DNA of 64,000 nt from a virus, in the IMG/VR virus record IMGVR_UViG_3300027816_000057. The stretch is one strand, 5' to 3'. The notes under the pieces are model-generated. The model was not told where the DNA came from. It did not search any database and was given only the letters and a program-made list of their open reading frames with translations. Within the stretch, counting starts at the first letter, position 1; each line of letters starts with the position of its first letter. This document shows positions 1 through 64,000 of this stretch, piece by piece. The position numbers and the translations under genes were made by a program.

Positions 1-1
1 A

Positions 2-268
2 GAGCCGGTTGTAGTAACATCTTTAAAAACACTAGAGCTAGCCGTATCTTATGATGTAAAAGAAATTTACTATTATGTATACAATATACATGAATTAATT
101 AATTCAAATAAAGAAAAAACAGAAATCTTAAAACGTCCAAATATCAAATATTTTACTCGAAATAAAGACTACTATGATGTGCTTGAAAAACATTTTCATT
201 TAAAAGTTTCTAAAGTTTTTGTACCAGATTTTAATATGAATCAAATGGAAAAAGCATTAAGCGAATAA
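2..268 (+). CDS. 3' part of a gene running off the left edge (hypothetical)
   Basis: Open frame 2 from base 2 (EPVVVTSLKTL...MEKALSE) to TAA at 266-268; AAGGA RBS for the next gene follows. Confidence 0.6.
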   Translation, partial: EPVVVTSLKTLELAVSYDVKEIYYYVYNIHELINSNKEKTEILKRPNIKYFTRNKDYYDVLEKHFHLKVSKVFVPDFNMNQMEKALSE

Positions 269-281
269 TAAAAGGATATAA

Positions 282-1169
282 ATGAAACTAAAAATAAAAG
301 AGTTACGAGATTGGGCGAATAACGCGGTTCAAAATAATTTAATAAGTCTTCAAGTAGACGCAGCTAATATGTCTAAAAAAGACTTACAGAAATTATATGA
401 AACATATAATCCTCCAACAGCGGTAGAGCAATCAGTAGGTCAGGCATCAAATATTGTACCAACTGATAGTAATACTCAGACCTTACCTGAACCGACAGAC
501 CCAATTGTTATACCATCTATTGATTCAGAAGAATGGACCCCTTTTATTCTGTCTAGACTACGAGAAAAAGAACAATTTACTGATGAAAATGGTACCGTTT
601 TTCCTACAAGCGATGGTTTACGAAGATTATTTGAACTATATATTGGCCCTATAATTAATCTAGATGTAGATGTTAAACAAACTCCAGAACCATCCAACGA
701 AAGACGAGCAACTGTTGTAGTTAAAATTTTATATCGAAAAAATAATACATTACACTCTATATCTGACGCATCTGATTGTTACGCGGGTAATAATACCTAT
801 CCTTATTCTAACTATCCGGTTGCTACATCGGTAACGATGGCTGAGTCCCGATGCCTCCGTAAAGGGCTACGATTGACTAAGATAATTTCTGCCGACGAAG
901 CCCGACTTCCAGATAAAGAAGTCTCGGAAGCTTTTATGGCGAGCAATGAAAAGATTACAGGCAATCAGAAAAACGCCATTAATAATTTATGCCACAAGCT
1001 AAATATAAATACAGAAAAATTCCTATTATCTGTTGAAGAATTAAAAAGTAATACACTAGACAATATGAGTTACGAGCAGGGTTCTTTAGCGTTAAAAGAA
1101 ATCATGGCTTATAATAAAGGTAAAATAATACCGGAGAATTTATTAAATGACGACAATGCAACGAATTGA
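282..1169 (+). CDS. Rad52/Sak-like single-strand annealing protein (recombinase)
   Basis: PTSDGLRRL, RATVVVKI and ATSVTMAESRCLRKGL resemble the Rad52/22-type A.T.A..R..R helix; adjacent to an SSB. Confidence 0.6.
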   Translation: MKLKIKELRDWANNAVQNNLISLQVDAANMSKKDLQKLYETYNPPTAVEQSVGQASNIVPTDSNTQTLPEPTDPIVIPSIDSEEWTPFILSRLREKEQFTDENGTVFPTSDGLRRLFELYIGPIINLDVDVKQTPEPSNERRATVVVKILYRKNNTLHSISDASDCYAGNNTYPYSNYPVATSVTMAESRCLRKGLRLTKIISADEARLPDKEVSEAFMASNEKITGNQKNAINNLCHKLNINTEKFLLSVEELKSNTLDNMSYEQGSLALKEIMAYNKGKIIPENLLNDDNATN

Positions 1170-1743
1170 ATATAGTATCTATAAACCATATCAAGGCAAA
1201 GGCGGTATGGCTAAAATCTCTTTTTCTCAAAAAAATAATTGTTTCTTTTTAGAGATGGCACCGGAAAAACCGGATGAAGAAAAAAGATTTGACTACGATA
1301 AAAAAGTCAATTTTAAATTAGAATTAAATGATCTCGGAGATATCCTTCTTGTTTTAAATAGACAAAAGGCGGGTCTAGGAGCATTAAAAGAAGGAAAATG
1401 GGGCGGTTTATACCATAAAGGTAAAGATAGTTCATCTTTTATGAATTTTTCCGTTTTATATGAAAAAGATACCGATACACCTAGAGGTCTTGCTTTAGGT
1501 TTAGGTAGAACACAAAATAATGAAACCAACAAAGTTTCTATCGGTGTCTCTTTTGCTGAAGCGGCGATTTTATTAGAATTTATTCGATCATATCTTCCAA
1601 ATATGTTCGTTACAGAATCTGACGTAACAGCAAAACCTGATACATCTAGTAAAGAAAAACCTAAGACGGTTAAAAAAGCCACAGAAAAAGAAGGATCGAC
1701 TTCATCTGTAAAAGCTGGACAAGACGACGACATACCTTTTTAA
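1147..1743 (+). CDS. single-stranded DNA-binding protein, Whirly/PC4-like fold, acidic DDDIPF tail
   Basis: C-terminal DDDIPF; YSIYK, RFDYDKKVNFKL and GVSFAEAAIL align by eye with plant Whirly motifs. Confidence 0.7.
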   Translation: MTTMQRIEYSIYKPYQGKGGMAKISFSQKNNCFFLEMAPEKPDEEKRFDYDKKVNFKLELNDLGDILLVLNRQKAGLGALKEGKWGGLYHKGKDSSSFMNFSVLYEKDTDTPRGLALGLGRTQNNETNKVSIGVSFAEAAILLEFIRSYLPNMFVTESDVTAKPDTSSKEKPKTVKKATEKEGSTSSVKAGQDDDIPF

Positions 1744-1746
1744 AAA

Positions 1747-2565
1747 ATGGAAAATAAATTTTTAGACTCACATAATCACCTGTACTATGAAAACAGGTGG
1801 TTATCATTTTCAGATATTGAGTTAGTCCCTCAATTTACTCAAATTACAAATACTGCTGATATAAATACATCATCTTATTTTAAAAATCAAGGATATAGAT
1901 ATCCTTATTACAAGATTTGTAATGACCATAATGAATATCTAGAAAATGTTAAAAAAGGATATATGTCGTTTTTATCTCCATATGGATATTCCGGTCAATC
2001 AAATTTTATTGATTCATTAGTAAAAATTAAAAAAGATACAAAGACTTGCAATTTTATAATAGGTTTAAATAAAAACGACGCTAATGTAATTGACCATATA
2101 TCTAATCTGATTGAAAAAGATAGTATTAATCCAACGGTTTTTATTAGCTCAGATGACTTTGGCGATAGCGACGAAATGATAAGCCAAATTAGGCATCTTC
2201 GACTAAAATACAAACAAAACATTGATATAATAGCCGGATATATTTCAGCACCATTTACCGTTATGAAAGCTATAGATTTAGGTGTTGACGGAATAGTTTT
2301 TTCAAATGATCATACTAAATGTGATTTAACGGGGCAATTAAAAATATTTAATTCTATTTACAGTAAACAGGCAAATACAAAACTATTTGTCTCTTACTTA
2401 GATCAATATAAAGATATTGATATATTAGCTGCTGGTGCTGATTTTATTTCTCAGGAATCAGTATACGATTCTAATATTGAAAGACTTAAAGCTGATATGA
2501 AAAAATATAATTGTAAAACTGTCGGAGAAATTTATAATAAAACCAAATTCAGGGTCATAAAATGA
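1747..2565 (+). CDS. degenerate IMP dehydrogenase/GMP reductase-like TIM barrel
   Basis: LSFSDIELVP, IIAGYISA...AIDLGVDGI, ILAAGADFI and CKTVGEIYNKTKF match the IMPDH scaffold; catalytic GPGSICTT and DGG motifs absent. Confidence 0.65.
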   Translation: MENKFLDSHNHLYYENRWLSFSDIELVPQFTQITNTADINTSSYFKNQGYRYPYYKICNDHNEYLENVKKGYMSFLSPYGYSGQSNFIDSLVKIKKDTKTCNFIIGLNKNDANVIDHISNLIEKDSINPTVFISSDDFGDSDEMISQIRHLRLKYKQNIDIIAGYISAPFTVMKAIDLGVDGIVFSNDHTKCDLTGQLKIFNSIYSKQANTKLFVSYLDQYKDIDILAAGADFISQESVYDSNIERLKADMKKYNCKTVGEIYNKTKFRVIK

Positions 2566-2897
2566 AACATTTATCATATAATAAAGTTGAATTAAAAGAA
2601 AACATGATAGTCTATCAAATGATGATAGAAGCAAACGGCAATCCAGTATTATTAGAATACAAAGTAACAGAATTATTATTAAATAACAAAATTAAAATTA
2701 AATTCGAAAAAGATATCGATGGTTCAAAAATAACAGAAGAAAAAGAAGTTGACACAGGAAATGTTCACACAAACGGCGGCGAGTTAATCAATATATGGAT
2801 CGAATCTACACGAAAAAAACTACAGCTTACACAAGATTTAATAACCAAACTGGAAAACATGCTTATAAACTCTTCTCAAAAAGAAGTAGAAATATAA
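2562..2897 (+). CDS. hypothetical protein
   Basis: ATGA overlap with the upstream gene; 111-aa ORF. Confidence 0.6.
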   Translation: MKHLSYNKVELKENMIVYQMMIEANGNPVLLEYKVTELLLNNKIKIKFEKDIDGSKITEEKEVDTGNVHTNGGELINIWIESTRKKLQLTQDLITKLENMLINSSQKEVEI

Positions 2898-3739
2898 TGT
2901 TGACTAATATAATCTTTAGTAAAGATCGACCTTGGCAGTTATCTGAGTATCTAAGAACTAGAAAAAAATATATCACTGGAATAGATTCTACATTTATAAT
3001 ATATAAAGCATCTACACAAGAAACTAAAAATAGATATACCAAGCTTTTTAAGAGGCATCCCGAAATTCACGCACTAGAAGAAAATGATTTATACTCATTT
3101 GCTGATCTACTCGAAACCTCGATTAAAAACAGCTATGAGTTTATTCTATTTGGTGTAGACGATGTTCTATTTTATAAACCGGTTGATCTTGGATTTTTAG
3201 TTAAAACCGCTTTGAAGTCTCAATATAATAAAGCATTTTCATTAAGTTTGAGATTAGGTCTTAATATTAACTGGTGTCAACCAGCCAATTCACCATCAAA
3301 ATTACTTGAATCTAACTATAAAATAGATCATAATTTAATCTGTTATTCAAATGTTTATAATCAAGGAGACTGGAATTATCCTTTTGAGGTTTCCGCCTCT
3401 GTCTATCGGAAAGGCGATATAGTAGATTTGCTAAGATTAATCTCTGACAAAGAAGGAAAAATCGGTTACTCACATCCAAATAGATTTGAAGCTGCTGGTG
3501 CTTTAATATGTCAAAATTTAAATTTTCTTAATTTAGCAACCGTTCAAAGTTGTTGCTCTACAATTACTATTAATAGAGTCCAAGATATATATCAAAACTC
3601 TTTAGCGGGACAAGAAGTAGATTTAAATACAACTAATGAATTATTTGATTCTCTACAACAATTTGACGACGAATGGTACGGTAGTCAAAAATTTAATCAA
3701 ATCCATATAGGAGATTTTCGACTTGTGCAAAGTTGTTAA
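2897..3739 (+). CDS. putative GT-A glycosyltransferase
   Basis: IIFSKDRP start, FGVDD (DxD-like), WNYP and PNRFE; probable start is ATG 2897 (TAATG overlap) rather than 2795. Confidence 0.55.
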   Translation: MLTNIIFSKDRPWQLSEYLRTRKKYITGIDSTFIIYKASTQETKNRYTKLFKRHPEIHALEENDLYSFADLLETSIKNSYEFILFGVDDVLFYKPVDLGFLVKTALKSQYNKAFSLSLRLGLNINWCQPANSPSKLLESNYKIDHNLICYSNVYNQGDWNYPFEVSASVYRKGDIVDLLRLISDKEGKIGYSHPNRFEAAGALICQNLNFLNLATVQSCCSTITINRVQDIYQNSLAGQEVDLNTTNELFDSLQQFDDEWYGSQKFNQIHIGDFRLVQSC

Positions 3740-4043
3740 TTTAAGAAAAGAAAAATATACAGTATATTGTGGTAGACCCGGTAAAGGAATAACGTATGCA
3801 CCATTTGGAAATCAATTTATTGTAGGTAAAGACGGAGAACGAGGTGAATGTCGAGAAAAGTTTCGACAATATCTGTTGTCTAACGATAATAAATCTAATA
3901 ACTTATTAGATATAATAAAAAAAATTATCAAAAAAGATGATATCTTGGGATGTTTCTGTGGTGCCGGTAAATGTCATGCTGATTTTATCGCTGCATACGT
4001 TAATTCAGATTTTGATATTGAATCAATAAGAAAAGAACCATGA
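3723..4043 (+). CDS. DUF4326-family protein
   Basis: VY(C)GRP, FGNQF and LGCFC...CHAD signature. Confidence 0.75.
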   Translation: MCKVVNLRKEKYTVYCGRPGKGITYAPFGNQFIVGKDGERGECREKFRQYLLSNDNKSNNLLDIIKKIIKKDDILGCFCGAGKCHADFIAAYVNSDFDIESIRKEP

Positions 4044-4930
4044 AACAAGTTATAACCTCTACGGACTTAAATAAAGATTATTCTTTTTTTATTCCTATTA
4101 TTTATTTTGCTTGGAAAAATTTAGGATACGATTTAAATCTATTTATTAATTGCAGTGTCAGTAATTTAATGGCAAAAAATAATGAAATTCTATTTAAAGT
4201 TTTGAATGAATTAAAAATTAAAAGTATATTCTTACATAATAAAGATTACAATATTCCGCAAGAATACAGTTGGTCGCTATCGCCATTTTCTAGATTATTT
4301 GGCTGCTATTTTGATTTACCGGACAATGATTATCTATTGACTACCGATATCGACATGATACCATTAGACAGCAAATGGTTCAACAGTATCGACGAAAATA
4401 AAATAAATATTTATGGTGAGGACGGATCAACCGGCGGATATGGGCATTCGAGATATCCGATTTGTTATATAGGAATGACGGTGGGTAAATGGAAAAATCT
4501 TATAGGATATGATGTAAAAAAAACACTAAACGAGACAATTAATTATAAATTATCCAACATTCCAAAAACTCTTACTGAAGGACAGTGGCGAAGTTTAGAT
4601 GAAACCTATTTTCATTATTTATTTAGAGATTTAGCATCAGATGAAATGAGAAAATCAGCTATTTTCTATTTTAGATACATGATTCCTAATCCAGCATTTA
4701 AGGGGCATGATAATAAAACCCCATTTATTTTACCAGCAGGAAGAATAGACAGATCAAATTGGGATTTGTCTATGTTACCAACTGCTATTGACGCTCATTG
4801 CCCTAGACCCGGATATAATGATGAAAACTGGTCAAAAATATTACCGATATTAGAAAAATGTTTAACAGATGATCAGTTAAAATATACTAAAAACTATAGA
4901 GAGGAATTTATAAAATGGACTTCCGTCTAG
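4040..4930 (+). CDS. putative nucleotide-diphospho-sugar transferase
   Basis: RLF...LLTTDIDMIP (DxD), YPICYIG, RIDRSNW, IDAH; glycan-island context. Confidence 0.55.
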   Translation: MKQVITSTDLNKDYSFFIPIIYFAWKNLGYDLNLFINCSVSNLMAKNNEILFKVLNELKIKSIFLHNKDYNIPQEYSWSLSPFSRLFGCYFDLPDNDYLLTTDIDMIPLDSKWFNSIDENKINIYGEDGSTGGYGHSRYPICYIGMTVGKWKNLIGYDVKKTLNETINYKLSNIPKTLTEGQWRSLDETYFHYLFRDLASDEMRKSAIFYFRYMIPNPAFKGHDNKTPFILPAGRIDRSNWDLSMLPTAIDAHCPRPGYNDENWSKILPILEKCLTDDQLKYTKNYREEFIKWTSV

Positions 4931-5190
4931 AATCAGCTTTACAAAAAGAAAATATTAAACAGATAAAGTCTTACAGAAAAATGATAGATCAGTGTAAAAA
5001 TGGTACTTTAAAAAATGAATATACTTTTATATCTGATATATCAAGCTTTTTTCAAATTTTTAACTTAATCGAGAAAAAGGAATATAAAAAAGCTCTTTCA
5101 AATTTACAAAATTTAGATAGTGAACCGAGAGATGAATTCCCAAGCAGAATATGGGATTTGCTACATAAAATTAATGGCGAAGAATATTAA
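4915..5190 (+). CDS. hypothetical protein
   Basis: 91-aa ORF in the operon with a GAGG RBS. Confidence 0.55.
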   Translation: MDFRLESALQKENIKQIKSYRKMIDQCKNGTLKNEYTFISDISSFFQIFNLIEKKEYKKALSNLQNLDSEPRDEFPSRIWDLLHKINGEEY

Positions 5191-5191
5191 T

Positions 5192-5797
5192 ATGAATTTT
5201 GATATAGTTGTAGTTTCTAATACGCATCGTAAATCTTTAATTAGTCCATATTTAGATAAATTAAATGTAAAATATCATACGGTTTTTACCCCTGATTATA
5301 ATTTAGAACCCGATTTTCAGGTTAAAAATGAATATAAAAAACTGGTAGCCAATCATTTAGGTGCTTATCGTTGTCTACGGGGGCATCAGCTAGCATTACA
5401 ACATAGTACAAAAGAATTAACTTTAGTATTTGAAGATGATGCGGTACCTAACAGAGAAGACTGGCTAAAATATATTCAAACTTTTATTCATCATTTTAAT
5501 GATGAAAACTGGCTTGAATGTATAAGTTTACATGGGCGTATGTTTGATAGAAAACATTTTACATCAACCAGTAATAATAAAGAAATACTATATCCTATAG
5601 GTACTCCGTTTATTGTGGCGGGTTTAGCTTATTTTATTAATAAATCCGGAAAAGAAAAAGTTTTAAATCACAAATACGACGGTCTACCATTAGACTTACT
5701 TTTATATTGGAAACTAAACTATATATTAGTCGATCCAAGTCCGTTTGATCACGATCGCTCGGAAGGTTCTTTAATAGATGTTGGAATTTATGGATAA
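5192..5797 (+). CDS. glycosyltransferase family 25
   Basis: GAYRCLRGH, LVFEDDA, GLAYFINKSG and PLDLLL motifs; probable start 5192. Confidence 0.7.
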   Translation: MNFDIVVVSNTHRKSLISPYLDKLNVKYHTVFTPDYNLEPDFQVKNEYKKLVANHLGAYRCLRGHQLALQHSTKELTLVFEDDAVPNREDWLKYIQTFIHHFNDENWLECISLHGRMFDRKHFTSTSNNKEILYPIGTPFIVAGLAYFINKSGKEKVLNHKYDGLPLDLLLYWKLNYILVDPSPFDHDRSEGSLIDVGIYG

Positions 5798-6005
5798 TGA
5801 TAATGTTAAAATTTATTCAGATAAAGAAAGAATTGAATATCTTAGAAAATATTTAATAAACGCTAATAAAGCATATTATCAAGATGGCGAACCTGTAATG
5901 ACAGATCAAATGTATGATAGACTATTAAAAGAATTAGAAAAACTAGAACTAAAGAATCCTGAATTATACGATCCTAATTCCCCGACTAAAAAAGTAGGAC
6001 ACTAA
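5790..6005 (+). CDS. stand-alone NAD+-dependent DNA ligase domain Ia (Nlig-Ia)
   Basis: YY.DGEPVMTD.MYDRLLKEL..LE..NPEL..PNSPT..VG matches the LigA N-terminus; stop immediately after. Confidence 0.85.
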   Translation: MDNDNVKIYSDKERIEYLRKYLINANKAYYQDGEPVMTDQMYDRLLKELEKLELKNPELYDPNSPTKKVGH

Positions 6006-6829
6006 TGATACATCCAAAAATAAGAGATAAAAACTTCGCTCATATAAAAAACGCCGGTTATTATGACAATAAAATTGTGTCAAAATATATTGATTGGTAT
6101 AGAGGAGACGAATATCGAGATACCTGCTTTTTTACAGATATATGTCTAACTGAAGTAGATTCCATTCAAGCTAAAACAAAAGTAGCATGGCTTTTAGAGC
6201 CTCCTGCTATTATTGGCGGAAGTTATCAATATATTTTACAAAATCATCATAAATTTGATTATATATTAAGCTTTGTACGAGACTTAGATAAGTATATTCC
6301 AAAAGAAAAACTACTCTTTTATCCGATGGGCGGCTGTTGGATAGAGCCAGAAATCCGACAAATATATTCAAAGACCGCCAAACTCTCTATGATCGCCAGT
6401 AATAAAACTTGGACGGTCGGACATCGTTTGAGACACGAAATAGCGGCAAGATATCCGGGTCAAATAGATTTATTTGGGCGTGGTTACAAAGAAATACTGT
6501 CTAAAAGTGAAGCTCTAAAAAATCATATGTATTCTATTTGCGTTATGAATTCACAAATAGATGATTATTTTACCGATGTTGTAATAGACGCTTTTGCTTG
6601 CGGCACTATCCCTATTTTTTGGGGCACTAATAATCTTGGAAAATATTTTAACTCAAAAGGATTTTATAAGTTTAATACACTAGAAGAATTAGACGTAATT
6701 TTAGATTCTATTTCCGAAGCGGATTATTATTCTAAAATGGAATATATTATGGATAATTTTCAAAGAGTGCAAAACTTTAACACTCCAGAAGATTATATGT
6801 ACGAGAACTATCAACATTTATTTTTATGA
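6005..6829 (+). CDS. GT10 (alpha-1,3-fucosyltransferase-like) glycosyltransferase
   Basis: IASNK, GHRLR, IDLFGRG, MYSICVMNS..DDYFT, GTIPIFWG. Confidence 0.7.
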   Translation: MIHPKIRDKNFAHIKNAGYYDNKIVSKYIDWYRGDEYRDTCFFTDICLTEVDSIQAKTKVAWLLEPPAIIGGSYQYILQNHHKFDYILSFVRDLDKYIPKEKLLFYPMGGCWIEPEIRQIYSKTAKLSMIASNKTWTVGHRLRHEIAARYPGQIDLFGRGYKEILSKSEALKNHMYSICVMNSQIDDYFTDVVIDAFACGTIPIFWGTNNLGKYFNSKGFYKFNTLEELDVILDSISEADYYSKMEYIMDNFQRVQNFNTPEDYMYENYQHLFL

Positions 6830-7368
6830 AATATGAAATTGATACAATAGACGAGTATTTTAAAAATATATTAGACGGAATATGTTTTGGAATAAAACCT
6901 AGAAAAATTCTAGAAACTGGTATTAGATCAGGATTAAGTACATCCGTATTTTTAAAATACATTAATGATAATGGAACTTTAATATCTGTTGATCGAGATT
7001 CTAAAAGTCCTTTTTTGTTTAATTATCAACCAGTAAAAAACCATCAAATTATAATAAAAGATTCTTTAGACTTTTTATCAACTAGCGAAGATACTTTTGA
7101 TCTTATCTTTCTTGACGATTGGCATTCAAAAGATCATGTTTTAAAAGAAATAGAATTATGCGAAAACTTGATACATGAAAGATCGTTAATATTAATTCAT
7201 GATGCTATGTGGGGATGCATTGATCCAAAGTATAATTTTAGTAATCATAATCCTGAATTTGCTGATGGCGGCGTAGCTGCAGCTTTATTAGATTTAGACA
7301 GAAAAAAATGGGAATTCTGCACTATACCTTTTAGTCATGGAATAACAATATTAAGGAAAATACAATGA
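6826..7368 (+). CDS. class I SAM methyltransferase (Methyltransf_24-like)
   Basis: ILETGIRSGLST, FDLIFLDDWH, ILIHD. Confidence 0.8.
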   Translation: MKYEIDTIDEYFKNILDGICFGIKPRKILETGIRSGLSTSVFLKYINDNGTLISVDRDSKSPFLFNYQPVKNHQIIIKDSLDFLSTSEDTFDLIFLDDWHSKDHVLKEIELCENLIHERSLILIHDAMWGCIDPKYNFSNHNPEFADGGVAAALLDLDRKKWEFCTIPFSHGITILRKIQ

Positions 7369-8345
7369 ATTGTTTAGTAGCTGGCGGCGGTGGATTTATC
7401 GGAGGACATTTAGTAAAATCTTTAAAAGAAAGAGGCGATAGCGTTACTGTTGTAGATATTAAATCTATGAGTAATTGGTATCAACCGTTCTATGGTAATT
7501 CTAACATAAGAAATATAGACAACTGCGACTTAAAAAATCAAAATGTTTACGATAATATTTTTCGCGGAACTCGTTATGATATTATTTACAATTTAGCAGC
7601 GGATATGGGAGGAATGGGTTTTATCGAAAATAATAAAACCGCCTGTATGCTGTCGGTATTAATTAATACTAATTTATTAATGGCGGCAAAAACCTTTCAG
7701 GTTAAAAAGTTTCTCTTTTCATCTTCTGCTTGCGTTTACGCTCATAATAAACAAACCGATTCAACAAATCCCGGTCTAAAAGAAGAAGACGCTTATCCAG
7801 CAATGGCCGAAGATGGATACGGTTGGGAAAAATTGTTTAGCGAAAGAATGTGTAATCATTTTTATCAGGATCACGGATTAGAAATCACTGTTCCTCGTTA
7901 TCACAACGTTTTCGGAATTGACGGAACATATACAGGGGGAAGAGAAAAAGCTCCTGCAGCTATTTGTAGAAAAGTAGCTAACGCGGTATTAACCGGAAAG
8001 CACGAAATTGAGATTTGGGGCGACGGTGAACAAACCCGTTCTTTTATGTATGTAGACGATTGCATCCAAGGTATCCATAAATTAGTTGAATCAAACTATA
8101 GACAACCTATTAATCTCGGATCATCCGAAATGGTAAGTATTAATCAAATGGTTACTATGGTAGAAGAAATAGCTGGAGTCAAACTAAATCGTGTCTATAA
8201 ACTAGACGCACCCAAGGGTGTTCGCGGTAGAAACAGTGATAACACTTTGATTAAATCAGTATTAAACGGTTGGGAGCCATCTATTAAATTAAGAGACGGT
8301 TTAGAAAAAACCTACAAATGGATTTACGATCAATTAAAAGTATAA
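7365..8345 (+). CDS. GDP-mannose 3,5-epimerase-like NAD-dependent epimerase
   Basis: GGGGFIG, NLAADMGGMGFI, SSSACVY, YGWEKL, GGREKAPAAICRK and GVRGRNSDNTLI are characteristic of GME. Confidence 0.85.
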   Translation: MNCLVAGGGGFIGGHLVKSLKERGDSVTVVDIKSMSNWYQPFYGNSNIRNIDNCDLKNQNVYDNIFRGTRYDIIYNLAADMGGMGFIENNKTACMLSVLINTNLLMAAKTFQVKKFLFSSSACVYAHNKQTDSTNPGLKEEDAYPAMAEDGYGWEKLFSERMCNHFYQDHGLEITVPRYHNVFGIDGTYTGGREKAPAAICRKVANAVLTGKHEIEIWGDGEQTRSFMYVDDCIQGIHKLVESNYRQPINLGSSEMVSINQMVTMVEEIAGVKLNRVYKLDAPKGVRGRNSDNTLIKSVLNGWEPSIKLRDGLEKTYKWIYDQLKV

Positions 8346-8357
8346 TAAGGATATAAA

Positions 8358-9203
8358 ATGAAGTATTTAATTTTAGGATCAGAAGGACAGATAGGAAGTT
8401 CTCTATCTAAATATTTAACAGAATCTGGACATACGGTAAAAACTATTGATTATGTTAATAGTATTCATGAGGATTTAAGACTAAAAGATTCTACACTTCT
8501 TCATTCATATATGAACGAATGTGATTTTGTTTATTTTCTAGCTTTTGATGTTGGCGGAAGTAGATATCTTAAAAACTATCAATTTACTAAAGATTTTATT
8601 GATAATAATTTAGATATAATGCGTAATACATTTCAAATGCTAGATGAGCATAGTAAACCTTTTATTTTTACATCTAGCCAGATGTCTAATATGAATCATT
8701 CACCATACGGTGTTCTTAAAAGACTAGGAGAATTTTATACTGACGCCATAGGTGGAGTCAATGTAAAATTTTGGAATGTATTTGGAATAGAAAAAGATCG
8801 TGAAAAATCCCACGTTATTACCGATTTAATACTTAAGGGAATTAAAAATCAACGCATTGATCTTTTAACTGACGGAAAAGAAAAACGCCAAATGCTATAC
8901 GTTAAAGATTGTTGTCGTGCATTGTTTACATTAAGTCAAAAATACAATACCATAAAAGATAGAATTAATAAACCGGTATTGGATATAACTAATTTTAAAT
9001 GGAATACAATCGGAGAAATAGCTTATTTAATTTCTAAGCATATGAACAATATACCAGTTAATTTTAGTCATACATCAGACGATGTTCAAAAAGAAATATA
9101 TAATGAACCAAGTGCGGATATTTTAGAATATTGGCAACCGTTATTTAGTGTTGAAGATGGTATAAAAGAAATGGTAGATTATTATGTTAAGAGTCATTGG
9201 TAA
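8358..9203 (+). CDS. NAD-dependent epimerase/dehydratase (extended SDR)
   Basis: GSEGQIG Rossmann motif, YGVLK (YxxxK), NVFG, RQMLYVKD. Confidence 0.75.
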   Translation: MKYLILGSEGQIGSSLSKYLTESGHTVKTIDYVNSIHEDLRLKDSTLLHSYMNECDFVYFLAFDVGGSRYLKNYQFTKDFIDNNLDIMRNTFQMLDEHSKPFIFTSSQMSNMNHSPYGVLKRLGEFYTDAIGGVNVKFWNVFGIEKDREKSHVITDLILKGIKNQRIDLLTDGKEKRQMLYVKDCCRALFTLSQKYNTIKDRINKPVLDITNFKWNTIGEIAYLISKHMNNIPVNFSHTSDDVQKEIYNEPSADILEYWQPLFSVEDGIKEMVDYYVKSHW

Positions 9204-9831
9204 TAGTCACGCTGGAATTTTTTCTGGAAAACAGCAAAATTGGGCCACTTGGCCCGGTAAATGCATAGATACTATTGTAAATGTTAAATCATTTCAGCTA
9301 GGGCCAATTATAGCTTATAATTTTTACGAACATCATCTTCCGAAAGTATACGAAATTATCAACGCTGACCCCCCTTTAAAACATGATTGGTATTTATTTA
9401 CAGTAGGCGAAGTTGATTGTCGCTGGCACATACCTTTTCAGTCTGATAAGAAAAAAGTAAGATTTGAATCTGTTGTAGAGGAATGTTGTGACAGATATTT
9501 TAAAGCACTATTAGATTTAAAAAATAAAAAAATAAATGTTGCTGTATGGGGTGTACACCCGTCAACATCTTCCGGTCATAATGAAGATCCGGATAATCCT
9601 GTTTTTGGAGATTTCTTATTAAGAAACAGTATATCTGAATATTGGAATTCATATAGTGATTATTTATGTCGTTTGTACAAAATTCCGTTTATCTCAATAT
9701 ATTATGATTTATTAAATAATGATTTTACTAGAAAAGACGAGTATTTTCTAGATTATTGTCATTTATCTGAAAAAGCTTTACCTATTATTAAAGGAAAAAT
9801 TAATTCATGGATTCCAGAATTGCATCTATAA
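9184..9831 (+). CDS. SGNH/GDSL-like esterase or acyltransferase
   Basis: IGNSH block I, GEVDCR, C-terminal DYCHL (DxxH). Confidence 0.6.
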   Translation: MLRVIGNSHAGIFSGKQQNWATWPGKCIDTIVNVKSFQLGPIIAYNFYEHHLPKVYEIINADPPLKHDWYLFTVGEVDCRWHIPFQSDKKKVRFESVVEECCDRYFKALLDLKNKKINVAVWGVHPSTSSGHNEDPDNPVFGDFLLRNSISEYWNSYSDYLCRLYKIPFISIYYDLLNNDFTRKDEYFLDYCHLSEKALPIIKGKINSWIPELHL

Positions 9832-10535
9832 AAGAACATTTTTTAAACTGTTTTGAAGAACTTAATTACGAGTGGCTACACAAAGAACAAAAAATACAGC
9901 ATCCAATACATAACGGAAAACAAATAGTAACATATGCAGTATTACACAATTTAGTTAAGTTTCTTAAACCGAAAAAAATCCTAGAAATAGGCACTTGGGA
10001 ATATCATTCAGCGAATGTTATGGCTCTAGCCTCCGATTCGGTACAAAGAATAGATACTTTTGATATAAGAAGCGGTGGTTATAACGGAAATACAAATGCG
10101 GTTAAAAGATCAAATAAGATCGATAATTACGTTTGGCGACCATTTCACACTTCTTATGATTGTTGGAAATACGAAAACTCGGATTTAAAAGATTTCATTT
10201 ATATGAGTAATGGTCAAATTTTTGAATTTAATTTAGCTCAATTAAAATCGGTCTGTGGTTTTTACTCTGATCCTCCAGAGGACAAATATGATTTTATTTT
10301 TATTGACGGAGATCATTCATATAAAGGTTTAGAATTCGATTTATCTTTAGTTCATCATGTAGCATCAAAAAATGCAATTATAGTAATTGATAATATTCTT
10401 GATGAAAGACTGTCAGATGTTAATAAAATGTGGCAAAATATAGTAGAGACTAACAAATATCTAACATATGATTTTTCTGATTGGAATCAAAAAGAAAAAG
10501 ACAGAATCATAGAAATGGGTATTATTATTATATGA
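9807..10535 (+). CDS. class I SAM methyltransferase (Methyltransf_24-like)
   Basis: ILEIGTW, YDFIFIDGDHSY, IVIDN. Confidence 0.8.
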   Translation: MDSRIASIKEHFLNCFEELNYEWLHKEQKIQHPIHNGKQIVTYAVLHNLVKFLKPKKILEIGTWEYHSANVMALASDSVQRIDTFDIRSGGYNGNTNAVKRSNKIDNYVWRPFHTSYDCWKYENSDLKDFIYMSNGQIFEFNLAQLKSVCGFYSDPPEDKYDFIFIDGDHSYKGLEFDLSLVHHVASKNAIIVIDNILDERLSDVNKMWQNIVETNKYLTYDFSDWNQKEKDRIIEMGIIII

Positions 10536-11218
10536 TAACAAGAAGCGAAATTGTAGATAAATGTCCTAATCTAGTTTGCGTAGATCACGGAGAGGGTAAT
10601 GCTCATAAAGCATTAAAAATGAATAATCACGATCTTCCTATTTCTATAAGTGAAAAAGAAATACAGTATTTAATAAATTATATTCAAGATAATAAATTAA
10701 AATACGGTTTTGATTTAGCAACAGCTTTTGGTATTTCCGCACTAGCTTTAAGTCTAGGGGTGTTAAAAAATAATGGATATGTAATAAGCATGGACTGTTA
10801 TGCAGAAGAGAAAAACCAAAAAATGCCATACGGAGAATCGGAATTAAATTCTGATTGGCAAAACAGCGATGGTTATAAAACCGCGTCATATATAAAAAAT
10901 AAATTTGAATTAAATAATCTTTTTTTAGAAGCAGGGGTTAACCCAAAAGATACAGACAGTAAACTAAAAGTATTTACAGAAAATTATTCTAAAATAGATA
11001 TTGCGATTTTAGATTGTCCAAAAAATGACGAAGATTTTATAAACACTTGGAAAGTATTAATACAATATCTAGATGATAGATTTGCTGTTTTTGTACATGA
11101 TACGCACGCCTTTCGTGGATCAGCTAAAGAATTTTTGGAAAAAGAATACGGTTTAACGTGGCGTAATGTCATGCCTGAAGAAAGATATCCGTTTGTTGTT
11201 ATAGAAAAAAATATATGA
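10532..11218 (+). CDS. class I SAM methyltransferase
   Basis: FDLATAFGISA, IDIAILD, VFVHD; probable start 10532 (ATGA overlap). Confidence 0.7.
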   Translation: MITRSEIVDKCPNLVCVDHGEGNAHKALKMNNHDLPISISEKEIQYLINYIQDNKLKYGFDLATAFGISALALSLGVLKNNGYVISMDCYAEEKNQKMPYGESELNSDWQNSDGYKTASYIKNKFELNNLFLEAGVNPKDTDSKLKVFTENYSKIDIAILDCPKNDEDFINTWKVLIQYLDDRFAVFVHDTHAFRGSAKEFLEKEYGLTWRNVMPEERYPFVVIEKNI

Positions 11219-11832
11219 AATGGACAATAGGAATTGTTTTTGGACCAAACTATCCTCTTTATAGAAATACTATCATAGAAAGTATCAAGCAAAATTTTGA
11301 CGGAGACAATTGCCAGATTATCGAAATAGGAAAAGTCAACTCAATAATACCTCCAACTTTTATTGATGATCTTTTAATTAATTTTGACGACGATGATAAA
11401 CCGGCGTGGATAACTAAAAAAAAGAATTTAGTAGCTCAAAACGCCAAATATGAAAACTTATGTATAATGCACGATTATATCATACTTAATGATAATTGGC
11501 TAAATGGATTTAAAGATTTTTACGATTGGGATGTTTGTATGAATCCAATCTACACAATCGATAATTTAAGATTTAGAGATTGGGTAACTTGGGAACCCGT
11601 CACTTTTGTAGACTATAAAGACCAGTCTAAGACGCAAGATATGTATGTTAGCGGCTCCTATTTTTGCGTTAAAAAACAATTTTTACTAGACAATCCTTTA
11701 GACGAGACTAAAAGATGGGGTGAAAGCGAAGATGTAGAATGGTCATTAAGATGTAGAAAAAAGTGGAATTATAAATGTAATTCAAATTCTAGTGTTAGAT
11801 TACTAAAATGGAAGGACCGCTATCCAATATGA
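11215..11832 (+). CDS. glycosyltransferase family 2-like
   Basis: WITKKKN, CIMHDY, SGSYF, WGESEDVEWS.R. Confidence 0.7.
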   Translation: MKWTIGIVFGPNYPLYRNTIIESIKQNFDGDNCQIIEIGKVNSIIPPTFIDDLLINFDDDDKPAWITKKKNLVAQNAKYENLCIMHDYIILNDNWLNGFKDFYDWDVCMNPIYTIDNLRFRDWVTWEPVTFVDYKDQSKTQDMYVSGSYFCVKKQFLLDNPLDETKRWGESEDVEWSLRCRKKWNYKCNSNSSVRLLKWKDRYPI

Positions 11833-12515
11833 GATTATATCACGCTCTTTTTCTTACGGTAGTATTATCTGTTTTATTTTGTTTTAGCCTTTTTTCTTTA
11901 GGTGTGTATGGTCCACACAATCAAAAAGAGAATAGTATAGAATATGTTGGTTTTTTGGAAAATACTAAAACTGGTTTTATAGGAACAGCTACTGCAGTAG
12001 GACCAAATACTATTATAAGTTGCCACCATCTTAATATAAATTTAGATGAAAATTTAAGATATTTTTATAACAATAGTGGATCAAAAATTATAGGAATAAG
12101 AAGATATCCTGAATTAGATTTAATTGTAATAACAACCGAAAAAAATATACCTTATCGAAAAATCGATAAAAACATTGTTTTAGAAAAAGATTTAAATTTT
12201 GTCGGTTACGGTGCTGGTGTAACCGGAACAATGAAAGAAAAGGGAGAGATTTCAATCTTATGGCGTACTGGAAAAATAAATTATTTTAATTCTAATATTT
12301 ACAATATAGAAAATGATACTATATCTTTTAAATTAAACAAACCAGAAGATGGCATGATACTATACGGAGATTCTGGCGGATGTATTGTTGTTAACGGTAG
12401 TCCGGTTGGTATGTTTCAATCATTTGCTAAATCTCAAGATTCGGACGGCAATCATAAATATACTGGATACGCTTTAGACTTAAGAAAATATTACGATTTA
12501 ATATATGGAAAATAA
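11829..12515 (+). CDS. secreted or membrane-anchored trypsin-like serine protease
   Basis: Hydrophobic N-terminus; triad motifs ISCHH, ELDL, GDSGG. Confidence 0.7.
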   Translation: MRLYHALFLTVVLSVLFCFSLFSLGVYGPHNQKENSIEYVGFLENTKTGFIGTATAVGPNTIISCHHLNINLDENLRYFYNNSGSKIIGIRRYPELDLIVITTEKNIPYRKIDKNIVLEKDLNFVGYGAGVTGTMKEKGEISILWRTGKINYFNSNIYNIENDTISFKLNKPEDGMILYGDSGGCIVVNGSPVGMFQSFAKSQDSDGNHKYTGYALDLRKYYDLIYGK

Positions 12516-13173
12516 TAAAATAACTTTCGTTATTAGAGGAAGATATGAAGAACAATTTAAATTATGCTATAATCACATTAAACAATTTTATCCAGAAAGT
12601 AAAATTATTCTTTCTAGCTGGATTGATCAAATACAATCATATTTATCTTGCGGTCTTGAATTTGACCAAATTGTTTTAGATACCGATCCAAAAAATATTA
12701 ACAGACAATCTCTAGCATCTTTTAATGGTATAAAAAACGCAAAGACCGAATACGTTTGCGTTTTAAGACCAGATATTTTGCTATTAAATCAACTACCTAT
12801 ACCCAAGAGCGACAGCATACTTGTTTCTGATTGTTACACTATTAATCCTTTTACAAATCATGAAAAACTCATGTTTCATGTATCGGATTGGTTGTATTTT
12901 GGTAAAAAATATCAACTAGCTTCTTTATTTAGTCACGCCCTTAATCCAACGGAATATAAATGTAGACCAGAACAATTTCCAATTTTAAATTGGCTAAATA
13001 TCACTGATTGGAAAGACGACCATGAATTTTCTATTGAGATACAAAGAAAATATAATAATATGTTATTCAATTATTTTGAAATAATAAACGCGAACGAACC
13101 TAATACATTTATAATGGCTAAATATCCATATGTTAAAGCGGATGGACAGCACTTTTTAAGAGAAATAAAATGA
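12505..13173 (+). CDS. WavE-like polysaccharide synthesis protein
   Basis: ITFVIRG, IILSSW, NINRQ, LRPD, FHVSDWLYFG, PEQ. Confidence 0.7.
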   Translation: MENNKITFVIRGRYEEQFKLCYNHIKQFYPESKIILSSWIDQIQSYLSCGLEFDQIVLDTDPKNINRQSLASFNGIKNAKTEYVCVLRPDILLLNQLPIPKSDSILVSDCYTINPFTNHEKLMFHVSDWLYFGKKYQLASLFSHALNPTEYKCRPEQFPILNWLNITDWKDDHEFSIEIQRKYNNMLFNYFEIINANEPNTFIMAKYPYVKADGQHFLREIK

Positions 13174-13778
13174 TAAAAGCGGTATTTTTTGATTTAGATG
13201 GCGTTTTAGTGGATATGTGTGAGCTTCATAAAAACGCTCTTAATAGAGCATTACAAGAAATAGAAGGTTTCGTTATTAGCGAAGCTGATCATTATTCTAT
13301 TTATAACGGTCTTCCAACTCTACAAAAATTAAAAAAGATGGTTCACAACAATATAATTCAAGAAGATAATGTTAAAAAAATTAATCAATTGAAACAATTG
13401 TATACCGAACATTATATTAATGAATATATTAAACCTGATTTTAATAAAACCGAACTGTTGAGAAAATTAAAACTTGAAGACAAAGTTATAGCGTGTGTAA
13501 CAAATAGTACTCGATCAACGGCTATTATGATGTTAAAACATGCTAAATTATGGAATGATATTGATTTTCTAATAGCTAACGATGATACCACTAATCCTAA
13601 GCCGTCGCCTGATCCTTATATCTTAGCTTGGAATAAAAGTAAATTAGAAAAGAAAGAAATTGTAGTATTTGAGGATAATGCTTATGGTATACAATCCGCC
13701 GAATCAGCAGGATTAAACTGTGTTCCCGTGTCTGATTATTCGGCAGTCAACTACGATTTTGTAAGAAAATACCTATGA
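13170..13778 (+). CDS. HAD-family phosphatase
   Basis: FDLDGVLVD, VTNS, KPSPDPY, VFEDN..GI.SA. Confidence 0.85.
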   Translation: MIKAVFFDLDGVLVDMCELHKNALNRALQEIEGFVISEADHYSIYNGLPTLQKLKKMVHNNIIQEDNVKKINQLKQLYTEHYINEYIKPDFNKTELLRKLKLEDKVIACVTNSTRSTAIMMLKHAKLWNDIDFLIANDDTTNPKPSPDPYILAWNKSKLEKKEIVVFEDNAYGIQSAESAGLNCVPVSDYSAVNYDFVRKYL

Positions 13779-14557
13779 ATATAATCATACCAGCAGCCGG
13801 AAAAGGTCAAAGATTTATAGACGCAGGCTTTAAGACGCCTAAGCCTTTTATAGAACCACTAGGTAATCCATTCCATAGTAATTTAAACTTATTGGAAATG
13901 GCAATTATTTCTTGCTGCGATCTTTCAAGCATTAAATTCCATATTATAGTAAATAAAGATCATAAAAGCTATATAGAAAATTTAAATACTGCGGAAAAAT
14001 TCTCTAATTATCATAATATAGATAATTTAGATATTAATTATATTTACGTTGACCAATTAACAAGCGGTGCAGCAGAAACCTGTTTAAAAGCAAAAAACTT
14101 TATCAATAACGACGATCCTCTACTTATAATCAATTCTGATCAATTTATAGACGATGGATTTTGGTTAAACAGACTAATTATTAATAGCAATTTTAAAAAA
14201 GCTGACGGTTCTATTGCCTGTTTTCCAAACAATCATCCTAAATGGTCTTATGTTAAAATCCAAGACGGATTAATAACTCAGGTAAAAGAAAAAGAACTTA
14301 TTTCCGAATTTGCTACTGTTGGTGCATACTATTGGAAAAACGGTAGTGATTTTGTGTGGTCTGCTGAAGAAATGATTAATAAAAATATCAGAGTAAATAA
14401 TGAATTTTATGTAGCACCATCTTATAATGAATTGATAATAAAAGGTAAAAAAATAATACCATTCTTTATTAATAATTTTTGGCCTCTAGGAACCCCGGAA
14501 GATTTGAGAAAATTTGAGGAAGTGCATGACGAACGTAAAAATTTTCAATTTGAGTGA
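13775..14557 (+). CDS. sugar-phosphate nucleotidyltransferase
   Basis: IPAAGKGQRF...PKPFI, TSGAAET, NSDQ, NNEFYVAP, LGTPEDL. Confidence 0.85.
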   Translation: MNIIIPAAGKGQRFIDAGFKTPKPFIEPLGNPFHSNLNLLEMAIISCCDLSSIKFHIIVNKDHKSYIENLNTAEKFSNYHNIDNLDINYIYVDQLTSGAAETCLKAKNFINNDDPLLIINSDQFIDDGFWLNRLIINSNFKKADGSIACFPNNHPKWSYVKIQDGLITQVKEKELISEFATVGAYYWKNGSDFVWSAEEMINKNIRVNNEFYVAPSYNELIIKGKKIIPFFINNFWPLGTPEDLRKFEEVHDERKNFQFE

Positions 14558-14900
14558 TTTTAAAAACGGCTGGTTAACAGGAAAATTTAAACCGTCTTTA
14601 TTTAATTCAAATATTGAAGTAGGTTATCGTAAATATACTACTTTAGAAAAATCCAACGATAAACCTCATTATCACGCGAAAACAAACGAGTACAATCTAG
14701 TTATTTCGGGTACAGTTTCTTTTCAGGTTAAAAAGAATAAAAGATACGCTCATTGGAAAACATATAAAGTTTTACCGGGTCAAATAATAAAAATTCCTAA
14801 AAATACTATTACTAGATTTTGGAATTTTGACGAAACCGAAATTTTATGTATTAAAGATAAATCTTATAAAAAAGTCGATAAAATCGAATTACTTAGCTAA
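14526..14900 (+). CDS. cupin-domain protein
   Basis: GWLTGKF.PS, PHYH...EYN.VISG cupin motif. Confidence 0.7.
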   Translation: MTNVKIFNLSDFKNGWLTGKFKPSLFNSNIEVGYRKYTTLEKSNDKPHYHAKTNEYNLVISGTVSFQVKKNKRYAHWKTYKVLPGQIIKIPKNTITRFWNFDETEILCIKDKSYKKVDKIELLS

Positions 14901-15212
14901 AGCTTGTTTATCTTCTAGGTTTTTAATTCTTAATTCTATAAGAGCTAGTTGTTTATCTAAAAGATTTAATTTTGTGTCATTAATTTTTTGATCAGATTCA
15001 AGTTTTGCACCAAATTTGTCAATAACTATTTCTATAGATGTAAATTTTTTATTCGTCTCTTCGAATTTAGAAGCCATATTTAAAATAGCGTTTGTTACAT
15101 CTTTATTTTGAAGTTGATTATTATAAAAAGTGCTACCTGTCCAAGTCAATATAGCGACAATTAAGGCAACAAGAACGTTTAAACTTATTTTATTTAATAA
15201 TTCTTTATTCAT
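14889..15212 (-). CDS. single-TM coiled-coil protein (holin/spanin-like position at the end of the late operon)
   Basis: Hydrophobic VLVALIVAILTW followed by coiled coil; function unproven. Confidence 0.45.
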   Translation of the reverse strand: MNKELLNKISLNVLVALIVAILTWTGSTFYNNQLQNKDVTNAILNMASKFEETNKKFTSIEIVIDKFGAKLESDQKINDTKLNLLDKQLALIELRIKNLEDKQALAK

Positions 15213-15227
15213 CGGAAAACTCACGAA

Positions 15228-15833
15228 TTAAATATATTCTAATTCAAACCATAAACCAAAATTAGTTTTTGATCCTACGCTGGATGGACTAGCAGAAAGA
15301 GCTACATAATAATCGTGTCTAGTGGAGGCACCGGGTATTTGACCGTTGGTGCCGGGACTATTAGATAAAGTTAAAACTGATCCAGAGCCAGATAATTGAG
15401 TCCAAGATGTACTTCCAGATCCTGTTGGTGTAACAGCAAGCCAAGGATGTATTAATTCAGCCGCTTGAAAAGTTAAACCAGAAGGCGGATTGTTTTTATT
15501 AGAGCGATCGTATCCGTATAATTTAGCGTTTTGTGTTTGTATAGATGTATCTGAGTTGATTCGTATATTTAAACTAGCTAAATAATTTGGAATTCCTCTT
15601 AAATGTAATCCTGAAACTGAATTAACATTTCCACTATTAGCGGAAATATACTTTACGTTATCTCCAATTGGACCCTGAGTAGTTCCGTTTGAATTGGTGA
15701 CGTAAGTAGTATCCTGATAAGAACCTATTTGTACTGCATTTCCAAATGAAGAACCGTAAAACCCTAAACCTGATCCGTTTAGAGTAGTAAAATTAGCATT
15801 TTGCCCAACCCAAAATTCTATAGAAGTCGCCAT
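15228..15833 (-). CDS. putative virion structural protein (Ser/Gly/Thr-rich)
   Basis: Beta-rich composition, late operon, late-promoter motif 5 nt upstream of the ATG. Confidence 0.55.
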   Translation of the reverse strand: MATSIEFWVGQNANFTTLNGSGLGFYGSSFGNAVQIGSYQDTTYVTNSNGTTQGPIGDNVKYISANSGNVNSVSGLHLRGIPNYLASLNIRINSDTSIQTQNAKLYGYDRSNKNNPPSGLTFQAAELIHPWLAVTPTGSGSTSWTQLSGSGSVLTLSNSPGTNGQIPGASTRHDYYVALSASPSSVGSKTNFGLWFELEYI

Positions 15834-15848
15834 AATTAATTATACACT

Positions 15849-16304
15849 TTATATACCTACCTCTTTATCGCCAGAATGATAAAGATTATCCTTAGTTTTT
15901 TGTAAATCTTTATTAATTGTTAAATGAGTCCATTTAGAAAGAGGACATTTATCTGTTTGAGTTTTACATATAATAAAACATCCGCATGGTGCGTTTTCTT
16001 TTGCGGGATCGGGAGCCATACACTGTGATTTACTAGTTAATTCACCTTTTTCATTTTTTGTTGAATGCTCGCATAAACGACAAACGTCTCTATTTTTAAC
16101 AATTTCTTCATCAGTATATAAAGTCTGTCCGGTAAGACATTTAACAATACCCGTTAGTCCGTCTCTAAACCAATTAAAAGGATTAGGATTTTGAGACGCG
16201 GCTTCTTTTAAATTTTTAACTACACCGCCAATATTATGCTGGTGAACAACCTGACTTGGAAAAATAGGTTTTGTGCCTTTATTACCGCAACTAGAACATG
16301 CCAT
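15849..16304 (-). CDS. Cys-rich small protein (DUF6171-like)
   Basis: MACSSCG; R..C..C...C...CGC...K...CP..KW pattern; AAGGAG RBS. Confidence 0.6.
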   Translation of the reverse strand: MACSSCGNKGTKPIFPSQVVHQHNIGGVVKNLKEAASQNPNPFNWFRDGLTGIVKCLTGQTLYTDEEIVKNRDVCRLCEHSTKNEKGELTSKSQCMAPDPAKENAPCGCFIICKTQTDKCPLSKWTHLTINKDLQKTKDNLYHSGDKEVGI

Positions 16305-16314
16305 ATATTACTCC

Positions 16315-19300
16315 TTAACAAACAGGTGAACCGTATTCTGCACTACTATAAGCATAACTATAGTTTGAATAGCCGCAAATCCAAGATGAGTTTTCTCTCC
16401 AAGATAAAATATAGTTTAAAGTTTTTGAATTTTGACTACCGACAGGACATGCGTTACAAGTAACAGAACCTTGTTCATAAGAACCGTTTTCTTCATAATT
16501 TCCAGTAGTATGAAATTCATCTAATCCTCCACCGTAAATACCTAAAGTTCCTCCGCATCCGGGTCCGTCTCTAGTTGTAATTACAGTAGATGACCAGCTA
16601 GCACTAATACTGCCGCACGGTATATTATTAACGGTAGCATTAAAATCAGAAACCGTTTTAACTAATTGCGATAAATTACATTGAAAATTAGGACCAGCAT
16701 CAGGAGGATATCTACAACTTTCTGACTCTGAATGAGATGATCCCGCCGCAGGATAACCTCCACCACCTCCGCAACCTTCAACAGTAAAAGTACTACTAGA
16801 ACAAACGGTACACGGCGATACATAAGTAGCACCATCCCAATCTGGTGCCGTTGGTCCGCTACAAGTATAATTTAAAGTATTAGTAGTTTGTATTGTGCCG
16901 CGAGCGTCTCCTTCTCTACATCCACAGCAGGCATCGATAGACGCATTAAAAACGTGATTAAATGAATAATCGCCAGAATTATTTACTTTTGGTCTAGCAT
17001 ATACTCTACCTACCGGTAAAATATAGCTTTCGCATTCTCCGGTGTAAACATCTAAAAATGGATTGGTGTCTGTAACCAAGCACATACCTGCCCATTGCCC
17101 GGTATCACTAATAGTTTTGCTATAACTAATAGTATATGTGCAAGGACAAACATACGGCCCATTTCTTAACTCTTCGTCATTTGGGGCACATTTAAAGAAA
17201 CACCCACAACATTTACTGGCACAATTGATATCTATTCGCTCTGATTCCGCTGTTCCTCGTAAATCACCAATAGTCAAAGGATTAACTATTGGTCTAAAAA
17301 TAGCTCTTAGTTCTTGGCCTAATCTTGGTCCAAGAATATTACACCTGACTTTATCTGCTGGTAAAGCAGGAAAAACTCCATATATCGTATCCCAAGCGGT
17401 ACATTGAGGATATACAGGTGAGTCTAATCCGGCTGCTACATCGTTAGAAACATCGTATAAATTAACTGAACAAAAAGCAGGATTTCCTCTTTTTAAAACA
17501 TAAGAAACCGGAGGCCATTCTCTAGGAATATCTTCTTTTTTAACTCTTAAAGCAGAAACAGGATCAATATATTGGCACCATCCAACACATTCTGCACAAA
17601 AGGCAGTTGTTCTATAACTACTAAAAGGAATAGAATTAATAGGATCGTAATATGATGTATAATTTTTTTGTTCGGTAAAAAATGATCTACCGCATGTCCA
17701 TTTTAAAGCCGCAGTTGAAGGCGTAATAAACCCTTCAGGATCAAATGGTAAATCAGCTAATCCATCAGAATATTGTACTGCGTATGTACTATCACCGCAA
17801 TATTGAGCTAAATATATATTTCCGTCAGTATTTTGCACAATCTGCATAGGAACTTTAACCAACATAGGAATATCGCATTCTGGATGGAATGTGTATTCAC
17901 AAATATATAAATCGGGCTGAGTTATCCAATACGATCCATAAGTTGATTTATTAGCTTGACTGTTTCCCGGTTGATTGTATAAATGAGGTCCATTATCACA
18001 ACCCGCTTCGTTTGAACAATCGCATCTGGTTGTTTTTAAATACCATTCCGTTTTACAAATTTCGCTATCGCATCCGTAGTTAGCGAATGTGCCACCTATA
18101 ATAAATTCATCGCCATTACAGTTAATTGTTTCATTTTCTTCAATTACCCTTGAATTAAGAGGACGACAGCCAGACATTGGCAATTCTAAAATTCTAGCAC
18201 CAAAAGAATCTTCTATGTATTCTGTTCTCTGTCTGGACCAATTTTTTAAATATCCTATAGGACTATTGAAAAGATTATGATTTTCACTATTAATTAGAGG
18301 TTCTTTATAAGACCAATTTTCAGGAGTTTCTACCGCATTTACAGCACCTGATACTGATGGTTCAAAATTAGTTGAATCCCAAAATGTACTATCGTCTAAC
18401 CAAATATCATAAGGAGTTAAAGTCTCCGAATAAACAGGCCAATAAGGAGAATCCGATGGATTATCTTTAAATGATAAATTATTTATATCCTCAGCTAAAT
18501 TAGACGTTTTATATTCTGCACCAAATTTATTTGTATTAATTCCAGTAGATTGAATTATAGTTGTTCCACTGGTTATTGTTATATTAACTACAGAATCTTG
18601 ACAATTAAATTCTATTTTATTAATATAGTCAGGTATACCGCTACCAAAAGTAACCAAGTTTACATTTGTAAGTTTACCCGGTATATTAGTAAACCAAGGG
18701 GTAAATTTACGTTCTTCATTCGGATTACCGAATCCGTTATCATTTTGTCTAAACGTTATATAATCAAGAGATTTAGGTAGTCCGTACATTCTATGACGAC
18801 CAAAAGGCGGTAATTGAGTTTTTTCTGTATTTAAAGATGTAACCGGCTGCGTTACAAATCTCAAAGGGTTTTCATATCTATCTTGCGGATAAAAACTACT
18901 GTCAGCTAATGATCTTTGAGTTTTTGTAGGCCACATACTAGAATATTTATGAGGACCAACAAAAATATCAGCTTTGCTTACAGTTACATCTGTTAAAGGA
19001 TTAGCACCTCCAAAAGACGATGTATAAGTTAACGAAGCATTATAATTTTTTACCGATCTAGCTTGATCAAAAAGTTCGTTGCTTATATTAATGATTTTAG
19101 AGGCGGGTACGTTACCAGCTTCAGTACTACCTAAACAAAAAGCGAAAATATTACACGAAGGATAATCGTCATACGCTAAAGTTTTAACATTATTAATAGC
19201 GTCAACAAAATTTCTTACAGTTTTTCCGCTACATGCAAATCTTAAAAATACTGGACCGCCGCAGTCTTCGTTATTTATTATAGTTAATCCGCTACCTACA

Positions 19301-20910
19301 GTTGCGGGATCAACAACTCCTAGTTGATTTTTATCTAAGAAAGGATCACTTCCTAAATAAAACGACATAGCTCTTTTAAAAGTAAATATAATATCTATAG
19401 TATCAGTATTTAACCAAGTTCCTCTCGTAATTATTGATCCATTAGGAGCATATTGATAACCAGCGAAAAGTTCTGGGCTTCCTGCAAAACCATCATAAAT
19501 ATAACCCGTCTCTAAAACTAATGAAGCGTGATTTCTATTTTCAATGTCGGGATAATATGATCCAAATGGACCCCAAGGTATGTCTTTATGGAATTGAGCT
19601 AAAAACAACTCTACAGTACAATTTTCCGGTACATCATATGTGCATCCACCATTAACATCGCAGTCGGGCGTAATATACGGTTGCTGAGCGTTAAGAGGAT
19701 CGTTTTTAAAACGTCCCGTTCTATCGAATAGAAAATAAAAAGGACTTGTGGCGTAACATTGACCATTAATAAGTATAGTTGTTTCAAGATTACTAAATAT
19801 ATTTTCTGTAGAATCAAATAAATATGTATTATAATCATTCGATAAATTTTGTAATTTTCCTAAAACGGCACCTTTTTGCGGACAACATTGTAAATCCGAT
19901 TGATATAGTCTTATATCTCCATCGGAATCTTGCTCATAAGCACAAAAATTATCAAAATCAGAAAAAGAAGAGCCAGAACCTCTTATATTATAACTATCTC
20001 CAAACACATAATTAGAATTATACCAATACTCCGGCTGATTTCCGTATCCTAATCTATATTCACCGTATTGACCACTTACTGATTCTCGTATAGAATTAAA
20101 AGTATTGTTAGAAATTATTTTATATTTGTCTATAAAAATACCAGAATGAGATACTCCGCAAAGACCGCCGCCGAAATAAATTTCAAAATATTTATTTACG
20201 TCTCCGTTGGTCAAATTTTCGTTATAATTAACCTCAACTCCAAATAAATCTAAATCATTTTCTAATGATGTTTGTATATTTGACGCTAAAGTAGTGGGAT
20301 TAAGATCAAAATCTATAGGATCGGTTGAAACACCATTATAAGAAAGAGTAAACGAAGAATTACTAGCGGCAAAATTTTTGAAAGAAAAGCTGTTTATGTT
20401 CTGTATACCGCTATTTAATATATAAATAGGTATTCCCGGCCCTATTTGATTAGTAGCCTCCCAATTGGATAAACTGTCAATAAAAAATGATAAATTTTGT
20501 AAAGTTCCGTTAATACCGGTGGAATATACAGGCCCAGCACCATTGTTTTCGGTTAAAATAACACTATTGCTATTGATTTCAACCTTACCCATATTGGGAC
20601 CGGTATAAGATATAGTAAAAGCGTTATTTTTTGGACCTTCCTCCATTGTGTCATAATCTTTAAAATAAAGACGCTGACATTCACAAACAAATAGTCTGTC
20701 GTCTTGACATAAAGATTTATGCGAAATAAAATATCTATTAATGTATTGACACTGATCTACTTCGTCACAAGTTGTTCTAAAGTTTAAATCTACGCCGCAA
20801 GGTATAGCAGCCCAATAAATATCTTGTACTGTATTGCCGCAACAGCTTAAAGCGAGTTTATCGTTACATAATAATAATTTATCAGTTCTAGTTCTTAAAT
20901 AATCCGCCAT
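16315..20910 (-). CDS. large cysteine-rich tail-tip/fibre candidate (1531 aa)
   Basis: Distal to the tail genes; about 63 Cys by manual count. Confidence 0.55.
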   Translation of the reverse strand: MADYLRTRTDKLLLCNDKLALSCCGNTVQDIYWAAIPCGVDLNFRTTCDEVDQCQYINRYFISHKSLCQDDRLFVCECQRLYFKDYDTMEEGPKNNAFTISYTGPNMGKVEINSNSVILTENNGAGPVYSTGINGTLQNLSFFIDSLSNWEATNQIGPGIPIYILNSGIQNINSFSFKNFAASNSSFTLSYNGVSTDPIDFDLNPTTLASNIQTSLENDLDLFGVEVNYNENLTNGDVNKYFEIYFGGGLCGVSHSGIFIDKYKIISNNTFNSIRESVSGQYGEYRLGYGNQPEYWYNSNYVFGDSYNIRGSGSSFSDFDNFCAYEQDSDGDIRLYQSDLQCCPQKGAVLGKLQNLSNDYNTYLFDSTENIFSNLETTILINGQCYATSPFYFLFDRTGRFKNDPLNAQQPYITPDCDVNGGCTYDVPENCTVELFLAQFHKDIPWGPFGSYYPDIENRNHASLVLETGYIYDGFAGSPELFAGYQYAPNGSIITRGTWLNTDTIDIIFTFKRAMSFYLGSDPFLDKNQLGVVDPATVGSGLTIINNEDCGGPVFLRFACSGKTVRNFVDAINNVKTLAYDDYPSCNIFAFCLGSTEAGNVPASKIINISNELFDQARSVKNYNASLTYTSSFGGANPLTDVTVSKADIFVGPHKYSSMWPTKTQRSLADSSFYPQDRYENPLRFVTQPVTSLNTEKTQLPPFGRHRMYGLPKSLDYITFRQNDNGFGNPNEERKFTPWFTNIPGKLTNVNLVTFGSGIPDYINKIEFNCQDSVVNITITSGTTIIQSTGINTNKFGAEYKTSNLAEDINNLSFKDNPSDSPYWPVYSETLTPYDIWLDDSTFWDSTNFEPSVSGAVNAVETPENWSYKEPLINSENHNLFNSPIGYLKNWSRQRTEYIEDSFGARILELPMSGCRPLNSRVIEENETINCNGDEFIIGGTFANYGCDSEICKTEWYLKTTRCDCSNEAGCDNGPHLYNQPGNSQANKSTYGSYWITQPDLYICEYTFHPECDIPMLVKVPMQIVQNTDGNIYLAQYCGDSTYAVQYSDGLADLPFDPEGFITPSTAALKWTCGRSFFTEQKNYTSYYDPINSIPFSSYRTTAFCAECVGWCQYIDPVSALRVKKEDIPREWPPVSYVLKRGNPAFCSVNLYDVSNDVAAGLDSPVYPQCTAWDTIYGVFPALPADKVRCNILGPRLGQELRAIFRPIVNPLTIGDLRGTAESERIDINCASKCCGCFFKCAPNDEELRNGPYVCPCTYTISYSKTISDTGQWAGMCLVTDTNPFLDVYTGECESYILPVGRVYARPKVNNSGDYSFNHVFNASIDACCGCREGDARGTIQTTNTLNYTCSGPTAPDWDGATYVSPCTVCSSSTFTVEGCGGGGGYPAAGSSHSESESCRYPPDAGPNFQCNLSQLVKTVSDFNATVNNIPCGSISASWSSTVITTRDGPGCGGTLGIYGGGLDEFHTTGNYEENGSYEQGSVTCNACPVGSQNSKTLNYILSWRENSSWICGYSNYSYAYSSAEYGSPVC

Positions 20911-20931
20911 AAATCCTCATATGATTATACC

Positions 20932-22830
20932 CTAAACGATAAACCAGTTATAGCCGTCACAAATTAATCTTAAAGATTGATAATTTGAGTTTAACGTATA
21001 ATTTAAATTACCGTCAATTTTTTGACCCGAGTATCCAGAAACAATAATATTATTAATCGAAGCCATCCCTAAATGATCTTTTATTATTAATTCTCTTCCT
21101 GAATTAAGTATAGCGTTTCTTAGAACTACATATTGATTGGAAGCAACGCCGCTTGTTCTTTGAAGTATTGCGTAATCGTCAATAGAAACGTTATATATAT
21201 TTCCCGTTGGCTTGATTAAATTAACAAAAACGCCTTTAGATACTATGTTACCGTTATAATCTATTTCCGCCAATCCGCTGCCGTTATAAGACAACCAACG
21301 CTGTATAGCTAGTTTTTCACCAGTAGTTCCTGTAAAAACATTTTTAGCATAAACATTTAAAGGTGCATCATCAGTAGCACGGGATAGATAAATATGATTT
21401 GGAAAACTTGATCTAATTCCGCTGGTTAAACTATAAGATTGAGCCTGAATACCACTAACTACTAGACTAAAATGATTATTTACAGGATAAGCTAGCCCAT
21501 AATTGGTTTCATGAGCAAAGCAAAGACCGGGATTAGATAAACTTCCGGAGGGTATTCTTATTCCAGAAACAAACTGTTTTAAACCATCAATAATTTGAGT
21601 AGATGTAAGATCAACCCAAACTTTCCCGGTAGCACTTGTACCTCCCTGAGAAATACTTAAAGGTGTTGTCAAACCGCTAATTGCAGTTATAGTATTATTA
21701 ACGCCGCTATTAAAAGTAAACGAAACATCATTACTTATAGATAAACTAATAGTGCCTGTTGGATTGTGTACATCGTAATCAATAGATATACCGGTGGATG
21801 CTTGTAATAAATATCTACCAAATCCACTTTCATGATGACGAGCTACTAATATTTGACCCGTTTTGTATCCATTTATTCCGCTACCACCAAAGCCTGTTCC
21901 TCCATAATAATGACTTAATGGATTTTCAAATAAATAATCTAAATATAAAGCATCAGTTCCTAAACCCGGATCACCTAAACCTCCATCAGCTACAGTAGAG
22001 CATTCTACCGTGTCTTCTTTTTCTTTAGCCATCATAGCTAATTTAGGACGCGATCCATCAAAATAAGTAAATAAGAAACACGGAGAACCTGTAGATAATG
22101 GAAAAACCTTATAGTCTGTTGGTCTAGGAGGAAATTCTGGCTTTATTCCTGTAACTATTAAACCAGTGCTGGAACCTTCAGTTAAAGCAACATCGTATGT
22201 AAACTTTGTTCCAAAATCAGACTCGGTTGGATCACCGTTATTTTCTATTGTAGTTTTTACTACTTTAGCAGCAAAAACATTAGCATTAGAAGTCCATACT
22301 TTGCGTATATTATCCCATCTTAAATCTAACGGTCCTGCTAAAAATGTTTGTTCTTTTACTTTAGAACCATATATAGACGGATCATCATTAACACCGCTAC
22401 CTGTTCTAAATTTATTAGTTGGTATTCCAGTAGATAATACCCCGCTTATACTCCAAGAAACCGATTCGTTCGGAGCGGGAAAACCAAAAACATCATATCC
22501 CCATCCAACATGAGTAAAAGGTGTTTTAAAACCTAAACTTCGTACATTAAAGCGGTCTTTATTAAAAACTTCTGGATCATTTAGATTATTAGGGATAGTA
22601 TCGCCTATACTATGTCCCTCGTAAACAGTATTTGATCCAAAAGGTATTAAACTATTAACGTCTACAATACCAGAAATAGCCGGATCAACATAATGAGGTA
22701 CGTTTAATTTATCTTTAGCGGTAGTAAATATTTTAAACCAGCCGCCATAATCAATAGTATAAAGACCGGCATAATTTTTTGATGCTCGATATCTAAAACC
22801 ATTATAATTTACATTTTTTATATCAGACAT
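20932..22830 (-). CDS. tail tip/fibre protein
   Basis: GPLDLRWD block, fibre-like PLSISQGGT motif, C-terminal IDG...L..NY.SL.LICDG.NW domain typical of tail fibres. Confidence 0.6.
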   Translation of the reverse strand: MSDIKNVNYNGFRYRASKNYAGLYTIDYGGWFKIFTTAKDKLNVPHYVDPAISGIVDVNSLIPFGSNTVYEGHSIGDTIPNNLNDPEVFNKDRFNVRSLGFKTPFTHVGWGYDVFGFPAPNESVSWSISGVLSTGIPTNKFRTGSGVNDDPSIYGSKVKEQTFLAGPLDLRWDNIRKVWTSNANVFAAKVVKTTIENNGDPTESDFGTKFTYDVALTEGSSTGLIVTGIKPEFPPRPTDYKVFPLSTGSPCFLFTYFDGSRPKLAMMAKEKEDTVECSTVADGGLGDPGLGTDALYLDYLFENPLSHYYGGTGFGGSGINGYKTGQILVARHHESGFGRYLLQASTGISIDYDVHNPTGTISLSISNDVSFTFNSGVNNTITAISGLTTPLSISQGGTSATGKVWVDLTSTQIIDGLKQFVSGIRIPSGSLSNPGLCFAHETNYGLAYPVNNHFSLVVSGIQAQSYSLTSGIRSSFPNHIYLSRATDDAPLNVYAKNVFTGTTGEKLAIQRWLSYNGSGLAEIDYNGNIVSKGVFVNLIKPTGNIYNVSIDDYAILQRTSGVASNQYVVLRNAILNSGRELIIKDHLGMASINNIIVSGYSGQKIDGNLNYTLNSNYQSLRLICDGYNWFIV

Positions 22831-25481
22831 TATCTTTCATATCCTTCTGATAGTAGTTTATCTTTTTCCGGCTGTCTACCAGAATTAGGCCAAATAGGAT
22901 TATCAGAATTAGACTGATTTTGTTTTATCCAATAATAACCGTCTTTTTCTTGTTTAGATTTAATTATTTCTTTAGCTTTTTTATCAATATCTATTATATC
23001 TTGTTTAACTTTATTTAGTTCTACTGAATATTTTATTATTTTATCATTTAATATACGGCTGAGTCTATAAGGAGGTAAAGCAAAGGTTTGTAGAGAATAA
23101 GACGTGGTTAATCCATCAACACCAACATTCATATTAACGCTTGTTATATTAGAGTTTACCCCTAGTTTATCGCCAATATTAAGTATAGGTGTTCCCGACA
23201 AAACAAGATTACCAAAATCCATGATATTTGTTAAAGTCAATGCGTTAGCCGCTATTTGATTTCCAGCTTGATTCATAACTGAAAAACTATTAAAAGTTTC
23301 TGGAGATATTGATTCATCTCTTATAATAGAGACACCTCCAATTCTATTAGATTGTTTTATATAAGGACCGTAGCGTTTAAAGTTATCAATTATAGGAATC
23401 TTAAAGAAATTAAAAGATGTTACTCGTTTTGGTGCTAAACCCAATTCTGGATAAAAATCAGCAAAATTAACTAAAGGAGTAATATTTTCTTGTGCGGTTA
23501 AAGCGTTTGGACCTTCAGGATTCCACGAAGTATTATCAAGCAATTCTCCTTTTCTGAAACCTTGAAATATCGCCTTTTCGGTAAAACCCATAGCTCTTAA
23601 AAATTCGACAAACGCAGACGGATAGTTTTCATCAATAAAATTTTTATACATTATAGGTGTTTTTAACTGTACGATAGCTCTTGTAGTATTATTTTTATCT
23701 TGCTCTACTTCACATGCAATGTATAAATCTTTATTATCTAGTATATAATCAGATGTTGGTATTAATCCTAAATCTACTTTAGCGGTATCGCTAGTTTTAT
23801 TAGTTGAATCATAATAAATAACATTACCATTAGCGTCTACAATATTATATATTAATTTAGAAAAATTGCCTTGATTGTCGCGAACATTTGATAAAACAAC
23901 GTGTGCTTTTACTCTACCTAAATTATCCATAAAAGCTGAATTAGCAGCTTTAAAAATAGCAAAAGATATACCATCAGAATAAACCGAGTCTATAACTTCA
24001 TATCCATATCTAGTATCTAAAGTAGAAGCATCTTGGCTTGTATTAACAACTTTACCGGCGTAAAAGGGTAACTCTACTAAAAAAGTTTTACCGTAATGTA
24101 ATTCAGCAGCTTCCTTTGTAAGTTGATAAACAGATTCTAGTAAAGCGACCTGTTCTGCGGTTCTTTGTAAATTATTTGAATCCAGAGAATAAAAGTCAAA
24201 TTTATTACCATAAGTTGAATAAGCATTAATAATTTCAGGATCAGTAAAATTATGTATAATCCAAGATTGAATACCTAATGCTTCAGCGACATTAGGCATT
24301 TCTTTATATAACACAGCTTCCCAAGCATTTTTACTAGTTAAAGCAGCTCTAAGAACATTTTCGGTTGGACGATAGCCTTTGATATTACTGGTTATATCGC
24401 CAATAAAATTGGTAGGAGGATAGGTTTCTCCTAATCGATATTTTTGTCTACCGTCAAATTGTAGTTCTGGTAAATTATTTGTTATTCTAGCATCATCAGA
24501 AACAATACTATCTAATAAAACAAAACCAAATTCTGCTTTATCGTTTGGATGAATGTAATTATTTAAAGACGTATAATTATTACCGGCAGCACAAACTATT
24601 AAACCGTCACCGGTCTTTCCCCAAGATTGTACGCCCTGAGTAGCGACATATAATTGAGATTGATAATCGCCTTCTACAACCACAGAACTAGCACCGCGAC
24701 GTAATTCTTGACCGCGTTGATATGATATTAGTGTACCCGCATTTTTTTGTGCGGCAATAAAATTATCAATTTGAACGCCTTCGGTAGACTCTTGCGTTTT
24801 TCTAGATACGCTTTTTATATTAATTATATTAAAAAGATTAGACGGGTTATATGATTCGTCAATATCTACATAAAAATCAACACCTATTTTATTCGCCACT
24901 TCATTCAACACCTCTTCTAAAGAAGCGATATTTTGATTTATTCTTAAATAATCTGGTGCTTCAAATCCTGAATCAAAATTAAATTTAAATATTTTACCAA
25001 ATAAATTAAATTCTTGATTTAAATTTATTACATTTTTAATCTTGTTCCATGACATGCCATTACGATTGTAATCAGCGTCACCGTCATTACCATAATAATC
25101 ATAAACATTTACTAGATTATATATACCGGAACCTAAAGCTAAATTAGTAGCATTAGGTATATTTGGACCAGTACCATCTAGTATAAGTTGTATATCTGAA
25201 AATAGTATTCTAGGATCAGAAATTTTAGTATTATAAGTAAATCCATTTTGACTATTGTTATACGTCCAAGATTCTATAATGCCATAAAATTTTACTGCAC
25301 CAACGTTAACCCCGCTAATATTACCGGGTACAATATTTGAGGAATCAAACAGTTGACCGCGTTCGGTATCTATTACATATTCTAAATCAAGCGTAGAAGC
25401 CTGACTGTTAAATCCTAGCTGCAATCCTAATCTTTTAAGATATCCGCCGCCAAAAAAAATTGGTTCCGTAATATTTTGCAT
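22830..25481 (-). CDS. tail tip / hub-like protein
   Basis: Position after the tape measure and repeat protein; N-terminal beta-barrel-like pattern (FYGIIESW...ISDPR). Confidence 0.5.
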   Translation of the reverse strand: MQNITEPIFFGGGYLKRLGLQLGFNSQASTLDLEYVIDTERGQLFDSSNIVPGNISGVNVGAVKFYGIIESWTYNNSQNGFTYNTKISDPRILFSDIQLILDGTGPNIPNATNLALGSGIYNLVNVYDYYGNDGDADYNRNGMSWNKIKNVINLNQEFNLFGKIFKFNFDSGFEAPDYLRINQNIASLEEVLNEVANKIGVDFYVDIDESYNPSNLFNIINIKSVSRKTQESTEGVQIDNFIAAQKNAGTLISYQRGQELRRGASSVVVEGDYQSQLYVATQGVQSWGKTGDGLIVCAAGNNYTSLNNYIHPNDKAEFGFVLLDSIVSDDARITNNLPELQFDGRQKYRLGETYPPTNFIGDITSNIKGYRPTENVLRAALTSKNAWEAVLYKEMPNVAEALGIQSWIIHNFTDPEIINAYSTYGNKFDFYSLDSNNLQRTAEQVALLESVYQLTKEAAELHYGKTFLVELPFYAGKVVNTSQDASTLDTRYGYEVIDSVYSDGISFAIFKAANSAFMDNLGRVKAHVVLSNVRDNQGNFSKLIYNIVDANGNVIYYDSTNKTSDTAKVDLGLIPTSDYILDNKDLYIACEVEQDKNNTTRAIVQLKTPIMYKNFIDENYPSAFVEFLRAMGFTEKAIFQGFRKGELLDNTSWNPEGPNALTAQENITPLVNFADFYPELGLAPKRVTSFNFFKIPIIDNFKRYGPYIKQSNRIGGVSIIRDESISPETFNSFSVMNQAGNQIAANALTLTNIMDFGNLVLSGTPILNIGDKLGVNSNITSVNMNVGVDGLTTSYSLQTFALPPYRLSRILNDKIIKYSVELNKVKQDIIDIDKKAKEIIKSKQEKDGYYWIKQNQSNSDNPIWPNSGRQPEKDKLLSEGYER

Positions 25482-27487
25482 TATGTTCTATATATCCATG
25501 TTATTGTTCTGTTATAAGCCCCGGTATCAACTGAATAGCTAACATTATTATTATTAATGTAGTATGGAGTATACGCTGGTTTGTATAGTTCAACTAAAGT
25601 ATTAAAATACGTCTCTCCGTCATTTTCGTTAGCATCTACATCTAAAACTAATTGAACATTGAGAGTTTTTGTTTCTTCGTTTTTGGTTCCAATATCTTGA
25701 ATTATTGGGCCTGTTTCTAAACCCGGTATTATTTGTACTGCTGTAATTCTTCTTGGTTTGGCAATATCAATAGTAATTTGTCGCGAAATAATCTTGTCAT
25801 CATCAATATTATTGTTAATACTAAATTGATAATTATAATTGACTGTTCCGTTGTTTTTATTAAAGGATTCTGTTCTACTGATAATTCTATCAGAAACACT
25901 TATACCTAAAACTGATTCTATTCTATTTTTTAATTGAGTTTTAATTGAATCGTATCTGTTTTTAGCATTATTATATTTTGTGGTACTAACACCGTCATTG
26001 CTAAAGCCTATTATATTACCAACTATATTAGCAGTACTATTTTTAATATTTCTTTTATCCGCAGTAGTTATTCCTCCGTCAGTTATAGATACTTCGTAAG
26101 TATCAAAATAAGCACCACCTACAGGATTATCATCGTCGGTATAATTATACGCAGCACTATAAGAAATCTGTAAAGACGATTTATTATATCCTATAGCTAA
26201 CGATAAAGGAACCGTATTTACCGTTATTCCTGCATAGGTTGAAATAAGACTGTTTAAATTATTTTTAATACTATTCCAATAATTTATAACATTTGTATAG
26301 GCGTCATTAATTGAACCATCAATAGTAAATCCGGTTATTGTGCCTTGTATAGACACATTTGAAAAACTTCCGGAGTTTTTATTGTCTGTTATAGAATAAA
26401 TATGGCTATAATTTTGAGTAGGATAATTTGTATAAGTTATATTATAACTAAATATACCATTTATTCTATTTTTAGATATATTTTTTGTTATATATAAATG
26501 ATCTGAGTTAAGGCCAAGTATAGAAGGTATTGTAGGTTCAAAAATATTAAAAGCGTTTTCTGCAGCCACTATTCTAGCGTCTTGATCTATTGTAGTATCA
26601 AATCCTTGTATACTACCATTAATAGTATAAGTGACTTGTATATTTTGTCCGGTATCTAAATCATCATTTTGTGATCTAGCGTATTGAATAGAAATATCAT
26701 AGTTATTAACGCTAGCATCATTACTTTCATTATATAAATAAACCGTTGTTATTGAATAAGAACCAGATAATTTATCTATTGTTTCTGTTCTTCGTTTATT
26801 ATATTGTTGTAAAGTAGCGTCAACGATATATGACGTAAAGCCGCTATCTAATTTAGACACAACCCATTCTTTTGCGTTTTCCCAAGGTTCTTTAGAATTG
26901 GAAAAAGATGATGGATTGTCATATGAGGCGGTACCAACCGCAGAAATAGTTCTCGTTACGGTAAAAGCACCGGAACCGTCTTCAGATTCAACAATTTGTA
27001 TATTATCACTAGCTTGTGTAATATACTTATTATCAAAATCTCCAAAGCTATCTTCGGAACCTGTATTTTGTTTATTAACTTCGGTAGTATCTAAAGTGAT
27101 GGTATAATCGCAACGATCAACCCACGGACCTTCAACAAAATTAAAATTAGCGGTTTTAACATAAGCTAAAACTGCTGGTGTTCCATCGCTAGGACCGTAT
27201 TCTAAAAGTTTACCGGGTTGAGAAAATACCTCTCTCAAAGCCTCTTGTTTGCTTAATATTGACCCAAATCTACCATTATCGGTAGTTATATTTTCATTAT
27301 TTGGATAACCGGATGTAGTATGCCAAGTTCCGCTACTTGTAGGCGAGCCTTTATCTGGTAATAACGTGCCTTTTAGTACAACTTGAAAATTAGAAGAAAG
27401 AGGCCGACCATCAGCACTATTAACTATATTTTTTGTTAATGTAACAAAAGGTGCAGGTATAATTTTTTTACTGTCAATAATAAGCAT
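25481..27487 (-). CDS. distal-tail-like protein built of six ~100-aa repeats
   Basis: Repeated I.G.I.GF ... N..NG...Y...Y modules; lies two genes after the tape measure. Confidence 0.55.
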   Translation of the reverse strand: MLIIDSKKIIPAPFVTLTKNIVNSADGRPLSSNFQVVLKGTLLPDKGSPTSSGTWHTTSGYPNNENITTDNGRFGSILSKQEALREVFSQPGKLLEYGPSDGTPAVLAYVKTANFNFVEGPWVDRCDYTITLDTTEVNKQNTGSEDSFGDFDNKYITQASDNIQIVESEDGSGAFTVTRTISAVGTASYDNPSSFSNSKEPWENAKEWVVSKLDSGFTSYIVDATLQQYNKRRTETIDKLSGSYSITTVYLYNESNDASVNNYDISIQYARSQNDDLDTGQNIQVTYTINGSIQGFDTTIDQDARIVAAENAFNIFEPTIPSILGLNSDHLYITKNISKNRINGIFSYNITYTNYPTQNYSHIYSITDNKNSGSFSNVSIQGTITGFTIDGSINDAYTNVINYWNSIKNNLNSLISTYAGITVNTVPLSLAIGYNKSSLQISYSAAYNYTDDDNPVGGAYFDTYEVSITDGGITTADKRNIKNSTANIVGNIIGFSNDGVSTTKYNNAKNRYDSIKTQLKNRIESVLGISVSDRIISRTESFNKNNGTVNYNYQFSINNNIDDDKIISRQITIDIAKPRRITAVQIIPGLETGPIIQDIGTKNEETKTLNVQLVLDVDANENDGETYFNTLVELYKPAYTPYYINNNNVSYSVDTGAYNRTITWIYRT

Positions 27488-28104
27488 TAATATCCTCTAA
27501 TAAATAGATTAATTCCACTGGTATTATACACATAGGCTTTAATATACATATCAAAACTACTCTCAACAGCACCACTGACGCCCTTTATAAAAGCGTTAAC
27601 ATAATCGTATTCTCCACCGGCACCTTTAACGAATAAATTAAACGATCCGTTACTTGATGGCGTTAGACCATTAATATAAAAATTAACTTTACCACTATTT
27701 TCTATAATTGTATTTGAAGTAGCTCCGGTCGGTTCTATTCCTGTACCAATTATATTTAATGGTAAATAACCGTATAACCCACTGCCTCCAATTAAAGGAA
27801 ATTCGGTATTTGTGAAAAAACCTTTGACAAAACAATTAACAGAAGAATTATCTCCAAAACCATTAATAAAACAGTTTATATTATTATTTTGACTTGGATA
27901 ATATCCACTTAAATAACAAGGAATGTATGCTATTCCGGTTGGATCAATTTTACCGCTAACATAAAAATGTATATAATCGCTATTTGTGTAGTAATCTGAA
28001 GAAGATAAAAAAAGATTTACGCCGTTAAAATAATAACCAGCAGTAGAAGCACCTTCTAAAAACGATAAGATGTTGGAATTTTTATTTGTAGGAATACTAG
28101 ACAT
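27487..28104 (-). CDS. minor tail protein with ~13-aa beta repeats
   Basis: INCFINGF, VNCFVKGF, VNFYINGL, FNLFVKG, VNAFIKG, INLFIRGY. Confidence 0.5.
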   Translation of the reverse strand: MSSIPTNKNSNILSFLEGASTAGYYFNGVNLFLSSSDYYTNSDYIHFYVSGKIDPTGIAYIPCYLSGYYPSQNNNINCFINGFGDNSSVNCFVKGFFTNTEFPLIGGSGLYGYLPLNIIGTGIEPTGATSNTIIENSGKVNFYINGLTPSSNGSFNLFVKGAGGEYDYVNAFIKGVSGAVESSFDMYIKAYVYNTSGINLFIRGY

Positions 28105-31100
28105 TATTCAGTTCCCGGAACCGGTATAGATTCTGTATTGGGTCTTGTACCTGTAGCTTTTTCAATTGCTGTAGCGATAGCATCTGCGATATTATTATTA
28201 TTATTTCTGATCAATTCTTTAAAAATAGACCCGTTGATTATATTTAAATCAACTTGAATTGGAGATACTTTAATTTCAGTAACTATACCGCCATTACCGC
28301 CGGTAAATCCTTTAACAAAATTAGATAGTTGTTCGGCGGCTACTTTTACGCTTTCTAAAGCGGTAGAACCGTCTTTACTAAAATTTAAAATAGACGTTAA
28401 CATAGCGGTACTGTTTTCTATTGCTAATTTAGCGTCTTTTCCTTGCTGCTCCGACTCTTTTAATTGAAGAGTAACTAATTTAAGCTGTTTGTCTCTTAAT
28501 TCTTTTTCTTGCTCGTTACGATTTAATATTTCTTTACGCTGTGCTTCTAAGGCTTGCTTAAATGTGCTAAAAAATTGATCCGCATTTCCGCCGGTAAAAG
28601 CTGCTGCTTGTCTAGATAAATCTCTAGCTCCGCGATTTAAAAACGCATCTTCTACTGTTCGTCTAGCTCCTTCAAAAGGACTACCTTTAATATCAGGTAT
28701 TCTTTGCAGAGTTTCAAGCAGCTTTTGTTCTTGTTCTGGATTAAAGCGATTTAAAACTTGTCTAAATCTTTCTTGACCTCCGGCGTTACGATTAATATTA
28801 CCAAAGGATGATCTACCACCACCTAAAGCTGATCCTAGTTGTTGTAGTAAATCTAAATTAAGACTATCCTTACCTCCGCTTTGATTGCTAGCGGATAGGT
28901 TTTCTCTACCAAAATTGATTAATTCACTTCTTTGCTGCTGATAAGATTGTATAAGTAGACCAGTGCCCTGAGTTAACAAATCTAATTGCGTATTATACGC
29001 TTGCAACGCTTGATTAATTTCATTATATGTTAATGCGTTATCACGAATGGCACTATTAATTTTTTCTTGATCTAATAAACTTGTATTTTGGACTGAGAGA
29101 TTTGAACCTGTTCTGCCGATGATAGCATTATTGGCATTAATTCTGTTTTCAAAGCCTATTGAGGATGTTCCTACTCTATTAGCGTTAAAAGCATCACTTA
29201 AAACTTTAAGAGTAGCTGTAAGCGATTGTTGATCGCTTAAATTACCAACCGCGGTCAAATTATTAATAGAAGATAACTGTCCTGTTTTTCGAATATCATT
29301 AATTTGATTACTAAATTCAAATACTTTATTGCTAGAGTCGATCAATCGTTCATTAAATCTATTAACCGACTCTTGTATTTTATTAAAACTGTCATTTACA
29401 CTAGCTATAGATGCTCTTATAACCTCAACAACACCATTTAACTGCTGATTAGCTAATTCTGATATTCCGTTTACACCGCCTGAATTAAAAGCGTTTATAA
29501 AATCTTCGCTTTTAATTTTTTTTCCAGTTGTTATTTGTAATTCACTTATAATTTGACCTATACGTTCTGTTCCGGGATCAACAAAAGTATTTAAAGGTGT
29601 ACGGCCTTCGCTAGTATTATTTACAAAATCTAAAGCAGCTCTTGAGGCGTTTTTAAGATTATCTGGATTTGACAATATGGTTTTTAATTCATTTATTCTA
29701 GAATCTATACCATCTGATATTTGTTTAAATACAGCAACTTGCTGTTGATCTATTCCGGTTCCTTGCAAAATTGATGCATTAGAACTAATAGCATTAAGTA
29801 AATTTTTACCGCTTAAATTTAATGACGCAGGCTCAAATTCACCACGAATAGACGGAATATTAGAAGTTAATAATTCGTTTCTTTGTAATAAATTTTCTTT
29901 ATTGAGAGATATTTCAGATACTAAAGACGTAACAGAACTATTAAAGAAATTAGTTAAGTCAATAAAATTAGCTTCAATTTGTTTTAAATTCTGTTTAAAG
30001 TTTTTGCTTTGGGCACCAGCAACAGAATCGAATACATTATTTATTAATTTAAAAATTTCTTTTAAATCGCCGCCACCAGCACCGATTTGTTTTAATTCAA
30101 ACCCCTCAAAAATAGCTTTTCGAGCATCTGAAGTGGTTCCTCCGCGACTAATTGTAGTACGAACAAATTCTTGTAAGCTTTTCTGTACATTATTATTTCT
30201 TAAAACATTATTTGTTCTATTTACTATTTCTTCAGGATTCGCTTTGAAGTCTAAACCTTTTAAAGATTCAAATCTAAATTGTAGTACAGAATTAAATCTT
30301 TGCTGAGCATTTGCTGAACCTCGTAAATTAGCTGAAAAATTAGATTTAGCTTCAGAAGCATTTAACTCATCTAATTCTTTTTTAGCTTCTTTACTGGCTT
30401 TAGCTAAACCTAATAATGCGGTTCCTACACCAATAACACCGCCGACGGCTATTCCTACTGGACCACCAATTAAAGCACCAACAGTAGCACCAGCGGCAGC
30501 ACCACTTAAAACACTGGATATACCGCTAAAATTTCTGTTACTTCTTATAGCTTCCCGTCTTTGACTGACATTGCCGACTGTAGTATCTTGTAGAAAATTA
30601 TCATCTATTATTTGACTACCTAAACCAGCAATAATACCTCCGGCACCGCTTAATCCTCTAGCTCCTAATCTAAAACCGTTATTACCGCCAATTCCTGTAT
30701 TGACAAATAATGCCGATCTAGCTCTACCAAAACCTCTTTGTTGAGCTGTACTTCTTCGGCTATCTCTTCTTCCTAATATAGAATCAGCAAAAATACTTTC
30801 TTCTAGTCTTTGTCTTGATAAAATTCTATCATTATCTAAAACACCATTAATATATTGATCAGGTAATAAAGATTCAGCTTGTCGTCTAGAAGACCCGCGA
30901 GTTACAAAACCTAGTCTATTGGCCGCAGAAATCGATGCTCGTCCTATAGCTGGTAAAGCTGCTACTGCACCCGCACCAGCTAATAAAGCTACAACTGGTG
31001 CCAAAGTAGAACTAAACTTACTTAGTTGTTCCGATGCGTCAGCAAAAAACTTAAACAAATTACGCAAAGCGTTATTATTAGTAAATTCAGCTACAAAATT

Positions 31101-33029
31101 ATTGATAGCAGCTTGTAGTCTTTGGAATGATACCCCTATATCACCTGCTCTTTTGGCGGTTTCTGATTCAAAAGAACCAGAAGATTGATCAATACTACGT
31201 TCAAACTTACCTCTATCGCCGCTTATAGCACTAAGCAAGTTAAGGAATCTACCGCCTTGATAAACGCCAGCTAATTGCTGTGCTAATCTAATAGCCTCTG
31301 GATTACCATTAAGATTACTTCCGAACTGACGTTCAAAAGCACCTGCGGTACCTGATAATCTATCTTGAATAGTATTACCGGTTACACCTAGGTTTTTTAA
31401 TATCTGTTCGTTTTCTGGTCTAAATAATCTAAAACCGATAGATTTAAAGAAGCTACCAATAGTTTCAGATGATTCACGAGAACGATCGCGTAGCAACGTA
31501 AAGTATTTTAAGAAGTCGTCAAAATTACCGCCAGCTTCAACGAAAACAGCACCGCCTCTTTTGACACCATCAAAGATATCTTTAACTTCTACGGCGTAAT
31601 CAGCAGCTACTCTGTTAACTTTATCAAATATTTCACTTGTATCATTTAATTCAAAATTAAACTGTCTAAAAATAGCAATTAAACCATCGGCGGTTCTATC
31701 AATTCCGTCAAATGTAGCAGCAAGCGGAATCTTAGATAGTTTTTCTGCCGCAAAAGACAATTGATCTATCTTTTGAAAACCGGCCTGTGCTAAGATATCA
31801 ACACCTTGTAAAGTTTCGGTTGTAGAAACACCAGTAGATAAAGACTGGCCTCTAGCGACACTAGTAATACCGCTTACATTACCTCTTGGTACAGCTAAAA
31901 TCTGAGATAATCTAGTTTGTGCTTTTTCAAATTTTAAAGCTTCCTCGGTAGCTGTTCTAAAAGCATTAATTACAACGAATAAACCGGCAGTACCTGTTAA
32001 GAAAGCACCGTAACGTTTTACCGCTAATCCAATCTGATCGCCGAATTTACTAAAACCTTCGCGGGTTTTATCGATGCCTTTAGCGAGTTTATCGTTTTCT
32101 AAAGCCGCTTTTTGTAAAACTTTACTATCTATTCTTTTAGAAAGAATTTCTTCTCTTGATCCTCTAAAAAAATCAGTAATCTTATCTAATCTTCCGGTAT
32201 CAACATTAGAAGAAGGATTCTGCAATATCGATTGTATTCGACGTATTCTTTGTAGTCTTTGTTCTAATAGTCTAGCTGCGGGGTCTTCTCGCAAAAGAGC
32301 AGATTTTAATTCGCGTTCAACTTCTTGTGCGTATTTTCTAGCAGAAGATCGAGCGTTTTGTAATGATACCTGATTTAATTTATTAGCTTGATCCTGCGTA
32401 ACAGACAAAAAAGAGTTTTGCTGTCTAACAGGATCAAAATTGGCATTATTAGCAACACTACGAATACCAGACAAACGCTGAGATGTTACAGATTTACTTT
32501 CTAATTCATTTATTTGTTTTAATAATGTTGCACGACGCTGCAATAAAGCATTATATTCGTTAGAATTATTTTTAGCTTTTTGCGATGAGGTTATTAGTTT
32601 TTCTGATTCAGAAAGCTCATTCTTAATAAGAGACAGTGTTTCTTTTTGTAAAGACTGTCTTTTTAATTCTTCTGCGGCAATTTTTTTAGCAGTTTCTATT
32701 GCTTTTTGAGATAGACCTTCTTTAGCTAAATCATTAGTAATAAAACTATTACCGACTTGATATCGACCGGTTTTAGAATTAAATTCTGCTGTTACAGCAT
32801 TAGTAGCCGTTTGTATTCTTTTAATTTCAGAAGGTATTTGTCGTAACGCACCTACTAATTGATTTAAATCAGCTACTAATTTTTTATTATTAACATCTAA
32901 TTTATTTAAATCAACATTTTTAAATGCCGATTCTATACTTCTTTGAAGCTTGCTTTGAAAAGAGGCTATAGCTGACTGATTAATATCAATCCGGCTTAAT
33001 TCAGAAACTAGATCAATTTTATTAGCCAA
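28104..33029 (-). CDS. tail tape measure protein (TP901-type core)
   Basis: 1641 aa, helical and Ala-rich; LAQAGF...DKVNRVAADYAVE...IGSFFKSI core; Gly-rich TM-like segment; TTG start with AGGTAGGA RBS. Confidence 0.9.
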   Translation of the reverse strand: MANKIDLVSELSRIDINQSAIASFQSKLQRSIESAFKNVDLNKLDVNNKKLVADLNQLVGALRQIPSEIKRIQTATNAVTAEFNSKTGRYQVGNSFITNDLAKEGLSQKAIETAKKIAAEELKRQSLQKETLSLIKNELSESEKLITSSQKAKNNSNEYNALLQRRATLLKQINELESKSVTSQRLSGIRSVANNANFDPVRQQNSFLSVTQDQANKLNQVSLQNARSSARKYAQEVERELKSALLREDPAARLLEQRLQRIRRIQSILQNPSSNVDTGRLDKITDFFRGSREEILSKRIDSKVLQKAALENDKLAKGIDKTREGFSKFGDQIGLAVKRYGAFLTGTAGLFVVINAFRTATEEALKFEKAQTRLSQILAVPRGNVSGITSVARGQSLSTGVSTTETLQGVDILAQAGFQKIDQLSFAAEKLSKIPLAATFDGIDRTADGLIAIFRQFNFELNDTSEIFDKVNRVAADYAVEVKDIFDGVKRGGAVFVEAGGNFDDFLKYFTLLRDRSRESSETIGSFFKSIGFRLFRPENEQILKNLGVTGNTIQDRLSGTAGAFERQFGSNLNGNPEAIRLAQQLAGVYQGGRFLNLLSAISGDRGKFERSIDQSSGSFESETAKRAGDIGVSFQRLQAAINNFVAEFTNNNALRNLFKFFADASEQLSKFSSTLAPVVALLAGAGAVAALPAIGRASISAANRLGFVTRGSSRRQAESLLPDQYINGVLDNDRILSRQRLEESIFADSILGRRDSRRSTAQQRGFGRARSALFVNTGIGGNNGFRLGARGLSGAGGIIAGLGSQIIDDNFLQDTTVGNVSQRREAIRSNRNFSGISSVLSGAAAGATVGALIGGPVGIAVGGVIGVGTALLGLAKASKEAKKELDELNASEAKSNFSANLRGSANAQQRFNSVLQFRFESLKGLDFKANPEEIVNRTNNVLRNNNVQKSLQEFVRTTISRGGTTSDARKAIFEGFELKQIGAGGGDLKEIFKLINNVFDSVAGAQSKNFKQNLKQIEANFIDLTNFFNSSVTSLVSEISLNKENLLQRNELLTSNIPSIRGEFEPASLNLSGKNLLNAISSNASILQGTGIDQQQVAVFKQISDGIDSRINELKTILSNPDNLKNASRAALDFVNNTSEGRTPLNTFVDPGTERIGQIISELQITTGKKIKSEDFINAFNSGGVNGISELANQQLNGVVEVIRASIASVNDSFNKIQESVNRFNERLIDSSNKVFEFSNQINDIRKTGQLSSINNLTAVGNLSDQQSLTATLKVLSDAFNANRVGTSSIGFENRINANNAIIGRTGSNLSVQNTSLLDQEKINSAIRDNALTYNEINQALQAYNTQLDLLTQGTGLLIQSYQQQRSELINFGRENLSASNQSGGKDSLNLDLLQQLGSALGGGRSSFGNINRNAGGQERFRQVLNRFNPEQEQKLLETLQRIPDIKGSPFEGARRTVEDAFLNRGARDLSRQAAAFTGGNADQFFSTFKQALEAQRKEILNRNEQEKELRDKQLKLVTLQLKESEQQGKDAKLAIENSTAMLTSILNFSKDGSTALESVKVAAEQLSNFVKGFTGGNGGIVTEIKVSPIQVDLNIINGSIFKELIRNNNNNIADAIATAIEKATGTRPNTESIPVPGTE

Positions 33030-33051
33030 ACATCCTACCTTATAAAAGAAT

Positions 33052-33076
33052 AAAAACCCTATATCTCTATAGGGTT
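33052..33076 (-). terminator. rho-independent terminator upstream of the tape measure gene
   Basis: AACCCTATA-GAGA-TATAGGGTT followed by TTTATTCTTTT. Confidence 0.7.
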
Positions 33077-33101
33077 ATTATACACAATAGGACTATTTAA
33101 T

Positions 33102-33884
33102 TTAATCTTTATAAGCTTCTGGATCAACGTCGATAATTAAATTACCGTTTTCATCAACTTTGTGTCCATAAATATTTATAAATTCACCGTTTTCGTTAAT
33201 ATAACGGCCTTTTTCATCTACTAATCTAAAGTTCTCATCACATAATCTACCTTTAGAATCAATTAAACGGCCTAATTGATCAATAAAATTGTATTTTCTT
33301 AAAAACTTTATTTCACTGTTTTCGTTTTCGCGTACATCGTGATTAAACTGGAATTTAAAAAAGTAGTTTTTAGAATCAGCTACAAGTTCTGTATCAGAAT
33401 TGTCTAAATAATCTTCATAGGATTTAAAAAATGTACGATTAGTTTCAAGATTATAAATTGTAGCAAAAATCAAATAATTTATTCGTTCTGATTCAGATAA
33501 ACTTTCTGCAGTTCTATTGTAGAGACTATCGCGGTTAGAATTGAGTAAGTCTATTTGATTTCTTAGTTTTAGAATTTCTAGAGCTACAGCACGACCTTCA
33601 AGTTTAGACAATCGTTTACCGTTGTCTTTACCTGATAACAATACCGATTCTTTTGTTTTTAAAGTTTCGCGTAAAACATCTAGTTTCTCTTTATCTTCTT
33701 CTAAAGATAGTCTAGCTTCTAGTAATTTATTAACTTCGGCTGTCAATAAAGCCCCGTCTTCGATAGCTTGCTGAAAAGCTTTATTAACATACTTTTCAGA
33801 ATCGCGGCGTATTTTCGGTGTTATATCAGACACATATAATGTAACTTCTTTATCGTTCCACTTTGTTTTAAATTCGTTTTTCAT
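33102..33884 (-). CDS. putative tail assembly chaperone
   Basis: Directly upstream of the tape measure; C-terminal D..GR.(I/V) short repeats. Confidence 0.45.
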   Translation of the reverse strand: MKNEFKTKWNDKEVTLYVSDITPKIRRDSEKYVNKAFQQAIEDGALLTAEVNKLLEARLSLEEDKEKLDVLRETLKTKESVLLSGKDNGKRLSKLEGRAVALEILKLRNQIDLLNSNRDSLYNRTAESLSESERINYLIFATIYNLETNRTFFKSYEDYLDNSDTELVADSKNYFFKFQFNHDVRENENSEIKFLRKYNFIDQLGRLIDSKGRLCDENFRLVDEKGRYINENGEFINIYGHKVDENGNLIIDVDPEAYKD

Positions 33885-34156
33885 CTAAAAATCCTTTTAA
33901 TTTCTGATCTTGAAAGTCTAATCTGGTTATTACCATTATCTAGTATATTTTTACGCCATTGACAAAAGCGGTCATACCATAGTTCTTCTTCGGGCGTTAC
34001 TAACGACTCTTCTTTTTCTTCGCCCCACAAATGACCAAAATCGTTTTCTAATTCCGCAATAGCAAAAATAAACGCAGTTCTAATTCTTTTTGATACAATT
34101 TCATTTAGTTCAGTTTCAATATCAATTTGTTTGATTTTTTTAAGAGGTTCTTGCAT
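33881..34156 (-). CDS. hypothetical protein (tail region)
   Basis: Overlapping ORF in the late operon. Confidence 0.55.
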   Translation of the reverse strand: MQEPLKKIKQIDIETELNEIVSKRIRTAFIFAIAELENDFGHLWGEEKEESLVTPEEELWYDRFCQWRKNILDNGNNQIRLSRSEIKRIFR

Positions 34157-35201
34157 TATTAAAATTTCCTTGATTTACCATCATTTTTATATCACGTTTC
34201 ATGTCTGGTAATTCATGTTCTTTTAGCGTTCCTTTATTAGTTAAAGCTTTTTGACGATCCTTAATCCTTTGAAGTCCTGCTCTGTCATTTAAATTATACA
34301 CCTTTTCAGCATCTTCGGGTGAATCAACCACGATTCCTATTTCATTAGAGTTATTAATTTTAGCGTTTTCTGTGCTAAATTTATCTTTCTTTTCTTTTGA
34401 TCGTTTTTCTTGCTGTTCTATTAGCCAAGCATCTAATAAATCATCGTTTTCTATTACAGAATCATCTGGACAATCTAAACTTTCGTAAACTCCGTCATAC
34501 AAAATTGACCAAGTTACAAGCTCTTTTTGATATTCAGTCATTTCAGAAGCTGAGTGTTTAAAGAGACTTCCGGTTTTAGTAGATGATCTCCATATAACTC
34601 TCCAAGGATCGTTTCTAGCAATTAAACGTATCGATTTAGAATCTATATCAAAATTTAAGTATGTTTTTTTTAAAAGAAAATTAACTATATTTTCTTTTTG
34701 TAAAAGATAAAAATCTTTTTCGTTTTCCCACACTCGTTTGTTATTTTTATATGTATTTAAAAATAATAAATATTTGTATTTTTCTATTTTTAATAAATAT
34801 TCAATAGTATTAGTTAATAAAGTATTTTTTTTATTACTTAATTCTTCTATTTTTTTTCTATTAGCTTTTGCGAGTTCTTCCCATCTCTTTTTTTCGTTGC
34901 TTTTAAATTGACAATCTTTAATATTTCGTAATATATTAGTAAAATCTTTAGATAAGAAATCTATTTGCTTGTCATAATCAGGCGACCATAGACCTTTATG
35001 AATTAGTATTTCTACAGATTCATCTTGACTTAGCAAACCTTCGGAAACAAAATCTTCTTTTATGTTTTCGCAATATATATCTGCGAGATAATAATGTTCC
35101 GGTTTAGGATCATAAACAATATACAAATCGTCTAAAAAAATTACCGGCTGATAGCCGGTAATTATTCTGTAACAAAGTTGATGTATTTTATCTTTATTCA
35201 A
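34140..35201 (-). CDS. hypothetical protein, possible tail assembly chaperone
   Basis: Between the tube and tape measure genes; charged and helical. Confidence 0.5.
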   Translation of the reverse strand: MNKDKIHQLCYRIITGYQPVIFLDDLYIVYDPKPEHYYLADIYCENIKEDFVSEGLLSQDESVEILIHKGLWSPDYDKQIDFLSKDFTNILRNIKDCQFKSNEKKRWEELAKANRKKIEELSNKKNTLLTNTIEYLLKIEKYKYLLFLNTYKNNKRVWENEKDFYLLQKENIVNFLLKKTYLNFDIDSKSIRLIARNDPWRVIWRSSTKTGSLFKHSASEMTEYQKELVTWSILYDGVYESLDCPDDSVIENDDLLDAWLIEQQEKRSKEKKDKFSTENAKINNSNEIGIVVDSPEDAEKVYNLNDRAGLQRIKDRQKALTNKGTLKEHELPDMKRDIKMMVNQGNFNNARTS

Positions 35202-36230
35202 TTAGCTTATAAAGTCAAAACCTGTATATGTTACCGTTAATGAATTGAAATTACTATAGTTATATGTAACTGTCATGTTACCACCGGTAGCGTCACCACC
35301 ACCCTGAGTAACAGATGAAAGCTTGTTTTTAGTACCTAAATCTACGGTAACTCCACAGTCAAGAACAATCTTAATTGTTTCGTTAGTAAGATTTAGAGTA
35401 TCTTCATAAGCATCGACAGTATCACCGGCATCTGTTGGTGTAACTTCAACCGAGCATGTAACTTCTACAGGGAAGTTCGCGAAACGATAATAAGGACCGC
35501 GACGGCCTAATTCAAACAATTCGCTACGTCCTAAGTTGCAAGCAACGTTGACGTTTTGAATGTGAGCAAGATACTGACCGTTTACATAGTTGTTGGTACC
35601 GCTAGAACTAATACCGGGAATATCGGTAGGCCAACGTGAAAGAGTCATGTTAACGTTTTGACGACGCTGAGTACCACCGGTAGCTGTTGGTGCATCAGCA
35701 TTAGTAAATCGACTTCCGGTTGTATATAAACCAGTAGGTAGAGTACCGGTATTCCAAACTCTGTTATTACCTACTAAAGTAACTGATTCGGTACAGTTGC
35801 CCTGCACAGGGAAACTAAAGTTAATAGCAGAAAGATACATACCGCTCATAAATACTAGCGATAAAGGTGTACCGCTAGCTGCGTTTTGAGTTTCATTGTA
35901 AATAGCGGCAATAACGTTAGCACGAGCCGAATTATATCTACCGTTTAATGAACTAACGGTGGCTTCTTGTGAAGCCAAGTGTTGCAATAGAGGATAACCG
36001 TCTATAACTTTTTGGGCGGTTAATTCAATATTGGGAATATTTTCGATGTTATCATAAATTTCAATCTGGCCGATTTCGAAGACCTGCTCTAGATTGAAGG
36101 TTGTATTTTGCCCAACACTCTGTAAACCGTGAGCGGCAATATAACCAGTTGGTTGAGTACTATAGTTTACACCATGTCTTGCGAAAGCAAGTGAGTGGAT
36201 TGGATAATAAATACGGTAATTCGTTGGCAT
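35202..36230 (-). CDS. major tail tube protein (two-domain internal duplication)
   Basis: LQSV...LEQVFEIG and IQNV...RSELFELG repeats; own promoter motif and GAGGT RBS. Confidence 0.75.
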   Translation of the reverse strand: MPTNYRIYYPIHSLAFARHGVNYSTQPTGYIAAHGLQSVGQNTTFNLEQVFEIGQIEIYDNIENIPNIELTAQKVIDGYPLLQHLASQEATVSSLNGRYNSARANVIAAIYNETQNAASGTPLSLVFMSGMYLSAINFSFPVQGNCTESVTLVGNNRVWNTGTLPTGLYTTGSRFTNADAPTATGGTQRRQNVNMTLSRWPTDIPGISSSGTNNYVNGQYLAHIQNVNVACNLGRSELFELGRRGPYYRFANFPVEVTCSVEVTPTDAGDTVDAYEDTLNLTNETIKIVLDCGVTVDLGTKNKLSSVTQGGGDATGGNMTVTYNYSNFNSLTVTYTGFDFIS

Positions 36231-36264
36231 GTTTTATTTACCTCTAATACAAATATTATACACT

Positions 36265-37203
36265 TTAAGGATACAAAGGTATTTCAAAAGTACCCCGAAC
36301 AGTCACATTTTGTATCGGTAAAACCAAATTTGTATTTCTTGTAATCGTAAAATTATCACCAAAACGACAAGTCCGGTAATAATATTGATTTATTAAATCA
36401 TTATATAATAATCTATTACTATTTAGTGTTCCACTTATTGAGAGCGGTTTAGGGGCGTTGTTTACATTGAAAGTTCCAATAGATTTTTCTTCTAGCCAAA
36501 AACAAATATCTGTTAATCTTTTACGATCCTGAGAACTTTGTGTAAAAATATCAAATTCTATTTCCGCTTCTACATATTTTGCTCTAGAACCTATTTCTAC
36601 CGGAGATGAGCCTAAATTTTTTAAATATATAAAAATCGACGGTAAATAGACTCTACTTCTTGGATTTGTATTATCTATACCGGAACCGCTAACGAAAAAA
36701 TTATTTCTATCATTATAAAAAGCAATAGCGTCACGATAAAAATTGGTATCAGTGGAATAGACATTAATATGACGTAAAGAATGCTCAACTTCTACTTTTG
36801 AAGCAGAAGCTATTTTATTATTAAATATAACACGATTTAACGAATAATCAAAATAATATCCGTTTCCTATTACGGTACTACCGTTAGGATAAAAAACATC
36901 GTTAACATAAATACCAGATATTCCTATAGGAGATGTTAAACCCGTTGGCTTTAAATTAACTCCTGTTTCCCAGATAACATTATGTTTTAAACCCTCCCAT
37001 ACTTTGCCAACTTCAATACCGGGTTGATCAACTGTTCTATATCGAGATACATTATTGCCTAAATAATCAGTTTGACCTTTAAAGATATTAAAATAAGCAC
37101 CTAATTCCAGTAATCCATAATCGATAAAGGAAACAATATTTTGGACGATTTGATCCTCGACACTGTTTTGCCCATAATATTGATAATAATCTAGATTACT
37201 CAT
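36265..37203 (-). CDS. tail terminator/completion protein
   Basis: LPSIFI and EFDIFTQSSQDRKRLTD resemble the lambda gpU-like pattern; position before the tube gene. Confidence 0.55.
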   Translation of the reverse strand: MSNLDYYQYYGQNSVEDQIVQNIVSFIDYGLLELGAYFNIFKGQTDYLGNNVSRYRTVDQPGIEVGKVWEGLKHNVIWETGVNLKPTGLTSPIGISGIYVNDVFYPNGSTVIGNGYYFDYSLNRVIFNNKIASASKVEVEHSLRHINVYSTDTNFYRDAIAFYNDRNNFFVSGSGIDNTNPRSRVYLPSIFIYLKNLGSSPVEIGSRAKYVEAEIEFDIFTQSSQDRKRLTDICFWLEEKSIGTFNVNNAPKPLSISGTLNSNRLLYNDLINQYYYRTCRFGDNFTITRNTNLVLPIQNVTVRGTFEIPLYP

Positions 37204-37883
37204 GAATTATTATACTCTTTTATCGCTTTATTAAATTCTTCAATAACAGCGGAATTAATTTCTTTTTGAACTTTCTTATCGCTTAAAACTTGAATTATAA
37301 AATTAGGATTTTTATCAAATGAATGATCGTTTAATGACCAGCTTTTTCCCGGCGATTTTATCATAAAAGCACGACCTGATCTAGAAACGCCGTCTTTAAT
37401 ATCATCTATATTAAAAGTTATAAAAGCACCATCAACAGAACCTTGACCGTCTAATAACCATTTAAGCCAAGGAACAATGTATTCATTTGAGGAATAAAAA
37501 GACTGTTCATCAGATAACAAAGATTTTTTGATTTTATCTGGATCATAGGTAATACTTAATGTACTATCGCCTTCTCTGGCTCTTTGAACGACAATAGATT
37601 TAACAACTACATCAACTATCCATTCACTAACTTGATCCGCATCTCCATTCGATAAACCAACAATAGCCGCTATATCTCTATCTTCATCACCGGGATAATC
37701 ACCTTTTAATCCTCGCCATATTTCATTTCTTCTTAAAGCTTTTTCTATAATAGGAATTATCCGTTCCCTCATTTTATCTCTAACAACTCGACTTATTTTG
37801 GGAAGTTCGGAAAATTTAACAAAGTCAAATAATTTTTTTTTAATTGAATTTGTATTTGTTATTTTAATTCTTACATTAGACAT
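37200..37883 (-). CDS. neck/tail-completion protein
   Basis: PWLKWLL.G and SRSGRAFM motifs; synteny. Confidence 0.45.
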   Translation of the reverse strand: MSNVRIKITNTNSIKKKLFDFVKFSELPKISRVVRDKMRERIIPIIEKALRRNEIWRGLKGDYPGDEDRDIAAIVGLSNGDADQVSEWIVDVVVKSIVVQRAREGDSTLSITYDPDKIKKSLLSDEQSFYSSNEYIVPWLKWLLDGQGSVDGAFITFNIDDIKDGVSRSGRAFMIKSPGKSWSLNDHSFDKNPNFIIQVLSDKKVQKEINSAVIEEFNKAIKEYNNS

Positions 37884-38379
37884 TTAAAACTTTCCAATAA
37901 GATACAGCGTATCTTGTTTTATTTCCTAGTCCGTAAGGAGCAAATGATTTAACTAACACCGCTTTATTCTTAATCAAAGGATTATCTGAAGATTCAACTT
38001 CAATATATTGACCTTGTAAAAATTTAGGAATGTCGGATTTATAACATATCATTTTAAATCCACGATCTTCTATTCTTATTCCAGTACTTCTATAAAAATT
38101 ATTGGCGTCTAATTGATAAATTCTAGCTTTAACTAAAGTAGTTTTTGCTATTTCTTTATAATTAGAATTTTCTTGTTTATTAGAGCTAGACGCGAAATCA
38201 GAAATTTGAGAAGGATTACCGAAAATATCTACATCTTTCATTCCTTCAATACCATTATTATTAGATATTGACGCGACGTTATTTATAAAATAAATAATTA
38301 TATCTTTGCCTAGTTCATCGATAAATATTGAACTAGCTTCGTTATACAAATCATAAATGTCATTATTTATTAATGCCAT
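37876..38379 (-). CDS. head-closure (stopper) protein
   Basis: Synteny after the adaptor; beta-rich. Confidence 0.45.
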   Translation of the reverse strand: MALINNDIYDLYNEASSIFIDELGKDIIIYFINNVASISNNNGIEGMKDVDIFGNPSQISDFASSSNKQENSNYKEIAKTTLVKARIYQLDANNFYRSTGIRIEDRGFKMICYKSDIPKFLQGQYIEVESSDNPLIKNKAVLVKSFAPYGLGNKTRYAVSYWKVLNV

Positions 38380-38380
38380 A

Positions 38381-38818
38381 TTAAGGAGTGTACGGACCCA
38401 TAATAGCCTGACCTATATTACCTGCACCTAATTGATACGATTTCTTAGTATCGTCATATTGTTTTTTGTAACCATCTATTAAATCTTTTAATACATCAAG
38501 ATATTTTCCACCATCTAAAGACGACCGATCATCTGTAATTTTTATACCTGCACTTCTCGACATACGTTTGTATTCTTGTCTAAGAACAATTTCTGCGGCT
38601 TTTATAACTAAAAGTGGGGCAAATTTTTCCGATGTAGGATCGGGGCTAATAGAAGGTTCTTCTGTGTCAACTACAAAATTGTTTAAATTTAGATCGGAAA
38701 AAACCTGTGTGGCTGCAATAGCAATAAATTTTGATAATCGAATATTATCATAATCTTCCGTATTAGAATCATCTAATACATATTTTAGTTGATTCGCTAA
38801 AACGGTAGTCCAAGACAT
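38381..38818 (-). CDS. head-tail adaptor protein
   Basis: Helical L...L.D...Y....L..FI..A pattern; synteny. Confidence 0.55.
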   Translation of the reverse strand: MSWTTVLANQLKYVLDDSNTEDYDNIRLSKFIAIAATQVFSDLNLNNFVVDTEEPSISPDPTSEKFAPLLVIKAAEIVLRQEYKRMSRSAGIKITDDRSSLDGGKYLDVLKDLIDGYKKQYDDTKKSYQLGAGNIGQAIMGPYTP

Positions 38819-38830
38819 TTAAAACCTCTC

Positions 38831-39295
38831 TTATACTGTATTTGGATTATAAGCCCGAATAGCGGATAGTGAAACGGTAGTAGTTTGACCGTTATTACAG
38901 ACAGCCCAAATAGAGCGTACTAATGAATTATCTAAATTAACCGATTCTCCGGAGCCGATAGGCATACCACGAGATACGTTTATATTGCCGCTATCGTTAA
39001 TACAATAAAAGAATGCATTATTTCCTCTATTGGCTAATACTACATCTTGAAGAATTCCAGAGCCATCTGTAGAGGCGTTGTACAAGAAAGCTCCGTTACT
39101 ATCAATGACGGTACCTGATCCTAAATTAACCGAGCCTCTATAATAATTAATTGAATTAGAATACCCGGTTAAATCGGTATCGGATGCAAAAGGTTGTCTA
39201 ATCCACGTTCCATGTAAACCAGAACCATGCCCGGCAACTAAAACCGAATATCCGTTATTATTTACAGGTTGATTATTAGAAATCTTGCTATACAT
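38831..39295 (-). CDS. putative virion accessory protein
   Basis: Beta-sandwich-like, SG-rich; follows the MCP terminator with its own promoter motif. Confidence 0.45.
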   Translation of the reverse strand: MYSKISNNQPVNNNGYSVLVAGHGSGLHGTWIRQPFASDTDLTGYSNSINYYRGSVNLGSGTVIDSNGAFLYNASTDGSGILQDVVLANRGNNAFFYCINDSGNINVSRGMPIGSGESVNLDNSLVRSIWAVCNNGQTTTVSLSAIRAYNPNTV

Positions 39296-39324
39296 AATAA
39301 TTTATACACTTATGAAATAAATAA

Positions 39325-39346
39325 AAACCGGGCGTTAACCCGGTTT
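39325..39346 (-). terminator. rho-independent terminator after the major capsid gene
   Basis: AAACCGGG-TTAACG-CCCGGTTT followed by TTATTT on the - strand. Confidence 0.8.
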
Positions 39347-39368
39347 ATTATCAAGAGTAAAGTTTTCT

Positions 39369-40385
39369 TTAGAAGCTGGCTAGGAGAGTGGTTCTAGAGT
39401 CTAACTGAGCGAAACCGACTTCCATCCAACCGTACATTTCATTCAAGCCTTGACGATGTTTGGTATTATCTTCAAACATTTGTAGATTTTCACGAATAGG
39501 CATGACGAAGCTGTTATTTTTGCTCTTATCAATACCGATTGCTAGTTCTACGTCACCAGATGCTAGTGATTTACCTAAAGTTGAGCTGTAATATAGTTGA
39601 TATTCTTGACCAACACCAAGTTCATCTAAATCTCTTAGTTCGACACCAAAGATTTTAGTCATTTCACGACCGTTATCATCAGTGTAATAGATGTTAGTAC
39701 GGACTTGATCAGGAATCAAGTTTAGATTCCAAGAACGAATATCATCTAGAGCTTCTGGTGAGAGATAAAGATGAGTTAGTTTACCGCGATTAACTGAGGT
39801 AGAGTTACCACCACCGTTTCTACGCATTACTGTTTTGAGCAATGTGACTAATCTTGGGGTAAATTGACCTGCGGCTGCATCAGGATCGTAAACTAAGATG
39901 TTACGAGATACACCGGCTGATATGATGGTGTTAAAACCGTCATCGTTCAATTTCTTTTTGAAACCAGCTTCGAGAACTTCTACCATTCTAGCTAGAACAT
40001 TCCAGTTTGCATCTCGTAAGAATTTACGAGTACAACCAATAGAGTTGCCTATCATATAGGTAGGAATTTCTATGATACTATCGGATGTTACGAGCTTGGT
40101 AGGTATACCACCGTGATCTGGTAGTGTAAAAGCGTAAAATTCTTTTTCAGTACCCGGTTTGATCAAGTCGGTTGGATATTTAACGGGTGATCCGTCAGTG
40201 TAATCTTCAACCGTAAAGATATCGCCAAGTATATCGCCAGTCAAAACTGTTTGGCGAATAGGTGTTTCTAGTGCTTTAGAAACTTCAACACCGGCTTCTC
40301 TCGATTTGGAAGGATCGTTTGATCCCCAATCGTTTAACTTGGCTTTAATCTGTAGTTTTTCTTCGTTGCTAAATTCAAATGGCAT
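39369..40385 (-). CDS. major capsid protein (HK97 fold)
   Basis: 338 aa after scaffold and decoration genes; long spine helix, LYLSPE, C-terminal GW.EVGFA.LD; followed by a terminator. Confidence 0.8.
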   Translation of the reverse strand: MPFEFSNEEKLQIKAKLNDWGSNDPSKSREAGVEVSKALETPIRQTVLTGDILGDIFTVEDYTDGSPVKYPTDLIKPGTEKEFYAFTLPDHGGIPTKLVTSDSIIEIPTYMIGNSIGCTRKFLRDANWNVLARMVEVLEAGFKKKLNDDGFNTIISAGVSRNILVYDPDAAAGQFTPRLVTLLKTVMRRNGGGNSTSVNRGKLTHLYLSPEALDDIRSWNLNLIPDQVRTNIYYTDDNGREMTKIFGVELRDLDELGVGQEYQLYYSSTLGKSLASGDVELAIGIDKSKNNSFVMPIRENLQMFEDNTKHRQGLNEMYGWMEVGFAQLDSRTTLLASF

Positions 40386-40407
40386 TTTTTTACCCTTTAT
40401 TTATCGA

Positions 40408-40875
40408 TTAAAAATCAACGCGAACTTTAACATAACCGTCTTCATCAGGACGAGAACGGAATTGTCCTATAGCTGGGGCACCCTGAGCCTGTACTGAACT
40501 AATTAATCCGCTAGCACCTAGATAGGCAGGCTGACCAATTAATACAGACGCGGCTGTATTTGGTACGATTGAGTTGGTTGTAACTTCACCGGCACGAATA
40601 ATAGAAGCTCTGTTACCAACTTGTACTTCGAGTCTTTCTGAGAGTAAACGATTACGAGTTAAATCGATGTTTACAAATTCATTATTTAGTACGCCAAGCG
40701 GATATCGGCCTGAAGGATTAACTGCAACATCAGCTAGTTGGTTAAAACTATCCATAGCTGCACCTGAACCGGGGGCACCGGTAGTTGCTACTAGGAAAGT
40801 GCCACGGGCGGCGGTTTGGTTAAGGAAAAATTCTGTTTCCCAACTTCTAACATTCATATCTGGTTTAAGTGCCAT
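40408..40875 (-). CDS. capsid decoration/cement protein
   Basis: Beta-tulip-like G.PAYLG..G...IG.F....DEDGYVKV; between scaffold and MCP. Confidence 0.65.
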   Translation of the reverse strand: MALKPDMNVRSWETEFFLNQTAARGTFLVATTGAPGSGAAMDSFNQLADVAVNPSGRYPLGVLNNEFVNIDLTRNRLLSERLEVQVGNRASIIRAGEVTTNSIVPNTAASVLIGQPAYLGASGLISSVQAQGAPAIGQFRSRPDEDGYVKVRVDF

Positions 40876-40906
40876 TTGTTAATTACCTCTTATTTTTATA
40901 CACTAA

Positions 40907-41548
40907 TTATCGACGACCTTGTTTCTTATCAAGAACACTTTTTACAAATTTTTCTAAAGTTGCATTACTAACAGTGGTTTTAGTAGCTGCTACTTCAATA
41001 TTAACATCATTTTTCGCTTCTACTTTTTCTAATTCTTCAGCAGCTTTTGTTGAAGGCGTAAAATTAGTTACGGTATTATCAGTTGATTTTGTATTGCTTG
41101 TTACTGTTTGTTCTGTTGCTTTTTTGAACATAGTAGCTGCAACAGTTTTTGCGGCATTATAAGCATCATCGCTCATAGCTTTATATAGTTCAAGAGCTTT
41201 AACTTCATCTTGATCAACAGCACCGAATGATTTCATTTCGGTTAATCTGACTTGTGCTTTATAATCAACTACTTCAGCTTTAGCTTTATCAAAAGCTTCA
41301 GCGACTTGTTTTGCACTATCTTTTGCTTCGGCGAGTGCTTTTTCTGCACATTCCTTATCTTCTTTCATTTTAGCCATTTGCTTTTCAGCTTCGGCTTTTT
41401 CTGAAGCATAGCTATCTTCCATAGATTTAATTTTAGCATTTGCTTCAGCTAGTGCTTTTTCAGCTACTTCTTTAGCTGAATTTAGTTCTGCGAGCTGTGC
41501 TTCGTAATTAACGGTTGCTGATTCTTTGGCAGTATTTGCTTCTGACAT
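40907..41548 (-). CDS. nested in-frame scaffold protein (MSEANTAKES..., 213 aa)
   Basis: Internal ATG preceded by a GAGGT RBS and a GTGTATTAA promoter-like motif. Confidence 0.6.
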   Translation of the reverse strand: MSEANTAKESATVNYEAQLAELNSAKEVAEKALAEANAKIKSMEDSYASEKAEAEKQMAKMKEDKECAEKALAEAKDSAKQVAEAFDKAKAEVVDYKAQVRLTEMKSFGAVDQDEVKALELYKAMSDDAYNAAKTVAATMFKKATEQTVTSNTKSTDNTVTNFTPSTKAAEELEKVEAKNDVNIEVAATKTTVSNATLEKFVKSVLDKKQGRR

Positions 41549-42343
41549 ATTTTGTACCTCGATATTATTTAATACACTATTTTTAGCTACAAGCTTAAAA
41601 AGATCACTATTATTACTGTCTTCAAATTCGGAATTCTGAGAAATAACTTCAGGTATTATAATAGATTCTTTATTTGCTGGTTTATTTACAAAACCAATAC
41701 CTGAAAAAACAATATTTTTTAACCATTTGCCGACCAAATAATTTTGACCATCAAGGTTAATTTTTCCTGTACCTTTATTTTTTCTAAGATAATTATCTAA
41801 TCTAGATGTATTTTCAGTTTTATCTATTAAAGTAATTGAATCTGAACCTTCTTTTCTTAAAGCGTATCCGTAATTTTTAGACAAACATTCCATAGAAACA
41901 AAAAGAACATTATCGCTGATTTGTTCAGCTATTTTTTCAGCATAAGTAGGAAAATACTTATCCCAAACCAACATACCTACTAAAATATGGTATTTATTTT
42001 TAGAGGAAGTTTCGCTAATAGGTAAATAATTTTCATCTAATACTAAATAATTGGTTATTACGCCAATCGTTTCATTATCTTCTTCTTCACCGTTATGCTG
42101 CCAATTTACCGGTTTATTTAAAACTGTAATTGCCGCTTTTAACGTTTCTTCTGGCGAAAAAACATCATCATTAGCGTTCCAATTACTTGTTACCATAATA
42201 GCAGGTATCCAAGTAGAACCTAAATCAACATAATCGGGTTTTATTTTTTCAACCGATAAACGTAAGTTTGATCTTAAAATATCATCAATAGATGCTATAG
42301 TCTTTTCGCTAGAGTCAATAATAGATTTAAGATCATTCGTCAT
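40907..42343 (-). CDS. prohead protease fused to scaffold
   Basis: N.NDDVF, KPVNWQH, VSMEC, FSGIGFVNKPA protease motifs; C-terminal coiled coil; probable start ATG 42343. Confidence 0.75.
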   Translation of the reverse strand: MTNDLKSIIDSSEKTIASIDDILRSNLRLSVEKIKPDYVDLGSTWIPAIMVTSNWNANDDVFSPEETLKAAITVLNKPVNWQHNGEEEDNETIGVITNYLVLDENYLPISETSSKNKYHILVGMLVWDKYFPTYAEKIAEQISDNVLFVSMECLSKNYGYALRKEGSDSITLIDKTENTSRLDNYLRKNKGTGKINLDGQNYLVGKWLKNIVFSGIGFVNKPANKESIIIPEVISQNSEFEDSNNSDLFKLVAKNSVLNNIEVQNMSEANTAKESATVNYEAQLAELNSAKEVAEKALAEANAKIKSMEDSYASEKAEAEKQMAKMKEDKECAEKALAEAKDSAKQVAEAFDKAKAEVVDYKAQVRLTEMKSFGAVDQDEVKALELYKAMSDDAYNAAKTVAATMFKKATEQTVTSNTKSTDNTVTNFTPSTKAAEELEKVEAKNDVNIEVAATKTTVSNATLEKFVKSVLDKKQGRR

Positions 42344-42350
42344 TATTAAT

Positions 42351-44327
42351 TTATACACCTTGACTTAACAAAAACGCCTCTATCTTTAATGTGTCTTTGT
42401 CTTCTTTAGATACTTTATCGGTTTTTAAATCCGATAAAAGTTCTCTAAAAATATTATTAAATTTATTATATTTATCATAATTAATACTAGCGATTATTTT
42501 TTCTGGATCATTTGAATCGTTTAGACTGGCATTAGCAAACGTATGATCAATTAAATTCTCTAGTTGATCCTTTTGGTCTTGTGTTAATTTCTTAACATTA
42601 CTCACTTCATAATGTTCAATAATAATAGAAGTTATCTTTTCTTCTATTTCTTGATAGATGTTTTTAGCTAATATTATTTCTGACGCTTTTCGTTTTCTTG
42701 GTTCTTTATCTTTTGATCCAGATGGTCTTCCCGGTCTTTGATTATATGAATCTTGTATAGACATATTACTAGAATTGTCTTTACTGTTCATTTTTTGAAC
42801 TTTTAGTTCATGTTCTTGCTGATATTTTAAGTCAGGATTATGATAAGGACTAGCTTTAGGAGGTAATTCATCCTTATCTCTTTTTTCTTCTTGTTTTTGA
42901 ATTCTCAATCTTTCCAAGAAGGGGTTTTCGCCTAAATATTCAATAACTTTATCTTCTGATAAGATATTTCTATCGGCCAAATCCATTAATACTTTGACGT
43001 GTACATTATCATCAGTAAAATTAGGTATTCTAAATTTTACTAAAGGTTTATCACTAAAACCCATATTATTATGTATAATGTTAATTTCAAAATTAAGCCA
43101 TTCTAGTAACCGATCTCTTACTATCGCTAATTTTGTTACTAATGATTTAGTACGCATAGCCGGATTATTACCGGTCATGCTTTTGGTAGGACCACCAATA
43201 AGTTCTTCAGGAAAACCAAATACTAAATATATATTAGTGTTATCATCCGTTAATTGAGACAACTTTTCAATCGGTGGATAATACTCAGAATATTCTAACA
43301 GAGTATCCCATATTAAATCAAATGGACCGGCAGATGTATTATTATCTAATAATCCCGCAAGCTTATTAGCAACGGCTGGACTTGGCAAAATCCCTTCTTT
43401 GTGATCCCCTAATTTCCATATTCTTAAAGGATGGGCGTAAGCATCTAACGCAAAACTTTTAGCGGCATTTAAACGTTGATTATAAACTATATCAGGCAAT
43501 ACCGGTTTAATTAAAGGTATGCCCCAAGGTTCTAAATCTTCTTTTTTATACCAAGAAACATAAATATCTTTTTCAGGTAGAGGGTAATAAATAAATCTTT
43601 CTGAAATGTTTTCTTTTAAAGACTTTTTAATTACTTCAGGTATATCATCTAAAACTTGTTTTTCTAATGTAGTCTTAGCATTATTTAATTTTAACAGATA
43701 TTCTCTGTTTAAACGTAAACCGTAAATTTTCTTTTCAGAAAACGCACCGGCTACATCTCCGACGATTTCAATATTTCTCGGTTGATAAAAACGATATTTA
43801 ATTGGTATTCTTTTAGATTTCTTTTTTGGCGGTTGATTTAAATTTTCCGCAATTGATTTATCGTCTCTCTTCATTTGTGCGATATCTTGTGGCTGTAAAT
43901 CCACATAATATCTTTGTAATACAACATTACATTCTCTAAAAAGATGGGTAGCAAATTGCTGGCACCGTTCTTTTAATCCAACTTTATCCATCCAAACACG
44001 ATAAAAATTATTAATACCTTGATCGCTGTGGTAAATATCTAATCCGTCAATAACTAATTCAACCATCGAATCAACTACACTCCGTAAAACGGATGATCCG
44101 TAATACGCTGCGTAACACTGAGTAAATAAATCATAGTGAGTCTTAGGAGATTCCAAAGATAACCGTAGACCAAAAAAATCGCTATAGTTTGATTCTGATC
44201 TTACTCTAACGTTGTCCTCGATAGACTCGTATGCTTTAGTTTTTGTAACACCGCCTCCAAAAGAATTATTAGAAGCAACGGTTTTTTGATGAGTATCAAG
44301 TCTTTTTGGTGTAATTTTCTTTTTCAT
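42351..44327 (-). CDS. portal protein
   Basis: Between TerL and protease; YY...LRSVVD.M, PWGIPLI, IWKLG; probable start ATG 44327. Confidence 0.75.
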   Translation of the reverse strand: MKKKITPKRLDTHQKTVASNNSFGGGVTKTKAYESIEDNVRVRSESNYSDFFGLRLSLESPKTHYDLFTQCYAAYYGSSVLRSVVDSMVELVIDGLDIYHSDQGINNFYRVWMDKVGLKERCQQFATHLFRECNVVLQRYYVDLQPQDIAQMKRDDKSIAENLNQPPKKKSKRIPIKYRFYQPRNIEIVGDVAGAFSEKKIYGLRLNREYLLKLNNAKTTLEKQVLDDIPEVIKKSLKENISERFIYYPLPEKDIYVSWYKKEDLEPWGIPLIKPVLPDIVYNQRLNAAKSFALDAYAHPLRIWKLGDHKEGILPSPAVANKLAGLLDNNTSAGPFDLIWDTLLEYSEYYPPIEKLSQLTDDNTNIYLVFGFPEELIGGPTKSMTGNNPAMRTKSLVTKLAIVRDRLLEWLNFEINIIHNNMGFSDKPLVKFRIPNFTDDNVHVKVLMDLADRNILSEDKVIEYLGENPFLERLRIQKQEEKRDKDELPPKASPYHNPDLKYQQEHELKVQKMNSKDNSSNMSIQDSYNQRPGRPSGSKDKEPRKRKASEIILAKNIYQEIEEKITSIIIEHYEVSNVKKLTQDQKDQLENLIDHTFANASLNDSNDPEKIIASINYDKYNKFNNIFRELLSDLKTDKVSKEDKDTLKIEAFLLSQGV

Positions 44328-44330
44328 AAT

Positions 44331-44349
44331 ATTGCGATTAAATCGCAAT
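44331..44349. promoter_or_regulatory. perfect 9-bp inverted repeat between the promoter motif and the portal start
   Basis: ATTGCGATT-A-AATCGCAAT. Confidence 0.55.
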
Positions 44350-44366
44350 GTTATTATACACGAGTA

Positions 44367-46421
44367 CTATAATCGATCAACCAACTGAGAGGTTACAATT
44401 CTCATTTTTTTGCCATTTGTCGTGATATAGGCGGGTTGATTGGTGCCACTATTACTTTTAGTATTTCGAGTAGCACCAATAGCAGAGTAGTTTATGTGAT
44501 TTGACAATTCATTATGCATAACTCGAATACCATAATTAGCCAATAATATAGAAGTAAATCGGTCTTTTTTGAGTTTTTCTTTAGTATTATCATTAGAAAT
44601 TAATGATATTTTAGGAACATCCCATCTTTCTTGCCCGCCGCCGGTTTCAGTTCTTTTAATACAAATAGTCTCTTGTTTAGCACTTTCTATTTCAAGATAG
44701 CAATCTTCAAGAGATTCGTATTTTCTTTTATAGTTGACGTTATCCATTTGTGCTACAGCTACAGAATCAAATTCTGGAAATAAAAATCTTCTATCTTCTA
44801 AATCTTTCTTTAAACCATAATGAGATTCTTTTCTCCAGTCAGAATTTTGGAAATTAATCATAGTTAAAATATGAAGTCCCGGCATATGAATAAAGTTTTC
44901 ATCGTCTTTATCGTATATCGGTAAATCTCCCGACTCCATTTTATCAGGATCGTGTAAACCTTCTTTAAGGGAAATACCTCCACCGCCAGCATCACAAATA
45001 ATAGATTCAATATTAAATCGGCGAATTAACGATCTTATATGTTTAATTATAAAAGTATTATAATCTTTAATAGATTCGTCTATAATCCCGTCATTTTTCA
45101 TTTGATTAAATTTCTTTCTATTAGTAGACCAAGTATATACCAAAACTCGATAATTACCATGATCTTCAACTATAGAAATTGCAAAATTATCATCTTCTGA
45201 GGCGGGGTCGATACCCATAACGTATTTAAATTCTTTTTCGCCTGATATTTTAGCACTATGTCTAATAACCTGACCCAAACCTTTAATTGGGCAAGTGCAA
45301 TCAAATAATAATCTGGCTGGATAAAATCCGTCTGAATCTGACGGAAAAACGCATCCGTATTCTTGCTGGAAAATTTGTTTAACCATTGTTGCCTTACCTT
45401 GTTCTAGAATGTCTTGATCTAACATTCCTTTTGGAGCAAGAGTATAAGGCAGTCTCATAATAGCATACTGACTAGTATCTAATTTAGTAATATCTAATTC
45501 TAGTTCCGGATAATTTTGATCGATAAACCTTTGATCGCCACCGGATTCGATAATAGCTTTGTATCTTTTAAAATACTTATAAAAAGATCCAAATTGAAAG
45601 GTAGCGGTTCCTTGAATTATAATTTGGTTTCCGCCTAAACTGGTTTGTGTAGGTATTTTAGGATTTAATATTTGATTATCGTCAGTAATACCTAATTTAC
45701 GCATTTCATCTGTTCTATATGCGTTTTTAATATTTTGAATAAAATTAGTAGTCTTAACTGCAGCGAAACCTCGAATAACTGTTTCAAAAACCTCAGTACT
45801 AATACTGCCGAATTCTTCAGCACATATTATTTCAGCACGTTCACCACGGATAGTTTCGCCGTCACCAAGCGGTAGGAATTTAATTACACTTTCGCCACAA
45901 TGCCAATATGCATTAGTTACGCCTCTTTTTGGTGCATTTTTCTTTCCTACTATATCTTGAAGAACAGGTGCGTTATTCCATATATTTGTTATATAGTTAA
46001 AAACTATCAAAGCTTGACGAAAAGCGGCACCGACAACTGCTATTCTAATTCCCGGATTTAACAACGCTCGGATCATTAAATACCAAGCGGTAGTAAAACT
46101 TTTAGCATAACCACGAGACGCAATCAACATAGGAAATTGTTTTTTCCATAACATTTGCACAATAGCCATATGTTCTGGAGTGGTATCTAAATTAAGTATT
46201 TCTTTAGCTATAAAATGTAGGTAATTTGGATCACGCATGAATTGAACCAAAGAATCTATATAGGTGTTTTTATTATAAAATTCCGGTTTAAAAAACGGAT
46301 TCATGACCGACATCTGCGAAACATCTCCTAATTGGAGATAAGCTAAATCTAAAGTTTCGCTATTAATACGTTTATGATCGCTATGTATAGAAAGCAGGTT
46401 ATCGGTAATTTTATTACTCAT
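44367..46421 (-). CDS. terL: terminase large subunit
   Basis: Walker A SRGYAKS, IRGER, Walker B-like ICAEEF, FQQEYG..F, RNase H GIDPA and KDRF. Confidence 0.85.
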   Translation of the reverse strand: MSNKITDNLLSIHSDHKRINSETLDLAYLQLGDVSQMSVMNPFFKPEFYNKNTYIDSLVQFMRDPNYLHFIAKEILNLDTTPEHMAIVQMLWKKQFPMLIASRGYAKSFTTAWYLMIRALLNPGIRIAVVGAAFRQALIVFNYITNIWNNAPVLQDIVGKKNAPKRGVTNAYWHCGESVIKFLPLGDGETIRGERAEIICAEEFGSISTEVFETVIRGFAAVKTTNFIQNIKNAYRTDEMRKLGITDDNQILNPKIPTQTSLGGNQIIIQGTATFQFGSFYKYFKRYKAIIESGGDQRFIDQNYPELELDITKLDTSQYAIMRLPYTLAPKGMLDQDILEQGKATMVKQIFQQEYGCVFPSDSDGFYPARLLFDCTCPIKGLGQVIRHSAKISGEKEFKYVMGIDPASEDDNFAISIVEDHGNYRVLVYTWSTNRKKFNQMKNDGIIDESIKDYNTFIIKHIRSLIRRFNIESIICDAGGGGISLKEGLHDPDKMESGDLPIYDKDDENFIHMPGLHILTMINFQNSDWRKESHYGLKKDLEDRRFLFPEFDSVAVAQMDNVNYKRKYESLEDCYLEIESAKQETICIKRTETGGGQERWDVPKISLISNDNTKEKLKKDRFTSILLANYGIRVMHNELSNHINYSAIGATRNTKSNSGTNQPAYITTNGKKMRIVTSQLVDRL

Positions 46422-46863
46422 CTAATTTTCTTTCTATTTCCTTGAATAAACGATAAACGTAGTTTTCAGCTTCTTCTATATTTGGAAAAAATAATATATC
46501 TACATTATAATTAACTTGTAAATAAGCTAATTGTTTATAAATAAAATTTAAACTTAATTTTGTTAATCCTCTGTCAACTAGATATGAAAAATTATTTGGA
46601 CCACAAACTATAATTTGTTTATGTTTATATTTTTGTAATCCGTCCATTTCTCTGCAAAAACGCTCAAATTCACTTCCTAAATTATTAATTAATTCTCGAC
46701 AATTTTTTTTACGCTCAATAATAACTGATTCGTCAAAATCAGGATGGTCGCAAATAGCTAAAGTATAATCCCCGTACTTTAAAGAATCATTACTAATTTT
46801 TACATCAGTATAATCTTTAAAATTAAATCCGTCTTTTTCTTTAGTATCTTTAATCACCAACAT
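46414..46863 (-). CDS. ERCC4/XPF-Mus81-family nuclease
   Basis: DTKEK, L..GDY, IIERK, RF..E. Confidence 0.75.
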   Translation of the reverse strand: MLVIKDTKEKDGFNFKDYTDVKISNDSLKYGDYTLAICDHPDFDESVIIERKKNCRELINNLGSEFERFCREMDGLQKYKHKQIIVCGPNNFSYLVDRGLTKLSLNFIYKQLAYLQVNYNVDILFFPNIEEAENYVYRLFKEIERKLDE

Positions 46864-47185
46864 TTTTCTTGCGATCTTTTAATAAAACCTTTTTCAAAAA
46901 AACCACTTCAAATCTTTTTTCTTTTCCGTATGTTTTCTGGTGGCATTTTTTACAAAGAGTTATACCATTATACACGTTGTATCTTAAATGTGGATCGTCG
47001 GCCCATTTTTTGATATGATGTATCTGTAAATCTTCTTTAGCCTGACATTTATTAAAACCTTGGCAAGTATGATCGTCTCTTTCTAAAACTTGATTTCTCC
47101 AGTTTTTATATTTAGCAGACCCAATATCTCGTTCTAATTGACGCAATCTTTTGCTGGTTGTATATTTAATTTTTGGTATAAACAT
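46850..47185 (-). CDS. HNH endonuclease (terminase-associated)
   Basis: WR..VLERD..TCQ, LQIHHI, NGITLC..CH. Confidence 0.85.
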   Translation of the reverse strand: MFIPKIKYTTSKRLRQLERDIGSAKYKNWRNQVLERDDHTCQGFNKCQAKEDLQIHHIKKWADDPHLRYNVYNGITLCKKCHQKTYGKEKRFEVVFLKKVLLKDRKKNVGD

Positions 47186-48209
47186 ATTTATTTTGCTCTG
47201 TATTAATCATCCATTTTACTACTTCGGTAAAACTCATTCCCGCTTCCCACCCTAATATCTTATACGCTTTTTTTGAATTACCAACTAGATTAACTGGCTC
47301 AATAGGCCGATATAAGTCTTTTTCTATATATATAATTTGATTACCGGTTTTTTTATCTATCCCTTTTGTATTTATACCATGACCGACAAATTCTAATTCA
47401 ATTCCAGCTTCTCGAAAAGCTAATAAACATAATTCTTTAATGGAATACTGTTTTCCGGTAGAAAGTATATAATCATCTGGTTTATCTTCTTGTAAAGACA
47501 GATACATACCTTCGACATAAGACGGAACATCGCCCCAATCTCTTAAACTATCTAAATTACCAAGAGGAAGTTGAGTTTTAATTAAACCTAAAGAATATTT
47601 TACAGCGTATTCTACAATTTTTTTAGTAACAAAACGGTTAGATCGTCTTGGTGAATCGTGACCATAAGCAATAATATTGCTAGCGAATATACCATAAGCC
47701 TGTCTATAAATTTTTACCATATTATAAGCAAAAAGTTTAGATGCTCCATACGGTGAGACAGGAATCATATGAGTATCTTCATTTTGCGGGCTATCTTTTG
47801 ATCCAGCAAACATATCAGATGTTCCTATTTGACAAAATTTAGTTAAAGGAGATATTTTTCGGATTAATTCCAGTATATTTAATACTGACTTTCCATTAAC
47901 ATCTAGTGTCGCGTCAGGCTGTGAAAAAGACATTCCCGGATGACTAAAGGCTGCTAAATTATAAAATTCATCTGGTTTTAATTCTAATAAATTAAATAAA
48001 GTTGATTCATCGGTTATATCACCTTTTATAATTGATATCTTATCACGATCTAAATTACAATCATTGATAAAATCAGTAGAACCGTCATTTGATGATTCTC
48101 TTACTAAACCATAAACATGATAACCTTTTTCTATTAACAAAGAAGCTAAATAGGGGCCGCTTTGACCGTTAATCCCCGTTATTACTGCTGTCTTCCCGCG
48201 ATTTAGCAT
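47166..48209 (-). CDS. gmd: GDP-mannose 4,6-dehydratase
   Basis: ITGINGQSG.YL, YNLAA.SH, SPYGASK, FVTKKI, LGNLDSLRDWG, YRP.E...LVG. Confidence 0.85.
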   Translation of the reverse strand: MLNRGKTAVITGINGQSGPYLASLLIEKGYHVYGLVRESSNDGSTDFINDCNLDRDKISIIKGDITDESTLFNLLELKPDEFYNLAAFSHPGMSFSQPDATLDVNGKSVLNILELIRKISPLTKFCQIGTSDMFAGSKDSPQNEDTHMIPVSPYGASKLFAYNMVKIYRQAYGIFASNIIAYGHDSPRRSNRFVTKKIVEYAVKYSLGLIKTQLPLGNLDSLRDWGDVPSYVEGMYLSLQEDKPDDYILSTGKQYSIKELCLLAFREAGIELEFVGHGINTKGIDKKTGNQIIYIEKDLYRPIEPVNLVGNSKKAYKILGWEAGMSFTEVVKWMINTEQNKYVYTKN

Positions 48210-49128
48210 TATCTTCCTTTTCTTTAATTTTCTTTTCTTTAAAAACCGTTCCGTCTAAATATGGTAGATCAACATTTCCGTCTTCGTATTGAATCGGTTT
48301 TTGCCAATCGTCTAATTTTTTACTGGTCGCCATTCTCATTAGTTCTGCAAATCGACCTTCTTTATTCCGGATTTCTTCTTGGTTAAATTTTTTAATTAAA
48401 TCGAAAAATGTAGCCGAACCTATCTTTTCTTTACTTTCACGCTGTTTTCTCGTGGTATTCAGATTGTCTTGAATAGAGGTATATTCTTTATTAAGAGCTA
48501 CAAACTCTTTATTTAATTCGATTTCTTGACCGTTGTAAGATTCTATTGTTTGTAAAATTTGTAAATCTTTATCGTTTTCTGGATCAAGCTCGTCTTTTCC
48601 GGATAATTCATGTCTTAGCTTTTGTTGAATGCAATGTATTTCTTTTAAATTCTTTTGGTTGTCCAATATTCTAATATTTAATATAATCATCTTTTCTAAC
48701 ATATCTTCTTCGGAAGGAGTCATATCTTCCAATTGAATATGATACTGGACCCATTGATCAACAAAAAACAAAAAATTATCTTCGGTTAGTATTTTTTCTA
48801 ATTTTTTTCCTCTTGGGGTAGAAATAAAAGCTGATCCATGTATTTTGGTTTGCTCGTCTTTAAATTTTAGCTTTTTCTTTTCTTCAAGAATCTGTATTTC
48901 TTCGGATTCGGTCGGTTTATAGTTTAATAGATTACCAGCCTGATCTCTCTTTACTCCGAAAATATTAATTCTGTATTTTTTAACTACCGGAACTGATCTT
49001 TTTATTTCTTCAGCTATTTTTTTATCTGACCATCCTTCATCGATTTTTTCTTTAATGAAAGATATTTCTTTTTCAGATAACGGTTGTTTAAACTCTTTTT
49101 TAGGCTGATTCGTTTTTTCGTCAGACAT
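48169..49128 (-). CDS. HTH plus coiled-coil protein, candidate terminase small subunit
   Basis: N-terminal HTH (WSDKKIAEEIKRS), helical oligomerisation-like region, upstream of TerL. Confidence 0.45.
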   Translation of the reverse strand: MSDEKTNQPKKEFKQPLSEKEISFIKEKIDEGWSDKKIAEEIKRSVPVVKKYRINIFGVKRDQAGNLLNYKPTESEEIQILEEKKKLKFKDEQTKIHGSAFISTPRGKKLEKILTEDNFLFFVDQWVQYHIQLEDMTPSEEDMLEKMIILNIRILDNQKNLKEIHCIQQKLRHELSGKDELDPENDKDLQILQTIESYNGQEIELNKEFVALNKEYTSIQDNLNTTRKQRESKEKIGSATFFDLIKKFNQEEIRNKEGRFAELMRMATSKKLDDWQKPIQYEDGNVDLPYLDGTVFKEKKIKEKEDNAKSREDSSNNGD

Positions 49129-49673
49129 TATTTAACATCCTGTAGTATATTTTTAACTTCTTCACATAATCGACTTTTATGAAAACTGTTTATATTATCG
49201 CCGCTTAATATAGATTCTAATATTTCTATATGTTCTTCATCCAGTCTTTTAGTTATAAATTCTAGTAAATCCAAGCTTTCAAAATTTTCTTCAAAACTAT
49301 TTTTAAGATTTTTATCATTTGTTGTATGAACATCTATAGGATTAAGAAGATTAATTCGACGCTGTTTGTCATGCGGCGATTTATCTGATTTATAAGTTTT
49401 GTAATGAATACCTTCGTGATCTCTAAAGAAATTCTTTAATCTATTAGAGACGACTTTATTTAAAAAGTTTTCTAGTGCTTGTTTAGGTTTTTTAACATTT
49501 TGTTTTTGTATGCAAAATTCTGGTATTTTAGAAACGCATATTAAACACGCCTGTTGATATATATCATCCTCGGTAAAAGACCCGAATACTTTATGCTTAT
49601 GATTTTCTGCTACTTTTTGTACTATTTCAGTGATTTCTTTTTGCGTTAAAAGATTGGTAATTTTATTATTCAT
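49128..49673 (-). CDS. sigma-70 region-2-like protein (candidate late sigma factor)
   Basis: EDDIYQQA.L..., F...VV.NRLKNFFR pattern typical of sigma region 2. Confidence 0.55.
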   Translation of the reverse strand: MNNKITNLLTQKEITEIVQKVAENHKHKVFGSFTEDDIYQQACLICVSKIPEFCIQKQNVKKPKQALENFLNKVVSNRLKNFFRDHEGIHYKTYKSDKSPHDKQRRINLLNPIDVHTTNDKNLKNSFEENFESLDLLEFITKRLDEEHIEILESILSGDNINSFHKSRLCEEVKNILQDVK

Positions 49674-49702
49674 ACATATTTATAGTTCATATATAGTTAT
49701 TA

Positions 49703-49719
49703 TACTCAAATTTTGAGTA
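49703..49719. promoter_or_regulatory. 8-bp inverted repeat between divergent promoters
   Basis: TACTCAAA-T-TTTGAGTA, overlapping GAGTATAAT (-) and next to GTGTATATT (+, 49725-49733). Confidence 0.55.
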
Positions 49720-49748
49720 CTTAGGTGTATATTTTATTAGGAGATTGT

Positions 49749-50006
49749 ATGAGCTATCAACGAAAAAATAGATGGACAGAATCGCAAATTATGTTTTTAA
49801 AGGATAATCACGAAAAGATGAAGGATGAACAAATAGCGGAAGTTTTAGGCCGTACTTTAAAAGCAGTGCGTCTTAAAAGAGCTAGATTAAATCTTCCTAA
49901 AGCTAGCGGTAGATCGTTATGCGAGTCGTTATCATCTTACAAAGCAAGAACAAAACAGACTCCAAATATTGAATCGGATAATCCCCCTATACTATCAGAG
50001 GTATAA
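49749..50006 (+). CDS. small HTH (Myb-like) DNA-binding protein
   Basis: RWTESQ..FL......D.QIAEVLGRT..AVR.KR..L.L; AGGAGA RBS. Confidence 0.7.
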   Translation: MSYQRKNRWTESQIMFLKDNHEKMKDEQIAEVLGRTLKAVRLKRARLNLPKASGRSLCESLSSYKARTKQTPNIESDNPPILSEV

Positions 50007-50007
50007 T

Positions 50008-50793
50008 TTGCCTCCAATTGGTACCACCCCTACTTGGGCCTTACATGGAAGTAAGGCAAATTTAGCTAAATGGATAGTTTCTATACTTCCAGATAATATC
50101 AATACGTTTATAGAACCTTTTGCGGGTCGCGGTAATATCACATATCGTTTAAAAACCACGCCTAAAAAGTTTGTCAATAAGTACATACTGAATGATTTAT
50201 ATAACTATCATTGGTTTAAAGCTATCCAGAATTATACGGGCGATTGGTCGTTTCTAGAACCGGAAATAACCAATGAGATTTACCGTAAATGGCGTAATTC
50301 GCCTGATAGTATCGAAAGAGACTTAATGGAACCTATAGCCAATTATCAAGGTAATAATTGGAATATGAATTCAGCCAACAATTATTCGTTAGGTTCTCGT
50401 TATGGTAGCCCTAATTTTAAATCTAATCTAGAAAGAAAATACAAATTAACGCAAAATCTTCTTAAAAATTGTGAAACCTACGGATATAATTACAAAGAAC
50501 TGTTCGATCATATCAAAATATCTAGCGGCGACGTTGTTTATTTTGATCCTCCCTACTTAAGTCCATACGATGAAAAAAGAACGTATCCTAATATAAACCA
50601 TAATGAATTTCTAGATTTTGTTTTTACTTTAAAATGTAAAGTTTTTATATCGGGATACGAATCAGAATTATATTTTGATAGATTAAAAAATTGCAAGTGT
50701 CATGTTAAAGAAAGATATAGTACCGCCAAACAAAGACAAGGCACAGAAGGTAAAGAAATAAAAAAGGTAGAATATTTATGGGAAGTCAACTAG
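50008..50793 (+). CDS. DNA adenine methyltransferase (D12 class)
   Basis: GSK..LA.WI, FIEPFAG.G, LND, VYFDPPY, ISGY; probable TTG start at 50008 after GAGGT. Confidence 0.85.
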   Translation: MPPIGTTPTWALHGSKANLAKWIVSILPDNINTFIEPFAGRGNITYRLKTTPKKFVNKYILNDLYNYHWFKAIQNYTGDWSFLEPEITNEIYRKWRNSPDSIERDLMEPIANYQGNNWNMNSANNYSLGSRYGSPNFKSNLERKYKLTQNLLKNCETYGYNYKELFDHIKISSGDVVYFDPPYLSPYDEKRTYPNINHNEFLDFVFTLKCKVFISGYESELYFDRLKNCKCHVKERYSTAKQRQGTEGKEIKKVEYLWEVN

Positions 50794-51059
50794 AAACTGA
50801 ATTTAAATTACCAACTAATTTAGAAAATTATTTTTCCGCATGGAACGAAGGATATAAACTAGGTATGAGAGATGCATATAAAAATGAAGAACCGGCTAAT
50901 AATTTCTTAGATGAAAAAGACGGGTTTATGGGCGGTTATATACTAGGTTATTCTAATCGTATAGAAAAATCACAAGGTCTAGATAGAGCCAGAAGTTATC
51001 AAAGTGAATTTATTAATAATTGTAAAAATGGCGTGGTTAGATATAATAAAGCGAATTAA
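50778..51059 (+). CDS. hypothetical protein
   Basis: GY..G repeats; stop codon overlaps the tRNA-Gly 5' end. Confidence 0.5.
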   Translation: MGSQLETEFKLPTNLENYFSAWNEGYKLGMRDAYKNEEPANNFLDEKDGFMGGYILGYSNRIEKSQGLDRARSYQSEFINNCKNGVVRYNKAN

Positions 51060-51123
51060 GCGTAAAAGGTGACGTATTTGATTTCCAATCAAAAGAAGGA
51101 GGGTTCGATTCCCCCAATTCGCA
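51051..51123 (+). tRNA. tRNA-Gly(TCC), slightly non-canonical
   Basis: Acceptor GCGAATT/AATTCGC, anticodon arm TTTGA-TTTCCAA-TCAAA, TTCGA T-loop; A at position 8 and an A:C mismatch in the T stem; no CCA. Confidence 0.75.
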
Positions 51124-51127
51124 TTTT

Positions 51128-51203
51128 GCTAGCATAGCTCCAACCGGCTTAGAGCGTCTGCTTGTCACGCAGAAGGATATGGGTTCGAATCCCATTGTTA
51201 GCG
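51128..51203 (+). tRNA. tRNA-Asp(GTC)
   Basis: GCTAGCA/TGTTAGC acceptor, GCTC/GAGC D stem, TCTGC-TTGTCAC-GCAGA, ATGGG-TTCGAAT-CCCAT, G73. Confidence 0.92.
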
Positions 51204-51218
51204 TTTGAGGAAAATTGT

Positions 51219-51551
51219 ATGACTTATAAAGCGGTTGGCACATGCGGTTCTTGTGGGGGTTGTGTATCGGTTCCCTATGTATGGAATGGATTACATCCAC
51301 CGAAACCACAATGTTTACAGTGCGGAAAACATCCTAAAGAAAGTTTCGGGAAAATTATACCTATGGAAGATTCTACAAATATTCCTTTACCGCCGCCAAG
51401 ACCTCCGTTGGAATTAAGTAATAAAGGAGGAAGCGAACATCGTAAGATGATTCAAGAAAAATTAAAAGCAGTCTCTAAAAAGAGAGAAGAAATAAGAATT
51501 AGATATGAAAACAACGGCGGGTTTTTAGGCTTGTATACGTCTCCTTGGTAA
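51219..51551 (+). CDS. zinc-ribbon hypothetical protein
   Basis: CGSCGG...CLQCG; GAGG RBS; start after tRNA-Asp. Confidence 0.55.
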   Translation: MTYKAVGTCGSCGGCVSVPYVWNGLHPPKPQCLQCGKHPKESFGKIIPMEDSTNIPLPPPRPPLELSNKGGSEHRKMIQEKLKAVSKKREEIRIRYENNGGFLGLYTSPW

Positions 51552-51557
51552 AAATAA

Positions 51558-51631
51558 CAGAGTGTAGGATAATTTGGTATTCCGTCTGGTTTGGGGCCAG
51601 AAAACTGCAGGTTCAAATCCTGTCACTCTGA
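51558..51631 (+). tRNA. tRNA-Pro(TGG)
   Basis: CAGAGTG/CACTCTG acceptor, TCTGG-TTTGGGG-CCAGA, GCAGG-TTCAAAT-CCTGT, A73. Confidence 0.92.
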
Positions 51632-51639
51632 TTTAAATT

Positions 51640-51740
51640 AATCTAGTAGCTCAGTTGGCTAGAGCAGAGTACCCTTATGGTAAAGGACCAAAACACCGGG
51701 ATTTATACTCAGGCCGTTGGTTCGAGTCCAACCTAGATTA
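51640..51740 (+). tRNA. tRNA with a 27-nt anticodon-loop insertion (possible intron; Lys-CTT if spliced at 37/38)
   Basis: Perfect AATCTAG/CTAGATT, GCTC/GAGC, GAGTA/TACTC and GTTGG-TTCGAGT-CCAAC stems, with 34 nt instead of 7 in the anticodon loop. Confidence 0.75.
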
Positions 51741-51742
51741 TT

Positions 51743-51922
51743 ATGAATAAATATTATTTTCGCTATTCCATAGATTACCAAGATCATTGGGCTGAATATG
51801 TAAAAATTATAACAGCTTCGGATGTAGAACAAGCTGAAATTCAAATAGCAAAAATATTAAGAGATAGACCTTTTAAAATACATCAAATATATAAAATGGA
51901 GTTAATAGAAGATAATGGATAA
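51743..51922 (+). CDS. hypothetical protein (59 aa, not in the ORF track)
   Basis: MNKYYFRYSIDYQ...IEDNG fills the gap between the tRNA and the ATP-grasp gene. Confidence 0.5.
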   Translation: MNKYYFRYSIDYQDHWAEYVKIITASDVEQAEIQIAKILRDRPFKIHQIYKMELIEDNG

Positions 51923-52721
51923 ACCTCTTTTATTAATTGAAAATTACGACGAAGCCACAGAAAAACTAATTCAATTAGCAAAAGAAAAAAGTTTTCCGGT
52001 CGCTATATGTAAACAAGATAAGGTGTTTCAATATGTAGTGGATAACTATAAGCCGGAACTTTCTGATTATAAAACCTATTTTTTCGGCACTCTTTTTGGA
52101 TATCGACAAATATCTAAAAATTGTATAGTTAATGATGTTGATTTTAGAAAATACGATTGTTCATCATATTATAATCATTTTAATTGGCATTTATTAAATG
52201 AAAAATATGTCATGCTTCCATTGAACGATATCATTCGTCAATACGATGATCTATTATCATATTTCAGATGTAATAAATTATTTATAAGACCCGATTCTTC
52301 ACAAAAACCTTTTACCGGCTTTGTAACCGATAAAAACTATAAGAACGAAATCAATTATCATCTTCAACGTCTTAATTCAAATCCAATGTGTCTTATAGCA
52401 CCCGTTAAAAACATTCTAGAAGAATACCGATTAATAATAAATAAAAAATCCGTCCTTACCCGATGCCAATATATTAAAAACGGCGAGATTGATATAAAAA
52501 AAGACGTACCGGACGATATAATAAATCACGTTGAAAAAATTGTTTTATCGCAAGTCTCTTGGTCGCCGGATGATTTATATGTACTAGACGTATGCCGGGT
52601 AGAAACAGATGGTCCTGAATCTGATATTAAAGTAGTGGAAATAAACGCATTGTCAACAAGCGGTCTTTATGAATGCGATTTGTCAAAGATATTAGATGCA
52701 GTAGAGAAAAATCATGAATGA
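51915..52721 (+). CDS. ATP-grasp domain protein (DUF4343/R2K-like)
   Basis: LFIRP....K.FTG, EEYR, YVLDV, VVEIN...SGLY. Confidence 0.75.
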   Translation: MDKPLLLIENYDEATEKLIQLAKEKSFPVAICKQDKVFQYVVDNYKPELSDYKTYFFGTLFGYRQISKNCIVNDVDFRKYDCSSYYNHFNWHLLNEKYVMLPLNDIIRQYDDLLSYFRCNKLFIRPDSSQKPFTGFVTDKNYKNEINYHLQRLNSNPMCLIAPVKNILEEYRLIINKKSVLTRCQYIKNGEIDIKKDVPDDIINHVEKIVLSQVSWSPDDLYVLDVCRVETDGPESDIKVVEINALSTSGLYECDLSKILDAVEKNHE

Positions 52722-53184
52722 GAAGATTAAAACATTAGGTGATTTTAAAAATTTAAATGAAACACCGATGGTAACACCAAAAGACAGAGTAAAACTGATA
52801 GAAGAAGCTAAGAAAATAGAGACTAGGCCCGTTAAAAAATTCGATTCTGGTCTTTTAGAACCTCAAATATATGTCAATATTGTTCATATAAACAATCTTT
52901 TATTGGATAATTTGGATGAAAAAATTCTAAAACAATCATATAAAATCTATCGTTATGATGAAAACGAAGAGGCGTCACAATATATAGAGTGTTGTAAATC
53001 TATATGGGAAAAACTTTTAAAAGATTACGCATCTTTAGGATGGAATATTAAATATATTTTTACAGATTATGGGGACGGATTATATATAAGAATACAATTT
53101 TCATTAAATAAGTTTAATTTATTTGATAAAATATATGAATGGATATCTTCTGGACTAATATGGAAACATATTAATGGAAAATGA
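52714..53184 (+). CDS. hypothetical protein
   Basis: Overlapping operonic ORF. Confidence 0.55.
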   Translation: MNEKIKTLGDFKNLNETPMVTPKDRVKLIEEAKKIETRPVKKFDSGLLEPQIYVNIVHINNLLLDNLDEKILKQSYKIYRYDENEEASQYIECCKSIWEKLLKDYASLGWNIKYIFTDYGDGLYIRIQFSLNKFNLFDKIYEWISSGLIWKHINGK

Positions 53185-53692
53185 ATTAATATATACCGGC
53201 ATCGGATCACGATCAACTCCCGATCCTATCTTAAAAAAGATGGAAACTATTGGCAGAATCTTAGCTAATAGAGGATGGACTTTAAGAAGCGGAGCGGCTG
53301 ACGGTGCCGATTCAGCTTTTGAAAAGGGATGCGATCAAGTAACCGGACCAAAAGAAATTTATTTACCCGCCAGAAAATTTAATAACAGCCGGTCTATTTT
53401 ATATCACGTTGGAGAAGATGCTTTAGAATTAGCTTCTACAATTCATCCCGCTTGGGATAAATGTTCTTCTTTTGCTAAACTTTTACATGCCAGAAATTGT
53501 TATCAAGTATTAGGGAGAGATTTAAACGCTCCTTCGTTATTTGTTGTTTGTTGGACTGAAAACGGAGAAGCTCTTGGCGGCACCGCTACTGCTATTAATT
53601 TAGCCAAAAAACACAATATACCAGTTTTTAATTTATGCACTATGGATAGTATTAAACAACAAGTATTGGAAATAGAAAATGCTAATAAATAA
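53174..53692 (+). CDS. SLOG-superfamily (DprA/Smf-like) nucleotide-binding protein
   Basis: YTGIGSR.TP, LRSGAADGAD.AFE, HARN, GGTATA..LA....IPVFNL. Confidence 0.75.
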   Translation: MENELIYTGIGSRSTPDPILKKMETIGRILANRGWTLRSGAADGADSAFEKGCDQVTGPKEIYLPARKFNNSRSILYHVGEDALELASTIHPAWDKCSSFAKLLHARNCYQVLGRDLNAPSLFVVCWTENGEALGGTATAINLAKKHNIPVFNLCTMDSIKQQVLEIENANK

Positions 53693-53945
53693 TATAAGTG
53701 ATGAAAATATCAAGCGAAAGATTAGTAAAGTTTTAACGGAACTAGATTCTGTCATAGAAAATTATGTTAACGTAAAAACGCAACATGATCAAGCGGAAAA
53801 AGAATATGATGGTCATTCTTGGGATTACCACGGAGGATCATATATAGAAGAAATGGAAAAAGCTAAAGATGAGGTTAAAAAACTATTTTTAAATGCCTCT
53901 GAATTATATGCGGAATATAAAATATCTATAAAAAATAAAATATGA
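53679..53945 (+). CDS. hypothetical protein
   Basis: Operonic ORF. Confidence 0.55.
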   Translation: MLINNISDENIKRKISKVLTELDSVIENYVNVKTQHDQAEKEYDGHSWDYHGGSYIEEMEKAKDEVKKLFLNASELYAEYKISIKNKI

Positions 53946-54316
53946 ATCAAAAACTTAAAAAATTACTAAATAAAATTTCGGATATTTCACATGAATCAAG
54001 ATATGTAGATTTGTACCAATTTGGTAGCAGCACAACAGTTGATAATTTTATTAAAATAATTAAAGAAAAATCACAAGATTTAATTGATCCTGTAATGTCA
54101 TTTGATAATGATGGATATGAAGATGGATATACTTATCTAAGAATAGAAGGCTATAGAAATAAATCTAAAGAGGAAATAGAAAAAGAAAAACAGCAAATTA
54201 TAGATATACATAATCACGAAATAAAACAAAAGAAAATTTTAGAGCAAGAAAAACAAGAAAATGAATTAAAGCAATTAGCTAAATTAAAGAGAAAATACGA
54301 AAAAAACAAATGTTAA
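53942..54316 (+). CDS. hypothetical protein
   Basis: Operonic ORF; C-terminal E..ELKQLAKLK.KYE helix. Confidence 0.55.
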   Translation: MNQKLKKLLNKISDISHESRYVDLYQFGSSTTVDNFIKIIKEKSQDLIDPVMSFDNDGYEDGYTYLRIEGYRNKSKEEIEKEKQQIIDIHNHEIKQKKILEQEKQENELKQLAKLKRKYEKNKC

Positions 54317-54465
54317 ACTTACTTTTATTTATAGGCTGGAGTTATCTTTTATATAGATTCGGTCGTAGAATAGAATTGGAACAATGGCTATACGTTCCAG
54401 ATCATAGAATGCAGTATAAATACCGTCTACATTGTCCTCAAATATGGCCCGGAAACGAGAAATAA
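54310..54465 (+). CDS. small hypothetical membrane protein (51 aa, not in the ORF track)
   Basis: MLNLLLFIGWSYLLYRFG...; its stop abuts the next ATG. Confidence 0.45.
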   Translation: MLNLLLFIGWSYLLYRFGRRIELEQWLYVPDHRMQYKYRLHCPQIWPGNEK

Positions 54466-55218
54466 ATGTCTAAGCATGTTATCGGAGATATCCACGGATG
54501 TTATTATACTCTATCTAAATTGATAGATAAAGTATTAGAACAAGACAAAAACCCGGAATTTATTTTTACCGGTGATTATATAGATCGTGGCCTTTATTCA
54601 AAATCCGTCATATCATTTTTATTAGATTTAGAAAAAAAATATAAATGCACTTTTTTACTAGGTAATCACGATGATGTTTTTAAATATTTACTAGGTCTGT
54701 CTCATGTCACTAATTTAGGTGATTATATTTTTGGAAAAGTTACTACTCAATCAATTTATGACTGGATGCGTGTTCACGGAATTAAACAAACAATAGATTC
54801 GTTTGGCATAGATAATTTAGAGATGTTGCCCGAGATAGACGATTATTATTTAGATTTCTTCCGTAAACTTGAAATAGGATATATAGACGATAAGTTTTTC
54901 GTATTCCACGGTTTTTATCCTAATCAAGAAGTTCCAAGAGATATCCGGTTTATCAAAGGTTCTCAAAAAGAGGAATTAATATGGGGGCGTTTTGACGAAC
55001 TTTTATCGAATTACAATAAATATTCTCAAAAGTGGGATAGAATAGGGATATTCGGACATACTCCAACTAGATATATCACTGGCAAAAACGAACCTCTAGT
55101 ATTGGATAAAATCGTAATGATAGACACAGAGGCTTATAGGGGTAGTTTTTTGACATCGTATAATACAGAAACCGGCCAGTTTATACAAGTACCAACGGAT
55201 AAAAGAGACATTTTATGA
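54466..55218 (+). CDS. metallophosphoesterase / Ser-Thr protein phosphatase (lambda NinI-like)
   Basis: GDIHG, GDYIDRG, GNHD, HG, FGHTP, IDT. Confidence 0.85.
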   Translation: MSKHVIGDIHGCYYTLSKLIDKVLEQDKNPEFIFTGDYIDRGLYSKSVISFLLDLEKKYKCTFLLGNHDDVFKYLLGLSHVTNLGDYIFGKVTTQSIYDWMRVHGIKQTIDSFGIDNLEMLPEIDDYYLDFFRKLEIGYIDDKFFVFHGFYPNQEVPRDIRFIKGSQKEELIWGRFDELLSNYNKYSQKWDRIGIFGHTPTRYITGKNEPLVLDKIVMIDTEAYRGSFLTSYNTETGQFIQVPTDKRDIL

Positions 55219-56179
55219 AAGATAAATTTTATACTAGTAGAATAGAAAAGTCATATATTTTAAGAATAAAAGAACATTTAGAAAATTATCCTATTGTAAT
55301 TCAAATAACTGATAAATATGATGGTTATTTAACCCTTGTTAATAACTATAAATCATTTTGTAATTTCTTTCTTAAAAGATTAGAACATATTTTAGGTTAT
55401 TATATAAGAAAACCGGACGAACCCAAAAAATTAGAATTTGATAAAAGCTTGTTAGATAAGCTTCCTGAAGGAAAAATAAAAGATAAATACAAAGATGAAT
55501 TGCGTCAATATGAAATAGATTATCAAGAATATGAAAATGATTTGGAATTGTATAACGACGCTGAAAACGCCATAAAAAATAAAAATGGCGAAATTGCATT
55601 TTTTATAATTAATCGGCGTAAAGATTATGAATACGAAGGTTTAGAAGTACATTTAATGAAATATTATGAATAATCTTAACTTTGACGGTATTAATGTATA
55701 TGATGTTCTCCATTTAATACGTTTAGACATGGATGAATTATATTGGAATAATGATAAAAATCAAAGTAGACTATATCATGATTTAGGTTTTTTGCTTTTG
55801 TATGGTATTGAATTACTTGAAAATAATATCAAAATATGGTCTTGGAAATGGTTAAGTAAAAACGGTAAACTGTGTGATTACGTTTATAGTCCAGACTTTC
55901 ATTTTTATGATCAAATAAGAGAAGCTGGATGCACGATTAATGACTATCAAATAAAAAGGAGATAATATGGCAAAGAAAAAGAAACAAGATTTAATGACAG
56001 ATGAACAAGTAGCGATAGTAGTATCTAACGAAGGTTTAGGTTATGCTATAACAGGCTATATGGGATCGGAAAATTTTGAGAATAAAGAACTTGCAGAACT
56101 TTGGAATCAAGCTAAAGACGTATTAGATAAAATTCAAAATATTCTTGATGAGGCTTGGGTAGAAGGAGACGAGATATGA
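55215..56179 (+). CDS. three hypothetical genes (55215-55673, 55666-55965, 55967-56179)
   Basis: Tightly overlapping co-oriented ORFs. Confidence 0.55.
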
Positions 56180-56430
56180 TTATTAAAGTTACCGGACAAG
56201 ATATTAAAAAAGCAAATAAAAACAGAAAATCTTGTATTTTATCTTCAAATACTTGTCCTGTTGCTCAGTCTTTAATGAGAGAATTTCCTAATTTAAGTAT
56301 ATTAGTTGGTTATGAACATACTCATATAGGTTCAAATATAATTGATAATACAATTAGAATGAAGCGATTTATTGATAAATTTGATAATCGTAAAAAAGTT
56401 AAGCCTTGTAATTTCAGGATTAACGTATGA
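56176..56430 (+). CDS. hypothetical protein, paralog of 62965-63237
   Basis: IKVT..DI......CP.A......RFI.KFD....VKP..F is shared. Confidence 0.6.
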   Translation: MIIKVTGQDIKKANKNRKSCILSSNTCPVAQSLMREFPNLSILVGYEHTHIGSNIIDNTIRMKRFIDKFDNRKKVKPCNFRINV

Positions 56431-57600
56431 CAAAAGAAGAAGCAGTAAACTATATTCAAGAAACAAATCGTATGATAGAAGATTGTAGACGTAGACAAAG
56501 TTATATTAAAGAAATATGCCCTCACGACTGGAGATACGAATATGATCCGGCTGGAGGAACCGATAGCGGTTGTATTTGTATTATTTGTGATTGCTGGAAA
56601 AAGAATATATGAATATTTTTACTAAAATAAAAGATTGGTGGAAAACTCATTATAGATATTATGCTAAAGTAGTATCGGTGTCAGAAGTTCCATATTTTGC
56701 ATATAATGATTTCGCTAAACAATCTTGTATACGAAGAGATTATATCTATGAATTAAAAATAGTCAGGTATGATAAACATTCTAGTCAAGATTATCCTATA
56801 GGATCAGTTTTTCGAATAAAATTTATCGACGATCCTATTTTTGAAAGACCGGACGATTATAATAAAAAGCCTAAATTATTTGACAAAATTGTATATTACG
56901 ATTTAAAATATGCTGAAAGAATTGGTTAAAATTTTAATTTGGTAAAACAGGAGTTAATATGACGATAAGTATAATGTTTGTTATGTTTTTGTCTACTTTT
57001 TTTCTTTTAGTTTTAATGTATTTTTGTTTTACTATGGGAGTATATGCCGGTATAGATAAGGAATACAAGTATTCTCTACGAAAGAATCCAATAACAAAAG
57101 AAGAATTATGGAATCTAGACGTTACGATTGCGGAATTCATTTATCCAAGATTAAAAGAATTTAGAAATACTGCACACGGTATACCTGAAGAACATATAGA
57201 TGATATGATTTTTGCTTTTGAAACATATGTACAGCAAGGTTATCCTAAATCTATCAATACTAAAACTAGAGAGGGGCGTAGAATTAGACGCGGTATGTAT
57301 CTTTTTTATAAGAATTTTCCAGCTCTTTGGAATTAATTAGGGATTTATATGCCTCTTTATACAGCGTTATGTGAAGTAAATTGTGGTATGGACCCGGATG
57401 GTAATTTTGACATATTTGAACAATATGTAACTATAAATGCAAATGATCCTAGAGACTTTTTAGTCTTGTTAGAGGAAAAATGCGGCTATGGTTATAGCGT
57501 CAAAGAATTATATTCTAATCACAGAATTGAAATTATTCCTAGTGACATAAAAATTAAATGGGATAATAAGGTAATAAATGATAAAATTTCTAAAAATTAA
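56427..57600 (+). CDS. four hypothetical genes (56427-56612, 56609-56929, 56959-57336 with N-terminal TM, 57349-57600)
   Basis: Co-oriented, overlapping or RBS-preceded ORFs. Confidence 0.5.
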
Positions 57601-58018
57601 CGAGCCATACGGTTGTTTTTCAAACTTTTCTAGACATAGCGTAAAAACGGCAGACGGTAAGGTATGGCCTAGAAGCGAACATCTATATCAAGCGTTAAAA
57701 TTTAACGATGTAGCTGTCCAAGAAGGTATCCGTTCTATTGCGAATCCAAAAGAAGCAAAAGAATACGGTTATCAATTTAAAGATAAACTACGGCTAGAGT
57801 GGGAAGATGTCAAATATGGCACCATGCTATATGTATGCCGACTAAAATTACTTCAACACAACGATATAATGGACTGTCTGCTATCTACGGACGATCAAAT
57901 GATAGTAGAAAACAGTCTTTTTGATTCAACGTGGGGATGCGGTAAAGACGGTAAAGGATTGAATTTGCTAGGTAAAGTATGGGAAGAATTAAGATATGAA
58001 ATTACCAAAAATAATTAA
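57578..58018 (+). CDS. NADAR-family (YbiA-like) ADP-ribosyl hydrolase
   Basis: YGCFSNF, SEHLYQALKF, WE.VK...M, K..QH, E.S..D..WG.G..G.G.N.LG. Confidence 0.9.
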   Translation: MIKFLKINEPYGCFSNFSRHSVKTADGKVWPRSEHLYQALKFNDVAVQEGIRSIANPKEAKEYGYQFKDKLRLEWEDVKYGTMLYVCRLKLLQHNDIMDCLLSTDDQMIVENSLFDSTWGCGKDGKGLNLLGKVWEELRYEITKNN

Positions 58019-60063
58019 AAAATCAGATATTTATATAAATGAAAATATGGGTAAATATTGTAATGAAAAACTTATCGAGGCAATAAATGAAATTAATAGT
58101 AAAGTAAAAAATGCTACAACTTTTCCGGTTCATATTTTTTTTACATTAAATACTTATTCTAATCAACAATTTCTTAGCGAATTTGACACTTTGTTTCAAT
58201 TAATTAATCTTATAAATTCAGCCGGATGGCATTGTTCTATTATGAGAGAACCTTGGAGTGATATAGCTATAAGAGTTTCTATATCTGATATAAAATATAT
58301 AAAACCGGGCTTTATAAAAAAATATTGGTATGGAGTGGAGGTTTTTAATGCAACTAATTGAACTTAACGGTTATTGTAATAGATTAGATACTTTGACTGA
58401 CAGACTTTCATGTAATGATTTTTATCTTAGTGATATGTTTTATAGCATAAATAATAAAAAAGTAAAATTTATCTATCATATAGATCAAGAAAATAATCTC
58501 TTTGTGGGCGGAAAAGAGGGTCGAGGTAATTACATTCAAGAAAACGACGAATTACTTAATTATATTTATCAGGTTGAATCAATAGAAGATATTGAAAAAT
58601 TTGATAAAATCATCAATATGATAATTTTAAATAAGAAGGAAATATGAAAAAAGTAGGAACTAAATTTGTATGCGTTTTTTCTAATATAAATATGAATATG
58701 TATTTAATAATCTCAAACAAGAAAATACGATCTTTAGACTTTAAAAAAGCTTTTCAAATTTATGCAAAAGATAATGAAATGGATGATATAGATGAAATCA
58801 ATAATTGTTACTACGAAGAAGCTTTAGAATATGGATTAAAAAAGTTAAAATATAAAGCACAAGTTTTTGATTTTGATGACGGAGATATTTTATATGATAT
58901 CTAAATTTTTCACAAAAATTCGTGATTGGTCAAATTCTTATGGTGATACCTATCATAAAATAGAGCAATATCACTTAGACAAGATGCAAAAATATCTTTC
59001 CGACTTTTCTAAAGTTGAACAAGAGTATATCATCAATTACGGTGATTGGGGACCGTTTAGTTCGCAGCGTATGGAAAATGCGGTAAACGAAAAACAATTT
59101 AAAACCAAAGAAGAAAAGTCTAAATATAGAATACAATTAGTAACTTGCTCTTTAAGATATCGTGTTATGAAATCTAGTCTAAAACTAGAACTGACACAAT
59201 ATCAAGATTCTAAAAAATGGTTTAGAACGGAGGTAATATGATAAAAATACACAAAGAAATCAAAAAGGCTATTTTAGACCGATACTCACATTACGATAAA
59301 AAAGATATTGAACTTGTCTATTACAAAAATATAGTTTCTCCGGATATTACTGTTTATATAGTTAAACGAAGATGGTATGATGAAGGGGACGATATTTATA
59401 GATATGAAGGTGACATAGACTATAATTATGATGAATCATCAGTAGGTATATCTGGAAATACTCTAAAAGAATGTAAAGAAAAGATAAAGACTTTACTAAA
59501 AGATCATATAAATTATGAACATAATCAAATTAAAAAGTTTATAAGAGAAATATAGCATGACATTAAATCAACTTATCAAATATTGCAAAAAGAATAAAAT
59601 ATCGTTTAATAGTGAATTATGTTTAGGACTATCTGATTCTTTTGTTTTACAAGGATTTGAATTCACTAAAGGAGTCATTAAAGGAGAAAATATTGAGTGG
59701 GATAGCGAATCCAAAAAACAAACAAATATTATTGCTTTTACTAACAAAAGACCAACACATAAACCATAAAAAAGATTTATGATAAAGCACATAAAAACAA
59801 AATACAAGACCGTTTTTCAATTAAATTATAGTTTGCATTTGAAAAACGCATATACAGGATGTGGCAAAGGAAAGTGGGACTATAAAAGAAGACATAGACT
59901 CTATCATTTAAATGATAAAATCGCTAAATTAAACATCAAAGAATATTATCAATCTATAGGGAGTATAAAAAGAAAAATAAATTCACTCAAAAAAGCAAAA
60001 ATATACGGAAAACCATTATTTAGAAAATTTAAAATCATAGAAAAAATTATAGAAGTAAGATAA
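57996..60063 (+). CDS. seven hypothetical genes (57996-58361, 58348-58647, 58644-58904, 58894-59241, 59238-59555, 59557-59769, 59779-60063)
   Basis: Dense co-oriented ORFs with overlapping start and stop codons. Confidence 0.5.
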
Positions 60064-60081
60064 TTTAATAAGGATTCTTTT

Positions 60082-60240
60082 ATGCTTCTTGATGTAATCG
60101 CGGTATATTTTTCAATAGGTTTACTTTTTAGTATTATTTATTCTGATACGTTTTTAATTAGACGATACAGGCTTCTTTTTGCTATTAGTTGTTTATTCAT
60201 TTGGCCTATATGGTGGTTAATTTACCGATTTAATAAATAA
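60082..60240 (+). CDS. small two-TM membrane protein (52 aa, not in the ORF track)
   Basis: MLLDVIAVYFSIGLLFSIIY...LFIWPIWWLIYRFNK; AAGGA RBS. Confidence 0.55.
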   Translation: MLLDVIAVYFSIGLLFSIIYSDTFLIRRYRLLFAISCLFIWPIWWLIYRFNK

Positions 60241-60246
60241 TATTCT

Positions 60247-60486
60247 ATGATAAATTTACCAGAAGGTTTTAAAAATAAGATTGTATTAGACACCAATATA
60301 GTTGATCTGCCTATAGACGTATATTCGGAAATTGCATACGATTTATGGTCTGATAAGGAACTTGGTAACGATGTTTGTTATTATACTTTTAAAGTAGATA
60401 GTGAATATTGTATAAAATATTCTTTATTAAATAATTATCTTAAGAATCTTGGAATAAAAGAATGTTTAATACATCATTCTTGGTAA
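60247..60486 (+). CDS. hypothetical protein, paralog of 62713-62952
   Basis: LP.GFKN..VLDT....LP.....EI..D.W....L.ND..(Y/F)Y.F...YL...G..EC.IH..W is shared. Confidence 0.6.
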   Translation: MINLPEGFKNKIVLDTNIVDLPIDVYSEIAYDLWSDKELGNDVCYYTFKVDSEYCIKYSLLNNYLKNLGIKECLIHHSW

Positions 60487-60544
60487 AGCCGACTAAAAAA
60501 CTGTAGACCGAGCGATATAATAACGTCGGATCAATATTGGTTTC

Positions 60545-62726
60545 ATGGTAATTCTGGAGAGATTAATGAGGTTAGAAATTAAACAAAATGGAATATCGCA
60601 AGAAGATTTAAACCTTATAGTTGATAAAAGGATTAATATTTTTATAAAAAAAGTAGCGGATATGTCAAATGATCCTAGAGCAAGTTTTGTTAAAGCGTAT
60701 TTATTTGATGTACAAGATTCATATACTAAATTTAGATTTGATAGTATTATGGTGCCATTAGTTGAAAGCAAGGGATATTATTTTTATAGACGCGGAAGTT
60801 GGGTTTTTGTAACAAGAAATAGACTTAATATATTACAAAGATTGTTTTTGTTTTTAGAATGTGCTTATGGTTATTAATACCAAACAATGATTAGATTATG
60901 AGAAAATTAAATACTAAATTTAAAATTTCAGATATGCTACATAACAGAATACGTTGGTTATATAAATTTAGCACCGAATTTCCTATTGAATATTGGATTA
61001 AAAAATATCCAAATATTACTTTAAAAGAGTACGGTGAATATAGAAAATTTGCAGGCAATCTATATGAGTTTATCTATGATATAGAGGAACATGATGAGGT
61101 CAAACAGGAAGAAATATACAAAAGAAGGTTGATTTTTTTCTTGCAAAAACATTATGGAACTAAACACTGGAAAATGCTAGGTTATAAAATATATACTCCT
61201 TTATATGATATATTAGAACAGTCGGGAGTGTTTATATGAATATCGAAGATTTTTTAATTATAATTTTTCTATCTATAGCTGGCGTAATATTCGCTTTACT
61301 TATGGGATTATTATTTAGCTTGCCTTATCGTAGAGAAAGTATCGGACCCGTGCCTTTTATTCCTTCCAAGAAAGAAAACAAATGAACTTTCCTAATTCCA
61401 TCGAAAAATTTGAAAAGCCCGATTTATTATCAGTTTTATTAGCTGTTCATCTTACGGTAGACGGAGACAAAGGAAGGCCGGTAGAGGATCAACAGAAAGA
61501 TGTTGAAACTCTTGAATACGCATTAGCACACTGGAACTATCATCCAAATAATGATTTTTCTTTTTGCGTCAAAAATCTTATCCAATGCACACTAGAACAA
61601 TATTATAATTCTGAGTGGCACAAAGAAGATATGATGCTTAATATAGAGGGTAAGTTTTTTAGGTGCCGTTGTGGATGTAATTGTTTTAGAAAATCTAAAT
61701 TTAATTCTTTTAGATATAAGTGTAATGCTTGTCAAGAAACCTATACGAGCGAAGAATGAAACCAAAAACATTACAAGAAGGTAGAAACACCGGACAAATG
61801 GTAAACGATTATGCTAAATATACTCGCGGCGAGATATCTTATGATCAACTACATTCTAACATAAGTAAAAGCATGAATTTTGATAAATATAAAATCGATA
61901 ATTTAATCACTCCAACACAAGTTGCTTTAAATATTCATAAACAACAAAATCAAAAATTTGAAATAACCGATAATCAAAAGAAAGATGTAGAAAAACAAGT
62001 AAAAACAATAATAGATTATATTAATACATCTCTTGGTAGTGCTACTCATTTACCAAAATGCATTGCGGAATTTTCTACTACATCTAACCAAGGCGATGTT
62101 GAATATTTTCAGTTTACACAGATTAATAGATATTTTGAGCAAGAATGGTTAAAGGCTATAAAACAATTTACCGATGCAGGGTGGTATGTAGCGTATCAGA
62201 TATATGATACCGACACTATATTATTTTATGTTCAGGCCGATCAGTTCCCTTGGATAAATAGAAAAATTTTTAAAAATGGATGGAAATATTTATGAATAAT
62301 CGAAAAAAAATGCCTAAAGTCGCAAATATGACTAGTTTAGATATGACGTGTTTTTATTTTTTAGATGCTGTATCAAAATATTCATACACAGAACAAGAAG
62401 AGTGTTATCATAACGGTTCTATTTATAATGAATATCATACTGACTATTTTGATAATAAAGATGAAAATGTTCTTACTACACGAAATTGCGGATGGTCTGA
62501 TAGATATGATATTGATTATATTTTAAGAAGTATTCCTAAAAATTATTACTGGACTAAGACTTATAATAAAAAAAGAAATAAACATTATTTAGTTTTGATG
62601 TCTAATCAAGAAAGACAAAAGTTTCAAGTTAAAATAGAAAAAAATATATCTATGTATGATTTAGAACAAAGTCTTTTAAGATTACTATGTATGAAAAAAG
62701 AAAGCGAAATAAATGCCAAAAAATAA
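60545..62726 (+). CDS. six hypothetical genes (60545-60877, 60898-61239, 61236-61385 small TM, 61382-61759 with C-terminal Zn ribbon, 61756-62295, 62292-62726)
   Basis: Co-oriented overlapping ORFs; CRCGCNCF...YKCNAC zinc ribbon in 61382-61759. Confidence 0.5.
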
Positions 62727-62952
62727 AAAATTACCAAAAGGATTTAAAAACGTATTAGTGTTAGATACAATAGAAGCTAAATTACCAAAAAAAATAAATG
62801 ATGAAATTTTTGATATATGGCAATACCATTGCTTAATTAACGATTATTGTTTTTATAAATTTACAGAATATGATGCTGAAGCATATCCTAACACATGGAA
62901 ATATTTACAAGAAAACGGAGTTTCGGAATGTTATATACATAATTGGTGGTAA
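62713..62952 (+). CDS. hypothetical protein, paralog of 60247-60486
   Basis: Shared motif string, see 60247. Confidence 0.6.
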   Translation: MPKNKKLPKGFKNVLVLDTIEAKLPKKINDEIFDIWQYHCLINDYCFYKFTEYDAEAYPNTWKYLQENGVSECYIHNWW

Positions 62953-62964
62953 ACAGGAGTACTT

Positions 62965-63237
62965 ATGATAAAGATAAAAGTTACACAAGAAGATATTAAT
63001 TTAGGAGTAGTTAATTTTTCTCATTGCCCAATAGCTAGAGCCATTAATAAAAGTGGCGTATATAGAACTTTGTGTACTGGATTAGAATTTATTGTTGTAG
63101 AAGAAATTATGACAACTAGACCCGTTATCTATAAAACACCAGAAAGAGCAAGGCGTTTTATAAGAAAATTTGATAAAGATAAAAAGTCTGTAAAACCTCA
63201 GACCTTTAAATTAACAAAAATTCTTAAGGCAATGTAA
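62965..63237 (+). CDS. hypothetical protein, paralog of 56176-56430
   Basis: Shared motif string; CAGGAG RBS. Confidence 0.6.
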   Translation: MIKIKVTQEDINLGVVNFSHCPIARAINKSGVYRTLCTGLEFIVVEEIMTTRPVIYKTPERARRFIRKFDKDKKSVKPQTFKLTKILKAM

Positions 63238-63242
63238 TATGA

Positions 63243-63314
63243 GGCTCGTTCGTATAGCGGTTATTATCACCGGCTTTGAACCGGTAGAGCAAAGTTCGAG
63301 TCTTTGACGGGCTA
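63243..63314 (+). tRNA. tRNA-Gln(TTG)
   Basis: GGCTCGT/ACGGGCT acceptor, ACCGG-CTTTGAA-CCGGT, CAAAG-TTCGAGT-CTTTG; no CCA. Confidence 0.85.
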
Positions 63315-63317
63315 TTT

Positions 63318-63864
63318 ATGCAATATACAAAAGAAAAAATATTAGACAAGTCTCGTTTTAATCCAATGAAAAACAAAGCAAACTATAATCGTAAAAAATA
63401 TTATACGACATATAATGATTTAGTATTAAGTTTTAACGATGAAGTAAAAACTTCAAGAGAAGATTTAATAGGATTAATTCTTTGTTATGACGACTGTCGA
63501 GGCTGTAATACCGCCGTAGATGATTTTGTGAATGATTTAAATAATTTAGGATATAACGTTCAATTAGATGGTTATAATTATATGACGGTCAGCACTAAAC
63601 CTTTTAATGATCCTACATTCCTCGATAGATTATTTGTTAAAAATAGAAAAATATACAATGCAAATACTAATTAAATATTTTTATTGCGATTGTGGATATT
63701 CTGACGATTCTCATTGTGGTGAAACTGAAGGTTCGTTTACATTTCCGGATGATATAGATCTGTCTAAAATAGAAGATTATTGGTATGAAAAATATTGTCC
63801 TTTTGATAGTAGTTTTATCTCCGCGAATTTTGCGGTGAATAATAAGGATAATCTCCGCAGATGA
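63318..63864 (+). CDS. two hypothetical genes (63318-63674, 63658-63864)
   Basis: Co-oriented overlapping ORFs. Confidence 0.5.
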
Positions 63865-64000
63865 ATAATTGTCCAATGTGTAGAGGTTTAGGACATTTAG
63901 AGCCTTTTATTTTTTACGGCGTAAAAGCACAGTCTTATTGTACGCTGTGTAACGGAAGCGGAGAATATAAAGAACAGACAACGCTTGTTCAACAAGAAAA
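63861..64000 (+). CDS. partial gene with a DnaJ-type zinc finger
   Basis: CPMCRGLG...CTLCNGSG (two CxxCxGxG motifs); runs off the right edge. Confidence 0.55.
   Translation, partial: MNNCPMCRGLGHLEPFIFYGVKAQSYCTLCNGSGEYKEQTTLVQQE

Follow-up and report, generated by a model that had tools for sequence, protein, structure and literature searches.

What do the sugar genes of this virus act on? The window, a stretch of 64,000 nt from an uncultured large phage (an IMG/VR virus record), carries an island of glycan enzymes, and the original prediction held that the phage glycosylates its own virion proteins at Ser-Gly and Thr-Gly ([S/T]-G) sites. Our preferred reading is a tentative one: the sugar genes seen here would be the accessory portion of a cytoplasmic glycan pathway that phages across the clade encode, and its acceptor would be phage-intrinsic, probably virion proteins. 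Features are collected in Table 1, where G001-G004 are the four long related genomes.

Table 1. Features of the window that bear on glycan synthesis or on [S/T]-G content (O/E, observed/expected)
Coordinates	Strand	Feature	Evidence
2897..3739	+	GT-A fold glycosyltransferase, 280 aa from Met at 2897	AF2 model, VIA; no Pfam match
3723..4043	+	DUF4326 protein	PF14216 E 8e-17; homologue in G003, 50% identity
4040..4930	+	Probable GT-A/GT8-like glycosyltransferase	ESM Atlas feature and structure neighbours, including GT8 and nucleotide-diphospho-sugar transferase clusters (a lead only); G001 orthologue
5120..5797	+	Weakly GT25-like protein, FEDDA motif	Pairwise BLASTP E 0.003 to G001 GT25-family protein, EDD region; no Pfam match
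6005..6829	+	GT10-like (fucosyltransferase C-terminal domain) transferase	PF00852 E 2.3e-5, 24.5 bits (cut-off 23.9); homologue at 33% identity elsewhere in G004
6826..7368	+	Sugar O-methyltransferase-like (Methyltransf_24/CmcI)	PF13578 E 1.8e-14; PF04989 E 8e-8
7365..8345	+	GDP-mannose 3,5-epimerase (GME)	SDR by Pfam; phmmer E 1e-85 over residues 4-324 to Arabidopsis GME 2c59 and to 8sg0; next family 4e-32
8358..9203	+	Second extended SDR, weakly Fcl-like	PF01370 E 6e-22; NCBIfam GDP-fucose synthase E 3e-9, far under that model's cut-off
9184..9831	+	SGNH/GDSL-like protein, weak	PF13472 E 0.015; GNSH and DxxH-like motifs read by eye
9807..10535	+	Methyltransferase (Methyltransf_24)	PF13578 E 1.3e-9
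10481..11218	+	Third methyltransferase-like protein, weak	PF13578 E 1.3e-3, under cut-off; homologues in G003, G004
11215..11832	+	Island protein with acidic DxD-like motifs	No family match; homologue in G003 sugar cassette, 43% identity
11808..12515	+	S1 (trypsin-like) protease-like protein, N-terminal membrane anchor or signal	GDSGG and CHH motifs; PF00089 E 0.19, residues 36-207; hydropathy 2.52 at residue 13; no homologue in relatives
12505..13173	+	WavE-family (LPS-core type) putative transferase	PF07507 E 1e-13; WavE also in G004
13170..13778	+	HAD, beta-phosphoglucomutase family (sugar-phosphate mutase or phosphatase)	PF13419 E 4e-29; TIGR02009 E 2e-26; homologues at 38-43% identity in G003, G004
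13775..14557	+	Sugar-1-phosphate nucleotidylyltransferase	PF00483 E 5e-11; PDB 4evw E 1.5e-10; Man-1-P guanylyltransferase 2x5s E 4e-5
14514..14900	+	Cupin, candidate sugar isomerase or epimerase	PF00190/PF07883 E ~1e-4 to 1e-5; homologues in G003, G004
20932..22830	-	632-aa baseplate/tail-fibre family protein	[S/T]-G 29 vs 12.1 expected, z 5.7, p < 0.0005; weak PHROG matches, tail-fibre and baseplate
27487..28104	-	205-aa tail protein, marginal [S/T]-G excess	9 vs 4.5 expected, p 0.014; fails correction for 50 tests
35202..37203	-	Two major tail proteins, 342 and 312 aa	Pooled O/E 1.64 (z 4.2) and 2.05 (z 5.4), five genomes
40408..40875	-	155-aa head-module protein, between scaffold and MCP	Pooled 33 vs 13.8, O/E 2.39; window alone 4 vs 1.9
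47166..48209	-	GDP-mannose 4,6-dehydratase (Gmd), packaging operon	PF16363 E 5e-95; PDB 2z1m E 5e-85

The gene content had been read correctly from the letters. Pfam, together with structure and pairwise searches, recovers the island of about 12 kb (2897-14900, plus strand). It contains GME and another SDR as nucleotide-sugar enzymes, a cassette of HAD, nucleotidyltransferase, cupin and WavE genes, three methyltransferase genes and one gene for an SGNH-like protein; the predicted six or so glycosyltransferase-like genes become four to six, some having weak matches. The AF2 model of the first gene product (pLDDT 95.4, alignment of 43 sequences) gives VIA Z scores of 13.2-11.5 to POMGnT1, GnT-I, GnT-II, TarS and WrtF; its DD motif is invariant and it has an orthologue in G001. 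The SGNH-like protein has no hydrophobic segment by hydropathy and is possibly a cytoplasmic sugar O-acyl esterase or transferase. The predicted methylated, possibly acylated glycan thus stands as far as the window encodes enzymes to make and tailor unusual GDP-sugars, and soluble transferases; acylation is only possible. The island shares its strand with the replication and recombination genes, which it adjoins. The motif GTGTATAA, which precedes late genes and has all 10 of its 10 copies on the minus strand inside the structural module, was not found before the island.

Gmd does sit inside the late packaging operon, as had been proposed. Its ORF overlaps the neighbouring genes on both sides, and G002, G003, G004 and a further four relatives (L001-L004), with TerL identities of 33-82%, have the same gene order, Gmd-HNH-ERCC4-TerL. 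The enzyme keeps YxxxK, while TSD and GHDS stand where TSE and NHES are expected, a change confined to the window lineage.

Relatives (30-43% G+C) place the window in a larger system. Directly upstream of the annealase, G001-G004 share a four-gene block of soluble glycosyltransferases, of which three are GT-B and the fourth is GT2, with identities of 35-53%, similar to those of the MCP (51-57%). Window ORF 2-268 matches the gene that follows this block, which by synteny should lie just before window base 1. No relative lacking the block was among those found (4 of 4 long relatives carry it), and all relatives with a contig extending into that region have Gmd as well. The accessory island differs among relatives in gene content and even in location. 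Among glycan-module proteins of the window and these four relatives, no transmembrane-like segment was seen except in the protease-like protein at 11808-12515, which is not obviously a member of the pathway. The original prediction saw no flippase or polymerase; both are indeed absent from the window island and the four relatives, as are an ABC exporter, a priming phosphoglycosyltransferase and GtrA/B/C-type membrane proteins. Because conservation of the core transferases and of Gmd across this G+C range matches that of structural genes, and export and lipid-carrier genes are absent, the acceptor would most likely be phage-intrinsic.

The chief competitor is remodelling of the host envelope, in which the enzymes act at the inner membrane face on lipid-linked intermediates of host LPS, capsule or teichoic acid and alter the surface of the infected cell, for instance for superinfection exclusion or to keep progeny from sticking to debris. 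The best family matches are of LPS type (WavE, GT10, GT25-like and the TarS/TarP-like GT-A fold), the island runs in the direction of the early/middle genes and has no late motif, and its content differs among relatives, as expected when different host glycans are matched. We nevertheless consider this reading unlikely, though a serious one: the export, priming and Gtr-type proteins are missing, Gmd is located in the packaging operon, and the core and Gmd are conserved over G+C contents that suggest different hosts, which argues for a host-independent acceptor.

We compared [S/T]-G counts in 50 proteins with composition-preserving shuffles (2000 per protein). The four [S/T]-G totals and the reverse G-[S/T] count that had been made by hand were exact on recount, and the concentration of [S/T]-G claimed for tail and accessory virion proteins held for the 632-aa protein only. 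Two other ORFs named with it, 15228-15833 and 38831-39295, gave p 0.17 and 0.09; the 205-aa protein, taken together with its G001 orthologue, has 20 sites against 11.1 expected. With the 632-aa protein set aside, window virion proteins stand at SG 1.23 and TG 1.24 (z below 2), near the clade non-structural baseline of 1.16-1.20, and when all window virion proteins are pooled, other dipeptides, IP and ID among them, deviate at least as much as SG and TG do. Three orthologous groups (40408-40875, 36265-37203 and 35202-36230) exceed z 4 on pooling over five genomes, a value inflated because orthologues are non-independent; in the window alone the 342- and 312-aa tail proteins have p 0.04 and 0.09. 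The portal, protease-scaffold and MCP, which had been described as poor in [S/T]-G, have no excess in the same pooling, nor has TerL (O/E 0.7-1.0). Ser/Thr-rich C-terminal extensions were not seen in the MCP and tail proteins.

One tail-protein family does have a conserved and unusual [S/T]-G excess. The 55 homologues of the 632-aa protein hold 1660 [S/T]-G against 847 expected from shuffles, and reverse G-[S/T] is at expectation in protein and family, so the excess is directional. It is also hydroxyl-specific: O/E is 2.31 for S-G and 1.58 for T-G, against 0.95 for D-G and 0.65 (depletion) for N-G. No such excess was seen in 517 ORFs of T4, T5, lambda, SPP1, Basilisk, P22 and CBA120 (maximum z 3.6) or in 256 ORFs of 38 other tail-fibre loci (0 above z 4). 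Several sequence-unrelated fibre-like ORFs of the relatives reach z 4-6. Of the two alternatives foreseen at the outset, composition does not account for the excess, and neither does a generic fibre/beta-helix architecture; a beta-turn origin is another matter. Sites have the context hydrophobic-x-[A/P/V/S]-[S/T]-G-[I/V]-x-hydrophobic and lie 1-4 residues ahead of predicted strands, and about 18 alignment columns with positionally conserved [S/T]-G hold 40% of them, which fits a conserved turn in a folded beta-protein. We read the excess as a hydroxyl-specific turn motif before beta-strands, one that might double as an acceptor site.

A folded acceptor has a precedent in bacterial autotransporter heptosyltransferases, whose targets are Ser residues within folded beta-helix repeats. 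The prediction in full, with [S/T]-G (in practice [S/T]-G-[I/V/L]) as the O-glycosylation acceptor motif on tail and accessory virion proteins, would account for the directionality, the hydroxyl specificity and the unrelated fibre-like ORFs. It would also account for the interchange of Ser and Thr in conserved columns (14 T and 13 S in one, with Gly invariant) and for the 27% of sites in rarely shared columns, which indicate that sites turn over while density is kept. We nonetheless judge it improbable. A single window protein survives multiple testing, the conserved columns with their alternating hydrophobic flanks have the pattern of a structural turn, and the loss of N-G with gain of S-G might just as well come from long-lived particles avoiding turns that are prone to deamidation. 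Every relative found carries the glycosyltransferase block and hence none serves as a control, and there is no recognisable initiating enzyme.

Two further readings do less well. In one, the genes would divert the host's nucleotide sugars or yield a glycoconjugate, soluble or secreted, without any particular macromolecule of phage or host as acceptor. This is quite improbable: the confident assignments are limited to nucleotide-sugar enzymes (GME, Gmd and the nucleotidyltransferase), but 8-10 transferase genes, with a clade-wide core of four at 35-53% identity, imply that an oligosaccharide is assembled in order on one specific acceptor. Slightly less probable still is a glycan on a modified base of phage DNA. 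LPS-/teichoic-acid-like phage transferases do glycosylate 5hmC or 5hoC DNA (bioRxiv 10.1101/2023.12.21.572611; PMC13326640), the enzymes here are all soluble and the island adjoins recombination/replication genes. Yet both published routes need a precursor step, by either a thymidylate-synthase homologue or a C5-methylase together with a TET-type dioxygenase, and searches for ThyA-family, C5-methylase and Tet/JBP genes found none in G001-G004, of which G004 is 99% complete, and none in the annotated portion of the window (TET search run with no positive control; about 100 kb of the window's own genome lies outside this reading).

Several known systems come close to the one proposed here, a cytoplasmic pathway probably acting on virion proteins. 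PBCV-1, a chlorovirus, has its own Gmd, an SDR partner, sugar O-methyltransferases and soluble transferases, and works without host membrane machinery; its glycans, rich in methylated 6-deoxy sugars, are N-linked on the major capsid protein. The window phage likewise has Gmd, an SDR partner, methyltransferases and several soluble transferases, but PBCV-1 is a eukaryotic giant virus, whereas the window phage infects a bacterium, its MCP is not implicated, and it has GME, WavE and GT10-like genes besides. Large marine cyanophages, lytic and aquatic, carry LPS/cell-surface clusters of undefined target, also with Gmd, SDR epimerases and several transferases; here, unlike there, Gmd has a fixed place within the packaging operon, four core transferases are conserved across the clade and one family of tail proteins shows a hydroxyl-specific dipeptide bias. 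Such LPS-type clusters are common in large aquatic phages, which counts against a virion acceptor. So do the island's strand and lack of a late motif, the absence of excess in MCP, portal and scaffold, and the folded beta-protein context; moreover, no transferase resembles a known protein-initiating O-glycosyltransferase, the modelled 2897..3739 product matching the generic GT-A fold only.

Phage DNA-glycan clusters also have soluble LPS-/teichoic-acid-like transferases, sometimes adjoining structural genes, and build mono- to trisaccharides (bioRxiv 10.1101/2023.12.21.572611; PMC13326640), but they need the precursor genes named above. The GME matches the plant/algal enzyme (PDB 2c59, 8sg0) over its full length, and here it is phage-encoded; a full-text literature search pairing the enzyme name with 'phage' gave no papers, the punctuation of the name possibly limiting the search. 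Che8-type mycobacteriophages bear glycans at the C-termini of capsid and tail-tube subunits (Freeman et al. 2023, as relayed in PMC12619734). Going by that account, both are tailed phages with soluble glycosyltransferases of their own that could decorate virion proteins in the cytoplasm; the differences are that capsid and tail proteins here have no Ser/Thr-rich C-terminal tails and the MCP no motif excess, and that the window phage, known from its genes alone, also encodes nucleotide-sugar synthesis and tailoring enzymes.

On the preferred reading, the phage would make GDP-mannose-derived sugars (L-galactose or L-gulose, plus a 6-deoxyhexose), which would then be methylated and perhaps acylated. 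The oligosaccharide would be assembled on an acceptor reachable from the cytoplasm, for which virion proteins of the tail, baseplate or head accessories may be the likeliest candidates.

The phage is tailed, uncultured and low in G+C (∼30%). A megablast search for near-identity found no close isolated relative, and in a protein search the best TerL identity to isolated phages was 22%, with Basilisk-like phages of Bacillus. We compared it with four long related contigs: G001 (125 kb), G002 (86 kb), G003 (63 kb) and G004 (156 kb, 99% complete). The structural module lies in the same order in the window and in all four.

Features of the window, and the conserved transferase block of the related contigs
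Feature	Coordinates	Strand	Remark
Annealase, Whirly-like SSB, then sugar island	genes 282–14900	+	
GT8-like	4040–4930	+	ESM Atlas lead only
GT25-like	5120–5797	+	weak
GT10-like transferase	6005–6829	+	
CmcI/Methyltransf_24 methyltransferase	6826–7368	+	
GDP-mannose 3,5-epimerase (GME)	7365–8345	+	E 1e-85 to plant GME
Second SDR	8358–9203	+	
SGNH/GDSL	9184–9831	+	weak
Methyltransf_24-like	9807–10535	+	
Methyltransf_24-like	10481–11218	+	weak
WavE	12505–13173	+	
Beta-phosphoglucomutase-family HAD	13170–13778	+	
Sugar-1-P nucleotidylyltransferase	13775–14557	+	
Cupin	14514–14900	+	
Structural and packaging module	genes 14889–49673	−	
Tape measure	28104–33029	−	PF10145
Major capsid protein (MCP)	39369–40385	−	
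Portal	42351–44348	−	
TerL	44367–46421	−	
ERCC4	46414–46863	−	
HNH	46850–47185	−	
Small early genes and tRNAs	from 49725	+	
GTGTATAA(T/A) copies	15840, 27524, 33078, 34294, 36256, 39302, 40896, 42351, 44354, 46968	−	
Four-transferase block	G001:71933–77297		L012
Four-transferase block	G002:32305–37223		L098
Four-transferase block	G003:4356–9282		L102
Four-transferase block	G004:86711–91865		L093

Early-region genes of the window encode a Dam-like N6-adenine methyltransferase (49969–50793), an R2K ATP-grasp (51915–52721), a SLOG-like protein (53174–53692), a NADAR-domain protein (57578–58018) and a DUF4326 protein (3723–4043). As a set they hint at nucleotide- or NAD-derived chemistry with no bearing on the glycans. 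Among its replication genes, G002 has a full-length gene of the IMPDH/GMP-reductase family (15998–17113, L097; E 2e-89), and window 1747–2565 is a short gene weakly related to it. In G001 the ORF of the TerL orthologue (122459–125224, −) has 921 aa, and its match to the window TerL is interrupted by ∼1 kb; an inserted element (intein or nuclease domain) may lie inside it.

Directly upstream of the annealase gene, each of the four contigs carries three GT-B transferases (∼560, 370 and 330 aa; GT1/GT4-type) and one GT2 (∼237 aa). All members are soluble, and at 35–53% identity between relatives the block is conserved like the MCP. An IMG/VR search with the conserved GT-B alignment gave matches from the same clade only. 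The truncated first ORF of the window (2–268) matches the gene following the GT2 in the relatives, so by synteny the block should lie just before window base 1. It is a core gene set of the clade; the island, by contrast, is variable. Because the block is present in all of G001–G004, no relative without transferases was found among them. G002 was considered as an island-less control and rejected, since it carries both the block and the gene for GDP-mannose 4,6-dehydratase (Gmd).

The window Gmd gene (47166–48209, −) overlaps its neighbours on both sides. The order Gmd-HNH-ERCC4-TerL is kept in four related terminase-region loci, two near (L001 and L002; TerL 82% identical) and two distant (L003 and L004; TerL 33%), and also in G002, G003 and G004; the G001 contig ends short of this region. 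The original prediction had put a Gmd inside the packaging operon, and this placement is real and conserved. The product is predicted to be the enzyme, with a match to PF16363 (E 5e-95) and with GxxGxxG, catalytic Thr and YxxxK all present. It shares with L001 an Asp for the catalytic Glu (TSD) and GHDS for NHES, where the other relatives' and the solved Gmd enzymes have the canonical [ST]xE and NHES; both are conservative changes, at two substrate or catalytic acid positions.

Genes of the sugar island (2897–14900, +) were identified by Pfam, NCBIfam and PDB sequence searches. Together with a structure model, these make the earlier tally of about six transferase-like genes, nucleotide-sugar enzymes, three methyltransferases and an SGNH protein a fair description. 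GME matches 2c59 and 8sg0 over residues 4–324 (E 1e-85), against 4e-32 for the next-best family, UDP-glucose 4-epimerase. Gene 2897–3739 has no family match, and neither it nor 4040–4930 has a match in a sequence search of PDB sequences. The AF2 model of 2897–3739 (43 homologues; pLDDT 95) has the fold of a GT-A transferase and reaches VIA Z 13 against POMGnT1, GnT-I, TarS and WrtF. A GT-D assignment was considered because one ESM Atlas structure neighbour carries PF08759 (DUF1792), whereas the PDB matches of the AF2 model are GT-A enzymes; what the Atlas neighbour shares is probably the GT-A domain found in bifunctional proteins. For the nucleotidyltransferase, the match to Man-1-P guanylyltransferase is no better than E 4e-5, and further sugar-1-P transferases match it as well, so a split GDP-mannose supply route of nucleotidyltransferase, cupin and HAD stays a guess. 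Within the island, 11808–12515 (+) is an S1/trypsin-like serine-protease-like ORF (GDSGG and CHH (His) motifs), apparently no sugar enzyme, for which no homologue was found in G001–G004; its N-terminal hydrophobic anchor or signal is the sole membrane-anchor-like segment of the island.

The island differs among relatives in both content and place. In G001 two GT10, two GT47/RXYLT1-like, one GT25 and one methyltransferase replace the window set, and G003 and G004 share a HAD/nucleotidyltransferase/cupin/WavE cassette with the window. The sugar cassette lies between annealase and SSB in G003 (9822–16276) and G004 (92372–100003); in the region compared in the window (282–14900), and in G001, it follows SSB; at the annealase/SSB place of G002 there is no island. 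Judged from gene order, the sugar cassette appears to behave as a mobile or exchangeable unit.

The motif GTGTATAA(T/A) resembles a promoter element of the late class, of extended −10 type. All 10 window copies lie on the − strand inside the structural module, most of them directly upstream of gene starts; GATANAAT, an early-type motif, shows no enrichment in the window. None of the 10 copies falls in the sugar island, so the island appears to be transcribed together with the replication/recombination genes and not from the late-type sites.

Taken together, the sugar genes are a real and coherent system by which the phage would make a glycan, built of a transferase core that is conserved, a packaging-operon Gmd and an exchangeable tailoring island with a phage GME in it. 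Conservation of the core and Gmd across relatives of 30–43% G+C, and the place of Gmd in the packaging operon, suggest that the glycan acceptor is phage-intrinsic; the fixed place of Gmd and four transferases conserved like the capsid gene point to an essential one. For this reason we tentatively favour glycosylation of virion proteins. Against it, no initiating protein O-transferase was recognised, the island is without the late motif, and the MCP and major tail proteins end in 45 unremarkable residues, with no Ser/Thr-rich extensions. One report (PMC12619734) places mycobacteriophage virion glycans at the C-termini of capsid and tail-tube subunits. The window phage resembles those phages in encoding predicted glycosyltransferases, but its MCP and major tail proteins have no such acceptor tails. 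General Pfam/NCBIfam scans of the island named no TibC/Aah-family transferase, the type of the autotransporter heptosyltransferases.

Remodelling of the host envelope is the next candidate, and a rather unlikely one. No GtrABC/Oac-type membrane protein or membrane-spanning segment was found among the glycan-module proteins of the window or G001–G004 (19-residue hydropathy maximum <1.8 in every one). Flippase, polymerase, ABC exporter and priming phosphoglycosyltransferase families are absent from the Pfam results, as are multi-pass membrane proteins from the island, which bears out the original observation that no flippase or polymerase for a host-surface polysaccharide is visible and counts against any surface-polysaccharide or Gtr-type system complete in itself. 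As to DNA, known glycosylation routes start with a ThyA homologue, or with a C5-methylase and a TET-type dioxygenase (bioRxiv 10.1101/2023.12.21.572611; PMC13326640); none of these was found in the annotated parts of the window, and G001–G004 lack PF00303 and PF00145 (searches with positive controls) and PF12851 (TET/JBP; search without one).

The acceptor had been proposed to be Ser/Thr-Gly ([S/T]-G), on counts for four virion proteins that proved exact. We compared observed with expected dipeptides using 2000 composition-preserving shuffles per protein (50 tests). Enrichment beyond composition is clear in one of the four, a 632-aa baseplate/tail-fibre family protein (20932–22830, −; 29 [S/T]-G against 12.1 expected, z 5.7; reverse G-[S/T] 15 against 12). 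It is marginal in 27487–28104 (p 0.014 among 50 tests) and not significant in 15228–15833 and 38831–39295. Without the 632-aa protein the window virion proteins have an observed/expected ratio (O/E) of 1.23–1.24, and the baseline in non-structural genes of the clade is already 1.16–1.20. With all window virion proteins pooled, SG and TG reach z ∼3, and among the 400 dipeptides IP and ID are at least as extreme. Amino-acid composition thus accounts for most of the apparent enrichment, a caution for dipeptide statistics, and in the window alone the real excess is that of one protein family.

A full HMMER scan gave ∼55 homologues of the 632-aa protein, each from a separate 50%-identity cluster, and z exceeds 3 in 48 of the 55. 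Summed, they have 1660 [S/T]-G against 847 expected, and 886 G-[S/T]; the O/E is 2.31 for S-G, 1.58 for T-G, 0.95 for D-G and 0.65 for N-G. Ile and Val are enriched after the Gly (+2), Thr at +3 is not, and Ala, Pro and Val are enriched before the Ser/Thr, with hydrophobics alternating around the site; the enriched form is thus none of the extended motifs [S/T]-G-S, [S/T]-G-x-T and S-[G/A]-x-T. Aligning 27 full-length members gave 18 columns with [S/T]-G in at least half of the sequences, at which Ser and Thr freely interchange; these hold 40% of all sites, and rarely shared columns another 27%. In a poor AF2 monomer model of the protein (pLDDT 61, pTM 0.31), ten sites fall 1–4 residues ahead of predicted strands.

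The bias recurs in the orthologues of G001–G004 (observed/expected 27/13, 34/17, 35/17 and 31/16, in turn). It is not a generic fibre property, since controls fall short of it: z reaches at most 3.3 in 344 ORFs of T4, T5, lambda, SPP1 and Basilisk (near 0 for T4 gp34 and gp37, T5 pb1 and lambda J) and 3.6 in 173 ORFs of P22 and CBA120 (near 0 for beta-helix tailspikes), and 38 tail-fibre loci of further uncultured phages supplied 256 ORFs (≥250 aa), none of them above 4. When orthologues of the five genomes are pooled, z exceeds 4 for 40408–40875 (O/E 2.39), 36265–37203 (2.05) and 35202–36230 (1.64), values of z that are upper bounds because orthologues are not independent; MCP, portal, scaffold, TerL and Gmd have O/E 0.7–1.1.

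Strong [S/T]-G excess (z 4–6) was also seen in ORFs with no sequence kinship to the 632-aa protein (G003:55477–57096 and 58216–59631; G004:141271–144592; G002:3088–6388), the fibre-like ones past the terminase region in G003 and G004; one of these ORFs resembles a parallel beta-helix, and in another the C-terminal half is glycoside-hydrolase-like. Separately, residues 375–401 of the 632-aa protein form a ∼27-residue motif (consensus GVN..IT.LQGLTTPLSI.QGGT) that is found again, 50–80% identical, in the tail-fibre genes of ∼38 IMG/VR contigs with no other relationship (L051–L088); it seems to be a fibre module that many phages share.

That [S/T]-G is itself the sequon seems improbable. Hydroxyl specificity, directionality, Ser/Thr interchange and partial site turnover are how modification sites behave; positional conservation, hydrophobic flanks and placement before strands are how structural turns behave, and N-G could also be depleted because long-lived particles avoid turns prone to deamidation. 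The tail-protein bias is robust, and its tie to the glycan system is a hypothesis, not a finding.

Joined into one reading, to which we give little credence, phages of the clade would add glycans, in the cytoplasm, to the proteins of their own tail, baseplate and head accessories. The four soluble core transferases and Gmd would build these glycans there, the swappable island would diversify them with L-galactose or L-gulose and methylated 6-deoxyhexoses, and the acceptor would be an [S/T]-G-hydrophobic motif of folded proteins, at turns ahead of strands. Autotransporter or chlorovirus glycosylation would then have an equivalent among phages. To our knowledge, some mycobacteriophages are the only tailed phages for which experiments have shown virion glycosylation. 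Even without the virion reading, two results are concrete: the predicted phage-encoded GDP-mannose 3,5-epimerase, and the fixed packaging-operon Gmd together with four transferases conserved like the capsid gene. If the tail proteins of the clade do bear a methylated rare-sugar glycan of the phage's own making, glycosylation of particles would be common among environmental phages and could use folded-protein acceptor motifs, and cassette exchange could diversify particle glycans, which would matter for adsorption, for the stability of particles and for how defences or grazers recognise them.

Follow-up and report, generated by a model that had tools for sequence, protein, structure and literature searches.

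A phage-borne tRNA-shaped RNA with a conserved RAAGG-hairpin arm in place of the anticodon loop

The locus and its tRNA-shaped gene

The window, meaning the whole 64-kb stretch of DNA analysed here, is phage DNA with 31% G+C and densely packed short ORFs. No relatives of it were found among isolated phages at the DNA level, and its large terminase (44367-46421, minus strand) is only ~22% identical to the terminases of Bacillus and Microcystis phages. It also carries a D12 methyltransferase gene and nucleotide-sugar genes. A glycan and nucleotide-sugar set at 6005-14557 comprises a fucosyltransferase-like gene, two methyltransferases and three epimerase/dehydratase genes, together with WavE-like, HAD and nucleotidyl transferase genes, and a GDP-mannose 4,6-dehydratase is encoded at 47166-48209, on the strand opposite to these sugar genes.

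The gene of interest (51640-51740, plus strand) is the fourth and last of a phage tRNA array. It is preceded on the same strand by tRNA-Gly(UCC) at 51051-51123, tRNA-Asp(GUC) at 51127-51204 and tRNA-Pro(UGG) at 51558-51631, each called by both ARAGORN and Rfam. A promoter scan placed a promoter-like site, a consensus match only, upstream of the array at 51020-51047. An R2K-clade ATP-grasp gene (51915-52721), predicted to encode a peptide ligase, begins 175 nt downstream of the tRNA-shaped gene. Further genes encode SLOG/DprA-like (53174-53692), calcineurin-like phosphoesterase, or metallophosphatase (54466-55218), and NADAR-domain (57578-58018) proteins, which together with the R2K gene look like a small set of candidates for host takeover or counter-defence.

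Direct reading of the sequence gives a four-arm cloverleaf of 101 nt in which every stem is perfectly paired, and all its elements lie on the plus strand. The acceptor stem forms 7/7 pairs (AATCTAG at 51640-51646 with CTAGATT at 51733-51739) and is followed by a discriminator A at 51740; CCA is not encoded in this copy. The D arm (51649-51665) is canonical, with G18 and G19, and consists of GCTC (51649-51652), AGTTGGCTA and GAGC (51662-51665). The variable loop AGGCC and the T arm together span 51711-51732, the T stem pairing 5/5 (GTTGG at 51716-51720 with CCAAC at 51728-51732) around the T loop TTCGAGT. At the position of the anticodon stem, a 5-bp outer stem (GAGTA at 51667-51671 with TACTC at 51706-51710) encloses 34 nt (51672-51705), exactly as the sequence-only reading had described. 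The Rfam tRNA model RF00005 matches the gene over its full length with 51.1 bits (gathering score 29; E = 4.9e-8 for the whole window) and places a 33-nt insertion in the anticodon loop, while ARAGORN makes no call for it.

The enclosed nucleotides form an ordered arm. Adjacent to the outer stem, helix P pairs CCC (51672-51674) with GGG (51698-51700), a pairing that covaries in the family described below, and above it lies a lone pair between U 51676 and A 51695. Hairpin H (51678-51690) has the form U-GGU/AAAGG/ACC-A. On its 3' side runs a conserved single-stranded segment, AAAC-ACC (51691-51697), which in the alignment columns corresponds to the family consensus NAAY..GCY. An A/U-rich 3' bulge, AUUUA (51701-51705; family consensus RUAAA), closes the arm towards the body and is likely a hinge. 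The minimum-free-energy fold of the window RNA reproduces both the hairpin TGGT-AAAGG-ACCA and the CCC/GGG pairing, although the sequence as a whole folds with an unremarkable energy (z = -0.6). These two pairings had been proposed earlier from this single copy, and they are now supported by covariation in 54 relatives as well as by the fold. Within the window, the only antisense target of the module is the module itself.

A family with a constrained arm

Scanning IMG/VR, JGI metagenomes and GTDB genomes for sequence patterns, and then applying a covariance model, yielded a family of 59 distinct sequences at 76 loci on phage and metagenome contigs, the window included, so that the architecture is shared with 75 independent public contigs besides the window. 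The covariance model, R1, was built from 17 short members, and the window copy, being one of these seeds, scores 91.2 bits; it has every element of the family, with U-A at the lone pair. Members score between 56 and 115 bits, whereas ordinary tRNAs from these carrier loci do not exceed 53.5 bits, and a few unrelated insert-bearing tRNA-like genes from other fetched loci reach up to 58.7 bits, overlapping the lowest members. Each of the nine carrier genomes searched with R1 held one clear copy. In prokaryotes the family is essentially absent, with one match in one genome each of 185,579 species. That sole match (locus L251, 309-426) comes from a contig of 1.3 kb that was assigned to a Candidatus Saccharibacteria MAG but may be a mis-binned phage fragment.

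Judged by their gene content, the carrier phages, which are uncultured, are unrelated to one another, because no protein of the window has a homologue in the other carrier loci and no neighbouring protein gene is conserved beside the RNA across clades; the neighbours that do recur (DUF7275/DUF7277, GP88 and SprT-like) are lineage-specific. Members sit in arrays of up to 32 tRNAs in which all 20 amino acids are already covered. In no case did the module occur without a tRNA frame around it; the remaining pattern matches were coding sequence. Among ordinary tRNAs of the fetched loci, only 2 of 752 distinct sequences show the GCC-GNUGG signature of variable loop and T stem, so the frame is family-specific and not copied from one isoacceptor. 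A search of Rfam at a permissive threshold (E up to 1) with the window region and nine relatives returned only tRNA, plus noise. Our literature search found no description of a tRNA-framed RAAGG-hairpin RNA. A published set of 10,006 candidate structured RNAs includes tRNA-like models, none of which could be matched to this family (PMC10690425).

Members of the family keep a normal class I tRNA body (acceptor, D and T arms, variable loop) and replace the anticodon loop with a conserved, irregular helical arm. Read from the body outwards, this arm comprises an outer stem of 2-5 bp, the 3' bulge RUAAA, helix P (3-5 bp), an internal 1x2 loop in which U faces C-Y, the lone C-G pair, a junction that is flanked by a conserved A on its 5' side and by AAY on its 3' side, and a 4-bp hairpin, N-GGY-RAAGG-RCC-N', capped by the RAAGG pentaloop. 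Long forms add a variable, optional hairpin (0 to ~77 nt) at the junction, which turns it into a three-way junction. The stem at the anticodon position reaches 5 bp in only 5 of 53 members and has only two Watson-Crick pairs in most; the typical outer stem is G-C/C-G or G-C/G-C, and its second pair covaries (C-G 27, G-C 8).

The arm is maintained by compensatory substitutions in helix P, the lone pair and hairpin H. In the 54-sequence alignment, which was fitted to the model structure, 96% of the cells expected to pair do so, against 75% in shuffles, none of 500 shuffles reaching the observed value; slid controls were 30-48% paired. Helix P changes on both sides at 5/5 model pairs, is 95.6% paired and exceeds all 500 shuffles, with variants such as CCUCC/GGAGG, CACCC/GGGUG, CUGC/GCAG and CCC/GGG. 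The lone pair is C-G in 49 sequences, U-A in 2, U-G in 2 and unpaired in 1, and the two U-A cases, the window and locus L259, belong to different clades, so that the window itself is a compensated variant. The third pair of hairpin H is U-A in 48, C-G in 4 and U-G in 1, with GGC..GCC among the variants, while its flanking pair is C-G in 25, U-A in 10, A-U in 3 and unpaired in 15. Its loop reads AAAGG in 41 and GAAGG in 12. In the tRNA body, the acceptor stem covaries at 6 of 7 pairs and the D stem is 97% paired.

The constancy of individual letters has to be read with the search in mind. The scans demanded GG..AAGG..CC and/or GCCGNTGGTTC, and part of the constancy of these letters was therefore imposed by the search, as it was for GCC and the T arm. 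A scan without the T-arm constraint nevertheless still returned NNGCC variable loops, and the T stems covary (GUCGG/CCGAC, GUGGG/CCCAC).

These patterns bear directly on the suggestion that the gene is a dead tRNA with a random or mobile insertion, or an assembly artefact. The missing ARAGORN call and the ordinary fold energy of the whole sequence would suit such an origin, yet the same design recurs with compensatory changes in the 75 independent contigs, the stems are all intact and the window copy holds the compensated U-A pair. A one-off insertion or assembly artefact, named beforehand as something that might undo the observation, is thereby excluded, and a decayed gene has a negligible probability. 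Covariation of the insert among homologues had been proposed as a check, and the compensated pairs of helix P, the lone pair and hairpin H supply it.

Several known motifs were compared with the arm and set aside. A pseudoknot between the RAAGG loop and a CUUC/CCUC/CCUU stretch on its 5' side is ambiguous in register and covaries weakly. Compared by eye, neither a K-turn, a sarcin-ricin loop, a tetraloop receptor, a Shine-Dalgarno or anti-Shine-Dalgarno mimic, a T-box UGGN:NCCA mimic nor a loop-loop kissing contact with a Lys or Arg anticodon fits all clades.

Splicing and decoding

The sequence-only reading had considered a tRNA-Lys(CUU) interrupted by an intron that an unaccounted splicing route removes. 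In that account a phage or host endonuclease would excise the short intron and an RNA ligase would reseal the halves. The insert does sit at the canonical tRNA intron site, helix P is reminiscent of the helix that anticodon and intron form in eukaryal pre-tRNAs, the 3' bulge lies directly against the stem in the manner of a 3' splice site, and RNA ligase genes occur in 12 of 14 carrier contigs. Archaeal and eukaryal pre-tRNAs with introns at 37/38 likewise have extra sequence in the anticodon arm, a helix between loop and insert, and a bulge on the 3' side next to the stem.

The likeness does not extend to the product of excision. With the stem set at the canonical register, every single excision leaving 7 nt was tried in the five members that have a 5-bp stem, the window included, and none gave a 7-nt loop with U33 and a purine at 37. 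In the window, excising 51678-51704 leaves CC-CUU-AA, which places C33 at the proposed junction. The anticodons implied in relatives vary (CUU, CUC, GCU and others) and all lack U33, so the Lys(CUU) identity proposed for the window copy does not hold across the family. Most members, moreover, have no anticodon stem from which exons could rebuild a loop, and in the long forms the optional hairpin splits the supposed anticodon from the rest.

The arm itself also departs from a splicing substrate. Whereas archaeal and eukaryal introns present a 3-nt bulge, a 4-bp helix and a second 3-nt bulge, the family has a helix of 3-5 bp followed by a 1x2 loop; no bulge-helix-bulge was found in the arm, which has one 3' bulge of 4-5 nt and no matching 5' bulge. 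On this point the earlier view that the insert is not a strict bulge-helix-bulge was correct. The would-be intron is, in addition, the most conserved part of the gene, and the residues of the 'exon' loop belong to the conserved module, whereas tRNA introns are normally not the most conserved part of their genes. The carriers are phages of bacteria. A search for endonuclease and RNA ligase genes had been recommended, and none turned up among the ~50 ORFs scanned in the 64-kb window, which is part of a genome; the ligase is also common in control phages. A spliced tRNA is accordingly very improbable.

Self-splicing fares no better. Group I introns of bacterial and phage tRNAs (tRNA-Leu UAA, fMet, Arg, Ile) share the anticodon-loop position and a bacterial-type tRNA gene, but they exceed 200 nt and contain a catalytic core (P3-P9). 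The insert of the window, at 27-34 nt, gave no match to a group I model or to any intron family at E up to 1. To our knowledge, this length is far below that of any self-splicing intron.

The shortest arms superficially offer an anticodon (U-CAU, U-UAU in the window, or U-CAC just 5' of the hairpin). This candidate was rejected because its last base is the covarying flank of hairpin H and because long forms place a hairpin there. The window copy combines the minimal arm with a full outer stem, and this explains its resemblance to an interrupted tRNA.

Compared with a canonical class I elongator tRNA (RF00005), the family shares the 7-bp acceptor stem, the D arm with G18 and G19, the 5-nt variable loop, the T arm with TTCRA, the location in tRNA arrays and, in part of its members, an encoded CCA. 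It differs in lacking the 7-nt anticodon loop, U33 and R37, in place of which stands an irregular helix of 34 to ~111 nt, and in that the anticodon stem is cut to 2 bp in most members. The RNA is almost certainly unable to decode, because it has no anticodon loop and its arm is ~10 bp too long. We therefore assign the gene, with a probability of about 0.9, to the non-decoding RAAGG-hairpin family of tRNA-framed RNAs, and the earlier alternative of an unspliced tRNA mimic fits the evidence as to what the RNA is.

Maturation, partners and possible roles

CCA follows the discriminator directly in 15 of 53 genes, where chance alone would give 1 in 64, which suggests that the RNA probably matures like a tRNA. 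It would be transcribed together with the neighbouring tRNAs, cut out by RNase P and 3' processing enzymes with its CCA end kept or added, and folded into an L shape as stable as that of a tRNA. The distal arm, that is, the hairpin and the NAAY..GCY strand, could then serve as a recognition surface for a protein or RNA partner, with the tRNA body acting as a scaffold for maturation and stability or allowing the RNA to occupy a tRNA-binding factor. Our best guess is thus a stable tRNA mimic that displays a binding arm. The complete statement, namely a non-decoding, tRNA-shaped RNA with tRNA-like maturation and a binding role for its arm, is in our judgement somewhat better than an even bet.

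Whether the RNA might be charged is a separate matter. Discriminators are T in 26, A in 17, C in 8 and G in 2 members, and acceptor stems vary widely, which indicates no shared synthetase identity; charging by one synthetase is unlikely on this comparison. The RNA could nonetheless be pictured as a chargeable carrier that delivers an amino acid to a non-ribosomal acceptor or has a special role at the ribosome, with the arm blocking decoding. The intact tRNA body, the canonical elbow nucleotides, the encoded CCA of those 15 genes and the nearby R2K peptide-ligase gene of the window all speak for this possibility. Set against it are the divergent acceptor stems and discriminators, which provide no common identity set, the absence of a G3:U70 pair and of a long variable arm, and the lack of a transferase gene conserved beside the RNA, the R2K gene itself having no homologue in the other carrier loci. 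We consider the carrier function unlikely.

The tRNA mimic with a binding arm has its nearest functional analogue in YrlA and the other bacterial Y RNAs (RF02553; Chen et al. 2014, PMC4201824). These are likewise non-decoding mimics of the tRNA body, handled by tRNA enzymes, equipped with a separate protein-binding module and present in phages too. In YrlA, however, the Ro/Rsr-binding stem is built from the 5' and 3' ends and the acceptor-like stem is a closed one, whereas the ends of the present family form a normal acceptor stem. The Rsr-binding motif of YrlA, GNCGAAN0-1G, lies near the 5' end in the stem formed by the RNA termini (PMC4201824); it is absent from the conserved module of the family, and the Rfam YrlA model gives only 19-26 bits against a gathering score of 69. 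A TROVE (Ro60/Rsr) protein occurs in one of four carrier genomes and is missing from a 98% complete one. It is encoded at 133499-134218 of the 183-kb contig G003, the contig of locus L254, which may carry a true Y RNA as well.

Two other kinds of RNA resemble the family in general design. The species 1 and 2 RNAs of phage T4 are non-tRNA RNAs co-transcribed and matured with the phage tRNAs, and artificial 'tRNA scaffold' RNAs use a tRNA body to frame a foreign module at the anticodon arm.

Genomic partners give a lead as to function. Four whole carrier contigs (134-277 kb) have only two protein clusters common to all, an RNA ligase (PF09414 with a PF21189 OB domain) and a dCMP deaminase, while a Thg1-like protein, a CCA-adding enzyme and RlaP are common to three of the four. 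PF09414 is present in 12 of 14 carrier contigs, including all four that are at least 90% complete, and in four contigs of 70-83 kb it lies 3.6-7.8 kb from the RNA; the Thg1-like gene is present in 5 of 14. Among controls, PF09414 occurs in 6 of 10 large tRNA-bearing phages and in none of five mid-size phages carrying other tRNA-framed RNAs. The pooled contrast (12/14 vs 6/15) gives a Fisher p of 0.02, with lineages that are not independent and controls chosen after the fact, and the association is weak, a lead and not a result. None of the ORFs of the 64-kb window, itself part of a genome, resembles the PF09414 ligase of the other carriers.

The tRNA genes of phages are commonly taken to be codon supplements, or to replace tRNAs cut by host defences, and the anticodon nucleases PrrC and PARIS AriB cut tRNA-Lys. 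It is conceivable that the RNA acts as a decoy for an anticodon nuclease of this kind, one of the candidate roles put forward in the sequence-only reading together with that of a synthetase or ribosome ligand. Phages do counter tRNA-cutting defences with their own variant tRNAs (PMC10264068, PMC11464382), and genes for tRNA repair (RNA ligase, Thg1-like, CCA-adding enzyme and RlaP) abound in the carrier phages. A decoy, though, would be expected to present the target anticodon loop, which is absent; the Lys reading is not conserved, and a different structure is strictly conserved instead, which speaks for some other recognition target. We regard the anticodon-nuclease decoy as an unlikely explanation.

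The version of the binding-arm mimic that we prefer is one that would engage a tRNA-directed factor in the contest between phage and host over tRNA damage and repair. The RNA might work with the phage RNA ligase and the tRNA repair enzymes that nearly always accompany it, or it might sequester a host tRNA-directed defence enzyme. Such a role in tRNA damage, repair or anti-defence, with the conserved arm recruiting or trapping a specific factor, is put forward tentatively, and we would bet against it in this specific form. If it is true, the family would constitute a new class of RNA-based anti-defence or repair cofactor.

Unrelated phages keep a tRNA-shaped, almost certainly non-decoding RNA with a strongly constrained extra arm, and this constraint points to a function apart from codon reading. 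At ~100 nt the RNA is easily synthesised, and through it a new partner in translation control, RNA repair or anti-defence might come to light. In phage annotations these genes are either absent or wrongly labelled, since ARAGORN misses them and Rfam takes them for plain tRNA.

The scans also returned other tRNA-framed phage RNAs, at least three families plus another in locus L322, in which the anticodon arm is likewise replaced and which likewise sit in phage tRNA arrays, although their inserts are unrelated to the present one. The most conspicuous is a very abundant RNA of ~109 nt found at L004, L006, L012 and ~60 further loci, most of them from IMG/VR sample 3300045988. Its D and T arms are of the same type, and ~60 nt (GAGACCAAAGTCCGTCACAT...GCTGGTTGAAAGAC) stand in place of its anticodon and variable region. 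Its carriers are phage contigs of 40-75 kb, and PF09414 was found in 0/5 relatives tested. At least two more families use a tRNA frame with inserts of 38-70 nt (L018, L022, L026, L027 and others; L010, L021, L023, L034, L063, L096; and L322, at G001:59854-59965). One is characterised by a stem GCACG/CGTGC enclosing ~38 nt and the other by a shared ACAGCAA(A/T)TTA motif, and in the 277-kb phage G001 the RAAGG family and the ACAGCAA type occur together. A 159-nt tRNA match with an insert was also seen at L139:559-717.

The arrays themselves show some further peculiarities. At L043, ARAGORN predicts a tmRNA (3711-4068, tag ADEKFALAA*) within a phage array of 14 tRNAs that also holds a RAAGG-family member; calls for tRNA-Ala and tRNA-Thr overlap this prediction, and it may be spurious. 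In most contigs of the clade whose acceptor stem starts with AGAAGTG, tRNA-Thr(UGU) immediately precedes the mimic. At L213 (2400-2472), L238 (10831-10903) and L217 (4067-4139), ARAGORN instead lists a 'tRNA-???' whose anticodon has two bases, and the anticodon loop of these genes may accordingly be shortened.
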